Below are positions 1 through 64,000 of a stretch of DNA of 64,000 bases, piece by piece. Location: the NCBI RefSeq assembly GCF_018350175.1, contig NC_058386.1, forward strand, positions 126,666,001 to 126,730,000. The letters are read 5' to 3'. A model generated the notes under the pieces. It had not been told where the DNA came from, searched no databases, and saw nothing but the letters and a program-made list of their open reading frames with translations. The position numbers were made by a program, and so were the translations under genes. Within the stretch, counting starts at the first letter, position 1, and the number at the start of each line of letters is the position of its first letter. The stretch is from Felis catus (taxonomy: Eukaryota).

Positions 1-916
<916 letters not shown>

Positions 917-1633
917 CTCCGGGAGCCCAGGGCAGAGCTGGCTTCGGGGCAGGGGCGCGGGAAGCAGGTCCAGGCCCGGGAGGAACACAGGGGGGTCTGT
1001 TTGCTCAGGCGCTCCTGGGAGCCCCCTTGCTTTGGATGCTTGGGTGCGGAGCCTTAGGAGGGAGCCCTCGTTGGCTAGGAGGACAAGGGTTGGGGGGGGG
1101 GGTAGTCTCTAGGGGCTCCTGGCAGAGCTGGCTGGCCGGGAACCAGTCAGGCGCCCAAGGGAATGGCCGGGAGGTGGGGGTGGGGAAATGTTGGCTTCGG
1201 CGCTCCCGGGAGGCCGGGGTGACTTGCGTGGGCTTTCTGAGGAAGCGCTCATAGTCTAGCTAAGCCAGGGCGTCTCCCAGGGCCCAAGGGCGGAAAGGCC
1301 GGCTGGGCGGGCACCGGCCGCAGGCCTGGCGGCCTCACTAGGAACCCTAGGAGCCCATTGGCGCAGGCGCCTGGGGGTGGCGTCGAGCTGTGATAGGCGG
1401 GGCTTCCGCAGCCAGGGTCCGAGAGAGCCTGGGACAGCGTCGCTTTGGCGGGAACCGGCCACGCGCCCGGCAGCCTCCCGACGGCCCGGCCGTTTGCGCG
1501 TGCGCGGGGAGGGCGGGGTCGGCGCGCGGGGCGGAGCTTCGGGAAGGAGCCGCAGCGCCTCAGCCGCCAGCCGACTGGGCGAGCGGCCGGACCTGTGTTC
1601 AGGGGACTGGACCTGAGGCGGAGCCTGACGACC

Positions 1634-2745
1634 ATGGAGGCGGCAGACGCAGCCGCAGGCGGCGAGGCGGGCGGCGCCCACAACGCCCGGGACGGCCAGG
1701 GGGGCCAGGAGGGCCAGGAGGGCCAGGGAGGCGGCCTCGGCCGCCGCGGGCACGGTCATGGCCTCGGAGGCGCGGACGCGGAGGCCGCGGTCGCCGGCGA
1801 GGCTCCGCGTGTCCCGCGACCACCTCACGCCCCCGGGCCAGGCGGAGATGCCCTCTCCACGGCCGGAAGGCCGGAAACCCGAGTACACATATTGTATCCT
1901 AGCCGAGGGGACAGCGGGCATGGGCAGGGGGCGGAAAGGGAGAGGAGCTGTGGTAACCTGAGGTGCGCGGGGCAAAGATCTGAGAGCAGGGTGATCACGG
2001 GGTGGCTGGAGAGAGGTGGGGGAGGAGGAAGGAAGGAGATCAGGGGGGAAACGGGTTCCCGGGGGCGGTGGGCGGACATGGGCCTGGTAACGGGGTGGCC
2101 GCGAGCCATTAGGGTCGGGAGTGGGTGGCCTCGTCAGGGTGGCCTGAGAAGGGGACTCAGGCCCTAAGTGAGTAGTGGTGGTACCTTAACCGAATCTGCA
2201 CCCAGCGCCCTCGGCGTGCCTTTCCCGTCCCAGTTGGAGGCGGAGATCGCCTGTGCGTCTTTCGCCCCATATCGGGACCCGTATGGATGCCTTGTGGGGC
2301 AGCAGCTCACTGTGTTCGGCAGCGTCCTGGCCATGTTAGTTCTGGAAGGGCCGGGGTCGGGGTGGCTGCAGGTGGCGGGTCCAGTCTCCATGGGGGGCGG
2401 GGGGGAGGCGCTCTCTGCTGGATCGTCGAGGGCTAGGTGCGGGCCAGGGCCCGCAGGCTCTAATACCTGCACCTGCGGGTAGGGGGGGGGTCGCTCCTGG
2501 GGGCGGGGAAGGGTGCAAGGGATGGGTACCTGGGCGGGGAGGGGAGCTGAGCGAGGAAGGGGAGGATCCACCACCTCCAACTTGATTGCCTTTTCTCCTC
2601 TCTCAGCCGCTGGAGAGCTGAAAACCCTTTCCTCCTCCGAATTTCCATCATCAACTTTCTTGACCAGCTTTGCGTGGTGATTCGGACCATGCAGCGCTTC
2701 CGGTTCCCGGTTCCCGCTAAGCCTGCGCTGGCGAAAGGGGGCTAA
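1634..2745 (+). CDS. LAGE3/CTAG-family Pcc1-domain protein, copy 1 (LAGE3-like, 175 aa); exons 1634-1893, 2206-2334, 2607-2745
   Basis: ACCATGG start and Gly/Ala-rich exon 1 ending RVHI-F. Exon 2 is ALGVPFPSQLEAEIACASFAPYRDPYGCLVGQQLTVFGSVLA-I. Exon 3 is RWRAENPFLLRISIINFLDQLCVVIRTMQRF...KGG*, versus LAGE3 RWKAEDCRLLRISVINFLDQLSLVVRTMQRF. Both introns are phase 2; AATAAA at 2925-2930. Confidence 0.88.
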
Positions 2746-3264
2746 GGTCTAGCCTCGTGTCCCCCGTCTGGGCGGTCCGTCCTTCCTAGGGCAGTGATTC
2801 CTGCGCTAGCTGCCACCTGAGGTTGGGCGCCTGCCTGGTCTTCTGAGGGCAATGAGGGCCCGAGCCCTTGGGCACTCATGGTCCCCTTGTTTTGTTTGCC
2901 ATTTAAATGTTTGCTACTGCAGAAAATAAAACTGAGTTTTGCTATTCCCTGTTCCTTCTCAGTTGTGGCACCCCCGGATAGTCTTCCCTTTGTCCTCAGG
3001 CGGGGGGGGGGGGGTAGGGGGGGAGGAGGGGGGGCGGGGCGGCTCCTGGGATGTCGACGTGCAAGTCGCGGAAGGTGGTAGAAGGCAGTTTGGGAACTGG
3101 CAGAACCCACGTGCGTCCTGTCCTTCGGTATCAAGGACTCTCAACATGTGGGAATATGCCCATCGTTTGCACGTTTCGCATTACTCCTGATGTCTTTCAT
3201 CTAATGTGAACTTTTTATCCAAACTCTTCAAAAATATTGAATGAGTGCAGGAAAGATGCATTAA

Positions 3265-3480
3265 GGGCACCTGGCAGGCTCAGTCGGTTGAGCGTCTGAC
3301 TTTGGCTCAGGTCGTGATCTCGGAGTTGGTGAGTTCCAGCCCCGTGTCAGGCTCTGTACTGACAGCTGAGGGTCTGGAGCCTGCTTTGGATTCTATGTCT
3401 CCCTCTTTCCTCTGCCCCTCCCCTGCTCAGTTTCTGTCTCTCAAAAATTAATAAACTTAAGTTTTTTTTATAAAAAGAAA
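3265..3480 (+). mobile_element. CanSINE (feline type)
   Basis: gggcacctggcaggctcagtcggttgagcg head, CT-rich tract and A-tail; TSD aaagatgcatta. Confidence 0.9.
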
Positions 3481-3778
3481 AGATGCATTATAATATTCTA
3501 ATGTAACTACTGAACGTTTAAATTGCTTTCACCTTTTTGCCCTATTTTAGGTAATGACTCAGTGGAACTCTTGCATATGACCTTGCACGAATGATTGCTT
3601 CCTTCCACTAGGTTAAAAGAGGTACAATTAGTGGGTAAATATTTAGTATATTTTTTAAAGCTCTGTCAAGACTGCAAAATTAGTCTCCAGAAAACGTACC
3701 TACCACTCTGCCAGAATGCTGGTTTTGCTACACCTTATCACTGCTGGCTCTGGCAAAATTTGAAAACAAAATTCATTT

Positions 3779-4102
3779 GGGGGTGCCTCTGGCTCACTTG
3801 GTTGACTGTCCTACTCTTGATTTCAGCTCAGGTCATGATCTCAGTTTGTGAGATGACAGTGGGGAGCCTGCTTGGGATTCTCTCTCTGCCCGCCCCTGTT
3901 CATGTGCACACTCGCGCCCTCTCAAGAAAATAAACATTTAAAAATAACAATTTGGGGCACCTGGGCGGCTTAGTTAAGCATCCAACTCGATTTGGGCTCA
4001 GGTCATGACCTCACGGTTTGTGAGATCAAGATCGAGCCCCATGTCTCCCTCTCTCTGCTCCTTCCCCACTCACAATCTTTCTTTCAAAATTAAAAAAAAA
4101 AA
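3779..4102 (+). mobile_element. Two tandem CanSINEs
   Basis: Two ggggtgcct/ggggcacctgg heads, each with ctcaggtcatga and an A-tail. Confidence 0.85.
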
Positions 4103-4186
4103 AACCATTTAAAAAAATCCTTAAAAAATAATGTAAAAATTAGTTTGCACGAGAAGAGCAAACAACCCAGAAACACTAGAATCAGA

Positions 4187-4376
4187 GCCTCGATGCCCGG
4201 GACCGGCAGCTGGCTGCTGGCACGTGCGCCCGGCTGGCGCCTGCGCAGACACACGTTTGGGGGGAGGGGCCGGCCGGGCCGGAAACAGTCACGTGCCAGT
4301 GGCCTACAGGAGGGGATTCTGGGCATTAGCCTCCGGCCGGTTTGCGCAGGTGCGCGGGGAGCGCAGGTGACGTCAC
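4187..4376 (+). promoter_or_regulatory. CpG-island promoter of copy 2 with E-box, NRF1-like, GC-box, ETS-like and CRE motifs
   Basis: CACGTG twice, GCGCCTGCGCA, GGGGAGGGG, CCGGAAA and GTGACGTCAC (4367-4376). The block is shared with 22655-22830. Confidence 0.6.
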
Positions 4377-4400
4377 CCGCTTCCCGAGGGAGCCTCGTTA

Positions 4401-4432
4401 GTTCGTGCGTTCGTTCGTTCGTTCGTTCGTTC
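4401..4432 (+). repeat. (GTTC)n microsatellite in the 5' leader of copy 2
   Basis: Visible tandem gttc run. Confidence 0.9.
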
Positions 4433-4468
4433 CCTCGGCGGTTCAGCCGAAGTCCAGGCCGGGGAACC

Positions 4469-5583
4469 ATGGAGGCCACAGATCGAGGCGCAGGCGGTGG
4501 GGCCGGCGGTCCCGAGGGTCAGCGTGGCCCGGGAGACCCCGGTGTCCCAGATGGCCCCGGAGGCCACGAGGGCCCCGGCGGTGGAGGTGGTGAGGGAGAG
4601 GAGTGTGCCGCGGCCGGTGCGGCCCCGCGGGTCGCGCAGGCGCCATGTGCTCCCGTCCCGGGCGCAGCTGCCGTGCCAGGGCTTGGCGGACACCCTTTGC
4701 CGGGACCCCGTGGGCACAGCGGGCCCACAGCCGGAGGGCCGGGGAGCCAGCCGCTGCAGTTGTATCCTCTTGGCCGAGTGGCGGGTGGCCGGGGCGATGG
4801 GCCTAGAGGAGGCGACGGGGCGGGGAGCGGAGGGGAGGGGGTTCAGCCTGGGGGTCCAGGGCAAGGAGGGGAGGGGGGGACCGGGGCACCGGAGGGACCG
4901 GCCCGGGGGGCGGATGGGCCAGGGGTGGCCGGGAGGGGTGGCGGGGAGAGGCGGCCTGATGGACCAGCAAGGAGGGGAGCGGACCGGAGAGGATGGAGAG
5001 GGGGGAGAGTGGCCGTGGGGAAAGCAGGCCTCGGAGTGGTCAGGACGCCTGAGGCACCGACGCGATCGGTTTTCGATGATGCCTTAACCGAATGGCTACC
5101 AGCTACGTCACCATGCCTTTCCCGTCACCCACGGAGGCACAGGTGGCCCACCAGTGTCTGGCAACACAGGGCCAGCCCCAGGTCGGGGCAGTTCGGAAGG
5201 AGTTCACGGTACTCGGCAACGTCCTAATTATGTTAGTTCCAAACGGGTCCCTCGTGGGGGGTGGTGTCAGGTCGCTAGGGCCTATCTCCTGAGGGCCGTT
5301 CTAATAGTGAATTGGAGACACCAAAGGTTAGGTCCAAAGAGGTAGGTGTGGCACCCTGAGCCTGCGGCCACCTGAGGGGGGGCAGAGAGATAGGGGCAAG
5401 AGTGATGACATTTCATTTGGATTTTCTTTTTCCCTCACTTTTAGACGACTGACTGCCGAAGACCCTGGCCAACTCCAGGTTTCCATCGCCTCCTGTCTTG
5501 ACCAGCTTTCCCTGTTGGTTTGGACCATGCAGCGCTTCGTGCCCCCGTTTTTCACATTGCCGGAGCCAGGCAAAAGGGGCTAA
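4469..5583 (+). CDS. CTAG (NY-ESO-1/LAGE-1)-like Pcc1-domain protein, copy 2 (186 aa); exons 4469-4761, 5103-5231, 5445-5583
   Basis: ACCATGG start, MEATDRGAGGGAGGPEG...GPGVPDGPGG. Exon 2 is FYVTMPFPSPTEAQVAHQCLA...KEFTVLGNVLII and exon 3 is RLTAEDPGQLQVSIASCLDQLSLLVWTMQRFVPPFF. These match NY-ESO-1 FYLAMPF..KEFTVSGNILTIRLTAADHRQLQLSISSCLQQLSLLMW. AATAAA at 5725-5730. Confidence 0.9.
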
Positions 5584-5764
5584 TTGTAACCTAGCGTCCC
5601 TTCCTTCCCTAGGGCGTCCATTCCGATGCTGGTTGCCGCTTTATTACGGGGGTCTAATTGTTCGTATTGGACTTTGGGCCTTGTTTTTCCCCATTGCTGG
5701 AGGAGGGGCGTTCTTACAGCAGAAAATAAAACTATTTTTCCGCATCTGAGTGTATTTTCAGCTA

Positions 5765-5930
5765 CAGTGTCAGAGCAAGGGGAGAAGGCAGAGAGAGAGA
5801 GAGAACCCAAGCAGTTCCTGCGCTGTGAGTGCAGAGCCCGACGCAGTGCTTGAACCCACCAACCGTGAGATCATGACCTGAGCCGAAACCGACTCAGGTG
5901 CTTACCTGACTGAGCCACCCAGGCGGCCCT
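5765..5930 (-). mobile_element. CanSINE
   Basis: gagatcatgacctgagccgaa...actgagccacccaggcg. Confidence 0.85.
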
Positions 5931-6949
5931 CGTTGATTAATTTTTCAATTGGAATAGTCATATTTTACTTATTGATTGGTGAATGCTCTTTATATACAAA
6001 GATACCAAATCTTGGCCAAAGTAATTGAAAATACTTTCCTTCCTCATTGCTTCACTGAATTCTTGTTTATAGTTCTATTCTGTACTGGAGGGTTTTTAAC
6101 TTTTTCTTGTATTTAAATATGAAGTTTATTGTCAAATTGGTTTCCATACAACACCCAGTGCTCATCCCGACAGGGGCCCTCCTCAATACCCATCACCCAC
6201 CCTCCCCCCCATCAACCCTCAGTTTGTTCTCAGTTTTTAAGAATCTCTTATGTTTTGGCTCCCTCCCTCTCTAACCTCTTTTTTTTTTTTAATGTATGCA
6301 AGTGGTACATTTTTGTCATTATGATCTTTGTAGTTTATGTCCAAGGGAAAGCCATCCCCACTGTAAAATTATAAAATTTGTCCCTCGTGCCATCTTCTAG
6401 TACTTTGAAATGTTAACACACAAGGAATTTATTGTGGTGTGAAAGATGACATTGGTCTAATTTTGTCCCCTTCCCCCCAAGGTTCCTCAGGTGTCTCAAT
6501 GTCATTTATTGACTAATCCATATGTCTCCGCTGAATTGAAATGTCGCCTTCACCAGGGTCTAAACCTGCATCTTCATTTCTTCTTGCACATTTGTTTCTC
6601 CAGCAAATTTGGGCTAGGTGATCTGGGATGGCCTCTCTGAGGAAACGGCCCGAAGGTTACAGTAGAGAAAGTTGGGATTGGTGTGGGAGAAGGGACAGAC
6701 AGAGACAGAGGAGGACAGACAGACCGACCGACAGAGAGATTTGATTGGCTCAGCTTGGATTGCCCTTCGAAGGGCGCAGGGAGAAACATGAGGACAAGAA
6801 CGAGATGAAAGAGAGAGAGGCTAGGGCATCAGTGCATTAGAGGACTGTTGCACTGGGGATACCGGAGCATTTGGGGTTTTCTTCTTTCGTTAAGAAAAAC
6901 CTATTATAAATAATACTACCATGAATATTTTGTTTAAAAAGATTGTACA

Positions 6950-7077
6950 GGGGCACCTGGGTGGCTCAGTTGGTGAAGCGTCTGACTCTTGATTTTGGCT
7001 CAGGTCATGATCTCACAGTTCTTGGCATCGAGCCCTGCATAGGGCCCTGTGCTGAGCATGGAGCCATCTTGAGATTC

Positions 7078-7116
<39 letters not shown>

Positions 7117-7180
7117 TTCTGCTTCCCCAACCCCCGCTCACGTGCATGTGTGCGCGCTCTCTCAAAAGAAATAAAAGAAA
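6950..7180 (+). mobile_element. CanSINE
   Basis: ggggcacctgggtggctcagttgg head, (CT)n tract and A-tail. Confidence 0.9.
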
Positions 7181-7970
7181 TTGAAATATATTTCTATATA
7201 TGTTTAAATACACACAACCCTAGTTTCAGTGGTGATGGAGTTTTCAGGTTATTGAGTTCACGATCTTGTAGGAACTGTACATTCCCCCATGACCTACTGA
7301 TCCAGGTTTCTGTAATTACGGCATATTACCTGGTTAGCGGCTGAGGGAGCATTATTCTACTATGTAGGAGAGTGAAGGATATGGGGAGAAAGGCCCAGAT
7401 GGGTGGCTGCAAAGTTGATGTCCAAAGTCGAGCACAAGTCCCATGTCCTCATGGGAGGGTAAGGTTTCTCAGCCAGGACACAAGCAGTGTTCTAAGGGAC
7501 CAAGCCAGAGCTGTGCCTGGAGAAAGAGATGTAAAATGAAGAGCCAGAAGCCAGAGTCAAACCCAACTTGAAAGAGTACGTAAAGAGCAATGGTGAAATT
7601 ATTTGGGTTACTCGAGTCAGAAGAAAAAGAAAGCCGGTCTTGACCTTATTCTTAAGTCAAACAGTAAACAAAGCAGGGTGCGAAATCCAGAAGCAAACAG
7701 CCACAACCACAAATAAACCAACACCAGTGTCTAATTACACAAAGGTGTTAAGCTCTGTTAGGGAAGAAAACATCATAAACAAAATGGAAAGACAAGTTAG
7801 GAAGACATTAGTAACCCAAAGGGCAAACTAAAGTGAGTATCTTCAAAACACAAGTGACCCTTAGCAAATAAATCCATAAAAGACACAAACAGCCCAGAAG
7901 ATTGTACAAATGACAGGACCATGGGATTCCTGGAATAAGGATTATAAACAGCCAATTTGGTACAGGGTAT

Positions 7971-8600
7971 TGTTTACCAGTGGGAGCGTCTACATAGCGT
8001 GAATGGAAGCCTCCACTCTTGGATCCCCCACGGAACGTTCCCATGAGGATCTGCGCTCAAATAAGGACAGCCAGAAGGAAAGCAGCAAGCACAAAGCAGT
8101 TTATTAAGGACAGTGCACTCTCCAGGTGGCAGAGCGGACAGGCCCAGAGGTGTCTGGGGTTTGGGGTGTCTTTTCTCTGTATGTTTGCATAGGTTCCGGA
8201 TGGGTCACAGCTAGGGGGGTCTCCCACTGAGGGTGCTTCCCATCATGTGGGCAACTCCTCCTACCGGTTGGGAGGGGGAGTTTTTCTGGCCCCGCCCACA
8301 AGGTTCTGGCCAGAAGAGTCCATGGCCATCTTCCCTTGGGCGGGGAGAGTTGAAAACAAAACGAGGTAAATCTAGTATAATGAAGCTGTAGGTTACCCTG
8401 AGGCCAACCAAGGTTGAAGAGGAGAACCCCTGTTCTGCACCTGTGGCCCTTGGTCTGTCAACCTGGGGGTGTTGGAAGCCATAGGACCAGGATGTTAACA
8501 GCCACAAAGTCAGGACATTGTGCCCTCAGGCTTCTAACGTGTCACCTATTTAACACCGCCTTTGCCTCTGGCTCATGTCTAACCAACTGCCTACTTGATC
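7971..8600 (-). mobile_element. Solo ERV LTR
   Basis: About 630 bp starting TG, flanked by the 5-bp direct repeat GGTAT (7966-7970 and 8601-8605). An internal TTTATT near 8100 is a minus-strand polyA signal. Family not determined. Confidence 0.65.
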
Positions 8601-8899
8601 GGTATGATCCTATGTATGCAAACAAGCAAAAGAAAAACCGTTATAAACGCAGATGAATATATCCTAGGAAAAAGTCTGGGAGGACGCACGTAAAACTGGT
8701 CATAATGGTTACTGCAGACACTGAGTTTATGGGAAATGTTTACTTTCTAACAACACACCTTTGTGTAAGGCATGAATGATTTTATAACACGCATACATTA
8801 TAGTGGAAAAAAATTTAAATATCTAAGCGTTCGGAGCTGTAAGTGCACTATGATTCCAGTTTTGCTTGCCTACTTTATATGTGTATGCACGTACATTTG

Positions 8900-9148
8900 G
8901 TTTTTTAAAAATTTTTTAAGTATATTCATTTTTTTTGAAAGACAGAGAGAGACAGAGAGACAGAGAGACAGAGAGACAGAGCACAGCAGGGGTGGGGCGG
9001 AGAGAGAGGGGGACACAGAATCCAAAGCAAGGCTCCAGGCTCTGAGCTGTCAGCACCAGAGCCCGACGTGGGACCCGAACTCACGAACCGCAAGATCAGG
9101 ACCTGAGCCGAAGTCGGACGCTCAACCGGCTGAGCCACCCAGGCGCCC
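8900..9148 (-). mobile_element. CanSINE
   Basis: Reverse consensus, flanked by the repeat gcac(g/a)tacatttg. Confidence 0.9.
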
Positions 9149-9511
9149 GTGCACATACATTTGTAGTGCAAGAAGAAACCTGAAATAAACCATCAAAATG
9201 TTTACAGTGAGGTTCTCTCGCGGTGGTGAGGTTATAGAGGGCATTTTTTTCTTTTTTGGTCACTTTGTAAGTTTCTGTAACTGCACAACCTATGCAATGA
9301 CCATGTTTTACTTCCATAAATAGAAAGCAGTGTTTTAGAAAGAGGGGGGGGAAAAAAGAGCAACAGAAATATTTGATCGTTGCTGAAAATGGGGGGAAAC
9401 CTGGCACCCAAAATAGGATTCACCAAATGGATCACGTGCATGACATTTCAAACTCCTGTGTGATTGGATTCACCCCCAAAGCACTGGCATGTGCCAGCCC
9501 CACCCTGGAGA

Positions 9512-10095
9512 AGATCTTCATGAGCTTACACACATGGGGGGAAATGCCTGGTGGGATGGTAGGCCGAAGGCCTTCCAGTGCCACCTTCATTCCAATNNNN
9601 NNNNNNNNNNNNNNNNNNNNNNNNNNNNNNNNNNNNNNNNNNNNNNNNNNNNNNNNNNNNNNNNNNNNNNNNNNNNNNNNNNNNNNNNNNNNNNNNNNNN
9701 NNNNNNNNNNNNNNNNNNNNNNNNNNNNCCAGGCAGGTGCATACCTGCGCCCAGGGCATTGGAAGGAGAACCTGACGTCGGCCGTGCTGGTTCGGGCAGT
9801 CATGTCCTCATCAATCATTACACTACGGCTGCTGAGCGCGTGTCGTGGGATGAGGGGCTCTAGAGTGTGTACGAGGGCCATGCCCCTTGCCATGTCCAAT
9901 GCAAACGTCACAGCCTGGCTCTGGTCCACAGCAAAATTGGTGCCTTCGTGTAATACATTGTACAGGGAGGGATCCATATGGCATCCAGTGTGCGACGAGG
10001 GTGGGGTGTGGAGCAGGTGGAGACTGACAGGCACCTAGCACTGGGAGCACATTCGGATGTGAGAAACTCCTGAGCCGGGGACACTCCTCGTTGAT
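9512..10095 (-). pseudogene. Processed ILK (integrin-linked kinase) fragment
   Basis: [32 protein letters not shown]...[11 protein letters not shown]...ALDMARGMA...[28 protein letters not shown] matches the ILK pseudokinase domain. It is intronless, has a 4-bp duplication frameshift near 9965-9972, and is truncated at both ends. Confidence 0.93.
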
Positions 10096-10111
10096 TTGAT
10101 GTGACCAGTGC

Positions 10112-11045
10112 CTAGGAGGCACTTTCTTTCCCGAGGGCCTTGAACAAAGCCCTCTTCACCTCCTTGTTTCGCATGCTGTAGATGACGGGGTTGAGCATGG
10201 GGGTGAGGACCACGTACAGCACAGGGAGCGCCCGGTCCCGCAAGCCAGAGCACGCAGAGCTGGGGAGGATGTAGCAGAGGACTGGAGCGATGTAGAAAAT
10301 GCAGACCACGGTGGTGTGAGCACCACAGGTGGAAAAGGCTTTTCTTCGGCCGTCAGCGGAGTGAATCCTGAGAATCGCAGCCACAACACGTACACAGGAG
10401 ATCGCAACCGGGGCACGGGGTGCAAGAGCCACCACGAAACTGAAGACGAACATGGCAAGCTCGCTGGCCCACGTGCTTGAGCAAGAGAGTCTGGTCAGTG
10501 GAGGGAGGCCACAGGAGAAGTGGGTGATGAGGCGAGGCCCGCAGAACCTCAGTGGAGCTGCAAGGACGGTGTGGGCGAACGCATCGGCCAAGGCAAGCAG
10601 GCGGGAGGTGGAAGCCATTCCTGCCCGGGTCCGTCCGACGGCCCAAGAGGACTAGGTGGTGCGGTGGCCGGCCGATGGCTGCATAGCGGTCACAGGCCAT
10701 GGCTGTGAGCAGGAAGCACTCCCAGGGAGCCAGGAAGTGGAGAAAGAAGATCTGGGGAAGACAAGCACGATAGGGCACGGTCCGCACTGCTGCCAGCAGG
10801 TGTTCCAGCACCTGAGGCCCCGTGCTGGAGATGTAGGCAGTGTCCAGCAGTGAGAGGTTGACTAAGAAGTCGTACATGGGAGTGTGGAGTCGGGAGTCCA
10901 TCACAGTAAGGCTGGCAATGCCCAGCCACGCTGTGGACCAGCAGAAAGATCACAAAGAGCAAGGGCCTCAACTCCTCTGCGTCGGCCAGCCCTTCCAGAA
11001 GGAACAGCGACACTCGGGTCTCATTCCCCAGCTGCCCGGAACCAT
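10112..11045 (-). pseudogene. Olfactory receptor pseudogene
   Basis: OR motifs GNETRV, LHTPMY, MACDRYAAI, KAFSTCGAH and PMLNPVIYSMRN are spread over three frames, with frameshifts and a deletion near TM1. The position matches the OR locus known between the CTAG genes and GAB3 in other mammals (from memory). Confidence 0.9.
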
Positions 11046-11572
11046 GCGCAGAAACCTGCACCTGTAGAGTCCAACTCAGAGTCAGATGAGGATCCAAGTG
11101 TGGAGTTCCAATTTGCACAAGGCAGCAGGGGTGAGGGAAGGTCCAGAGACAACAACAACAACAAGAAAAAGAGACAGGTTTCAAGCTTAAGAAAATAAGA
11201 CTCAGAATTGGGGGAGTGAGGCTAGGTTCAGGAGGCCAGCGGTAAGGTAGAGGCCAGTAGAATGGAATCGGTAACCCCACACCAAGACAAGGTGCACAGA
11301 CCTTGAAGCCACGGTGCATGCACCTCCTGCAAGGATATCAAAGTCGGTCCCTCAGAAGCTTCTACCTGAATAAGGACCCTAGACCTCGTAATTACCTGCA
11401 GTGGTCCCCTTATTTCACCCTCACCAACCCAGCAGAGCCCCAACTCAGGAGCAGTGATAGGACACTAGTCAGGTCCCTCCTCCTCCCGCTCTGAACCTTT
11501 CAGTGCCTCCCATCTCACTCAGCGTCAAAGCCAAAGTCCCCCCGGCGACCTACCAGGCCCTCTGTGATACGC

Positions 11573-11620
11573 TCTCCCTCCTCTCCTCTCCTCTCCTCTC
11601 CTCTCCTCTCCTCTCCTCTC
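11573..11620 (+). repeat. (CTCTC)n simple repeat
   Basis: Visible tandem ctcctctcctct run. Confidence 0.85.
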
Positions 11621-12899
11621 TGACCATCGGGCAAGAAGTCTGTCAGCTCCGTGCCCCATATCACATCTTCGGACTGGCCCACAGCAGCAAACGCCCTTGC
11701 CTATCCCCTGCCTCGGTGGAAGAGAGCCCTGCCCTCCTATCCAAGGCTAGCTTGTCCGATTTCCCCAGCTGCTCTCTTCATTGTGCCAGCCCTGCTCGGC
11801 AACCCTTTTACATGGGAATGTGCTAAATGCCACTCGACTGTTCACTCTCAGATGGTTTATTTTATGTTATCTCGATTTTACCTCCATGAAAAAAGGAAGC
11901 AAAATAAAGACTTTTTCAGACATATAAAAGCTGAGATTAACTCGTTGTCAGCGGAAAACCTGCACTACAACAAATGTTAAAGGCTGTTCTCCACAAGCAA
12001 GGATGATAGCACGTGGGAACTTGGACCTACATGAAGTAATGAAGCGGGTTCCAGAACTGGAAAGTATGTGGGTAAATGTAAACATTTTTTTCTCCCTTCA
12101 AAATGTCTCTCAATCGTCGCAAACCATCTAAAGCAAAATTATTGACAACACGGCGTGGGGTGTGTAACTGCTATAGAAATAAAAGGTATGACAACAACAG
12201 CACAAAGGACACCAGTGGGTGGTTGGAAGGGTACTGCTGTAATGTTCTTACGTTACGTGCGAAGTGATTTGAAATTACTTGAAGGTGGTCTATAATGAGG
12301 TAAAACACATATTAGGATCCCTAGAACCCTAGGGTTAATATGTACACTTCTCTGGCGGAGATAAAGTGAATTTCTAGAAATTACTCAATCTGAAAGGAGT
12401 CGCGAAAAGACAGAGAGGGGAACGCAGAACACATGGGGCAAACAGAAAATAAATAGCAGGATGGTAGATGGAAACTCAACGATACCCCTCGTTACATTTA
12501 TTCTAAATGGTCTAAACGTGGCAACTAAAACACGGAGATTGCCAGACTGGATAAAAAGGCAAAGCAAAACTATATGCTACGCGTAAGAAATGTGCTCTAT
12601 GAAGACACAGATACGGTAAAAGTAAAAAGATGGGCAAAGATACACCATGCAAGTCTTCTAATAAGAAAGTTTGAGTAGCTATATTAAGAGCAGGCAGAAC
12701 AGACTTCAGGACAAGGAATACGATGGGGTGGAGGACGTTTGCTAACGATAGAGGGGTCACTTTGTGAAGAAGACATAAAATCAAAACCTAAATACACAGT
12801 AGGAAAGAAATAATGAAGCTAAGAGGAGATATGAATAAAACGTTAAATGGACAAACAATAGAGGAAAATCCATGAAGCGGAAAGCCTTTTTTTCCTTTC

Positions 12900-13580
12900 T
12901 TTCTTTTCTGTTTTAATGTTTATTTTTGACACAGAGAGAGACAGGGAGCGAGTGGGGGAGGAGCAAAGAGAGAGGGGGGACACAGAATCCGCAACAGGCT
13001 CCAGGCTCCAGGCTCTGAGCCGGCAGCACAGAGTCCGATGCGGGGCTCGAACCGACGGACGGACCGTGAGATCATGACCTGAGCCGAAGTCAGACCTTTA
13101 ACCGACTGAGCCACTCAGGCGCCCTCTCCCCCACTTTTTAAAGGTTTTATTCATTTTTGAGAGAGTGCATGTGGGGGAGGGGCAGGGAGAGGGGGACAGA
13201 GGATCTGAAGTGAACTGCGCTGACAGCAGCGAGCCCCATGTGGGGCCTGAACTCACCAACTGCCAGATCGTGACCTGAGCCAAAGTCGGACGCTCAACGG
13301 ACTGAGCCACCCAGGTGTCCCTGAAAGCTTCTTTAAAACAAACAAACAAACAAACAAACAAAAAACATACCAGGGGCGCCTGGGTGGCTCAGTCGGTTGA
13401 GCGACCGACTTCGGCTCAGGTCATGATCTCGCGGTCCGTGAGTTCGAGCCCCGCGTCGGGCTCTGTGCTGACAGCTCAGAGCCTGGATCCTGTTTCAGAT
13501 TCTGTGTCTCCCTCTCTCTGACCCTCCCCTGTTCATTCATGCTCTGTCTCTGTCGCAAAAATAAATACATGTTAAAAAAA
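12900..13580. mobile_element. Cluster of three CanSINEs (two minus, one plus at 13372-13580)
   Basis: Consensus heads and tails are visible. Confidence 0.9.
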
Positions 13581-14727
13581 TGTTTTTCTAAAAATATCAA
13601 TAAAGCTGATTTTGAAAAATAAAGTGTAACCAGGGAATATTAGGAACAATATTTGTGGGTAAGTTTCCCAATTTAGATGAAATGGACAAATTCCTTGAAT
13701 GACACAACTTACCAAAACTGACTCAAGAAGAAATAGAAGACCCGAATATCCCTACATCTATGAAAGCAATGGAGCCAAAAACTCCAGGCCCCCGTGGGTT
13801 TACTAGTGGCTACCTCCAAATACTTAAAGGAGAACTATCACCACTCCTACGCAAATGCTTTCAGGAAGCAAAGGAGGAGAAACATTTCCCAAATCATCTT
13901 ATGAGGCCAGCATTACACAACCCCAAAACCAGATGAAGACATTGCAAGAAAAGTAAACCACAGGGCAATATCCTTCAGGAAGTCACACACACAAAAGAAC
14001 TTGATTCGATATTAGCAAATTCAACCCAGCAACATACAAAGAGGATGATACCATCATGGCCAAGTGGGGTTTATCCCAAGAATTGGTTTTCATTAAAAAC
14101 AAAAAAGTCAATCAGTGTCATCTGTCATAATAAGAAAATGAAGGAGAAAAAACATGTGATCATTTCAACAGACACAGAAAAAAAGCATCAGACAATATCC
14201 AACAACCACTCGTGACAAAAACTCTCGGAAAACTAAGACTAGAGGGAAACGTTCTTAATCTGATAAAGGGAACCTACAAAAATCCTACAGCTAACATGAT
14301 ACTTAATGGTGAAAGATAGAATCACCGCCCCCGCTCCCTCGCCCGCAAAGTTTGAGAAACAAGGTATGGATGTTCACCACTTCCATTCAACACTGTCCTG
14401 GAAATCCTAGGCAGTGCACTAGGCAAGAAAGAGAAATAAAAGTAGTGACACAGATTGCAAAAAAAGAAAAGGGATTATCTTTATTCAGAGATGACATGCT
14501 TGTTTACGTAGAAACCCCTAAGTGATGTACAAAAAAAAGAAGAGTGACATTTTAAAAAATCACTACCATTTATAATAGCATCCCCAAACATGAAGTATTT
14601 GGGGACACATGTAATAACATATGTGCAAAACCTTTACGGTGAACACTAAAACCTATTGATAAGTGAAAGAAAGCTTACAAAAATGGAGAAACGCATCCTA
14701 TGCGTGGAGCGGAAGATCCTGTATTCT

Positions 14728-14823
14728 TTTTTCTTTTAGCGTTTATTTATTTATTTTGGAAGAGACAGAGAGAGCATGAGCAGGGGAGGGGCAGAGAGAG
14801 AGAAAGGGAGCGAGAGAGGGAGG

Positions 14824-14861
<38 letters not shown>

Positions 14862-14988
14862 CCCAAGCAGGCTCGGAGCTGTCAGTGCACACCCCGACTC
14901 TGGGCCCGGTCTCACAAACCGTGAGATCATGACCTGAGCCGTAATCAAGAGTCAGACGCTTAATCGACTGAGCCACCCAGGTGCCCCA
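14728..14988 (-). mobile_element. CanSINE
   Basis: Reverse consensus with a (GA)n tract; flanking repeat cctgtattctt. Confidence 0.9.
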
Positions 14989-16163
14989 AGGCCCTGTATT
15001 CTTAAGATGTACACTCCCACCACACCATTCTAGAAATTCATTGCAAACCCAGTAAAAATCGTGATGACGCAGAAATGGACAAGCTGATTCCAAAGTGTAT
15101 ATCCAAATGCAAAGAACCTGGAATAGGCAGCTCGAACTTGCAAAAGAGGAATAAAGTCGGGAGACATAGGATGACTAAAAGAGGATACAGACACAATGGA
15201 AAGTTCACATGTCACTGGTGGGACTGTAAATTGGTATGATCACATCGGAAAACAGTGCTTCCGTTTCTTATACAGTCACACTTACGCTTACCATGTGACC
15301 CAGAAATCCCACTTCTGCTAGTTACACAAGGGAATTAAAAATATATGTGTGTGCAAAGACTTGTACGTGAATCTTCGTATCAACTTGATTAACAATAACC
15401 GCAGTTTGGAAACAAGCCAAACGTCCAATAGCAGGTGAGTGGTTAAGCCTAAGTTACGGTACATCCACGCAATGGAATACCGGTCAGCAACAAAGAAGGA
15501 TGGACATACTGTGTGATTCCTGGAAATTCCAGAAAAGGCAAAATCTAAGCTGAATTTGCTGTGTGGGGGCACACTGTAGAGGAGGACATTGTCTGCACGG
15601 AGGCACAAGGGTGACTGTGAGAGCGATGGGAATGTTCTGTATCTCGGCTTTGGCTGTGGACACCTTTGTCGTAACTCATGAAACCGTACGCTTAAATGTG
15701 TGCAACTTCCCATACGTGCATTTTGCCTCAAATAAGCTGAGCAAAAACAAAAAAAGAGAAGGGACAAACAAAAACTGAATAGCAAAATGGCAGACTTACA
15801 TCCGACCATATCGGTAATCGTATTAAATGTGAGTTTGCCAAACAGTCCAATTTAAAAGCAGACATCGTTAGAAGGGTGCTTTCTTTAAGTGACCAAACTA
15901 CACGCTGTCTACGTGAGCCACATTCAAGATACAAAGACACCAATAGGTTAGAAGTAAGAGGATGGAAAAGGACTTACGAATAAATAGTGAGCAAAGAAGC
16001 CTGATGTGGTTATATCGATATTAGAGAAATCAGACTTCGAGGAAAACTGTGTTACCAAAGATGAAGGGATGCGTTTCATACTAGTAACAGCAGCAATGAA
16101 TCCATCTGGAAGAGAAAATGATCATAAATATGTCTGAGCCTAATGACACACCTTCAAAATGCA

Positions 16164-16410
16164 CGGGGCGCCTGGGTGACTCAGTCGGTAAGCGTCTGAC
16201 TTCGGCTCAGGTCATGATGTCACCGTTGGTGAGTTCCAGCCCAGCGTCGGGCTCTCTGCCCGTCGGCACCGAGCCTGCTTTGGATCCTCTGTCCCCCTCT
16301 GTCTCTGCCCCTCCCCCACTGGCTCTCTCTCTCCCCCTCTCTCAAAATAAATAAACTTAACACACACGCACACACACACGCACGCACGCACGCAGACACA
16401 CGCGCGATGC
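16164..16410 (+). mobile_element. CanSINE with a (CA)n tail
   Basis: Consensus head ggggcgcctgggtg. Confidence 0.9.
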
Positions 16411-16819
16411 AAGAATTTTTGAGATTAACAGGTGAAAGGGACAAGTCCAAAATCACGGTTGGAGTTTTTAACATCCTCTCTCAGCAAGCGAGAGAGAGAG
16501 ACAACACACTCTGTTAAAAGAAATAGAGCAGGGATTGGCAAACTACCGCCTCCTGGCCAAATCCAGCCCGGGGCCTCTTTTATGTGAAAAGTTTGTTGTC
16601 CCCCGACATAGAACATACGATCAGTGGTATCACCTACCTTGACCGATGTCTTTAGAACACTAAACAGGAGATCTGAATTTCACATGTGTGTCCACTACAC
16701 ATTGTTTTCAAGTACAAGTATGTTCGCCAAGATAAAGCATTTTCTGAGCCACGGACCAATTCTCAACACATTTCAACGTCAAGGATTGAAATTTAACCCG
16801 GTACGTCTCTGACCAGCCT

Positions 16820-17090
16820 TGCCTTGTTCTTGATTCTAGAGGGAAAGCTTTCAACCTCTCACTGTTGCGTATGATGTCAGCTGTGGGTTTTGTCGTATGT
16901 GGGCTTTGTGGTATTGAGCTATACAACTTTTCTCTGCCCCCATTCGTGGAGGGTTTTTATCATGGAAATATGTTCTATTTTGTCAAATGCGTTTTCTGCA
17001 CCTAGGGAGATGATCATATGGTTTTTATCTTTCATTCTAACGATGCGGTGCTTCGTTTATAGACACGCATGTGTTGAAAGATCCTTGTTT
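16820..17090 (-). mobile_element. Antisense L1 ORF2 fragment
   Basis: ccttgttcttgattctagagggaaagctttcaac...tttgtcaaatgcgttttctgcac...gatgatcatatgg is reverse-strand L1 ORF2. Confidence 0.8.
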
Positions 17091-17399
17091 TCCGGCTGCA
17101 GGTTCCTCCTGCCCGTGCCCGGAGATGAGAGCTGCCTGCCCCGTAGACAGTGACAAAGAACAGGGCAGACAGAGACAGTCCGAGGCTCAGGCTGAGGCGC
17201 TCTTTGGTGACACTGCTCATTGAAATGCTTCCACCAGCCACAGGCCGCTCTAGACACTGGCCACCTTCTTGCTGTGACACCTGCCTCCAGGACAAGGCAG
17301 CTGTGCCTTTACTTTCCTCACTTGTCCTGAGGACCTATTCGGAGACGCTCAGGTACAGATTCGTGACTATAGAGTCACGGAGTTCTACACAGCTCAGTC
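17055..17399. repeat. Inverted duplication arm B (pairs with 19920-20264)
   Basis: Near-identical reverse complement of about 345 bp. ORFs 17150..17602 (+) and 19768..20169 (-) share about 78 aa. Confidence 0.95.
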
Positions 17400-17855
17400 A
17401 CGTGCTCAGAGGCTTTAGGAGTTGGGCCATGGCAGTCTGTTTGGGCATGGACAGTGGGGATCATGAGCCGCACCACCGTGTGGGGAGTAGTGTCAGGCAG
17501 AGGCTTCCTGGATATCGCAGCTGGCGGGCCGTCGAAGGCTCGTGGCACGGCTGGTTCAGGCAGACGCATCGACGCGGGTGCCCATTTGGGCAGACGCCCT
17601 AGGGTGTCGTGGCACTCTAAGGGGTGGAGCTTCATAGGTGAGAACTGATTGGCTACAGAAGGGACTGCTTGGTGGGAACCAATCACAGGTCAGGAGGCAT
17701 TACCAGTGGTCCGTGTGGACAGTTGCTCTGGGCATCCGGAATTGCATTGTGGAGTAAAGGGGTGAAGCATTGTGAGAGAGCGCTTTGTCCTTCAGTGATG
17801 CCTTGAGAGGGTGGGCGGATTCAAAGTTGGGTCTCAGGTGGCTGGTGGAGGCCCC

Positions 17856-19012
17856 GTGAGGGCAGCAGACGAAGGCACGGGTGCCGTGGGCGTGGTGGTG
17901 GGCGCAGCAGGTGGTGGCCAGTGTGTGCCAGGTGGACCTCGTGGTGTCAGTGGCCCCAGAGTCCCTGGTGGTTCGGGTGGTGCCTGTGACCCTGGCCATC
18001 CCAGCAACCCCGGAGGCCTGAGCGATCCGGAAAGAACCAGCATTGTGGGAGAGGTAGGTGCCGCCTCTGGTGGCGCTCTCCAAATGGAGCGGGCACCCTA
18101 CACACCAGGTCCTGGTGGAGATGCCGCGCCTGGCGCTAGAGGTCCTGGTAACCGACTGCTTCAGTTGTATCCTATTCAAGGAGTCCCAGCGGGCTGGACG
18201 GCAGGGGGATGGGCTGGAGGTGGTCTGGCGCGCGGCGGGGTGGGGTGTGGGGGGGAGACTTGGGGAAGTGGAGTTGAAAGGGGAGCAGGAGGGAGCTCCG
18301 GGCACCTGGAGGGTATCGGCTAGGGTTTGGCCCGTGCTGACAGAGGATGGGGAGTGGGGTGGACCGCCTGATGGGACTGAAGCGGTAGGGACAATGCTAT
18401 CCGGGGTGGCCTGGCTGTATAGGGTGGGAGGTTGTGGACAGCCTGAGGGTCAGCCTGGGGTGGGGAAGGCAGGCCTCACTGAAGAGGAGGCCTGAGGCAC
18501 AGGCAAAATTAGTACTGTGGATGGTGCCTTAACCCAGTCTCCACCAGCACCCTCACTATACCTTTCCCCTCGGCCATGGATGCGGAGATTGCCCACAGGT
18601 TCCTGACTCCAAACGAGGAGCTCCAGGAGCCAGTTCGGGAGGAGCTCCATGTGAACGGCAGCATCCTGACTGTGTTAGTTCTAGAACGGTCCAGGGAGAG
18701 GGTGGTGGCAGGTGACCAGGGACAAGGTCAATTCCGGAGGAGCTGTAACGGAGACAAGGGAAACAGGAAAGGAGTGAGTCGAAGGAAGGAGTGTGGTGCT
18801 CTAGGATCGTTGCTGTGTGAAGGGGCGGAGCGGGGAATGTGCCCCACCGGCCCTCTAACTTGACTTATTTTTTCCTACCTCGTAGCCGCTTGACTGCCGA
18901 TGACCCTGGCCAGCTCCAAATGTCCATCACCTCCTGTCTTGGCCAGCTTTCCCTAGTGATACGGGCCATGCAGATCATCATGCCCCCCTTTTTCACAAAG
19001 CCGCAGCAGTGA
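17856..19012 (+). CDS. LAGE3/CTAG-family copy 3 with an open spliced frame but GTG at the ancestral start (next in-frame ATG 18084); exons 17856-18166, 18548-18673, 18886-19012; may be a pseudogene
   Basis: (V)RAADEGTG...GPGNRLLQ-F / TLTIPFPSAMDAEIAHRFLTPNEELQEPVREELHVNGSILT-V / RLTADDPGQLQMSITSCLGQLSLVIRAMQIIMPPFFTKPQQ*. Intron phases are the same as in copies 1 and 2. No AATAAA at the homologous site. Confidence 0.7.
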
Positions 19013-19919
19013 AAAGGTGGCTGGACCCAACTCTGTGTCCCCCCCACATGACAGTGATTCCTGCAGCAGCTGCCGTTTTCTTACTGAGGCCGCATCTTTT
19101 GCCTATACTGGCCCTTGGGTGCTTCAGATCCACATTTTTTTTTTTTTTTTTTTTTTTTTTTTGGTGATCAAATGGTAACTGCTACTATTCTGTGTCTGGG
19201 TTTATTTTTAAAGCATCTACGCCTTCTCCTATTCTCGCCTTTGTTCTCAGGTAGGGGGAGAGATTCTGACATTCAGATACTCAAGTACTAGAAGGCAATT
19301 GAAGAAGACAAGTTAGGCGACGGGAGAAAAAAATTATGTCCTGTTATTCAGGACATTAACTACTGTCAACATGTTAGAACTTTTGTTTTAGTTTTATACT
19401 AGCATGTACATAGTCATGTATAATACCTGCAGAGTAGGACTTTGTGGCTTCTCGGCCTTGATTCAGATCTGTGCAGAAGAGCGCTGGGACAGCTGGCTAG
19501 GTCGGCCCCACTGCCCATTCTATACTCCCGTGTCATCAGAGGCCTCATTCCCTGAGGTTCCGAACCCACAATTCTCAGAGCTCCTTGTGGTTGGCTCTCA
19601 CTTGTATCATCCTTCCCCAAAGTGTTTTTCCAGTTTATTACGCTGCTGCTTGCTTCCCTGAAGTCCTGACAAGGGTCCTGGAGGAAAACAAAAAGGGGAA
19701 GAGGTCTCCCTGAGGTGGGGAGGGGACATGAAGTACATTACCCTTTGCCTTCCCCTCCAAGACTCTCTTATTTAGCACAACAGTGGGGCCACGTACAAGG
19801 CACCCGAGTGGCTGAGGAGGGGAATGGGCGACGCCCCGGTGCACGAGGTGAGTCTCTAAATCGGAGAGAGGAGGAACAGAGCCTTGCCTGAGGGAGAATT
19901 AGCAGTGTCAGCAGAGAGA

Positions 19920-21196
19920 GACTGAGCAGTGGAGAACGCCGTGACTCTATAGTTACGAATCTGTACCTGAGCGTCTCCAAATAGGTCCTCAGGACAAGTG
20001 AGGAAAGTAAAGGCACAGCTGCCTTGTCCTGGAGGCAGGTGTCACAGCAAGAAGGTGGCCAGTGTCTAGAGCGGCCTGTGGCTGGTGGAAGCATTTCAAT
20101 GAGCAGTGTCACCAAAGAGCGCCTCAGCCTGAGCCTCGGACTGTCTCTGTCTGCCCTGTTCTTTGTCACTGTCTACGGGGCAGGCAGCTCTCATCTCCGG
20201 GCACGGGCAGGAGGAACCTGCAGCCGGAAAACAAGGATCTTTCAACACGTGCACGTCTATAAACCCCGCCCTCGGCCGCCTCTCCAGCAGCTGCTGCCTC
20301 TCCAGCGGCTGCTCCCTCACCAATCGTCGCCACGCGCTGTGACGCGTGACCCCACTGCACCCACGCAAACCAGTCCCACCTCAGCTCCACCCCCTCCCCA
20401 CACCCCTAGCCCCTCCCCAGACCTCGTGGGAGGCCGCCAGGCACCACGGCCTGTTGTCCAGAGGGCCCTGCCTCTTCCTTGGGCTCAGTGTCCCCAGCAC
20501 GTGGGGCTCCACGACCTCGCAGCGGTTCGTGGAGGGAGATGGGCCACAGCCAAGACGGACACGGCCCCGCACCCCGTCCCCTTCCCCGGTACCGGTGGAC
20601 ACACCAAAGCGGCCTTTGGAGGGGGCGACTGAGCACAGGTGCGGATCAGATCGGCGGTCTGGGAAGGTCACGAAGGGGCTCCCGTCGGGGGGCAAGCCTG
20701 CCAGTAGCAGGCAAGGAGGGAAGGGATGGCGACTGGAGCTAAAGTAGTTAGTGGCCACGGAGAACAGGGATGCGGTCGCATAGGGAAAAACCACAGTGCA
20801 AAAGGGAAATCACTAAAATCCCAACTTAGGAAGCTACTGTATATGTGCACGGAAATCCTGCCACGGTAGCCTGAAGTGTAAACACCTCGTATGTCTGTGT
20901 GGTGGGATTGAGGGTGGTCCCCACTTCTTTTGTGTGCATTTCTCCCCCAAAAGGTTCACAATGACTTTACATGACCTTTGGTGTTTTCAATTCTTTGACA
21001 TCCTTGTGTGCGTGATCTCTACGCCCCACGTGGTGCGGCACTCACGACCCAGTGAGTGCTTCCACAAGTCAGGCTTGAGAGAGCAGATGATGCCATCCAG
21101 GGCGCCGGGCAGCAGCACTCCCCGCACCAACAGCACGACGAGGACCACGCAGGGGAAGGTAGCCGTGAAGTACACGAATGGGGCGGGGGAGGGACG
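19920..21196. repeat. Composite inverted copy: revcomp(17055-17399) joined directly to revcomp(1-916)
   Basis: The junction tctataaac|cccgccctcgg lies at ~20264. Confidence 0.92.
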
Positions 21197-22162
21197 GGGG
21201 GGGTAACCTGCTCAGAAGGGGCCCTGCGGCCCCGCCTCCCCACTTAGGGGTCCCCAGCCTCAGCAGGGGGGCAGGCGGGCCACACTCCCCCCACTGTGGT
21301 ACGGTCCGCTCCGAGGTCAAGCGGGAGGCCAGCCTGCAGCCCCCCCTTCTACTCCTCAGAGCCTGGGCTCCTCCCGAAGGAAGCGGGGTGCTCAGCTGGC
21401 CACCGGCCGCCCCCGCAAGGACAGGTCAGCTGTAGAGAGGGAGGGCGGAGGCAGGACCTTCCCCGGGTGGGGAGCAGGACATCGGCCTGGAGGCAGGTCC
21501 CATGCCTCCTGTGGTTCTCTGCACAGAGGCAGGGTCCTGGGCAGGACGGAGTGGACTGGGCCGGCCGGAGACAGAGGCGACAGCGAGGTGACCGCGAAGA
21601 CCTCTGCCTCCGTCCCACCCTCAGCAGAGCAGGACAGGTAGGCAAGGGAGGGCCACGGGCCGGGTCCCCCCAGGCTGGCCGCAAAGCAGAGAGTGAGGAA
21701 GTAGTGAGTGAGGAAGAGAGGGAAACTGTGGCGGGGATGCCCGACACAGGCAAGTTCAGCTGGCGGTCGCCTGGGCCTGTCCCCTCAGGACGGAAGTCGG
21801 CTGGGCTGGAGTGTGGAGGTTGCGGAGGACTACCCAGGCACGCGTGGGAAATCCACCGGGCTGGGTTCAAGGACCTGCCCCCGCCTCAGGCCCTGGCCCG
21901 GTCACCTCGCATGGCAGGGTGCCCCTGCCCCCCCCCCGGCAGAGACACCCCTTCTCCCCACCGGCCATGCTGCCCCCACCCCTGCCATCATCACCCACCC
22001 CGACCCGCCGGCCTCCAGCTGTACCTTTCCTGTTGACTTGACCCCCTTGCAGACACAGAAGTAGGCCAGCACCCAGCAGGCCTGCAGACACAGGGTCACC
22101 TCCCAGTTGAGGGACCCTGGCACGTCCAGCCCCCCCACCCCGAGAGCCGAAAGACTTTGTTC
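21060..22162 (-). pseudogene. Unprocessed SLC6A8 fragment, copy B (exons 22025-22162 and ~21060-21178 with the intervening intron)
   Basis: The first exon reads [44 protein letters not shown] followed by gtacag. After an ~850 bp intron comes [30 protein letters not shown]. There is a frameshift in a G-run and the second acceptor AG is lost. Confidence 0.9.
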
Positions 22163-22654
22163 CTGGGGGGAGGGGGGGACAGCCCATCAGGGCTGCCGCA
22201 GCAGAGGGCAAAGCGACCGGGGAGCTGTCGCCGGGGCGGTGCTCCCCCGTGCCGCTGCCCTCAAGTCCAGGTGGGCCCCCCTGGGCCCCCGGCCCAAGCC
22301 CACAGCCATTGCAGTGGGAGGCAGGAGCCCGGGAGCCCCCGGCCGGAGGCCGGTCGCGCCCTCGGCGGTGTACCCTCCCCCAGGCTGGCAGGCACTAGGG
22401 GACTGACGGCGCCCGGGACCGACAAATGGTGAGGGAGCCAGGCCCATCCCTTCCAGCTCCCCTAGGGGCCGTGCGGGGTGTGCTCCCTGAGGACAGGCAG
22501 GGCCTGGGAGTGGCCCCTGCTCCGCTTCCCGCGTAGGCCCCCCCCCCGGCCCCCGGGTCGCAGGGCCCCCGGGACACGCAGACCCGAGCCATACGGGGAG
22601 CCCACAGACAGGGACAGGCACGGTGCTGCCCAGAAGCGCCTGAGCGCGGCCCAC

Positions 22655-22830
22655 GCCTCGATGCCCGGGACCGGGCGGGCGGCGGTCAGCTGGCTGCTGG
22701 CAAGTGCGCCCGGCTGGCGCCTGCGCAGACACAGGCTTGGGGGGAGGGGCGGGCCGGGCCGGAAACAGTCACGTGCCAGTGGCCTCACCAGAATGCTCTC
22801 GGGGACGTAGGAGCCCGACAGTGACGTCAC
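22655..22830 (+). promoter_or_regulatory. CpG-island promoter block of copy 4, near-identical to that of copy 2
   Basis: 22655-22785 versus 4187-4305 shows 4 substitutions plus one 12-nt indel by eye. CRE GTGACGTCAC at 22821-22830. Confidence 0.6.
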
Positions 22831-23075
22831 GCGTCGGGGGGCGCAGCGTCCGGAACCAGCCTCCATCTCCTCGGGGTCAGCGTCGACCGGATCCAGGCTC
22901 TGCCGGCTCGGTGGGAACCAGCTCCGCGGGGTCTGTCTGCGCAGGTGCCCTGGCCATCCCCGACAGCCTTGCGCGCCGAGGGGCCGGGCTTCGCGAGGCC
23001 TGCCAGGGGTCTCAGCGGTCGGCCGACAGTGGGCGCAGCGTAGCGGTGGGCTCTGAGGAGGCCGGTGCGGCGGCC

Positions 23076-24229
23076 ACGAGGGCCCCGGACGACGAAGCGG
23101 CCTCTCCGGCCCCGGACGACGGCGCGGAGGAAGTGGCTGTCACGCAGGCCCCTGACGATGACGGCGCGGACGGCGCGGCGGTCACGCGGGCTCCCGAGGG
23201 TGGCGCGGAGGACGCGGGGGCAGGCCCACAGGCCTCCGACGGAGGCACGGACGGCCACGACCCCCAGCTTAGCCCCCGAGGTCCCGGTTGCCAGGGCAAC
23301 TGCAGCCGCCACGATGGCGAGGGTGGCCCTGGCAGCAAGGGAGCAGTGGTCGAGGGGGCCTGCGCCCCTCCCCTGGCCGAACGGGCCCCGAGGGCCCTGG
23401 CCCCCGGTGGAGACGCAGCGCCGGCGGCGGCGGCGGTGACCTCCTCAGGACTGCTGGAGTTGTATCCTTTCCGTGGAGCCTGTCTGGGCAGGGGCCGTGG
23501 CGGGGTGGCTGGGGAGCAGGGCGGCAGCCCGGGGAAGGGACGGACGGGGGCGGGGGTGGGCAGCCTGGCGGGCCCCCAGGGTGGGGGAAGCGGCTCAGGG
23601 TGGGCAGAGGTGGCGGGAGGGAGCGCGAGTGTCCCGGGGGTAGAGGCGGGCCTCTGAGTGGTCAGGAGGCTTCAGGCCATGGGAACTCCAGGAGCCCGTT
23701 GTGCCTTAACCGGGTGCCTCCCAGCAGGCTCACTGTGTCTTTCCGGTCGCCCCTGGAGGCAGAGATGGCCCGCAGGGCCCTGACTACACACGTCCAACGC
23801 CACCGAGGGTTGGCTCAGAAGGAGCTTTGCGTGAGGGGCAGCGCCCTGGCCGTGTGAGTCCTCCAACAAGAGTATGCGCGGGACGGGTGGGCGGTGGCGG
23901 CGGGTGCCGTGGTCGCATCTCTGCCTTCCAGTGCCGTCGTGGAGGCCCCGACGCACGCTGTTAGGTGGAAGGCGGGGGGGGGGGGGGGGGGGGGGGGGGG
24001 GTTGTGTGGGGGAAGGGGCTGGTGCCCTGCACCTCCACAGCAGGTCTCCCCTTTAACCGGATTTCCCTCTTCCCTCACTTCTAGGAGATGGACTACTGAA
24101 GACCCCATCTGCTTCCGAGTTTCCGTCAACTCCTTCTTGGACCGGCTTCCCCTGGTGATACGAAACATTCGCGCCTTGGGGTCCCGGCCTCCGCGGCGCC
24201 TAGGTCCGGGAAAGGGGGCCGAGGCCTAA
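23076..24229 (+). CDS. LAGE3/CTAG-family copy 4 with an open spliced frame and no in-frame ATG in exon 1 (candidate ACG start 23076); exons ~23076-23461, 23725-23853, 24085-24229; may be a pseudogene
   Basis: ...APGGDAAP...SGLLE-F / RLTVSFRSPLEAEMARRALTTHVQRHRGLAQKELCVRGSALA-V / RWTTEDPICFRVSVNSFLDRLPLVIRNIRALG...EA*. Exon 2 has the conserved 129-nt length and both introns are phase 2. Confidence 0.68.
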
Positions 24230-25509
24230 CCTGGTAGCCCTCACTGGGCAAGGCACGGGGCGTTGACACTTGGCGTCCTCGCCACTTTACTATCGGGGGT
24301 CTAACGTTCTGCAGGTCCGGGCCTCGGTGGCTCTTGGCCCACTTCAGTTCCTTCCCTGCGCCCGGAGGGACGGGCGCTTACGTGTTTGTCACTGCACAAC
24401 ATGAAACTGAGCTACTCTTTTGTGTCCGAGTTTCTTCTCAGTTCCTGCGCCTCCACATTTTCTTACCTTTGTTCTGGTGTTGGAAGGGAGGTTCTGGGAA
24501 TCGTAGTCCAGCAGCCCAAGCTTATCGAAGACGACTCAGGGAGAGGAAAATCAGGTCCTATATTCAGCGGTAAATACTGCTGACGTTTTGGAATACGTTC
24601 CTAGTTGTATTTACCCGTTGAATGGATAGCAACGGATAATGTATCCATTTTCCAGTTTAGCGTTAACTTTTCTCCGGATCCTTTTTGTTTCGTTTTGTTT
24701 TGTTTTTGTTTTTCCCCGTTGAACGTACTAGCTTTCCCACTCCCTAAAAACCCTTCAAAAACTGTTATCCAGGAGACACACAAATGTATTATTACATAAT
24801 GTTGAGCAGTCGGGTCGTTCTCAGCTTTGCCCCTATTATGGGTCGTGTGAGTCAATGGGATTCTTGAACAGAAGTCTTTGCGCGAACAGTTACTTCCTTC
24901 AGATCCTTTCCAAGAGGTAGAATTCCCGCGTTCTATAGCTTCTCGGCACACAAGTGCTCTCCAGAAAAGGCGCCCCGCCGCCAGAAGTCTGGTCTCCCCG
25001 CATCACCAACCAGTAGGGTGGCTTCCTACCGAAGTAGAAGACTCCTTTTGTACCAGGGAAATAAGCACGGAAACACTAGAATAGGAATTTTGGGGCTTAC
25101 TGGCCTTGTTTCCGATGAGCAAGGGGGTGGTGCCACAAGTGGCTACGGGTTTGGGGGCGGGGTGGGGGGTGGTTAGCTCCCTCTGAGTAGCTTGTGTCTT
25201 GGAACCTCGCTAAACAGGAGTGCTAGCCTCACGAGGGTTCCCTCGGAGTTTCTACATGCATGGTCGTGATCTCTGCAAGCAAACACGGTTTTGGTTCCTT
25301 CCTTTCCGGCCTTGCCGGGGCTACGGGGGCGGGGGGAGGGAACAGGCTGACACTGGACAGATGGGAAGCAAGAGCAGGAAGGCACATGGCAGAGAACCAA
25401 ATCCTGGATCCAGCCACGCCTGAAGACAGAACTATCCGCCCCCCGCCCCCGCCACGATCGTTCAGTTACACACATCCAGAAACTCTCCCTTTGGTTAAGC
25501 CAACATGAA

Positions 25510-25521
25510 TCCTTTTTTTCT

Positions 25522-25561
<40 letters not shown>

Positions 25562-25790
25562 TCCCTTTCTCTTTTGTTTGAATGCTTTTATTTAGTGTTT
25601 GAGAGCAAGACAGAGACAGCGTGAGCGGGGAAGGGGCAGAGAGACAGAGAGGGAGACACAGAATCTGAGGCAGACTGCAGGCTCTGAGCTGTCGGCACAG
25701 AGCTCGACGCAGGGCTCAAACCCACGAACTGTGAGATCGTGACCTGAGCCGAAGTCAGACCCTCAACCGACTGAGCCACCCAGGCACCCC
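25510..25790 (-). mobile_element. CanSINE with a (CTTT)n tail
   Basis: Reverse consensus. Confidence 0.9.
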
Positions 25791-28429
25791 CGTCGTGAAT
25801 ACTTTTTTTTGCTTTTCTTTTTGTCTGTCTTCACTTGTAATAGAAAAGTCTTGTCCTTTATTGACTCGAGGAACCGTAGGTTTTCTTGTCACTTCACCTG
25901 AGAACGTGGCTCTCCCTTCTTTTAACGGAGAAACTGGGCTCTTTAAGTTTACAAAGGCATTGGCTCCTAGCTGGTAGGCCTTCAAGCCGTATGGTGGTAG
26001 AGTCTTCTGTGGGTAAGAGTCCAGAGAGGGAGGGGAGGGACTGCAAGGGGCAGCTGGAGGAAAGGGACAAAGAGAAGGGGCACTGGGACCCACCCTTTCC
26101 GGATAGGGCTCCCAAGACTGGCCCGGAATTGTGGGGCCAGATCGTCAAGAGACCGGAACTTAGTGTGAGCCTCCCTCCCTCTCCCAGCAAAGCCCAGAGT
26201 TAGGCCACCGCCCTGGCCCCACAGACGGACTGCTGAAGGCGCCGGGCGGCCTTAACACGTCAGTCAGGTCACAAAACAAGTCGATTCCAACGCGTCCCCG
26301 GGCTCCCCTCCCAGAGACGAGCCAGAGCCCTGCCCCGCGGCCCGCCGCGTCAGATGTGATCCGGCCCGCATCTTCCACGGCCTCCTTCCCTCCCCTCTCC
26401 ACCTTGCTCACTCTCGGATCCAGCCACACTGGCCTCCTCCCTTCTCTGAAACACACCAGGCCCAGGCCTGCCTCAGGACCCTTGCACTGCCTCTTCCCTG
26501 CCTGGACCTCTCGTCCCCCGGGGTTCCATCTGGCCCACTCAAATAGCATTCCTGGCCGCTCTCCTTAAGGTTGCGTCCCACGCTCTCCCCACCTGCATTA
26601 CTTTCACAGGTGTCGGGGGGTAAGAAGCAGGTGGGCCCGTCAGCATGGAGGTGCACGTGCGGCAGTAAAGCGTCGTGGGACACGAAGGAGCTTGGGTGCT
26701 GTCGATGACCCTAGGGAGTCTTGAACGGAGCGGGACGGGATGCAGCTTACGTCTTATCAGGTTCCCGGTGCCTGCTGCGCTGGGAAGGGGACGAGGGCAG
26801 GCAGGACAGAAGTGGGGAGACTGGCACGCAGGCGAGAGACCCCCAGGCTGCGGCCAGTGGAGGTGGGGAGAAGGGAACGGGTTCCGACCGGATCTTGACG
26901 GGAGAGCCACCGGGGTTTGCTGGCACGGATCGGACGTGGCCCTGGACCTCCTCAGATGCGCGGGACCCGTGCAACGGGTCACCCTTCCTCCCACAAAGGG
27001 AGCCCAGCTCCTCCAGAGTCCAACAGCCTCCCCACCTGCCTCCCTGCTCGCCGACCACCCACCTGCCACACACTGCCACCGTTTTCCCGACGTTTAATTC
27101 AGAAACAAGGTTCCAGGAACAACGACAAAGAAGCTCATGCCAAAACAGAGGGGACAGCTGGGTTTCCGGGACCACGCGCCGGGGCCAGATTCCTCGGAGG
27201 GGGAAGAGGGAACAGAGGGGTAAGGCACTGCCGCCTCGGCCACTCGGGGCGGGCGCAGGACAGGGCAGCGGGGGTGAGGGGTCCGGGCTGAGCGGGCACC
27301 ACGCCGAGGAAGCTGGGCGCTCGGGCCTGGAGAAGGAGACTTCCAGAGCCCCCAGGCCCACGTGGGGCCCTGGCACGAACCCGCTCATAGCTCCCCAGGT
27401 GCTGGGGACAGGGCGCCCGAGAAAGGTACGGTCCGACCCCCGAGAAGTCCGGAGGGGATGCCGGGACCCAGCCGCGGGGAGACCCCTGGGCGCAGCCACA
27501 GTCTGGGGACGGCTTCGCCGCATCACCCTGGGCGCCCCCCTCCTCGCCATCAAGTGCTGCTGGTGTCGGGGGCCCCTGCTCGGACCCGGCGGGGCCGGCC
27601 ACGGCCAGGGGCAGGTGCCAGAGGCGAGGCCGAGGCTGACCGTGCCACCAGGGAGCCAGGACGACCCAAGGACAGAAGGGGCGTGAGGTTGTCCACATCC
27701 CAGAGAAGGGGCACGTGGTGACAGACGGACACGGTGAGGTGCAGATAAATTAAATAAATAGGTGGTTGGGGGTATAAACAGGAAGAGGGGGCAGGGGCTG
27801 GCACGACCCGGGGGCACGAGGGTGGGAGGGCGGGGATATTGCTGCTGCCAGGTCAGGACCCTTGGTCCCGTCACCATCGCCCCCACGCAGGGCCCAAAGA
27901 AAGGCACTAATGAAGGGGGCCCGGGTGTGCGCAGGGCACGAGAGTCCGGTGACCACCCCATCCCCGCCCCCGTGCCACCCGATCCAGGGCTCGGCCCCGA
28001 GGTCACCTCAGGCCTGGGACGCCCCCTCCTCACCGGTTCCGCCACCCTTAGCTGTTGCCGGACAAGAGGCTGATGGTCTGTTCCAGGTTTTGCCCCAACT
28101 TAGGCTTCCGACAGGAGGCGTCTCGGTCCAGAGCGGTGAGGACCTGGGGGAGGAGGGCCCCCCCGGAGCCGGGCTGGCGAGGAGGGGCCGCTCCCTCCCT
28201 TGCCAAGCCGTCCTCCCCTGCCTGAGCTCTTTTGTCCCTCCTGCGTCCACGCACCCCACTCTCTGCGGGTCCCCGGCACGTGGGAAGGGCTGCAGCCCCC
28301 CACCTCTGCACACGCTGCGACTTGGCCACCCCGAAGCCACCGCCTTCTCTGCTCGGCGGCCACAGTGCGGCCCTTCCCGGGAGTGGTTTGGACCCGCTGT
28401 CCCCAAACGCCCCGTCCCCTCCTGGCCCA

Positions 28430-29970
28430 CACCCCATCTCCCCATCCCCTCCTGAACCCCAAACCCGCACCCAATTCCCCATCCTCTCCTGATCCCGAAT
28501 CTGGACCCAACCTCCAGGTCCCCTCCTGACCCCCACCCCGCACCCAATTCCCCATCCTCTCCTGATCCGGAATCTGGACCCAACCTCCAGGTCCCCCCCT
28601 GACCCCACCCCACACCCAATGTCGCCATCCCCTCCGGACCCCCATCTGCACCCCGCACCCGATCACCTTGTCCCATCCTGACCCCCACCCGACACCCGAA
28701 TTTCCCAGCCCCTCCTGACCCCACCTTGCACCCAACATCCACGTCCCCTGCTGACCCCCACCCCGCACCCCAAATCCCCGTCCACTCCCGATCCGGAATC
28801 GGCACCCAACCTCCAGATCCCACCTGACCCCCAACCTCCACCCAGTCTCGCCATCCCCTCCTGACTCCCACTGACACCCCGCACCCGATCACCTGGTCCC
28901 TTCCTTACCCCCACCCGACACCCGAATTTCCCGGTCCGTCCTGACCCCACCCCGCACCCAAGCCCCATCCCCTCCTGAACCCCAACCCCACACCTGATCT
29001 CCCCATCTGCTACTGACCTGGAATCTGCACCCAACCTCTGCGTCCCCTCCTGACCCCCACTCCTGCCAAGCACCCGATCACTTCGTTCTCTCTTGTCCCC
29101 CACCGCCACCCTGCACCTGATTTCCCCGTCCCCTCCTGACTCTTACCCTGAACCCGATCTCCCTCTCACCCCCTGACCCCCCCGCCACACCCCACCTCCC
29201 CATCCAATCCTGATTCCCACCCCTACCTGGCACCCGATCTCCATGACTCCTCCTCACACCCACCCCTCCACCCACCTTGCTGGACACTCGTGACTCCCAC
29301 TCCACACCTGATATTCCTGTGTCCTCCTGACCCCCACCCTACCCCCCATCCAACCTCCGCCATCCTCTTGACCCCCACTGCCCACTCAACCTCCATGCCC
29401 CACCTGGCCCCCACCCCACACCCCAAATCCCCATCCACTCCCGATCCGGAATCTGCACCCAACCTCCAGTTCCCACCTGACCCCCACTCTGCACCCAACC
29501 TCCCATCCCCTCCTGACCCTCATCCCATACCCGACCTCCCTGTCCCGTCCTGACCCCTACTCCTCCCCTGACCTCCTCATCCACTCCTGACCCCCAACCC
29601 TACCGAGCACCTGATCTCCCTGACTCCTCCTGACCCCTACCCCCCACCCAACTTCCTGGTCCCCTCCCGACTGCCACCCCGCACCTGACATTCCTGTGTC
29701 CTCCTGACACACACCCCCACCCCGCACCCGAGTTCCTTATCCCCTCCAGACCTCCAGCCCGCACCCCTTGCCAAATCTTCCCGTCTCCTCCTGACCCCCA
29801 CCCTGCACCCCGTACCCCATCTCCTCATCGCCTCCTGACTCCACCTCGCACCTGGTCTCCCCATCCCCTCCGGAACCACACCTCACATCCCATCTCCCTG
29901 CCCCCTCCCAACTCCCACCCTGCACCTGACTTCCTCGACCCCTCCTGACCCTCACCCCACACCCGACCCT
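28430..29970. repeat. Degenerate C-rich minisatellite, unit ~35-38 bp (CCCCTCCTGACCCCCACCCCGCACCC...)
   Basis: A recurring cctcctgacccc/gcaccc core, with a near-perfect ~74-bp tandem copy at ~28466-28612. Confidence 0.9.
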
Positions 29971-30104
29971 GTCTTTGCAGGTCTCCAGGATCTCGCTGTC
30001 AAACACAGTGAGCATTCTAGGGCCTCATCGCTCTTGACCATCAGCAGCACCCCAGGGAGAGGATCATTCTCTCTTCCCTCCTGACCACCTCCTTCCTGCC
30101 CCCA

Positions 30105-30135
<31 letters not shown>

Positions 30136-30170
30136 GGTGTGTGTGTGGGTGGGTGGGTAGGTGTGTGTGC
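30105..30170 (+). repeat. (GT)n/(GGGT)n microsatellite
   Basis: Visible directly. Confidence 0.9.
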
Positions 30171-30649
30171 GGGCACGCACGTCTGACTCCTGTTCCAGGA
30201 GGCCACCCTGCAGTCTTGGGGTCCCTCCCTCCCCTCCTCAGTCTCTGCTGCCGGCTCCCTCTCTGCTCTGCCACCTCGCAGTGTCCCAGGACCCCAGGGC
30301 TCAGTGCGTGGGCCACTTGTCCCCCTATACCGGCTCTCGGCTGCCCATGGCGAGCTCGTGCAGGCTCGGGGCTCTCTGGGCCGTGTCCTGGGTCCCAGAT
30401 TTGTATCTTCATCGCAGACATTGCCCACACTGCAGACTCCTGTATCCAGCTGCCAAGTGGACACACAAATCTACACACGTGGATCTCCCCATGTGCATTC
30501 CATTGTACCTCAGCTCCAAGCCTCCCCCTCCAAAAAGGTCCGTGAGCTTCTCCAAAGTGTTTCTCATTTTCTAAGGGAGGTCTGGGTGTTTCTGAGAAAG
30601 TCTGTGTCTCTGCCTCCTGATCCTCATAACACTTTTCCACCCAGTCTAA

Positions 30650-31330
30650 CCTCGTTTTGGTTTCTTGACCTCATTGTTCAAGTTGCTTAGGTGAAAAACC
30701 CAGGAATCCTTCTTGACTCCTCTTCCTCTCTGGCTCCCATCGAGTCCCTCAGCAGATTGTTTCTATCCAAATTGTTTAGAATATGATCACATGTCACCCC
30801 TTCTACTGATGCCACCCTGCTCCAAGCGATTAGCTTTTTGTGTCTCTGAGTGTAATGACCTGCCCCCTGCTCCCCCTGATTATCGTCTTATCCCTCTTAT
30901 ATACTCTATTATCAACATCTCTGAGTTAATCTACAGTGATCCTTGCTTTCAAAGTTTAAGTCCGATTGCATGCCTGACCTGCTCAATTCCCTTCACTGGC
31001 TCCATTCTCCCCAGGAACATAAACCAAAAGTCTTACCATTGGCCAAAAAGCTTCTTGGCTGTGTCTTCAACATCCCAGGTTTCCTGAATTAGGGCTCTGC
31101 TCTCCCTGCCTGAATACTCTGCCACACGCAGCTCACGGCTTAGTCCCTCATCTCCAAGTCTTCTCAAATCTCACATTCTCACCCTACTTACTCATGCAGC
31201 TGGCCCCCACCGACCCACACACAAGTAGCTGCTTTCACACTGCACTTTTTCTTTTCCATACCATTCACTACCTTCTAAGGTAGACTATAATATACAAGTT
31301 TATTGTTATCATTTCCTGTCTCACCTCTCT
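30650..31330 (+). mobile_element. Probable L2 3' fragment
   Basis: caggaatccttcttgactcctcttcctctc...catcgagtccctcagcagattg resembles the L2 consensus. Confidence 0.5.
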
Positions 31331-31334
31331 TGGG

Positions 31335-31850
31335 TTAGTGGTTTAGCAACTACTGTTACATAACAACCACATGCAAACTTAGTGACAAACCAACAACAAT
31401 TTACTCTGCACACACATCTCCTATCTGGGCAGTCACTGGGGGTCAGGCTCATGTGTACCCCGTGGGACAGCGGCGGTGGTTCCTAAATTTAGGGCTACAG
31501 CAATCTGCTTCCAGGAGGCCTCAGTCACACACATTCTGAGGGCCAAAGGCCTTGGTTGTTTTCCATGTGGTGTGTCTCCTCACAGCACGATGGGCTGGGT
31601 TCCAAGGGTGCACGTCCCCAGAGAGCACCAAGCAGAAGCTCAATCATGTCGTATGGCCCAGCCTCAGACATCATGGCGCCTCCTCTGCTGTGCTCTATTT
31701 GCCAAGGTGGTTAGCCATTGCCCACTCCTCCCCAGCTTCTAGGGGTGGGGAGCGTCGACTCCATCTCTTAATGTGGAATGCCTAGGTTCTGGAGGAGCAA
31801 GTGGGTGGGAGGTGTCTCTGCAAGTGTGTGACCACGTTTCAGAATTCATT
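31335..31850. mobile_element. Probable MaLR (MLT1-type) LTR
   Basis: gttacataacaaccacatgcaaacttagtgac...aacaacaattt is a typical MLT1 terminus. Confidence 0.5.
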
Positions 31851-32350
31851 GTACTCCAACTGGGTTCGCCAAAGCCTGAGACCAGGGTAGCTGGGAAAGT
31901 GGCATGGGAAGGAGAAGAATCCAGAGAGGGGGTGATCACAGAGGGGGAAAGTTCTGCCAGATCCCTCTGGGGAACTCTGGAGTGTAATTTCGACTTAGAC
32001 TTTGTCCCCACATGAGGTAAGGAGCTGGCAACTTGGAATGCTGTCCTTTGCACGGGGGTGAGCGGGGAGAGTCCGTTCTGAGGTGTGGCCAGCTCTCTGC
32101 TCTTGCACGTGAACTGGCCCCAGTAACTGCCTGCAGGGTTTCCTCTGAGACGGGGGCCCGGGTGGCAGCTGTTGGCAGCAGAAGTGCATCGTGGCCAGAG
32201 AGGGGCACCCCAGAAAGGGAAGGGGTCCTGGAGGATTGAGGCAGGGCACCCACAGAGCCCACCACATCCTGCCAGAACGTGAGCCCCTGAGGGAGCGGGA
32301 CCTCCGTTTTGCTGCCACGTATCAGAAGCGCCTACAAGAGCACCTGTTCC

Positions 32351-33560
32351 GGGGCGCCTGGGTGGCTCCGTTGATTGAGCATCCGGCTTCAGCTCAGGTC
32401 ATGATCTCACAGTGTGTGTGTTCCAGCCCTGCGTCGGGCTCTGTGCTGACGGCTCAGAGCCTGGAGCCTGCTTCAGATTCTGTGTCTCCCTCTCTGCTCC
32501 TCCCCCGCTCATGCTCTGTCTCTCTCCTTCCTTCAAAACTAAATAAAAACATTAAAAAAAATTAAATCTAAGAGCACCTGTTCTGTAGCCCGTGGCCACA
32601 TGTGTTCTGAATTAAATGGAATTTTCAACAGAAAGAAGTATTTCCTTCGCTTGTGTCTTGCCTTGCTTCTGAAGGTCTTCCACACCCAAGATGTGGTTTT
32701 CCTGTAGTTGCTTCCAGTATGTTTTACGATTGTGTTTCTTACATTAACTTTTTTTTTTAATTTTTTTAACGTTTATTTATTTTTGAGACAGAGAGAGACA
32801 GAGCATGAATGGGGGAGGGTCAGAGAGAGGGAGACACAGAATCCGAAACAGGCTCCAGGCTCCGAGCTGTCAGCACAGAGCCCGACGCGGGGCCCGAACT
32901 CACGGACTGCGAGATCATGACCTGAGCCGAAGTCGGCCGCTTAACCGACTGAGCCACCCAGGCGCCCCTTACATTAACTTTTTAATTCTCTTGGAGTTTC
33001 TGTATTTTCCTTCATGCTAACTGGCTTGTTGAGGTATAATTTACATGCCGTAAAAGGTACAGATATTACATTCACAGAGCGGTAAGTTTTTACATTATGT
33101 ATACATCCATAGAACCACCACCTGAATTAAGATACAGAACATTTCCATCATTCCAGAAAGTTCTCTTCTGCCCCTTTTCAAGCAATAATAACCTCCCCAA
33201 TAGAGGTAGCCACTATTCCGACTTCTATCACCATAGAACAGGAAAATGAATTAAGTCTCAGATTGAAGAACAAAAAATTGAAATAATTTAGGATTTCAAG
33301 ATAGACGTAAAATAATTAGGTTGTTCTTTTACATGAAGGCAAACAAACTCTCGTTGAAATGAAACTCTTGGGGGATCACCTGGGTGGCTCAGTCGGTTGA
33401 GCATTCGACTCTTGGTATCAGCTCAGGTCATGATCTCACGGTTTGTGAGTTCAAGCCCCGTGTCAGGCTCTGCGCTGCCAGTGCAGAGCCTGCTTGTGAT
33501 CCTTTGTCTCCCTCTCTCTCTACCTCTCAAAAAGAAATAAAACATTTAAAAAAAAAACAC
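32351..33560. mobile_element. Three CanSINEs (32351-32565 +, 32750-32968 -, 33371-33560 +)
   Basis: Consensus sequence; TSDs aagagcacctgttc and cttacattaactttt. Confidence 0.9.
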
Positions 33561-34795
33561 TTTAAAATAGAGGTTTTGACTATGAAACAAAGACCAAAGC
33601 AACAGTGATGGATAGATGTATAATGGATCTGACACAGCAGAGGGAACACCTCAAATCCACTGTTCTGCCTTTCCCATTGAGGTCTGCCTAGAATTGGTTT
33701 GTATATGATGGCAAAGTGGGGTCAGGGTTGATTATTGCCCACGTGGGTCTCCATCCAATGACCTGGAACCCTTGATCGGAAAGGCCTCATGATCCTGAGA
33801 CTCCGTAGCATCCCTCGGGCATAAGCAAAGTGCCATGTATGTGGTGGGGGAGCCCCGCATCTCAGCTCTGCTCTCTCCCATTGGGCCCCCTGGCCCAGCC
33901 TGCACCCAAGCCACACTCCCTCAGTGGCAAAAAAGAAAAGATTATTTTACAAAACAAATGGTATAATCAAAGTAGGAAAATGATAACAACAAATGCAACT
34001 GAAGATCAAGAAAGATAAAGGAGGATTCGAAAGCTGGAAGCTTGGGGAGGGGTCTGGTACAGGGGCCAGAGCATAAGGAGCCTAGAGTTAAAGCACCCCT
34101 TCGGTTTCTCGGCCCCTGCCTCCCAGGTCAGCCCTGTGGGCCACCCGTTCTCTGGGTCAGGGGCTCAGGCTGGAGAGGGTGTTGGGAAGAAGCATTCATG
34201 ACGTCGGCCTCACACTTCTCAGGGGCAAGGAATTTCATGTGGCTTCTTCTCCCCTCTCTGCCCTTGGCCTGCTTCCCTGCAGCTGAGCCCCACTGCTCTG
34301 GTGGTCCCCACCTTACTTCATGGCTTAAAGATGCCTCAGAGCCAGTGCCCAGGCTGGCGGGGAGCCTCAGCCCCGGGGAAAGAGAGGGTGGGGGTGCAAG
34401 AGACCTCTGCTGGGGAGCAGCGTGCTAGGGGCTGTTGCTTTATAAGGTCAATGATGATGGAGATCATGTTATGCGTGTTATCAAGGATGGTCACGGATTT
34501 TGCCGCTAATGTTGGAAGCTGGTTTCTGATGAAAAGAGACGTCAAGATGTGCTTTGGCTGAGCAGGAGTTCTCATTACAACCACCTGTGCTCAAGTGTTT
34601 GTCACAAAATAACCCAGATGTAGGTGATTCCCTGTGAGCTAGGTCAAGTTTGTTGTAGTTGAAAATGGCAATGGAGGCTATCTTCACATACTTCACATAC
34701 TTCGCAGCTTTCGAAATGTGTTCTGCATTTATATAGGATGTCATCATTTTCAATAAGTAAGAGAGTACTTGAGTGTGGTTCTTCCTTATAAGACT

Positions 34796-34801
34796 TTTAT
34801 T
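34796..34801 (-). terminator. GAB3: Candidate GAB3 polyadenylation signal (AATAAA), implying a ~3.1 kb 3' UTR
   Basis: TTTATT on the + strand, at the end of a SINE-free stretch downstream of the GAB3 stop. Confidence 0.55.
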
Positions 34802-37800
34802 AATGCCAGAAATGAAACAGTAAAAAACATAATGAATGTTTTAAGATCAACACGACTGTGGGTACAAGGAAGGTATTGACAGGGATGGAGACGGCCTTGG
34901 GAGGAGAAAGCCAGGCCTGAGGGGAGCCTTCTGTCTTGACTCAGATCTAAAGGCCACAGTTCAGCCTGTCCTTGCTCTAGGACATTGGCCTGCACAGGAT
35001 GACTCTGTGCCTCTGAGGCCAAGCTGTGTCCTGGGCCTTGGGGCTCCTCCCCCACTTCTGCACTGCACAACCCCTGATCTGGAGGAATTTCCTAAAGAAA
35101 TGAGATGGAAGAAAAACCAGGCAAAAAGGAACTGCAGAAAACAACGTGGGCTCAAATGTCTTGCTATCTCCTGGGAAGGTGTGCCCCGCACAGTGGACGC
35201 ACATGCCATGTGTGCTTGACTCGGAATGGTACCTGCAATCATTTCTACTAAAAACAAAACAAAACAAAACAAAACAAAACAAAACAAAACAACGCTGAAA
35301 CCTCAGACCCTGGTCAGAATCACAGCCCCATTACACACGGTTTATCCCAGCAGGAGAACAGGGTTTGGCCAGTAGCATTTTCATTCGTGGTGCTTTCTCA
35401 GGAGCACGTGCTGCTATCAGCTCAAAATTACCTGTACTTTGTGTCCCCGGGTCATGTGCTTTGGGGCAAGCATCCATTAGCAGTCTTATTGAAGCCGGAC
35501 ATAATCACACACATCCTGGAAAGGAGGGTGAGGTTGTCTTTTTTGTTAATGCCTCACTAATGGCTTCCAAACAAGTCACACCAGTCATGTGTGTTGCTTC
35601 GTGCAGTCAACACTTCCCTGGAAATACTTTGTAGAAAGAGGTTTTGTGTGTGTGGCCAATCGGATGACATTTCACTACGGACATAATTTCCACTGTATCT
35701 GTGATCTGTTCCAAGTCTGGTGTGGTTCTCGACACTTGCGCATACAATTTTGCTGCACCAGCCTCCTTTGTCGGGATCTAAAGACAGGTGGCCCCACACA
35801 CAAGGAAGTTACCATCTATGAGAACTGGCAGTCCAGCACCCTGGATTCTTGCCTGAGGCTCTGTGACTCTTTGCAAGTCACAGAGGGAAGAAGATGGCTC
35901 CTTACAGGCTCTGGCCTGTGTGTTGTGACACGGAGCTGGCCGCAGGGGGCGGGGGGGGGGGGGGAGGGGAGGGCTCGCATTTCTCCATCTGGGCTCACTG
36001 AGGATTCTTATGTCATTGAAAGCATTCCACCATTTCCCCCCACCTTACTCCAGGAAGAAAATGAGGTCACCAGATCCTGTTGCTTTGAACATCAGAATTA
36101 CTTCTACGGTCTGAAACGCCCAGACTGGCATTACTTACCTTTGGGGCATTTTGAGCCCTAAAACCCCACAGCAGAGCCTACAACTTCCCTGACGGAGCCT
36201 GACTGCCACAGACCGGCCTGCCCCTGAAGCCTTCCTTCCGTGAGACGCAATGCCAGTCAGAATGGCGGACCTGTATCTGCTTCATTCCCGCTTGTTCCCA
36301 TCTGTCTTCTGGCTACAGGCTCTCGGAAGAATCGGGAAGGGCCATTAAACACAACCCCACACCCGACTGAGACCTTCACCTGTCCCCCCTGAACACCAGT
36401 GCCCCATAAAGGAGGGAGTGACATGATGTCCTCACTACACAGTGGTGCCCTTTGCTCTCAGGACTTAGCCATCACTAAAGAAGAAGGGAGAAATTCGCCA
36501 GGAAATTTGAGAATGGAATTCATTGTTTAAAGTTTTTTCTGTTGCGTTTGTTTGTTTTCTGGTCACAACTATCACTCAAAAGCTGAGGGCTAGCATAGGA
36601 CAGCCAAAGACAATTTGTGCCTTCCCTGAGGTGGCAAACAATTCTTCTGCCGCCCCCAGCCGGTTTGCGGGAAACACCGTGCAAGGGACCACATGATCCA
36701 AGAATGGCTTTCACAGTGACGGTCAGGAGGTATTGCTCAGGGTAACCACTGATTATGTTAGGGCCTCCCATTGGAACACCACACAAAGAAAAGCCAGCTT
36801 GGCATGCATACTTGTCAAGTAGGAACGGCACCTGTTCAAAATCCTATGAAAGGGAGGGGGGATGATGACTCATCTCGTGTCTGCATGTGTTTTTCAAGTC
36901 CCCAAGGTTGGCCAAACTCCTAGATCTCATCAAAATCCTCAGAGGCAGTGGAAGATGGTGGAATGGGCCTGTGGGGGACCTCACCCCGGGCCTTGGCTCT
37001 GCGAGTGATCTCAGGCACACTGCTCCCTCCTCTGGCTGTCATTTGCTTCCAGGTGGGAGCAACGTTCTCTGCCAAGCCTCGCTTCGGAGGTTTTTGAGAA
37101 GGCATGAGACAACGCATGTGAAAACGTGTTGAGAGGCTGGCAGCAATGGAACACCCAGCCGCAGGCAGCTGTTCGGCCATGACACCCTTAGCGCCACTAG
37201 TGTCCTCTGACACGCTCACCACAGAGCCCAGGACTCACTGCCCCTCTCACTTGACCTGTCTTTCGCTAGGGACAGAAATGATTCGTCTGTTGGGGCCTTT
37301 GCAGTAAGGAATGCAAACTCTGCCACCACCTCTGGGTTTGATCTCCTCAACCATGTGTGCAGGGCCTGGGACAAGATGGTCTCCAGGAGCCTCTCCGCCA
37401 GGATGATTTATGATTCAATGGAAACACAGAAGAAAGGTCGGAATTTGCAAGCATTAGAGTCAAATGATTCTGTTTGGTAGCAATACTGGCTCGAATCTGT
37501 ACTCCAAATGCTCCATTGGAGAGATTCTTAAAAGCTCTGGGAAAAATATTGTCCCAAGTCTTGCTTTTCTTGTTCCTACCATGCCTGAATGGAGTTTTCT
37601 ACATGACAGTCCATGGCCGCCTCTTATGGGTATGGGAGCCGACTCTAAGCATCTGGGAGGCTCTGGGCTCATGTGGTAGGAGAGGGACACGGCCGAGACG
37701 GGTGGGGTGGGGGTGGGGCCAGGAGACCACTTCTTCCTTCTCCCCATTCGGTGTAGATGTTCTGGCCGAGTCCGCGGAAGTGACATACTCTCTCTGATTC

Positions 37801-37893
37801 CTGGCCTGCATGGACCATCACTGCAACCCTGGCAAAAGACGCCCAGAGCAAGCCGCGGGCTTCCTTGCCCCACACATGGCCCAAGCACGTATC

Positions 37894-38010
37894 TCACGCT
37901 TTCGATTGCCTCTCATCCGTCCACTCCTGCTTCGTGCTCTGGAGGGCTTGTGTCTTCTGTTCATCCACTTGGACATAGTCCACTCTTTGCTCTTCTGAAA
38001 GGAAGAGTTT
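37894..38010 (-). CDS. GAB3: GAB3 last coding exon
   Basis: tttcag|KLFLSEEQRVDYVQVDEQKTQALQSTKQEWTDERQSKA*, containing the YVQV SHP2-binding motif. Confidence 0.96.
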   Translation of the reverse strand, partial: KLFLSEEQRVDYVQVDEQKTQALQSTKQEWTDERQSKA

Positions 38011-38967
38011 CTGAAAGGGAAGAACCAAACAGATTTTTATTACATCAAATTCAAAAAATTCAGGAAAATGCCAGCCCTTTGGTGGTAGATTGCGGGGTTA
38101 AATATCAGCTGCTCCTTCCTCCCAAGTCATTCCCTGCAGAATCTTTACACTTTGGGTACATGCTCGAATATCGCTCTTCCTGCACTCCCTCCTACTTCAC
38201 CCCAGCTATCAGACTCGCTTTGACCAGCGTCCTACGAGTGGAAGTGACGCGTGCCAATCCCGAAGGGACAAGAGGCAGCCTGTGATTCTGCCAGGAGGCC
38301 AGTGAGCGTCAGTCAGAGGCTCTTTCTCCCAGTGGGGCCCCGGATGGAGGATGTCCCACGAGCACCAGCAGGAAAGGCCACTAAGACCTGGGGCTTGACT
38401 GTCTTGATCGCACGGCCTACCAAAACCGACCGAGGCACCCCCTTCTGACCAGTTTTTCTGGAATAGGAGTTCAGGTTTGGGGAATGAAATTCAAGGTAAA
38501 GGAGAAGCGGGAGTTCGTTTGGCAAAAGGGAAAGGAAGTCTTCCAAACTTTTTTTCCCTGCACACACACACAAAGTGGAATCACACTGGCTACGCGGTTC
38601 GGCAAGTTGCTTGTCTCCTCAAACAACATACGTTGTTAGGCACGGTTTAGATTACGACCGTCCTTTGCTCAAAAATATTTAGCTGTTTAGTACTTCCAAT
38701 CCCCATTTTACAGACGAGAATACTATCCAGAGGAGTGCCAACTGCCTATGCTGAGGGGCTCCGATTCCAACTGTCAGCTCTTGTCACCCCTCCCCAGAGT
38801 CTAACCAAACCGTGCTATTAACTCCCACCCTAAGCAGACCCCTCCTATGCCCACACACATCTGTACATTTAAGACTTTCCAAAGAGAACATGCATGGCTG
38901 AATCATCAGAAAAATCTAAACAGAAAAGGAATCCCCTGGGAATCCTCAGACACCAAGTCCTTCCTAC

Positions 38968-39081
38968 CTGCTGTATAGGGGCTGGTGACGCAGAATTGAA
39001 GTCCAGTGCTAAATAGTCCAGGCTGAATTTCTTTGTCCAGGTCAGAGCACCACTGCTTAGGGACTTGGCCGTCCTGCGATT
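38968..39081 (-). CDS. GAB3: GAB3 penultimate coding exon
   Basis: ttccag|NRRTAKSLSSGALTWTKKFSLDYLALDFNSASPAPIQQ|gtagga; 114 nt; contains the YLAL motif. Confidence 0.96.
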
Positions 39082-40289
39082 CTGGAAAGCAACATCATGG
39101 GACTCAGGTTAAGGGTATCCAGCCGGGCTGCCCAAGGAAAGCGGGGCGAGTCCTGTCCCCACTTGAGCACTTGCCATCAGACCACAAGGTGGTCTGAGGA
39201 CACCTGCATGGAGCCGCCTGCATGTCTGAGTGAGAGCTACCATTTGAAATACAACACGGCCAATTCAGCCTTCACATGAAGCTACACCTTTACTCACCAT
39301 GGAGGGGTTGCCCCAAATCTCCCCCAAGAAGAGTCTGTTTTAAGGATCTGACAAGCCCACAATACCTTAGAGACTAAATCCAGAAAAGATCAAGCACACT
39401 TATTCAAGTCTAGTCAAGGCATTTCAGATGCATCTGAAGACACTTTATACAGATGCAAACGGTGTGACGTGTGCGACACACACCCATGGACTCCCGGGCA
39501 TCAGAAGCACGCGCTCCCCTTCTCGAACCAACTTCGCTCCCCACGAGCCATCAGGCACGAGACTGAATTTTTACCATCTCTTCCTCTTTAAATATGGTTT
39601 CATGAGTGTGTCAGTATCCTTCAATCTCACACTGTACTTTTGCCTGTTTTGAACCTTTGTCAGTAGAAACATATCGCAGGTATGTTTGGTGACTTCAGGG
39701 TCTGCTCCAGACTACATACTTCACATCCAGGCATGCTCACCCGCCAGCTTTCCTTCCTTCCTTCTCATTGGATAGATCATTCCATCATTGCATGACTCAT
39801 TTAACCACCCCGCCTCCAACATACAGTGGAGTTGCTTCCAGTTTGGGGGCTCTTACAAGCAATGCTGCCACGAGCACTTGTGTAACTGTGGAAGAGTTTC
39901 TAGAATGTGTCCCTGGGAATAGAATTGCTGGCTTATAGGATGTGGGCATCTTCAACTTCACTATTGCCAAACTATTTTCCAAACAGGCTATTTTGTTATA
40001 CCAACTCACATACCTACTACTACTCCATCCTGGCCAATACTTGGTAATATCAGAGTCCTTTAAAAAAAAGATTTGATTTCCAAGTAACCTTTACACCCAA
40101 TGTGGGGCCTGAATTCACATCCCTGAGATCATGAGTTGCATGCCCCTTACCGAGTCAGCCGGGTGCCCCAATATCAGACGTTTTGTATTCCTGACCTGAC
40201 CTGATCTGGGGAAAATGGTATCTTACCATGGTTTGATTTCCAATGCCCTTGATAATTAATGAATTGGCCACCTTTTCTTTTCTTAAGAC

Positions 40290-40957
40290 TTTGTAAGATT
40301 ATTTTGAGAGATAGAGAGAGAGATTAAGGGAGAGGCAGAAAGAGAGAGGGAGAGAGAGGATCTCAAGCAGGCTCCATCCAAGCTGTCAGCATAGGGTCCA
40401 ACACGGGGCTCCAACCCATTAACCGTGAAATCATGACCTGAGCTGAAATCAAGAGTCAGATGCTAAACCGACTGAGCCCTCCAGGTGCCCTGGACACTTT
40501 TTCATGTGTTTAAGTGTCATCTATTTTCTTCTCTTCCATGAATTGTCTGTTCAGGTTTGTTTTGGTTTTGCTAATGTTTTCATTGATGTGCCTGCATTTT
40601 TCTAATTTTTCTCAATGCTTCCTCCTAGATCCTGGAGAGTAATCATTTGTAGGTCATGTGCATTACAAATAGCCTATCAGTCTATAGTTGTTCTTTCTTT
40701 CCTCTTACGGAATTTTTTTAAGGACGGGTAGTTCCTACTTTTTTTTTTTTTAACATTTTTAAATTTATTTTTGAGAGACAGAGACAGAGCGCGAGTTGGG
40801 GAGGGGCAGAGAGAGAGGGAGACACAGAATCCAAAGCAGGCTCCAGGCTCTGAGCTGTCAGCACAGAGCCCAACGAGGGGCTCAAACCCTCAGACTGCGA
40901 GATCATGACCTGAGCCGAAGTCGGACACTTAACCGACTGAGCCACCCAGGTGCCCCG
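40290..40957 (-). mobile_element. Two CanSINEs (40290-40490 and 40740-40957)
   Basis: Reverse consensus. Confidence 0.88.
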
Positions 40958-42299
40958 AGTAGTTTCCACTTTTAATGTAACACATCACTCTTTTCCCAAG
41001 TGGCTTCTTTTGTATTTTAAGGAACCCTTCCTGTGCTGAGGTCACAATGGGTTTCCCCATATTTTCTTCTAGAACTATAAAGTTTTGCCCTTCACACTTA
41101 AGAATCCAGCTCGAGGTGATTCTAACATGTGGTGGTGAAACAGGGGTACAACCCACTCCTTTTCTGTAGCTTTTACCCAGTTGGAGAGCTGTCCTTTCTC
41201 CCACCACAACTTCTGTTCACAGATCAAGTTCCTGCATGTGAATTGAGGTTGGGTTCTACCAAACACCTGTTCTGCATCTAATGAGTTAATCACAGCAGTT
41301 TCTCCTTTCATATGTTAATGTTCCTGATTGACCTAATAGATTCTTTTGATTTACAGTTGTAATAGCTCATCTCTCAGAAAATATTGAGGGCACTTGTGAT
41401 GAACAGTGGGTGGTGTATGGAAGTGTTGAATCCCTATATTGCACACCCAATACTAATAGAACACTCTATGTTAACTGAGTGGAATTAAAATTTAAAACTT
41501 TAAAAAAGAAGGCAATAATAGATTTTTAAAAAACATTTCCCCTTCTGGCATAGTTTGCTTCCTCCAATCCATTTTAGTCTCTGGCCTTCATGCTAGAGCC
41601 TTCCTGAAATGTCTGATGGAATCACTGATGGTCTGCTCATATTTAGGAGCGAAAGACCCAGAAGTTGACTGGAAGCTTTAAGTACATGGGTGGTGCTTGT
41701 CAACTGGGTTTCACTGCAGTGGGATCCTACTGGATGGTTTTCTTGGCGAACCCCTTATGTCAGGACCTAGGTCTTGCCTCGGGCTGCTCAAACAGCCCAG
41801 AGAACTGTCTCCCAATATCTAGGACTTAACTATGAAGGTCTGGTTGTCAATACTGTGGAACAGAGGGGCTGGGGAACAGGTTTAGGAATGATGGTCATAT
41901 CCACTATGCATATTTAGCTAATCACCTTGTTTTTAGTACAGTGGTCTTGGTCAAATGCGTCTAATGTCCCCGCAGTGCGGAGAAACCTTGTTTTACTCTC
42001 TCTAGAGACTACACGTCACCCTTCCTATAGAGATGGGAAGTCCTAATGGTCCACCTCCATGCAGTGAGGGAGGGGCATCTTGAGATTTACCTGCTGCTTA
42101 GGTGGACTTTGGACCACTACCCCTTCTTTTCCTTTCCCTTCAGCCTGACTTCCGGAAGTAGGTGCCACGGGCAACTCCTGAACCCTTTGGTATTCTGTGC
42201 CTTCCTTCTCCCAAATTAAAAAAAAGAAAAGAAGAAATGTAGTTCCATTTCAAATGTTGGATTCAATCATTTTGACCACGCATCCTGCAAAGAAGGGTA

Positions 42300-45200
42300 T
42301 TTCATTTTTTGTAGAATTTGAGGAGTTGTTTCTAAAATTTTCATGGGAATAGAAAGGGCCAAAAATAGCCAAAGAAAACTTGAGGAAGGTAAACAAAGCA
42401 GGAGGACTTCTTTTCCTAGATATGGAGACTTATGAAGCTATAGTAACTAGCATAGTGTGGTAATTTCCAAAGATAGACATGTAGACCAACGGAACAGAAG
42501 TGAGAGTCCATGAAAAGACCCACACACATATGGATACTTGATCTATGGCAAAGACAGCGCTGCAGAATAGTGGTAAATTATAGTAATTTTAAATATAATG
42601 GTGCCAGATCAATTAGAGAAACATACCAGGGGAAAATGAAACTTGACTCCTACCTCAAATCATACACGAAAGTTAATTCCAAGTTCATTGCAGACCGAAC
42701 TGTGAAAGGTAAAACATATAAACCATCTGGCAAATAACTAAAATTCATCCAAGATTATGTAGATCATATTAATGGTCCTACAACTATTAAAGAAATTGAA
42801 GCCACCCAGATGGTTTCACTAATGAATTTATCAAAAAACTTAAAGAATCAATAGCACTAATTCTACACAATCTGTTCCAGAAAACAGCATTACCTTGATA
42901 ACAAAACAAGACAAAGACACTATGAAAAACCTGCAAATCAATATCTATCATAAACATAGATACAAAATCCTCAACAAAACGTTAGCAAATCAAATCCAGC
43001 AACACATAAAAATAATAATACACCATGAGCAAATAGGATTTATTCTGTGAATACAGACTGATTCAATATTCGAAAATAGATCAGTGTAGTCCACAATATT
43101 TACAATCTAAAGAAGAAAACTAAATGATCACATCAATGAATGTAGAAAAGCATTTGAGAATATCAGCATCCATTCATGATAAAAAAAAAACAACTCTTAG
43201 AAAACTTAGAAAGTAGCTTCCTTAACCTAATAAAGACCATCGATAAAATACCCGCAGCTAAAATCAAACTCAATAGTGAGAGACTGAATGATTTCCTCCT
43301 GAAATGGAGACAAGGAGATTCATCTCACCACTCATATTCCACATTGTACTTGACATCGTAGGCTAGTGATCAAGCAAGTAAAACAATGAAAGAGCCTACA
43401 GATTGGAAAGGAAGGAATAAAGCACTGTATTTACAGATGAGATGATCATGTAAACAGAAAACTCCAGGGAATCTAAAGAAAGTTAAAACCTCCTATTTTT
43501 GATAAGTAAATTTAACAAGGTCACAGGACACAGGCCAACACATCAAAAACAACATTTGTGTATACCACCAGTGAACAATTGGAAGCTGAAATTACAAAAA
43601 TGCCATTTGCAATAGCTCCAAGAACTGAGATACTTAGGTAGAAATCTGATAAAACATGGTAAGATCTACATGTGAAAATTATAAAGTTTTGAGGAAAGAA
43701 AATTTAAAAATCTGAATAAATGGGCAGATATGCCATATTCATGAATTAGAAGACTGAGTATAATATAGGTGTCAATTCTGCTCAAATTTATTCATAGATT
43801 TAACACAATTCTAATCAAAATCACATAAGGATATTTTGTTAGGTAAAGAAAAGCTTATTCTAATATTTATATGGAAAGGCAAAGGGAGCAGAATAACACA
43901 AAACATTTTAAGGCTTTTTTATTATTTTTTTCTTATTTTGAGAGAGAGAGAGAGTGTGTGTGCACAAGTGCAAGCAGGGGAGAGGGGCAGAGGGAGAGAG
44001 AGAGAATATTAAGTAGGCTCCATGCTCAGTGCAGAGCCCACCTCGGGGCTCAATCCCACAATCCTGGGATCAAGACCTGAGCTGAAATCAACAGTCTCAC
44101 GCTCAACTGACTGAGTCACCCAGGCGCCCCACAAAAAAGATTTTTAAGCAAGAATGAGATTGGAGAAAATATGCTTCCCATTTTAAGAGTTACTGCAAGT
44201 CTTCTGTAATCAAGTCTGTGGTATAGACAAAATGATAGGCACGTAAATCAATGGAATAGAATATAAAGACTACAAAAATATGCCTGACCGAAGTTTTAAA
44301 AAAGTGCAAAGGCAATTCAATGAAGAAAAGATCATCCTGTCAACAAATGGTAGTGGAACATTTGGATATCTGTATGTAAAAAATCATCGTCAACACCATC
44401 TCATACCTCATACCTCAACATGGATCATAGACCATAATATAAAACCTAAAAACATAATACTTTTAGAAGAAAACATGAAAATCCTAATTACCTGGTAGGT
44501 TAGGCAATTATATTGTTCTTAGACATGATAACAATCCTTGAATGAAAAAAGTCAATAAATTAGGCTTAATCAACAGCCAGTAATGCCTCTCACACTGACC
44601 ATAGCAACATTTTTCTAGATATGTCTCCTGAGGCAAGGGAAATAAAAGAAAAAATAAACTATTGGGACTACATCCAAATAAAAAGCTTCTGCACAGCAAA
44701 GGAAACAAAACTAAAAGGCAACCTATGGAATAGGAGAAGGTATTTGCAAATGGCATATCCAATAAAGGGTTAGTATCCAAAATATATAAAGAACATATAN
44801 NNNNNNNNNNNNNNNNNNNNNNNNNNNNNNNNNNNNNNNNNNNNNNNNNNNNNNNNNNNNNNNNNNNNNNNNNNNNNNNNNNNNNNNNNNNNNNNNNNNN
44901 NNNNNNNNNNNNNNNNNNNNNNNNNNNNNNNNNNNNNNNNNNNNNNNNNNNNNNNNNNNNNNNNNNNNNNNNNNNNNNNNNNNNNNNNNNNNNNNNNNNN
45001 NNNNNNNNNNNNNNNNNNNNNNNNNNNNNNNNNNNNNNNNNNNNNNNNNNNNNNNNNNNNNNNNNNNNNNNNNNNNNNNNNNNNNNNNNNNNNNNNNNNN
45101 NNNNNNNNNNNNNNNNNNNNNNNNNNNNNNNNNNNNNNNNNNNNNNNNNNNGGCATTTACCCAAAGAATACAGAAACACTAGTTCAAAAAGATATATGCA

Positions 45201-45525
45201 CTCCTATCTTTATTGCAACATTGTTTACACTAGCAAAGATATGGACGCAACCCAAGTGTCCATTGATAGGTGAACGGATAAAGAAAATGTGGTATACACA
45301 TACAGTGGAATATTACTCAACCATCAAAATGAATGAAATCTTGCCATTTGTAATAACTTGGATGGAGCTAGAGAGTATTATGCTAAGCGAAGTCAGTCAG
45401 TCACAAGACAAATAGCATATTATTTCCCTCACATGTGGAATTTAAGAAACATAACAAATGAACAAAGGAAAAAAAGAAAGAGGCAAACCAAGAAACAAAC
45501 TCCTAACTATAGAGAAGAATCTGAT
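42300..45525 (+). mobile_element. L1 ORF2 and 3' fragments in a GAB3 intron (antisense to GAB3)
   Basis: caaaatcctcaacaaaacgttagcaaat, aaaagcttctgcacagcaaaggaaac and gaatgaaatcttgccatttg. Confidence 0.85.
43920..44130 (-). mobile_element. CanSINE
   Basis: Reverse consensus. Confidence 0.88.
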
Positions 45526-48500
45526 GGGAGGAGGAGCCAAGATGGTGGAACAGCATGGAAGTTTTTTGTGTGTCTCGCGTCCATGAAATACAGCCAGACC
45601 AACACTAAACCATCCTGCACACCTAGAAAACTGATCTGATTATTAACACAACAATCTGCACAACCTGAACCACAGAATTCAGCAGGTATACGGCACAGAG
45701 AGGTGAACTTGGGGAGAAGTGGTGGTAGGCAAGGAGGTGCTTTTGCGGGCGGAGAGAGGATGGAGACGGGGCGGGGGGGAATACAGGAAAAGCACCCCTC
45801 CTCAAAAGCAGCTGGAGAGAAAGTGGAAACTTGGAAATAACTGCAGGGACTAAATTAAAAAGGGAGAAAGGAGAGGGTTTAATTTCCATTAAGACTGCAA
45901 ACAAGGGGAGCACAAAGGCTGCAACTCCACAGCTCAATACCTGGCGGTGCCCTGGTGGGAAGGGCGCATCCCCAGGAACAGAGTGGGGTCTGGGAGGTTC
46001 TCGGGCCACACGGGGAAGAGCAGTTCCACTGTTGGAAGGACATTTGGTGGAGACTGTTGAAGCCACCTGGTCCCAGCAGACCCCAGAAAATGGCCACATT
46101 CGCTGGTGCTGGGGCAAGGTCGTTAAGGGCGAAGCCTGGTGCCAGATGTGTGTTGTGATTTTCCATAATCCCTGAAACGCTGCTGCTACACTATCTCACG
46201 AACTTTCTCTAGGGCGGGCTGACACCTGGCCCCAGTCTCAGGGCACTGGCAGCAGCAGGGTCCAGCGGGCGTTCCAGGGTGCAGATGACATTCAGCCACT
46301 GCTCATTCGGCCATTGCTCGGTGGGACCCTCCAGCAGAGGGGCCGAACGGGTCAAAGCCGCAGTCCTTTGAAAGTAAGGGGCCGGGGAAAACAGCCCCAT
46401 CTGAGACAAAACTCGGGAGAGAGGTACTGCCTGGGGCTTGGTCACGGAGAGTGAAAAAGCGGGGAGTGGACGAAAGCTGAAGACAGGACCGGTGCACGAT
46501 TGCTGATCCAGGAGAACAGAGCTCCGACACTAGAGACCGGGTAGCTGGGTGAAGCCATTTTCACCGCTCCCACGCATGCGCTTAAGCACCTACCAGCGCC
46601 GCAACACTCCACGCCAGTAGGCTAGCAGCACCATCTAGTGGATAGGGGAGCCATTACACTGAGCCCCACCCAACTGGGCCAACCTGGCTCTTCAAGAACA
46701 CAAGTCTCACCGCTTACTTAGTTTATGGACTGTAAAGTGCTACATAGTCTGACTTCTAGGGCAAAACAAAGTAATTTCAGTCCTATTTCAATCTGTTAGC
46801 AGGTCGATCTATTCAGTTTTCTTTCTTCCTTTTTCTTCACTTTTCTTTTTGAATACAGAAAGAAAAAAATTCATTTTTATTTACAATTTTTATTAAAAAT
46901 ATTTTTCTTCATTTTTTACTATATTTTTTACTTATATTTAATTTTTTTCAAATTCTATTTTACTTCCATCATTTTATTTTAGTCTATCTCAGTGTATTCA
47001 TTTTTTCAAATTCTCAATTTCCTTTTTTCTTTTTTTTTCGTTTCTTTTCTTGAATGCAGAAAGAGAAAAACTTCATTTTTACTTTCAATTTACATTAAAA
47101 ATATTTTTCTTAATTTTTTTACTATATTTTTTGCTTTTCTGTAAACTTTTTCAAATTCTATTTTACTTCTATCATTTATTTTAGTCTACTACAGTGTATT
47201 CAGTTTTTCAAATTTTCAAACGATTTCCTTTTTTTTCTTTTTCGTTTCTTTTCTTTTTCTTGAATACAGAAAGAGAAAAAATTCATTTTTACTTTTGATT
47301 TTTATTAAAAATATTTTTAATTTTTTTCTACTATATTCTTTACTTTTGTGTAAATTTTTTCAAATTCTATTTTATTCCCATCATCTCATTTTAGTCTACT
47401 TCAGTGTATTCATTTTTTCAAATTCTCAAACGATTTCCTTCCCCACCCATTTTTTCTCTAATCTGTCAAACCACTTTCAACCTCCAGACCAAAACACACC
47501 TAGGATCTAGCATCATTTATTCGATTTTTTGTGTGTGTTTAATTTTTTAATTTTAATATTTTTTAAATTTTTCTACCTCATTAATTCCTTTTCTCCCTTC
47601 AAAATGACAAAAGGAAGGAATTCACCCCAAAAGAAAGAGCATGAAGAAACGACAGCCAGGGATTTAACCAACACAGATACAAGCAAGATGTCTGAACCAG
47701 AATTTAGAATCAGGATGATAAGAATACTAGCTGGAGTCGAAAATAGATTAGAATCCCTTCCTGCAGAGATAAAAGAAGTAAAAAATAGAATGAAATTAAA
47801 AATGCTATAACTGAGCTGCAATCATGGATGGATGCAGTGGCGGCAAGGAGGGATGAGGCAGAACAGAGAATCAGCGATATAGAGGACAAACTTATAGAGA
47901 ATAAGGAGGCAGAAAAGAAGAGGGAGATTAAATCCAAAGAGCAGGATACAAGAATTAGTGAAATCAGTGACTCATTAAAAAGGAACAACATCAGAATCAT
48001 AGGGGTCCCATAAGAGGAAGAGAGAGAAATAGGGGTAGAAGGGTTACGTGAGAAAATCATAGCAGAAAACTTTCCTAACCTGGGGAAAGACACAGACATC
48101 AAAATCCAGGAAGCACAGAGGACCCCCATTAGATTTAACAAAAACTGACCATTAACAAGGCATATCATAGTCAAATTCACCAAATTCTCAGGCAAGGAGA
48201 GAATCATGAAAGCAGCAAAGGAAAAAAAGTCCCTAACCTACAAGGGAAGACAGATCAGGTTTGCAGCAGACCTATCCACAGAAACTTGGCAGGCCAGAAA
48301 GGAATGGTAGGATATATCCAATGTGCTGAATCAGAAAAATGTGCAGCCAAGAATTCTTTATCCAGCATGGCTGTCATTCAAAATAGAAGGAGACATAATA
48401 AATAAGTTTCCCAAACAAAAATTAAAGGAGTTTGTGACCACTAAACCAGCCCTGCAAGAAATTTTAAGGGGGACTCTNNNNNNNNNNNNNNNNNNNNNNN

Positions 48501-50176
48501 NNNNNNNNNNNNNNNNNNNNNNNNNNNNNNNNNNNNNNNNNNNNNNNNNNNNNNNNNNNNNNNNNNNNNNNNNNNNNNNNNNNNNNNNNNNNNNNNNNNN
48601 NNNNNNNNNNNNNNNNNNNNNNNNNNNNNNNNNNNNNNNNNNNNNNNNNNNNNNNNNNNGCAACAATGATTAGAAAGGACCAGAGAATACCACCAGAAAC
48701 TCCAACACTACAAGCATCATAATGGCAATAAATTCATATCTTTCAGTACTTACTCTAAGAGTCAATGGACTCAATTCTCCAATCAAAAGACATATGGTAA
48801 CAGAATGGATAAGAAAACAAGATCCATCTATATGCTGTTTACAAGAGACCCATTTTAGACCTAAAGACACTTTCAGATTGAAAGTAAGGGGATAGAGAAC
48901 CATCTATCAAGCTAATGGTCAACAAAAGAAAGCCAGAGTAGCCATACTTATATCAGACAATCTAGACTTTAAAGACTATTATCAAGAGATGCAGAAGGAC
49001 ATTATATCTTAATCAAGGGGCCTATAGACCAAGAAGACCTAACAATTGTAAACATTTATGTGTCAAATGTGGGAACACCCAAAAATATAAATCAATTAAT
49101 CATAAACATAAAGAAACTCATTGATAGTAATACCGTAATAGTAGGAGACTTCAACACCCACTCACAGCAAGGGATAGATCACCTAATCAAAAAATCAACA
49201 AGGAAACAATGGCTTTGAATGACACACTGGACCAGATGGACTTAACAGATATATTGAGAACACTTCATCCTAAAGCAACAGAATATACATTCTTCTCCAG
49301 TGCACGTGAAACGTTCTCCAGAATAGACCATATACTGGGACACAAATCAGCCCTAAGTAAGTACAAAAAGATTGAGATCATACCATGCATATTTTCAGAC
49401 CACAACGCTATAAACTCAAAACCAACCACAAGAAAAAATTTGGAAAGGTAACAAATACTTGGAGACTGAAGAACATCCTACTAAAGAATGAATGGGCTAA
49501 CCAAGAAGTTAAAGAGGTAATTAAAAAGTATATGGAAGTCAATGAAAATGATAACACCACAACCCAAAACCTCTGGGACGCAGCAAAGGCAGTCATAAGA
49601 GGGAAGTATACAGCAATCCAGGCCTTCCTAAAGAAGGAAGCAAGGTCTCAGATACACAACCTAACCTTACGCCTTAAGGAGCTGGAAAAAGAACAGCAAA
49701 TAAAACCCAAAACCAGAAGAAGACAGGAAATAATAAAGATTAGAGCAGAAATTAATGCTATCGAAACCAAAAAAACAGTAGAACAGATCAATGAAACCAG
49801 AAGCTGGTTCTTTGAAAGAATTAACAAAATTGATAAACCACTGGCCAGTTTGATCAAGAAGAAAAAGGAAAGGACCAAAATAAATAAAATCAAGAATGAG
49901 AGTGATCACAACCAACATAGCAGAAATAAAAACAATAATAAGAGAATATTATGTGCAATTATATGCCAATAAAATGGGCAATCTGGAAGAAATGGACAAA
50001 TTCCTAGAAACATGTACACTACCAAAACTGAAACAGGAAGAAATAGAAAATTTGAACAGACCCATAACCAGTAAGGAAATCGAATGAGTAATCAACAATG
50101 TGCCAAAAACCAAGAGTCCAGGGCCAGATGGCTTTCCAGGGGAATTCTACCAAACATTTAAGGAAGAGTTAATACC
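45526..50176 (+). mobile_element. Carnivore L1 with complete 5' UTR, decayed ORF1 (ATG 47604) and the 5' part of ORF2 (ATG ~48722), truncated at the 3' end
   Basis: Starts gggaggaggagccaagatgg. ORF1 reads MTKGRNSPQKKE..RNNIRIIGVP and ORF2 includes the endonuclease region ..FSRIDHILGH..QNLWDAAKAVIRG. Stops and frameshifts are present. Confidence 0.93.
46820..47445 (+). repeat. Three ~200-bp AT-rich tandem units within the L1 5' UTR
   Basis: The string tgaatacagaaag...ttcatttttact...ttcaaattctattttac...cagtgtattca recurs three times. Confidence 0.85.
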
Positions 50177-50179
50177 ACT

Positions 50180-52120
50180 TCATACCCAGCAGGATGCCCA
50201 AAATTGGAAACAAACAAACATGGAAAATAACAAGTACTGGTGAGGACGTAGAGAAATCAGAACCTTTTGCATTGCTGGTGGAAATAACCAATGGTTTGGT
50301 TGCTGTGGAAAACAGTTTGGTGGTTCCTCAAAGAGTTAAAGGTAAGTTACCATAGGATGCAACAATTCCCCCTCTAGGTATATATCCAAAAGAATTGAAA
50401 GCAAAGACTCAGATACTTGTACCCTAATGTTCACAGCAGCAGTAATAGCCCAAAGGTAGAAACAACCCAAATGTCCATCAGCAGATGAATGGATAAACAC
50501 ACTGTGGTCTCTCTATACAATGGAGTATTCGCCCTAAAAAAGGAATGAGGGGCACCTGGGTGGTTCAGTCGGTTAAGTGTCTGACTCTTGATTTCTTGAT
50601 TTCAACTGAAGTCACAATCTCATGGTTTGTGAGTTCGAGCCCCATGTTGGGCTCTGCGCTGACAGCACAGAGCCTGCTTGGGATTCTCTATCCATCTCTC
50701 TCTCTGCCCCTCCTCTGCTTGCTCGTTCTCCCTCAAACTAAATAAACAAACTTAAAACAATTTTTAGGGGCGCCTGGGTGGCTCAGTCAGTTAAGCGCCC
50801 GACTTCGGCTCAGGTCATGATCTCATGGTGCGTGGGTTCGAGCCCCACGTCAGGCTCTGTGCTGACAGCTCAGAGCCTGGATCCTGCTTTGAATTCTGTG
50901 TCTCCCTCTCTCTTTGCCCTTCCCTACTCATGCTCGGTCTCTGTGTCTCTCAAAAATAAACATTGAAAAAAAATTTTTTTAAAAACAACTTTTAAAAAAG
51001 GAATGAAATTCTGATACATGCTACAATAGGGATGAAANNNNNNNNNNNNNNNNNNNNNNNNNNNNNNNNNNNNNNNNNNNNNNNNNNNNNNNNNNNNNNN
51101 NNNNNNNNNNNNNNNNNNNNNNNNNNNNNNNNNNNNNNNNNNNNNNNNNNNNNNNNNNNNNNNNNNNNNNNNNNNGGGATTAGGGAGTTAATGTTTAATG
51201 GGTACAGAGATTCTGTGTGGGATGATGCAGAAGTTCTGGAAACATTGTTTAATGGGTACAGAGATTCTGTTTGGGATGATGAAAAAGTTCTGGAAACAGA
51301 TAGTGGTGATGGTTGCACAACATTGTGAACATAGCTTAACGCTGCTGAATTCTACATCTAAAAGTGGTTAAAATGGTAAATTTTATGTGAATGTATATTT
51401 TAGCATAGTAAAAAAAATCAAAAAACAACATTTGTAAAAGAATTTTTGTGTAGCGTCTGGCTGGCTCAGTGGGTAGAGCATGCAACGCTTGATCTCGGGG
51501 TCGTGAATTCAAGCCCCATGTTGGGCATGGAGGTTACTTTAAAAAAAAGAATGTTTACAACAATTCTGTTCATAAATGTCAAAAACCTTGAAACTATCCA
51601 ATGTCCTTCAATGGGTAAGTAGATAAAGTGGGGCACATCCATATGCTTGAGTACTACGCAGCAATAAAACAGAAAGAACTCCTGACACACGTTATGATTT
51701 GGGTGCATCTCAAAGACATTATGCTGAGTGAAGGAAACCAGTCTCAAAAGATGGCGTACTATATGATTCAGCTTCTGTGGCATCCTTCGAGAGACAAAAC
51801 TAGAGTGATGAAGAACACATCAGTCGTTGCCAGAGATTAGGGTTGTGGGAGGGTGTGACTATACAGAGGGAGCATGACAGAGTATCTTGAGGTTGTCCTG
51901 TGTCCTGATTGTAGCAGTGGTTACATATATGTTGAATATATATGTTAATATCCATATATATAAAAATTATAGAAATTGTGTTAAAATTCATATTTTATGA
52001 CTTTATATATAGCATATATTTGTTATCTATTCATATTTTATTAATTTATATGACATATATATTAAAATTCATAAAACTGAACACTGAGAGAAAGTCAATG
52101 CCACTGTAAGATAATCTAAA
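50180..52120 (+). mobile_element. Older L1 3' end fragments with SINE insertions
   Basis: tgtggaaaacagtttgg, cccaaatgtccatca and a duplicated gggtacagagattctg block. Confidence 0.75.
50548..50975 (+). mobile_element. Two tandem CanSINEs
   Basis: Consensus sequence; outer TSD taaaaaaggaatga. Confidence 0.9.
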
Positions 52121-52200
52121 ACTAAAAGTCTTATAAGTTCATAATGAAACATTTGATGTGAGATTTAGGAGTCTATAATTCTACTATAAAAAGCCTTACA

Positions 52201-52395
52201 GGGGGGTCTAGGTGGCTCAATTGGTTAAGCATGCGACTCTTGATCTCAGCTCAGCTCCTGATCTCACGGTTCATGGGTTCAAGCCCCACATTGGCCTCTG
52301 TGCTGATGGCGCAGAGCCTGCTTGGGATTCTCTCTCTCCCTTGCTCTCTGCCCCTCCCTTGCTTGTGCTCTCTCTCTCAAAAAAAGAAAAAAAAA
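52201..52395 (+). mobile_element. CanSINE
   Basis: TSD aaaagccttaca. Confidence 0.88.
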
Positions 52396-53712
52396 GCCTT
52401 ACAAAACTATTGAAATTAAAGAATTTGAAAAACCTGTAAAAAAGAGATCACCTAAGTTGACATTAGGTTAATTCTTCTAAGTTTTCTATAATTTCACAAA
52501 CATTTAAAGAGACTAACAAAGGATGCACAATGTTAAGAAAACAAACTTTGTATTTCAGCCCCTGATGTAAATTTTTACATTCAGATCAGAACTTGTTCTC
52601 AAAGAGAAAAAAATTAACACATACGATTATGTGCAAAATCAAAATCAAACCCTAGGAGTCCTGTAGAACTGTTATGTGGAAGAAGTGAAATAATGCAAAT
52701 CAAAGTCATCTGAAATTATGGTCTTACCGCAGTTGAAGAAGCACGATGGAATGGAGTGGGAAGGGTCTTAAACATACCGATGTGGTGCCTCCCCACAGCC
52801 ACCTCCCTCTGCAGCTGTTCTGGGCTCTTCATTACAGTGTCATACTGCCTAGTAATGCCCAGGCAGTCACTAAGTAACGATCATAAACTTAGGCAAGCAA
52901 GGGTCATAAATGAAACACTGTTCTTTGTCATAACCTCAAAGATCAGGGATGAACTGGTGTCTGGAAGGCTCTGCGCTTGCTTCTATAAGGTTATAGATTC
53001 ACTTCCCTTTTCTGTTCTCTGGAGACAGAGCACAGCTGGTCAGTATCCTTTGGAAGAGTGTTTTCTTCTACAAGTTTCCCAAGGGCCATTACTAAGTGTG
53101 AAAAACATCGGGAAGACCACAGCAGATTTGTATATGAGTCACTTTCCATCTGCATATGGTTAAGTGAACTTAACAGCACAAGTTTTATCAAATAGAAAGG
53201 CAAAATGAAGCATTTAATTACTTCTTCCCTGGAGATTATGGTTCTTAGATTTTTACTTCCTATTAACCTCATGCATAGGAGGGCCGGAACTGTCTTCTCA
53301 AAAGTACATATAGTCACAGTGCCCTGAACATTGTTTTTCTAAGATCTCTTTTCACTATTTCACAGGCCTCACGGAGACCCTCTCTGGCTCACGTGCCTCC
53401 TAATAGAAGTAACAACAGAGGGCAAGAGGGAGAGATGAGTGAATGAATGAATGAATGAATGAAAGGACAGAGATGGCAGGTCTCTGTCTACTCAGGTCTA
53501 CACAAAGACCCTATAATCTGAGTCTCCAGAGACTAAGACACATTCACAGTCCAGGACACTGTACTTCCTCCCAACGGGACTCTGATTCATCTTTCAGAAA
53601 TATTCAGAGGCAATCGGGGCCAGGCCACCAGGGGTCTGCTAGAAAGGAACACACAGGTGAGTTTCCACAGCTTAGACTCTGAACATCCAGAGAGGTACAA
53701 AGTCATTAGATC

Positions 53713-53925
53713 AGGGGCGCCTGGGGGGCTCAGTCAGTTGAGTGTCCGACTTCAGCTCAGGTCATGATCTCACGGTTTGTGGATTCGAGCCCCACGTCGG
53801 GCTCTGTGCTGACAGCTCAGAGCCTGGAGCCTGCTTCGGATTCTGTGTCTCCCTCTCTCTCTGCCCCTCCCTGGCTTGAGCTCTGTCTGTCTCTCTCTCA
53901 AAAATAAATAAACATTAAAACATTT
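53713..53925 (+). mobile_element. CanSINE
   Basis: Consensus sequence; TSD acaaagtcatt. Confidence 0.9.
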
Positions 53926-54228
53926 TTTAACAAAGTCATTGATATCAGATTGGATATCACAGTCTTGCTGACATTTCCATCTTCCCATTACACATGCCCC
54001 AACCCTGGATACCCTTGAAGTACCGTGGCCTCGAAATGGTATGAGGAGCTGACTATCGCAGGGAAGAAAACCAGCCCCAACTGATTTGTTGCCAGTAACC
54101 TGGGATTACATTCAAGTGATTGGTTTAAGATTGCATGGGGCTTTCTGAAGTATGTGTTTCCTTTATAATGAACTCGTAAGAATACAGATTGGGGTGAAAC
54201 ATATGAAGAGTGTGAAACAGAGGATTAC

Positions 54229-54331
54229 CATGTGGATGTAGCTTTCTTCCTCTTCTCTGGAAACAGAATTGGCAAAAAATCTTGCAGAATTAATACCATT
54301 TCTTTCTGGAGAGAGAAATCTGGTTCGATTG
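54229..54331 (-). CDS. GAB3: GAB3 coding exon
   Basis: cttag|(C)NRTRFLSPERNGINSARFFANSVSREEEESYIHM|gtaatc; 103 nt. Confidence 0.95.
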
Positions 54332-54759
54332 CTAAGAACAAAAATACAGACGAGGTCAAAGCAATGTCTTACAGCTGCTCTGAAAGCCAGCCAGGAACTG
54401 ACGAGGTCCCCGCGGCGTTTGCAGCCCCGCCCCCCTTCCAGATACAATTTCCTTCTGGCCACAGCAGTCCCTGAAGCAGAAGAGACTGCCCAGGTTCTGT
54501 CCCATGCTGGGGCAAATGGCTCCCAACTCTCAAGGGGCACAGGTCACGAGCTTTCTAGAAACAGACCAAGGCATCATATCACTTAGGGAAAAAAAAAAAC
54601 ACAAACAAAAATAACATGCTCCTTTGTGATTCTCTTGCTTCCCTTCAGAGTAGCCAGCAAAAGTAATGACCTGTGGGCATCCCTCTGATGGAATCAGAAC
54701 AAGACTGCAAATTAATTTTCACCCTCCTCCCGAGTCAGAAACACAGGCTGTGTCTCTGT

Positions 54760-55400
54760 GCATCATGACTGGAAAGAGAGCTCACTGCAGAGTTCTGCCT
54801 TGCTAAGTAATTGTATCCTGTGCCATTCAGAGTGAACCGGGAACCTCTCGGGCCAGGCTCCAGACTCTGAAAATACAACTTCTAACAGGTGAGATGAGAG
54901 AGTGCAGATACATTTTGGGCTTTGTCTGCCAGGTCCATGAACCATCTCTCTCTCTGAGAACTCCCTTCTCCTGTTCACAAAGTCGGGCTTCTGGAAGTTC
55001 CGCTGGCCCCTCCCCCTGGGCCACAGGTGATTCCACTCAGGCTGGGGCGGTATAATTCCCTCTCCCCGGAAATGTGAGTTGGGGTCGGAAAAGAGCCGGT
55101 CTCTGTTGGTACTGGACTCATAGCGTGTAAGTAAGCTCACAAGGCCTGGTACAGCTCTCCTTGGCCATAAGGCACGTGCCACACTGACAAGAGCTCTCCA
55201 GAGAGAGACAGAAGAGCAAACGCGGAGAGAGAAGCAAACGCGTGAGGGGGAGAGTTCCCTGGGTTCCCAACAGCTAGTTCCTGACTCCAGCATCCTGGGA
55301 CATTCAGTTATATTCCTTCCTTTGTGATCTACACAATACTTGTGGCTCATGGTAACAACAAACCCCATCCCCCTTTGACTTAAACTAGACCAGGTGGGCC
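54760..55400. mobile_element. Probable MaLR LTR
   Basis: Mixed GC LTR-like text ending ccccctttgacttaaactagaccaggtggg. Family not determined. Confidence 0.4.
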
Positions 55401-55484
55401 TCAACTACATTTCATCAAAGATGCATCACAAAAATTGGGAGCGCCTGTGCTGGCTGAGGTCCATTTGAGCAATCAAAGATGTAC

Positions 55485-55566
55485 CAAGGCACAGTGCGGG
55501 TCCTGGTTAGAGACGTGTGTTCCCGGATGGTGGACAGGTGGCTCAGGTCCAGCGGGGGTGGCCGTG
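55485..55566 (-). CDS. GAB3: GAB3 coding exon
   Basis: cacag|(P)RPPPLDLSHLSTIREHTSLTRTRTVP(C)|gtacat; 82 nt; phases fit both neighbouring exons. Confidence 0.94.
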
Positions 55567-56537
55567 CTGTGAGAGAAGACACAATATCCAGTATGGTAAG
55601 TGCTCAGGAGTGAAAGGATGGAATCTAGAGACTAAAATGAAGACATTCCACTTAGCGCATGAAATCCAGATTTACTAACGAGCAGTACTAACAATGAGGG
55701 GGAATTTTGCGGACCTACCCTTCTCCTTCCTCACTGCTCACATTACAGCTAGAGGTAGCAATGGGGCAATACATTTAGTCAGTGTGCATTTGAGACCTCA
55801 CTGCACATCAGGCATTGTTCTAGGTGTTGGAGGCACAGTGTGAGCAAAGCAGATGAAAGTCTCTGACCTTATGGGATCCAAACATCTACCTTACACTTGG
55901 TGTGTCCAAAATGGAAATTTTACCTTTCTTATTACAAGCAGAGATGATCACCCAGGTTCTATCCCCACCTCCCATCCATTGTCTACCTGATAGTCTTTCT
56001 ACCTAGAACATTCCTCCCCATCTCTCTGCCTGGTTAGTCACCTTCAGATCTCAGGTCAATGTCCCCTGCTTAAAAAGGCCTTCTTTGGCCTCCAAACATC
56101 ATGGGCATGCATGTATCCCTCTATCATGGCCTTGACCAGGTTGCTTTGTTTCCTCCACTAGACTGCATGGGTGGAAACTGTTTAAGCCCCCTCCGTATCA
56201 TCAGAACCCAGGACAGCGACTCCTACTCCTCACTTTCCCAGGAGCCTCTGACCTGGGCAAGCTGCTGAGCTGGAAAGGACATATGAGTCACAGTCACATA
56301 GTCTCTGGTGTGAAGATCTCTCCTGATGGCCATAACTCCCTGGCATCAGCCTCACCGACCAGCCACCTCCTGGCTTCTCTACCTGCCCTCTCCCCGTTGG
56401 GCCCCAGGGTCTATCCCTGCAGCCACACCTGTCAGAGCCTGAAGTCTTGGTCCAGGGGTCCACCTGGACACCCACCCACTGGCTCCCGAGCCCTAAGTCC
56501 AGATGACATGTTCATGCCTGATCGCCAGGTCCCATGA

Positions 56538-56740
56538 GCCATGCTGTCCAATATGGTGGCCACCAGTCACATGTGGCTATTTAAATTTATATTTGTTAAT
56601 ATTAAATAAAATTTAAAATTCAGCATGGGGAATATAGTCAATAAAAATTCAGTTCTTCGCTTGCGCTGGCCACTTTTCAAGGGTTCAATAGCTACATTTC
56701 TGTCATCATAAAATTTCTGTTGGATAGCATTGCTATAGAA
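56538..56740. mobile_element. MER3/MER33-like hAT DNA transposon relic
   Basis: gctgtccaata...cacatgtggctatttaaattt...ttggatagc inverted termini. Confidence 0.7.
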
Positions 56741-57722
56741 AATTAATTAAACGAAACAACATCTACCTCAGAGTTACAGGTCCTTGTGAAATCATTTCTG
56801 AGCAGAATGAAGGATTATTTCCTCTGAACCTCATAAGACAGGATTTGCTCTCCTGTGTGGTACTGACTTCATAATCCTCCTTCTTCCAGCTGCTTTTCAC
56901 CTGTGCTCCTCCCACCCACTGAGGAACCTGCTTCCTCATCTTCACACACCCCCCCCCCGCCGCCGCCCAGTGAAGGGGTGAGGCTGGAAGGACCAGGCAT
57001 GGGAGGGGGACTTAATGACCAGGTTGGGGCGTGGCTACCTGAAGTGGTAGTATTTCCAAAGAGCAAACAGAGGTGGGAACAGACCAGATTCTGGGAGTTC
57101 CTGGGAGTCACCAGACCTACTAGGCAGGTGGCAGTGGGGGAGAATAAAGTAAGCACATTACTTTGACCTGCTTTTCCTTCCCTCTTCTTCTTTTTCCCTC
57201 TCTGTCCGTGCTGTTTGCAGCCCAGGGGAGCTGCCTGGGAGTAACACAGAAGCTTCAAGGAGCTCTGTGCCCAGAGGATCCAGACTCCTTGCTCCCGGAC
57301 ACCTCTGTGGATGGGCACACACAGGGTAGTGGGTGATCAGCTGCATACGACCAGGTCTGACATTCACCAATTCAGATGAAAAGTCATTCTTGACTACTTT
57401 CCTCGGTCTGGGGTGGCAAAGGCCTTTGTTAGGGAAGCAGACAAAGATGGACCCTCTGAAATGAACTTGGCATTGTAGGCTGCATTTGCAGGGCCACAGT
57501 GCCCTAAGTCCCGTGACTCCTTTCCTCAGTCTGGGGCAGCAAGGTCTGCCAGCCCTTCCTGTTCAATCCCAGCCATCGCTCCTCACCCCTACACCTCCCA
57601 GGCCTCTGGGACGGCTCCTCCAGTGCCTTCTTCCCAGAGACGGTCAAGAAGGAAACTTCTGCACGTGGCCTCTAGGACCTTTCTCCCCTCCCCTGCACAG
57701 CAGGTCCGCTCACGTGGCTTAC

Positions 57723-57942
57723 GTTTCCTCTGAGGCTTGAGATCTCTATTCACTGGGGGAGGCTCCATGTCTGCAGGTAGCTCAGGCAGCGGGCTTGAGA
57801 TGCTCCCTGGGCTCATGGGGATGTAGTCATCATGGCTGCAGTGGGTTCTAAGAGCAGAGGTGGCCACCTGTGGGCCCATGGGCACATAGCCATCTTCGGC
57901 ACTGGCTGAAGCTGTGGGGTACACCGGGGAGAACCCGCATGG
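57723..57942 (-). CDS. GAB3: GAB3 coding exon (upstream exons not found in this window)
   Basis: ttgcag|PCGFSPVYPTASASAEDGYVPMGP...DDYIPMSPGSISSPLPELPADMEPPPVNRDLKPQRK|gtaagc, with YxxM PI3K sites and a PxxxRxxKP Grb2 site. Confidence 0.96.
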
Positions 57943-59494
57943 CTGCAAGAGAACAGGTGCAGGTCGGGAAGCACGGCCAAGGCCATGCACAGGGGTTGCA
58001 AGTATCCAAGAATAACTTTGAACTTCCTTAAGAAAGTCAGGTAAGCCTCTAACTTGGGCTCTGCCCCTGCTCCCATTGTATGAGGCAGGTGAGGACACTC
58101 CTGGATTTGGTGCTAGAAGATAGAGGGTTATGAATTTCAGCAAACACTCTCAGTGTAGTGTGATGCCTTAAGTCCCACACCCCGAGGCAGACAAGTGTCT
58201 GAGTATTAGAACTAGAAGGGTCCTTATAGGACACGAAGTGCAATCGTTCTCAGACAAGTTGAAGCCTTAGGGAAGACTGAAAGGGTCCTCAGAGATTCAG
58301 TGCTGAGTCTCAAAAGACTTCAAGGGAGCATATATTGGTCAAGCAACTTGTGGTAAAATCGAGGCTTAAAGGAATTCTAGTGCCAAACTTACCAAATTTA
58401 AACTAAGCCGCTTGTCTCGGTGTTTTAAGGATTGGCCTTCTACATCAGCTGTAAGAAACAAGCCAGGGTGGTGAGAAATGCAAGGCAGTATCAATTGAAA
58501 CTAGGGTCCGAGTCCCTGTGTACCTCGGGGCCCTTTGCTCCGCTCCAGAGGGAAGAGGCGTGTGACACGGTTTCTACGCGCAAGGCTCACTATTCAGGGT
58601 AGTTGGGCCGTCAGAATACAGTCCCCAACAGGTGGAAATCAGAGCAGATTTCCAAGTTTCCGTATGATGGCTTGAGTGCTGTCTGTGAATTGGGAACAGA
58701 TATAGCAGGGAGTTAACAAACGCTTGCCTCATAGACCACATGAATCTTCGGCAAGGACAGATGGTAGGCACAGAGCTAGGGGTTTGAAGAGAGAAGGTGT
58801 AAAAGATCCCTTGTGATGAGCGGGTGGGTGGGAGGAACGGGCGAGTGAGGGCACCGCGGAGCAGCACCGAGGGCACGCCGGAGACCTGTGATCCCGAACT
58901 GGTGACCAGGATTTCCTGTAGTGGTGGTCAGCCACCTGGGTACGGGCTTGGAGAAAGAGGAAAGTTTGGATTAATCCAGGATTAGAAACTTGTCAGATGG
59001 ACGTGACAGTGTGACATAAAAATTTAGGAGAACTGTCGGATGGAAAGAAGACATGTCCAGAATGCAGGGCAATAAGATAAATGGGCCTCGACTCAAATGA
59101 GATACGATTTGGGGAATTAGCGGCTCAGAGATGGCAGTCACATCCAGAAGACTGCATGGGTTTATCTGAGTTGTAAGTGTTGAGAGAAGCTTAATTATAA
59201 AACTATAAACAATGCCCAGTATGCAAAGAACAGGAAGATGAGTGACCACAGAGTAATGGGAGAAGTCCAATAATTGCTCTCAGCCAGTGGGGGCCAGGGA
59301 AGTGCTGTCTGTTCCAGAGCATGGAGGCATGAAGTCCGGTTGCCTCAGGAAAATAAACTGAAGAGTCCCCGTCACCTTCAAGTGAAAAATAATTCCCAGC
59401 TCAGGAAGGTGGAAGGGAGATTAGTGGAATTAAGGTTATGCATCCTATGCAGATCTTTCTCGACTTCCTTTATTGCTTATGTCCTGATAAAGCC

Positions 59495-59790
59495 ACCCTA
59501 AATTGCAAATATCCTAAATCAAAAAGTGTTTACTACACCTAACCTACTGAACATTACAGCTTAGCCTAGCCTGTCTTCGACATGCTCAGAACACGAACAG
59601 TGGCCTACAGCTGGGCAAAGTCGGCCAACACAGAAGCCTATTTGCTAATAAAGGGTTGGTTATCCTGTGTAATTTATTGAATACTGTACCGAAAGTGAAA
59701 AACTCCACAGCTGTAAGTGTATTGGTTGTTTAGCCTCTTGACTGCTGCTGCCCAGCTGCACAAGAGGATCGTACCACATACCAGCAGCCT
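59495..59790. mobile_element. Tigger4-like DNA transposon relic
   Basis: ctacacctaacctactgaac...agcttagcctagcct...tgtaatttattgaatactgtac. Confidence 0.65.
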
Positions 59791-60169
59791 GNNNNNNNNN
59801 NNNNNNNNNNNNNNNNNNNNNNNNNNNNNNNNNNNNNNNNNNNNNNNNNNNNNNNNNNNNNNNNNNNNNNNNNNNNNNNNNNNNNNNNNNNNNNNNNNNN
59901 NNNNNNNNNNNNNNNNNNNNNNNNNNNNCATACGCGCGCAGACACACACACTTCTTTATATGTTCCTTTTTAACACAAATGGTAGCATATCATACTCACT
60001 GTTCTGCAACTTGTTTTTTTCACTTAATACCTTGGAGATCAGGGCAGAGAAACACTATAAAGAGTTTCTTCATTCTTTTCATCACTGGCATTGTGTTTCA
60101 TTCTACAGATGGACCATAATTTGAGTATTCCTCTAATATTAGATATCAGTTTTATTTCCAACACTTTAT

Positions 60170-60393
60170 TTATTTTTATTTTTTTAATGTTTTGATTTGT
60201 TTAGAGAGACAGAGTGTGTGTGCATGCGCTAGTGAGGGAGAAGGGCAGGGGGAGAGAGAGACAGAATCTTAAGCAGGCTCCACATGCTCAGCATGGAGCC
60301 TGACATGGGGCCCGATCCCACGACCATGGAATCATGACCTGAGCAAAAATCAAGAGTCTGATGTTCAACCGACTATACCACCCAGGCACCCCC
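60170..60393 (-). mobile_element. CanSINE
   Basis: Reverse consensus. Confidence 0.88.
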
Positions 60394-60409
60394 TAACACT
60401 TCGCTTTAA

Positions 60410-62820
60410 AACAAAGGACAGAAATGGATGACAAAAATAGAAATAGAAATTGCATGCTTGTATTTGGGAAAGAAAGTGAAGGAAAAGATAAAACCAACCT
60501 CAGAAATGAAGTCTAAGTTACAAGATTCCCAGGGAAGAAGAGATTCAACTGAAAATTTATTACGTGCCATTAAAGAAATGCCAGAAAACAACTGACAGAC
60601 TAAAAAGGAAAGAAAGAGAATCACAGAAAAAAAATGGCTGAACTGGAAGACAGGCCAAGAAGATGCAGTGTACACATTTATTATTAGATTCCTTGAAGAA
60701 GGAAAACAAAACAGTGGTATAGTGCCAAAATTAAAAATTATAATCCAAGAACAAGTCCACAAATACAGTAACACCTGAAGCTACATGCTGAAAGGGCCCG
60801 CCAAGTACCTGGTCAATTTTACCCAAAATGGTAAATTCTATTACAACAGCTATATTGATAAAATGACAGAATGAAAACAAATCAAATACCCAGTTCAAAC
60901 CTGGAAAAAGTACAACAGAGAAAACCAAAAGAATTTACAAAATAGGAATAAAAGCAGAAAATAATAGAGTGCAGAAAGAGAGTAGACAATTTTAAAGAAT
61001 CAAAATCTTTGGGATGCCTGGCCAGCTTGGTCGGTGGAGTGGTGAATCTTGATCTCAGGGTTGTGAGTTCAACCCCATGCTGGGTGCAGAGAGTACTTAA
61101 AATATTTTTTAAAAATACAAAATCTTTGTTTTCTGGGGGGAAAAGTTACCAAAAGGCAACCGACTAGCCAATGTAATCAATAAAGGAGCAGTGCCTAAGT
61201 ATACAGAATAAGAACTAAAAAGGAGGAAATTATCGTTGAAGCAGAGGAAATTAAAAGAAACACAAGAGACAATTCTGCACCAATTTCTACACATTTTAAA
61301 ATCTAAATGAACTGGATAATTTCCTAGAAAAATAAAATATACCATAAGTGACCCAAATAGGAATAGAAATATTACACGTATAAATCACCATAGAATAAAA
61401 GAGAAAATGACCATGGAGCTACCTCCCAAAAGGACCAGGACTCCATGATTTCCACAGAGAATTTTACCAAACTTTCAAAGACCAATGCTACACAAATTGT
61501 TCTGAAGCATACAAAAATAAAAACATATTTCTAATTCTTTTTAGGGGGCAAGTATAACTTTGGTAGCTCGACCTGATAAAGATGAAGCAAATCAGAAAAT
61601 TACAGGTTAACCTGATAAAGATAAAGCAAATCAGAAAATTACAGGTCAATATCACTTGTGATTATCAATGCAAAAATCCTAAAGTATTAACAATCAGAGG
61701 AAGGTAGGACTGTTAAATTGTTTGAGGGAAGAGCTCAGCAAAGCCATTCCCCAAAAAGCAATGATAAAACTGTACAAACTTATTTAAAAAAAAAAAAAAC
61801 CCACAACAACAACTATTTTGAGACTCTTCAAAGTCATCAAAACCACGCAACAACTGGAAAGCACTTATTCAAGAAAAACTCCTGGACATCACATAAGAAC
61901 AGCGTGAGTCCGTGGCATTTTAGCTTGAGGTGTTCCCAAGCCCCTCACTGGCCCAATCAGCAGGTGTTCTACTAGGGCAGGGCGGGCCATGAAGACCACC
62001 GGCTTTGCTGCCAAAGGGGACTAACTTGATTTGCATCGAGCATATAAAAAGCCTGTCCCTCTAGGGCACAGGGATCGCAGTGCCAGGAACGGTAAGCAGC
62101 GGACAAAGAAGGAGAGCAGCCAGAAATACTGCACGTTGATCTCAGGAACGAGTCCACCAAAGTGCCTCGAAATTCAAGTATGCTAAATACAAACACATCA
62201 AGACCAAGACACGTCCCAAACTGCTGAAAATCAAAGGCAAGGGGGACACCTTGAACACAGTGAGAGAAAACCAGCCCTTTATGTACAAGAGAATCACAAT
62301 GAGATTAACAGCCAACTACTACTCATGGCAAACGGAAGGCCAGAAGGTAGTAGAATTACATATTCAAAATGCTGAAAGAAACAAATCTGTCCAACGAGAA
62401 TTCTACATGCAGCACAACTGTATTGCAAAAGTGGAGGCAAAATAGAAACATTCCCGGAGAAACAAAGACTCACGGAACAGCCTTATGCAGGCCGAAAGGA
62501 CGGGACAGCACGTAGTAGCACCAACTCTACAAAGAACTAACGGGAGCGGGTAAAGAGAATCATGTAAGTAAATATAAAAGACGATAGAAGTACAGAATTT
62601 TCTCTTTTCTTCTTTTAACTGAGTTAACAGACAGTGGCATGAAACAATAATCATAAAACTTATTTTGGGGCCTATAAAGTAGAAAGATCTAACTATACTT
62701 GATGATAATAGCCCAGGAGTAGAGAATGGCACTGTACTAGAGTCAGGTAATGACAACAGGTTGGAACTCAAAACCACGGGAAGAAATAAAGAGCACGAGA
62801 AACAACAAACACATGAGTTT
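60410..62820 (+). mobile_element. Old L1 ORF1/ORF2 fragments
   Basis: aaatctaaatgaactggataatttcctagaaaaata and acaatgagattaacagcc; a 39-bp tandem duplication at ~61571-61647. Confidence 0.65.
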
Positions 62821-62970
62821 ATATAAGAGATTCTGTAAATAAACTTTTTCTGTGTGTATGGGTACGTGCATATATATATTTTCCCAAACCATCTGAAGGG
62901 AAGTTGCGGTAATCAGGAACCTTCACTTCAAAATATTTCAGTGTGTATCTCCTAAGAAAAATAACATTCT

Positions 62971-63735
62971 TGGGCCGCCTGGGTGGCTCAGTCGGTTTTT
63001 GGCTCAGGTCATGATCTCATGGTTTGTGAGATCCAGCTGCGTCGGGCTCTGTGCTGACAGCTCAGAGCCTGGAGCCTGCTTTGGAATCTGTGTCTCCATC
63101 TGTCTCTGCCCTTTCCCTGCTCGTGCTCACTCTCTCTCTGTCTCTCAAAAATAAATAAACATTAATCTTTTGTATAACCACAGTGCTTCAGCAAATTTGG
63201 TATCGATATAATACTATTATGTAATAAAAGCAGGGAACTATCTGATTCTTTTTGACAAAAACGAACCATTCCATTGAATGGATGTAAAATAATTTATTTA
63301 ACCATGTCTCTGTTAACGGACATTAAGGTTAATTCCAATCTTTCACAAATAATTTTCACTCACCAACCATGCACATATGTCCTTTTTACACGTGTAAGCA
63401 TTTCTGTAACCAAAATTGCCCTTCACAGGAGGGCACCATCTACCAAAACAACAGATACTATATAGTCCCTATTCAAACACTGCTGCTGTCCCAATACTGT
63501 CCTTAAGAGCAACTATTGGCAGGGTGCCTGGGTAGCTCAGTAGGTTAAGCTTTCGACTTCAGCATAGGCCACGATCTCATTGCTTGTGAGTTCGAGCCCC
63601 GTGTCAGGCTCCGTGCTGACAACTCAGAGCTTGGAGCCTGCTTTGGATTCTGTGTCCCCCTCTCTCTCTGCCCCTCCCCTGCTCACACTGTCTCTCTCTC
63701 TCAAAAATAAATAAACATTTAAAAAAATTTTTTTA
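62971..63735 (+). mobile_element. Two CanSINEs (62971-63165 and 63521-63735)
   Basis: Consensus sequence; TSD aagagcaactattggc on the second. Confidence 0.9.
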
Positions 63736-64000
63736 AAAAGAGCAACTATTGGCTAAATTCCTAGAAGTGGAATTGCTGGGTCATAAGCTATAGTGTTTGT
63801 ACTAACGTAAAAAAAAAAAAAAAATCACCAAGCTATACTTTTTAATTTAAAAAAAAAATTTAAAGGTTTTATTTTAATCACCCGATGCTTATCACAAGTG
63901 CACTCCTTAATCCCTATCACTTATTTCCCCCATCCCCACTCTCCTGTCCTCTGTCACCATCAGTGTGTTCTCTAGAGTTAACAGCCTGTTTCTTGGTATG

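Follow-up and report, generated by a model that had tools for sequence, protein, structure and literature searches.

We found that intron 1 of the four Pcc1-domain paralogues in the window (the whole 64,000-nucleotide stretch of cat DNA analysed here) carries minor-type splice signals. It is highly probable that this intron was inherited from LAGE3 and is removed by the U11/U12 spliceosome, and that its motifs are under purifying selection. The minor-type status of intron 1 in LAGE3/CTAG genes is already known in human and mouse, and the cat feature is real but ordinary. Since the intron is already catalogued in human and mouse, and since mutation of the human LAGE3 donor leads to disease, the cat copies are further evidence of conservation and reveal no new mechanism.

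Gene models and signals of intron 1

All four genes lie on the forward strand. Copy 1 (1634..2745; exons 1634-1893, 2206-2334 and 2607-2745) has an open frame of 175 aa and is a recent LAGE3 duplicate, with 94% identity over 2,415 nt to the LAGE3 locus (G000:C47:126.34 Mb). Copy 2, cancer/testis antigen 1-like (4469..5583; exons 4469-4761, 5103-5231 and 5445-5583), encodes 186 aa; its spliced translation equals the public protein P0040 (186/186; Pcc1 E 5e-16). The LAGE3-like copy 3 (18084..19012; exons 18084-18166, 18548-18673 and 18886-19012; 111 aa) had been described, together with copy 4, as lacking an ATG. This is ruled out for copy 3 by the in-frame ATG at 18084 and by its 111/111 match to the public cat protein P0033 (Pcc1 E 2e-18); a GTG at 17856 sits at the ATG position of the other types. 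The description holds for copy 4, also LAGE3-like (23076..24229; first exon to 23461, then 23725-23853 and 24085-24229), which has ACG at the ancestral start 23076; its frame gives 219 aa from this ACG and 77 aa when counted from 23765, where its first in-frame ATG lies. Whole proteins of types 2, 3 and 4 reached 50-67 bits against Pcc1 (PF09341; curated cut-off 20.9). Exon 2 of copy 1 alone gave 14.9 bits, under the cut-off, and the family placement of this copy is by its DNA identity to the LAGE3 locus.

Intron 1 spans 1894..2205 (312 nt), 4762..5102 (341 nt), 18167..18547 (381 nt) and 23462..23724 (263 nt) in copies 1 to 4, respectively. All four are GT-AG introns, and we observed that each splits the Pcc1-domain frame in phase 2. 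Their donors, GTATCCTAGC (1894), GTATCCTCTT (4762), GTATCCTATT (18167) and GTATCCTTTC (23462), all start with GTATCCT, which has the minor-type form RTATCCT. The branch motif CCTTAAC lies at 2184-2190, 5082-5088, 18527-18533 and 23704-23710; its end is 15, 14, 14 and 14 nt from the intron end, and its second A is 16, 15, 15 and 15 nt from the last intron base, a branch distance of the minor type. The last 20 nt before AG contained 55-70% pyrimidine with 4 T each and no strong polypyrimidine tract; the corresponding values for the second introns were 85-95% and 9-13 T. These second introns (2335..2606 in copy 1, used as an internal comparison; 5232-5444, 18674-18885 and 23854-24084 in copies 2 to 4) are ordinary U2-type introns with a pyrimidine tract. 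The motif positions, the 14-15 nt spacing and the lack of a tract in intron 1 are therefore all as the preliminary description had given them.

Chance co-occurrence of donor and branch motif was ruled out: the window has 4 occurrences of GTATCCT..CCTTRAC..AG, while 200 block-wise dinucleotide shuffles of the window had a mean of 0.25 and a maximum of 2 (0/200 reached 4), the four copies not being independent draws because their ancestry is shared. U12 scoring was done by looking up equal motifs in a published table (PMC6717393), in place of full matrices. Rows with identical -3..+6 donor letters scored 97.1 and 98.3, and the branch sites of copies 2 and 3 are one last base off sites scored 83.7 and 80.3 (cut-off 65). 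The cat sites deviate from the best consensus, since three copies have A, C and A at donor +8 and CCTTAAC is preceded by two bases that are not TT.

Excision and conservation

The junction 23461/23725, which the preliminary description had proposed as a check, was found as an exact join in RNA-like contigs of runs X10 and X14 (two studies; 2 of 4 runs), where the RNA nature of the runs is a guess and the support is limited to the copy-4 type. The contigs had no coverage within copy-4 intron 1, although contigs drop rare forms. Because they carry 22946C and 23138G, alleles present in six other copy-4 loci and absent from the window copy, they demonstrate splicing of the copy-4 type, not of the window's own copy. 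In the raw-read run X24, a sample of ~2/100 of the run contained 0 reads on copy 4, and the copy-4 gene was without coverage in run X5. In several runs, word shares were 0.35-0.48, against 0.03 attainable by LAGE3 mRNA alone; these were kept out of the evidence.

Evidence for excision at these ends comes from the contigs for the copy-4 type and, for copies 2 and 3, from public protein models that match exactly; for copy 1 it comes from homology only. U2-like donors near intron 1 (e.g. GTAGGT at 18054 and GTGAGT at 2168) are unsupported by the copy-4 contigs or the exact public proteins. Copy 4 has a second CAG acceptor that ends the intron at 23727, and use of this distal acceptor is implied by seven public proteins. 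Three intronless retrocopies (L052, L053 and L054) are without intron 1, and as base-exact proof of the junction they served only partially. L054, of the copy 3 type, aligns without gaps across the junction, and the predicted register is joint best there; it scored 118 versus 120 in L052 and fell outside the top six in L053. All three are too diverged to place the junction to the base. The expectation that gene predictors mis-model the cluster stood in part: copies 2 and 3 have exact public models, those of copy 4 owe their distortion mainly to the missing ATG, and of 26 copy-4-type entries, 2 run into intron 1.

Among five gene types, 34 of 164 gap-free intron 1 columns were invariant, with a longest invariant run of 3, in line with the divergence of intron bodies reported earlier; yet between some bodies relatedness can still be detected (copy 2 versus copy 3, z 8.2). 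TT/GTATCCT and CCTTAACC are invariant among the same five types, and no cat type has lost GTATCCT or CCTTAACC. The same motifs occur in the LAGE3 parent, in 17/17 family genes in 460 kb and in 6/6 on contig C56, and they are invariant across types with dS of 0.41-0.67. Pairwise dN/dS was 0.65-1.18 over 75-76 codons, a range in which functional and relaxed types are not separated. Long-term selection on the minor-splice motifs is supported by their invariance at these dS values.

An ancestral LAGE3 minor intron was likely passed to all copies by duplication. U11, and later U6atac, would pair with the GTATCCT donor; U12 would pair with CCTTAAC so that the branch A bulges out; and the acceptor would be the first suitable AG, 15-16 nt further downstream, used without a pyrimidine tract. 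Such donor and branch pairing and such a choice of AG are established minor-spliceosome mechanism, and it is from the signals that we infer the acting spliceosome. Intron 2 would be removed by the major spliceosome. Purifying selection has probably kept the motifs over the family's deep history, because any splicing failure destroys the Pcc1 domain. The earlier claim that the whole cluster is under minor-spliceosome control is acceptable only as dependence by inheritance.

Relatives in human and mouse

Human LAGE3, CTAG1A/B and CTAG2 and mouse Lage3, Ctag2, Gm6880 and Gm6890 are listed minor-intron genes with near-identical motifs (Olthof 2019, PMC6717393 supplements); a look-up of LAGE3/CTAG intron 1 in minor-intron listings, as had been suggested, thus found both species. 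Human LAGE3 intron 1 (chrX:154478412-154478727, 316 nt) is a catalogued minor intron with donor ATT/GTATCCTTT and branch GGCACCTTAACC, and the human CTAG2 donor is GTT/GTATCCTGT (PMC6717393 supplements). The +1G>A change in human LAGE3 intron 1 leads to Galloway-Mowat syndrome 2 (PMC6717393, PMC7507305 supplements). The human splice variants c.188+1 and c.317+4 imply phase 2 and a 129-nt exon 2; the cat gene resembles human LAGE3 in these two features, in family, in the ATT/GTATCCT donor and in the ACCTTAACC branch region. The human intron is similar in length to that of copy 1 and of the local cat LAGE3 parent (314 nt). The cat donor is GTATCCTAG versus GTATCCTTT. Unlike human LAGE3, copy 1 is a second, recent LAGE3 copy, ~320 kb from the cat parent. 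The U12-type identity originally proposed is borne out by motifs, spacing, orthology to the human and mouse minor introns, and the exact copy-4-type junction contigs.

Like the cat copies, human CTAG1A, CTAG1B and CTAG2 and mouse Ctag2, Gm6880 and Gm6890 are LAGE3 duplicates with a minor intron and a GTT/GTAT donor. The branch region of these CTAG relatives, GATGCCTTAAC or GGTGCCTTAAC, is as in cat copies 2 and 3, that of copy 2, GATGCCTTAACC, being one base off the human CTAG1A/B listing (PMC6717393). The donors of human CTAG1A/B and two mouse genes are weakened, whereas all six cat types have kept GTATCCT; the frozen cat signals contrast with the decaying human CTAG1 donor. The cat region contains 17 genes, whereas the human and mouse listings have 4 each, and copies 2 to 4 were compared as family members, not as one-to-one orthologues. 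Minor-intron-rich families that arose by duplication (PMC6865273) also multiplied one ancestral intron; in comparison, the cat copies come from recent segmental duplication and encode proteins that evolve fast (the dN/dS range given above). The PMC6865273 supplements gave no match for the family, the main text of PMC12956336 mentions neither Lage3 nor Ctag, full-text searches found no paper joining U12 with CTAG names, and none in the literature listings was evidently on this cat cluster. One paper found by full-text search links Lage3 to minor introns; the known status sits in supplements.

Start-codon loss and possible regulation

The chances are about even that in copy 4, and perhaps in other amplified copies, the motifs of the minor-type introns have been passengers in a transcribed pseudogene since ATG>ACG. 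All 7 copy-4 loci have ACG, as do both spliced contigs, Met is present in 16/16 non-Felis entries covering the site (other cat genera), the out-of-frame ATGs at 23158 and 23314 stop near 23437, ahead of intron 1, and the sibling copy-4 loci are ~99% identical. On the other hand, the frame from ACG to stop is intact, with 214/217 residues identical to Prionailurus (3 differ), the gccACG context retains G at -3, and the transcript was assembled fully spliced in two studies. Prionailurus has Met at the start, and ATG>ACG is later than the split from that genus. Since this change is too recent for motif decay, motif retention in copy 4 is not proof of present selection, and the earlier argument for ongoing selection from ATG-less copies 3 and 4 is not supported, copy 3 having its ATG. 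The passenger explanation is compatible with the inherited minor-type intron and removes only the ongoing-selection argument.

It is doubtful that intron 1 is a rate-limiting, regulated valve, in which slow minor splicing would cap or time cluster expression and retention would lead to decay. A retained intron 1 would lead to an in-frame stop in all four copies (2165, 5225, 18321 and 23655), but the copy 2 stop precedes the next junction by only ~7 nt, too little for decay to be predicted in that copy. Mouse Lage3 is in a retention table for one tissue and mouse Ctag2 in an alternative-splicing table for testis (PMC6717393 supplement rows); against this, Olthof 2019 (PMC6717393) reports no detectable retention for most minor introns and that minor introns are often spliced efficiently, and the two contigs lacked coverage in copy-4 intron 1, rare forms being dropped. 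Mouse Lage3 is downregulated on U11 loss in an Rnu11 conditional knockout, according to bioRxiv 10.1101/2021.03.05.434172. This also favours, indirectly, removal by the minor spliceosome, but dependence on minor splicing is not regulation. Similarly unlikely is the broader idea that the cat cluster amounts to a replicate experiment of nature, with at least 17 copies in six types, near-neutral proteins and frozen splice signals, in which copy 4, the most amplified type, would have swapped its ATG on the Felis branch and be spliced, translated from ACG and served by a two-way CAG-CAG acceptor, and minor splicing plus weak initiation would damp the dose of an amplified germ-line gene. Finally, drift to a hybrid or major-type intron, cut at the same ends by the major spliceosome, is very improbable: donor +8 is non-consensus in three copies and family donors can decay, as in human CTAG1A/B (GTATTCTGT, score 64.7) and mouse Ctag2 and Gm6890 (GTATCTTTT; PMC6717393), but every cat type retains both motifs, the last 20 nt hold few T, no cat intron 1 donor has G at +5, and the identical donor letters score 97-98.

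The small comparative gain from the cat cluster is that the ATG>ACG change of one amplified type is dated and that retention or decay could be compared among near-identical minor introns. The practical gain is correct gene models for a cluster whose genes public databases name 'collagen-like' or 'IF-2-like'.

First introns of the four copies

The preliminary description had located four minor-type donors and four CCTTAAC motifs, and their positions proved exact in the window sequence. Intron 1 occupies 1894-2205 in copy 1, 4762-5102 in copy 2, 18167-18547 in copy 3 and 23462-23724 in copy 4; it is always in phase 2 and joins an exon of 129 nt (126 nt in copy 3), and the motif ends 15 nt before the intron end in copy 1 and 14 nt before it in the other three. 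Exon 2, an ordinary GT-AG intron 2 with a pyrimidine tract and the last exon follow in every copy, with the frame open through the three exons. A polypyrimidine tract is indeed missing from intron 1, as described: the 20 nt that precede the AG contain 4 T in each copy, versus 9-13 T in each intron 2. The combined donor-branch pattern occurred 4 times in the window, whereas 200 shuffles averaged 0.25 and never exceeded 2; since the copies are related, the four matches are a single ancestral event seen four times.

In minor introns the extended donor pairs with U11 and then with U6atac, the branch motif base-pairs with U12, and distance to the branch point decides which acceptor is used. Intron 1 has an anatomy that fits these pairings and a distance-set acceptor, and removal by the minor spliceosome is very probable. 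A retained intron 1 would, from the reading frame, introduce a stop in every copy; that the intron serves as a regulatory, rate-limiting step seems unlikely. Removal by major or hybrid splicing is most improbable, because an intron with neither a G at +5 nor a pyrimidine tract does not fit the major spliceosome.

The minor intron 1 of the cat copies is real and well supported, but neither its kind nor its presence in this gene family is new. A published listing of minor-intron genes includes human and mouse members: LAGE3, CTAG1A, CTAG1B, CTAG2, and mouse Lage3, Ctag2, Gm6880 and Gm6890 (Olthof et al. 2019; PMC6717393). Donor and branch sequences there are nearly the same as in the cat copies, and expression of CTAG genes is highest in testis. 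Donors equal at -3 to +6 have equal scores within a species in that table; on that basis copy 1 would score 98.3 and copies 2-4 would score 97.1, values looked up and not computed. The +1G>A variant at LAGE3 intron 1 is listed as pathogenic in Galloway-Mowat syndrome 2 (PMC7507305), and it is given as c.188+1, with c.317+4 in the next intron (PMC10601869), numbers that match phase 2 and a 129-nt exon 2. A preprint reports that Lage3 is down in the Rnu11 knockout pallium (10.1101/2021.03.05.434172), and minor-intron-rich families are stated to arise by duplicating one minor-intron gene (PMC6865273). Literature listings yielded no account of minor introns in the cat cluster; multi-species databases may well include them.

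The cat cluster and conservation of the splice signals

Pfam Pcc1 was matched by exons 2 and 3 (of 7 exons scanned, 4 exceeded the cut-off by themselves), and complete type 2, type 3 and type 4 proteins scored 50-67 bits. The spliced translation of copy 2 is identical to a Felis catus cancer/testis antigen 1-like protein (P0040, 186/186), and that of copy 3 to a LAGE3-like protein (P0033, 111/111). About 320 kb away, a sixth gene has a TIG-domain (plexin-like) stretch on one side and an SBF-family ORF on the other, which is the order PLXNA3-LAGE3-UBL4A-SLC10A3 on X; this gene is taken as LAGE3 itself. Copy 1 is a recent duplicate of it, 94% identical over 2,415 nt. The 460 kb around the window hold 17 family genes of six types (LAGE3 1, type 1 1, type 2 3, type 3 4, type 4 5, fifth type 3), mostly within 5-17 kb blocks that are 99% identical. 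The fifth type is CTAG-like, keeps its ATG intact and shares the minor intron; it lies beyond the window (contig C47 positions 126476018, 126504575 and 126649086).

GTATCCT and CCTTAACC were present in all 17 genes, and 8 further motif pairs in the scan lay outside family genes. Both motifs also occurred in 6 of 6 loci checked on contig C56, which may be unplaced duplicates. The reported divergence of the intron bodies was borne out, only 34 of 164 gap-free columns being invariant among five types (longest run 3); donor and branch motifs were invariant among the same types. Synonymous divergence between types was 0.41-0.67 and dN/dS 0.65-1.18 (75-76 codons). The splice signals were held while intron body and protein changed fast, and this would support long-term purifying selection on them.

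Several other features were observed in the window. Creatine-transporter (SLC6A8-like) exon fragments sit 5' of copies 1 and 4, at 20-150 (+), ~21050-21180 (-) and ~22020-22140 (-), and are carried along with the duplicated block; positions 29-148 match creatine transporter 1 (E 1e-12), a stop stands at 26-28, and a second exon was recognised by translation. A frame at 10100-11050 (-), broken by frameshifts and a stop, is olfactory-receptor-like, judging by its motifs. Near-identical inverted repeats (98-99%) pair 9-904 with 20293-21189 and 17055-17399 with 19920-20264, one pair flanking copy 3, and 20296-27000 is repeated in inverted orientation directly left of the window. Copies 2 and 4 have a 99-nt promoter block in common (4207-4305 and 22687-22785), and 28400-29950 holds degenerate C-rich tandem repeats with a strongly negative GC skew.

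Transcripts, retrocopies and gene models

Four sequencing runs, presumably RNA, were aligned to 22600-23970. The predicted junction 23461/23725 was joined, for the copy-4 type only, by contigs of X10 and X14, runs from two studies; these skip 263 nt GT..AG, leave the interior of intron 1 uncovered and continue from exon 2 into exon 3. X5 reached only the upstream edge, and X24 had 0 reads there. The contigs prove splicing of the copy-4 type and not of the window's own copy, because they carry 22946C and 23138G, as in the six other copy-4 loci, where the window's copy differs. Their loose ends match the transporter-like fragment (22789-22811 with ~21130-21180) in two ways: that of X14 makes a plus-strand GT-AG join into 22811, and that of X10 reads as minus-strand splicing from ~22790. 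These joins on opposite strands suggest a two-way promoter.

Intron 1 is missing from three intronless retrocopies at other genomic locations. Two derive from LAGE3-type mRNA, namely L052, which has a poly-A tail, and L053; the third, L054, is closest to type 3. L052 and L054 align gaplessly over the exon 1-exon 2 join, where a register scan fixes the junction only within a few bases. L054 (contig C2, ~18.67 Mb) and L061 (contig C17, ~69.2 Mb) are old CTAG-like retrocopies, one with exon 2 split by a long GAG/GAA expansion and one the last exon only of a type-4-like gene; they imply past germ-line expression of their types.

Mis-modelling by gene predictors, which had been expected, is limited: of 26 copy-4-type database entries compared, 2 (P0007 and P0031) run into the intron. 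Because the ATG is missing and the first exon is of low complexity, cat copy-4 models extend far upstream and have been given names like collagen-like. For copy 2, public isoform P0013 starts at the alternative-frame ATG 4551 (window 4551-4761 and 5095), and its entry into the Pcc1 frame would require a minor intron ending at GG, 8 nt past the branch A, which is either a real non-canonical site or an aligner artefact. Within 600 nt of the last acceptor of copy 3, AATAAA/ATTAAA is absent; its 3' region (19013-19300) includes an extended run of T near 19135-19161, and that of copy 4 shows just CATGAAA, at 24400.

Start codons of copies 3 and 4

Both copies had been called ATG-less, which holds for copy 4, with no in-frame ATG in exon 1, and fails for copy 3. 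The latter has an in-frame ATG at 18084 (caaATGg), a start shared by 7 of 7 protein-cluster members from several cat genera; a GTG at 17856 occupies the start position of the other types and probably misled the first reading. In copy 4, ACG stands at 23076-23078, in all 7 copy-4 loci and in both contigs. Among the 26 entries (6 do not cover the site), the residue is Thr in 4 of 4 from Felis and Met in all 16 covering entries from Prionailurus, Leopardus, Neofelis and Panthera; ACG has replaced the ancestral ATG. The loss is recent because the Prionailurus protein differs at only 3 of 217 residues, and over so short a time most of the ~15 motif bases would persist even in the absence of selection. 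The argument that motifs kept in ATG-less copies indicate ongoing selection therefore falls, copy 3 having an ATG and the loss in copy 4 being too recent for decay. Copy 4 may use near-cognate initiation at ACG 23076, may start at ATG 23765 and give a 77-aa product without the first Pcc1 strand, or may belong to a young transcribed pseudogene family.

The copy-4 minor intron ends in a tandem CAG-CAG acceptor (23722-23727), where both contigs use the proximal AG; among the 26 entries, 15 imply the proximal and 7 the distal AG, and 4 have no junction. Public isoform pairs one residue apart (LLEFRLTV vs LLELLTV) exist in several cat species. What remains of interest is this tandem acceptor, together with the recent change from ATG to ACG in an amplified and still-spliced type.

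Follow-up and report, generated by a model that had tools for sequence, protein, structure and literature searches.

Ampliconic, palindromic families of cancer/testis genes are a known class on the X chromosome. NY-ESO-1 is a major immunotherapy target and tumour antigen, and its function is described in the available text of PMC11399778 as 'not extensively characterised'. Its relative LAGE3 (ESO3) is the metazoan Pcc1 subunit of KEOPS (PDB 6GWJ, 9FL9), the complex responsible for t6A tRNA modification. In human KEOPS the loop formed by residues 82-93 sits by the anticodon (bioRxiv 10.64898/2026.03.03.709218, in the excerpt at hand), and a contact of this loop with U35 is described for worm KEOPS (PMC13377070, likewise in excerpt). 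The human paralogues listed in the accessible sections of PMC9889334 are CTAG1 and CTAG2 alone. CTAG proteins have already been put in print as KEOPS members, either as assertion or as speculation (PMC9158115). No paper on a felid amplicon or on placental lineages of these genes was found in a search that covered few subscription papers. Here we analyse a window of 64,000 nucleotides of Felis catus DNA (the whole stretch studied), in which a preliminary description had noticed an array of four Pcc1-domain genes.

Results and Discussion

Gene models and domain content

Splicing and translation bear out four plus-strand genes of three exons each (Table 1), with phase 2 at the end of exon 1, an exon 2 of 129, 129, 126 and 129 nt in copies 1 to 4 (126-129 nt having been given before), and neither a stop nor a frameshift in any spliced frame. 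The motifs pointed out previously are also present, namely a LAGE3-like exon 3 in copies 1 and 4 and an NY-ESO-1-like one in copies 2 and 3, the loop strings PYRDP, TQGQP, PNEEL and THVQR (copies 1 to 4), and a C-terminal MQRF confined to copies 1 and 2. All eight exon-2 and exon-3 translations match Pfam Pcc1 (PF09341) and no other family, five of the eight single exons passing the curated cut-off; in every copy exon 2 covers profile positions 3-45 and exon 3 positions 47-75. The layout is that of LAGE3-type genes (three exons, a first intron of U12 type and a low-complexity N-terminus), the same as in the cat's own LAGE3 (L002). The preliminary description is therefore upheld for gene models, frames and motifs, and corrected below for the starts of copies 3 and 4, the divergence of copy 1 and a neighbouring ILK copy.

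As had been suspected, all four genes already carry automated entries (RefSeq cat LAGE3-like or CTAG1-like). The copy 1 protein is identical to XP_044907038.1 (P0038), that of copy 2 to a 'cancer/testis antigen 1-like' entry (P0054) and that of copy 3 to a 'LAGE3-like' one (P0092), and the copy 4 frame is contained in a UniRef cat entry (P0011). Automated entries misname cat copy 4 as collagen-like or spidroin-like, apparently because of its lost ATG. Its top ESM Atlas match (0.80, Pcc1 clusters) serves as a lead only.

Table 1. Positions of the features in the window
Feature	Position	Strand	Details
Inverted duplicate of 4-kb LAGE3 segment, bearing copy 1	148..4188	+	genome alignment
Copy 1, felid LAGE3 duplicate	1634..2745	+	175 aa; exons 1634-1893, 2206-2334, 2607-2745; AATAAA near 2925
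Putative U12-type intron 1, copy 1	1894..2205	+	GTATCCT donor, CCTTAAC branch at 2184
Amplicon unit with copies 2-4 and OR remnant	4204..28794	+	repeats elsewhere on contig
Copy 2, CTAG1/NY-ESO-1-lineage gene	4469..5583	+	186 aa; exons 4469-4761, 5103-5231, 5445-5583; AATAAA near 5725
Putative U12-type intron 1, copy 2	4762-5102	+	motif match
Olfactory-receptor (OR) remnant, amplicon passenger	10115..10949	-	7tm_4 matches split over two frames
Copy 3	18084..19012	+	111 aa from first ATG; exons to 18166, 18548-18673, 18886-19012
Putative U12-type intron 1, copy 3	18167-18547	+	motif match
SLC6-family exon fragment within amplicon	21905..22186	-	SNF match E 1.7e-9, 43/524 profile positions
Copy 4, 219-codon frame from ACG	23076..24229	+	exons 23076-23461, 23725-23853, 24085-24229
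Putative U12-type intron 1, copy 4	23462-23724	+	motif match

First introns, start codons and frame integrity

Intron 1 carries GTATCCT and CCTTAAC in all four copies and in LAGE3, a feature missed before. We take these motifs to match the U12 consensus, and by them intron 1 of all four copies is assigned to the minor-spliceosome type. Between the deep paralogues the intron bodies share only 40-61% identity while these signals are unchanged, and CpG-rich starts are retained. Frames are intact and the U12 signals invariant over a dS of about 0.4-0.6; neutral simulation gives a probability of at most 5e-4 for copies 2-4 all staying open, and both LAGE3 retrocopies in the rest of the genome, used as controls, are broken. 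The four copies are very probably selected, real genes of the Pcc1 family.

Two of the starts proposed earlier do not hold. The codon at 17856, given for copy 3, is GTG, the frame staying open from there to the first ATG at 18084, and the codon given for copy 4 (~23076) is ACG, exon 1 containing no in-frame ATG. ACG stands at all seven assembled cat copy-4 loci, while other felids have ATG at this place. A search for AATAAA within 400 nt past the stop found none for copies 3 and 4. These features, together with one frameshifted locus among six of copy 3 (adjoining an assembly gap) and a degenerate-looking copy-2-like model of hyaena (P0162), would fit decay of some or all copies in the cat lineage, frames being intact only through recent loss and conversion spreading one allele. 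Such decay is nonetheless very improbable, considering that (i) Panthera, Neofelis, Leopardus and Prionailurus have orthologues with ATG and open frame, (ii) the U12 signals and CpG-rich starts are maintained, (iii) ACG with G at -3 can start translation, and (iv) copies 1 and 2 are left unaccounted for. For cat copy 4 taken alone, the balance tips slightly towards a selected, real gene.

Copy 1 arose by duplication of LAGE3 in felids

The four copies had been described as deeply diverged, which is true of copies 2-4 (32-36 of 75 domain residues identical to LAGE3) and not of copy 1 (60 of 75). In a tree of 31 earlier rows plus 15 added ones (supports as SH-aLRT/UFBoot), copy 1 is nested with felid LAGE3 as an in-paralogue (99/100), and copies 2-4 fall outside LAGE3. 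The parent segment lies at G000:C47:126342395-126346377, minus strand, and the duplicate differs from it at 191 of 3944 aligned bases, unevenly distributed. The two diverge at 19 of 129 bases in exon 2 (14.7%) as against 12 of 1424 (0.8%) in the 3' UTR and flank (Fisher p 5e-14); the promoter region is near-identical (2-3 differences per 150 bases over 1050-1500), and the 5' flank also shows divergence peaks of 13-15%. Copy 1 is hence a LAGE3 duplicate with flanks homogenised with LAGE3 and a gene body that is still distinct.

Nine positions separate all nine copy-1 proteins from all ten felid LAGE3 proteins, and in cat copy 1 six of the 15 domain substitutions fall inside the 12-residue loop (p 0.011). 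The dN/dS of copy 1 versus LAGE3 is 0.81, not distinguishable from 1 (p 0.63); positive selection on copy 1 found no support in codon counting (0.81-0.86, exon 2 alone 0.57).

Isofunctional back-up or dosage copies, doing the usual work of LAGE3 wherever its supply is limiting and with loop changes as tolerated drift, would agree with the promoter of copy 1 being nearly that of LAGE3, with the domain residues common to both and with a dN/dS not above 1. They are nevertheless improbable, as the changes strike residues invariant from fish to cat, copy 1 is distinct in 9/9 felid proteins despite conversion homogenising its flanks, and the archaeal Pcc1 paralogue is not isofunctional (PMC9889334, accessible sections).

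Copies 2-4 belong to old placental lineages

Alignments left out partial, intron-retaining or oddly started models among 97 proteins, and names of clade members were looked up for 20 of the 127 new representatives classified. Copy 4 groups with sloth, vole, Mus pahari, rabbit and hedgehog (92/96), and copy 3 with armadillo, elephant shrew, camel and donkey (94/98) in a separate clade neighbouring that of copy 2 and CTAG1. Copy 2 falls with colobus CTAG1-like and tamandua; it alone among the copies groups with primate CTAG1 (clade 95/95, weak within), being identical to colobus at 46 of 75 residues. Copy-4 domains of stoat and desman are identical at 65 of 75 residues, and copies 2-4 show 95-97% identity between cat and Panthera, with long felid branches. 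By this tree copies 2-4 are separate lineages predating the placental radiation.

The preliminary description had read the array as a locally diversifying repertoire of four. Three old placental lineages, one young LAGE3 duplicate and a recent near-identical amplification argue against that reading. Its other elements fared better, the genes being selected, intact Pcc1 genes and the loop it had singled out being the tRNA-contacting one according to the KEOPS structures, as far as the excerpts of these describe it.

A palindromic amplicon adjoining IKBKG

The array forms a single unit within a palindromic amplicon that adjoins IKBKG and has arms of 45 kb at 99.85% identity; the unit recurs on the same contig in both orientations at 98-99.7% identity. 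The contig holds 13 paralogue loci, copies 2-4 having 3-5 copies each; five further loci on the unplaced contig C56, possibly redundant assembly, were counted apart. The recent event is the amplification of near-identical copies. The array shows the multicopy, X-linked, inverted-repeat organisation of CT-X antigens, X linkage being deduced from LAGE3-IKBKG synteny. Regarding the neighbours described as frameshifted OR, ILK and SLC6A8 copies, the OR is indeed split over two frames and the SLC6 match (SLC6A8-like according to the preliminary description) is one fragment, while no ILK copy was detected among the 300 ORFs scanned (150 of 231 long and 150 of 228 short).

Selection, the tRNA-contacting loop and OSGEP binding

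A dN/dS near 1 had been named among the outcomes that would refute the earlier proposal, and pairwise domain values indeed span 0.71-1.14 in all ten paralogue pairs. Given this range and the value for copy 1, the codons show neither positive nor strong purifying selection. Codon-model fits were set aside, their likelihood gains being only 0.3-2.0 log units over the fixed model. Felid protein conservation (93-97%) was also dropped as proof of constraint, since neutral change across the felid divergence would presumably give similar values; deeper orthologues carry the argument.

All 14 LAGE3 sequences compared, which range from fish to cat, share L82, P84, D85, E87 and P88. Every paralogue lineage has changes among these invariant residues: cat copy 1 has F82, Y85 and D87, and copies 2-4 retain neither D85 nor most of the others. 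Loops generally vary more than cores, and the 5' flank of copy 1 likewise has its divergence peaks; both points count against the variant-KEOPS reading.

Structure prediction, proposed earlier as a check of OSGEP binding, gave a partial answer. Copy 4, the most diverged copy, scored 0.71 with bat OSGEP (best control 0.00), runs sharing at least 81% of contacts with a partner pLDDT of at least 78. Of the solved pairs 51 of 78 reach the mark applied, as do 2 of 108 mismatched ones (eukaryotes 39/65 and 2/126). Close cousins of solved complexes passed in 10 of 12 cases, so the score may reflect likeness to a structure that the model has memorised, that of LAGE3 with OSGEP (6GWJ). The model is thus compatible with OSGEP binding by copy 4. 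Modelled contact positions identical to LAGE3 number 14, 9, 9 and 7 of 17 in copies 1 to 4, and in copy 4 contacts (7/17) are no better kept than the remainder (24/49). At the place of F137, which contacts OSGEP, copy 3 has Ile and copy 4 has Leu. All lineages keep alpha1 (E-A-x-I/M/V-A) and the hydrophobic alpha2 pattern.

Copies 2-4 might instead be ordinary X-linked cancer/testis genes that keep the Pcc1 fold, act outside KEOPS with other partners or as homodimers, and owe their amplification and fast change to ampliconic X biology. The dN/dS near 1, the OSGEP-contact set that is not preferentially conserved and the long felid branches all agree with this. So does the literature: no paper on a CTAG1B-OSGEP interaction was found in a search lying largely outside subscription journals, and a term search of the accessible human KEOPS proteomics text (PMC5314774) returned no mention of CTAG, LAGE1 or LAGE2. 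Against it stand the alpha1 and alpha2 pattern retained in all lineages, the predicted copy 4-OSGEP complex and the 14 of 17 contact positions of copy 1, and we hold it possible though on the unlikely side.

The locus corresponds in the cat to the human LAGE3/CTAG1/CTAG2 cluster, enlarged by palindromic amplification. The reading that we prefer for its paralogues, about evenly poised, is that they form variant KEOPS complexes. The paralogues may swap into LAGE3's enzyme complex, bringing an altered alpha1-beta2 loop, the part cradling the anticodon; because the loop is changed, the t6A activity of such KEOPS would be altered or lowered, with germ cells as the likeliest place. Within this proposal, expression of copies 2-4 mainly in the germline is moderately likely, OSGEP binding by at least copies 1 and 2, if co-expressed, is somewhat favoured, and a main function acting through changed t6A output is doubtful. 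In the accessible part of PMC7270182, mouse Ctag2 knockout males are fertile, which may count against variant KEOPS. Further points on that side are the dN/dS values near 1, the OSGEP-contact positions without special conservation, the ATG missing from cat copy 4 and the lack of AATAAA within 400 nt past the stop in copies 3 and 4. Word matches in sequencing runs were rejected as expression evidence, 20 of the 24 runs listed containing part of 1500-5800; runs guessed to be same-organism RNA held 0.35-0.48 of the words from this interval, their tissues not being given.

A wider and more speculative version, which we consider rather unlikely, is that placental mammals conserve four or five interchangeable Pcc1 subunits giving germline KEOPS variants that keep OSGEP docking, rewire the anticodon-contacting loop and tune or damp t6A on certain tRNAs. 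Primates would have kept NY-ESO-1 from this set, and felids would have re-derived a variant (copy 1) from LAGE3, held apart against conversion.

Comparison with known systems

As genome annotation the finding is modest, the genes belonging to a known family, and the KEOPS-variant idea is a reasonable, testable hypothesis on that family. The natural pair of LAGE3 and copy 1 (15 domain substitutions, six in the loop) and the lineage map make it directly testable; should variant KEOPS complexes exist, a universal tRNA modification would be under tissue-specific control, which would be new.

Like LAGE3, the cat copies have the Pcc1 domain (top PDB sequence match E 4e-15), the three-exon layout and the U12-type intron 1; unlike it, they have an altered L82-x-P84-D85-x-E87-P88 loop, and copies 2-4 are strongly diverged and multicopy in an amplicon. 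The cat genes adjoin IKBKG within inverted repeats, as human CTAG1A/CTAG1B and CTAG2 presumably do, and copy 2 groups with primate CTAG1-like proteins; in contrast to the human cluster, the cat has kept two more old lineages, those of copies 3 and 4, and gained a recent duplicate of LAGE3. The closest precedent for exchange is archaeal Pcc2, a Pcc1 paralogue able to replace Pcc1 on Kae1 and so change the complex, although it arose by an independent duplication and mainly caps Pcc1 as Gon7 does (PMC9889334, accessible sections). Finally, long near-identical arms, near-identical copies and fast protein change are shared with ampliconic, palindromic X-linked cancer/testis families, from which the cat locus differs in that its parent is an essential housekeeping subunit still exchanging sequence with its duplicate.

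Gene models and their signals

Splicing of the four three-exon genes was reproduced as claimed in the preliminary description, and Pcc1 was the sole Pfam family matched by each exon 2 and each exon 3. Spliced products of copies 1 and 2 have 175 and 186 aa, copy 3 yields 111 aa counted from its first ATG (18084), and copy 4 is a frame of 219 codons. As had been suspected, automated annotation already lists them: for copies 1-3 RefSeq has identical Felis catus proteins under the names LAGE3-like or cancer/testis antigen 1-like, and a UniRef cat entry (P0011) contains copy 4. The copies are genuine, already annotated genes of a known family, and the function that we propose for them is a well-posed hypothesis.

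Irregular starts of copies 3 and 4, placed at 17856 and ~23076, had been overlooked. The codon at 17856 is GTG; the equivalent of 18084 is the start of annotated relatives in otter, seal, sea lion and colugo, and bear and mink models carry Val there in longer proteins. For copy 4 the codon is ACG in all assembled loci (7/7), the position being Met in other felids, and no ATG start was found for the cat gene. AATAAA was not found in the downstream sequence checked near copies 3 and 4. Also overlooked were GTATCCT and CCTTAAC, the minor-spliceosome consensus, present in intron 1 of all four copies and of LAGE3, whereas intron bodies of the deep paralogues are merely 40-61% shared. The second intron measures 213 nt in copy 2 and 243 nt in LAGE3 (locus L003), multiples of three with the frame open throughout, so that its retention would add a peptide within the domain and not truncate it. 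Copy 3 is bracketed by an inverted repeat.

Coordinates of the features discussed (positions in the window, which spans G000:C47:126666001-126730000, unless a contig is named)
Feature	Location	Remark
Copy 1	1634-2745	+ strand
Copy 2	4469-5583	+ strand
Copy 2, exon 2 to exon 3 with the second intron between	5103-5583
Copy 3	18084-19012	+ strand
Copy 4	23076-24229	+ strand
Inverted repeat around copy 3	17046-17400; 19920-20264	345 bp, 97.7% identity
Amplicon piece, one side of LAGE3	20293-21050	matches 126345620-126346377, 95%
Amplicon piece, other side of LAGE3	26768-28557	matches 126338627-126340419, 98%
Older inverted repeat	G000:C47:126619654-126635546	3 kb, 89%
Second NEMO-family match	G000:C16:12542690	open frame 218 aa
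Broken processed LAGE3 copy, L010	C47:78379291
Broken processed LAGE3 copy, L028	C22:21476369

Old lineages and a felid amplicon

Trees built on the 75-residue domain recovered copies 2, 3 and 4 as separate clades (support as SH-aLRT/UFBoot). The copy-4 clade (92/96) gathers dog, bear, stoat, hyaena, meerkat, camel, donkey, desman, hedgehog, rabbit, squirrel, vole, Mus pahari and sloth; the copy-3 clade (94/98) otter, bear, camel, donkey, armadillo and elephant shrew; and the copy-2 clade (95/95) a colobus CTAG1-like protein, bats, rhino, warthog and tamandua. A fifth placental type (99.9/100), formed by badger, ground squirrel, peccary and pika (P0127, P0124, P0321, P0416), has no counterpart among the 26 cat-genome Pcc1 matches. 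Branching between and within clades of this short domain is weakly supported. Among 127 further 50%-identity representatives, 35 score clearly as copy-4 type, 12 copy-2, 6 copy-3, 13 fifth and 38 LAGE3, with 23 ambiguous. Clade membership across placentals thus makes the repertoire old, and the diversifying local array described earlier reduces, in felids, to amplification and copy 1. Proteins P0295 and P0296 (dugong and a relative) and P0110 and P0113 (panda) join a copy-4- or copy-3-type domain start to LAGE3-type sequence, hinting that paralogues convert one another in mammals other than the cat, or else that these models were joined wrongly.

True LAGE3, with a PDREP loop, lies 324 kb from the array on the opposite strand with IKBKG between, as in human Xq28. 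Self-comparison of 440 kb revealed a palindrome with 45-kb arms (99.85% identity) and additional repeats at 98-99.7%. The contig holds one, three, four and five loci of copy-1 to copy-4 type, respectively, and an unplaced contig 1, 2 and 2 further loci of copies 2, 3 and 4; loci of the same type differ very little from each other, and a single copy-3 locus, adjoining an assembly gap, is frameshifted. On the unplaced contig (C56; L008, L009, L013, L021, L022) the amplicon is repeated in both orientations, which could represent either an additional arm or redundancy in the assembly. The OR remnant and SLC6 fragment are passengers of the amplicon unit. Two amplicon pieces match DNA next to true LAGE3, one on each side of it, so that exchange between amplicon and LAGE3 locus reaches beyond copy 1. 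An older inverted repeat lies between two paralogue clusters, and the second NEMO-family match, on another contig, is possibly a retrocopy or related gene.

Copy 1 lies within a 4-kb inverted LAGE3 duplicate, differing from LAGE3 at 12/1424 positions of 3' UTR and flank, 19/312 of intron 1 and 19/129 of exon 2 (p 5e-14 and 0.005). Nine positions distinguish 9/9 copy-1 proteins from LAGE3 in 10/10 felid proteins; copy 1 retains the outgroup residue at two of the nine, which places the duplication before the Panthera/Felinae split and, given the low flank divergence, leads us to infer later gene conversion. Lineage-specific residues common to copy 1 and LAGE3 in tiger and Geoffroy's cat fit conversion, as do mosaic models in jaguar and jaguarundi, for which annotation error is possible. 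That the gene body stayed different despite conversion suggests selection for difference, but divergence itself hinders conversion and peaks also in the 5' flank. Six of the 15 cat copy 1 substitutions fall within residues 82-93 (human numbering; p 0.011).

Open frames and a candidate role on OSGEP

Domain DNA of copies 2-4 is 64-66% identical to LAGE3. In random-decay simulations, with the indel rate of the locus's non-coding DNA or about half of it, the probability of all three frames being open was 5e-4 to 6e-9; both processed LAGE3 copies detected in the genome (76% and 70% identity) are broken. Paralogue dN/dS spans 0.71-1.14, near the value of 1 that the preliminary description took as a refuting sign, and is counted against variant KEOPS subunits; copy 1 versus LAGE3 gives 0.81, not different from 1.

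Loop 82-93 adjoins the anticodon and F137 touches OSGEP (bioRxiv 10.64898/2026.03.03.709218), the equivalent loop holds U35 in worm KEOPS (PMC13377070), and Pcc1 is dispensable for tRNA binding and required for modification (PMC7718258). Five loop residues, invariant in 14/14 LAGE3 sequences, are changed in every paralogue lineage, bearing out the altered loop noticed earlier, and alpha1 and alpha2 patterns are retained. Copy 4 (P0011 residues 270-356), modelled with bat OSGEP, scored 0.71 versus 0.00 for the best control, with contacts through alpha1 and alpha2, contact agreement between runs of at least 81% and partner pLDDT of at least 78; the score mark is reached by 51/78 solved versus 2/108 mismatched pairs (eukaryotes, 39/65 versus 2/126). 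As no alignments were used and a like complex is already solved, this outcome of the structure prediction proposed earlier indicates likeness and not binding. Modelled contact positions match LAGE3 at 14/17, 9/17, 9/17 and 7/17 in copies 1-4, the copy 4 value being no better than in the rest of its domain (24/49).

On balance we favour, at roughly even chances, reading the paralogues as subunits that could take LAGE3's place on OSGEP and would touch the anticodon differently. A paralogue would replace LAGE3, its loop would alter the anticodon contact of the resulting complex, and OSGEP binding might lead to altered t6A and a germline function. Counted against this role are the missing ATG of cat copy 4, the missing nearby AATAAA of copies 3 and 4, and, if mouse Ctag2 belongs to one of these lineages, the fertility reported for its knockouts (PMC7270182).

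Comparison with known systems

The LAGE/CTAG family has been described before, together with its clustering on the X and the expression of its human members in testis (PMC3418287, PMC9889334); a CTAG1B-KEOPS link is asserted in PMC9158115, whose searched text holds no OSGEP data. The literature searched, which includes few subscription papers, yielded no account of the placental lineages, four or five in number, of the amplicon in felids, of the LAGE3 duplicate that resists conversion or of the ACG that the copy-4 loci share. Archaeal Pcc2 offers a precedent for a non-equivalent Pcc1 paralogue.
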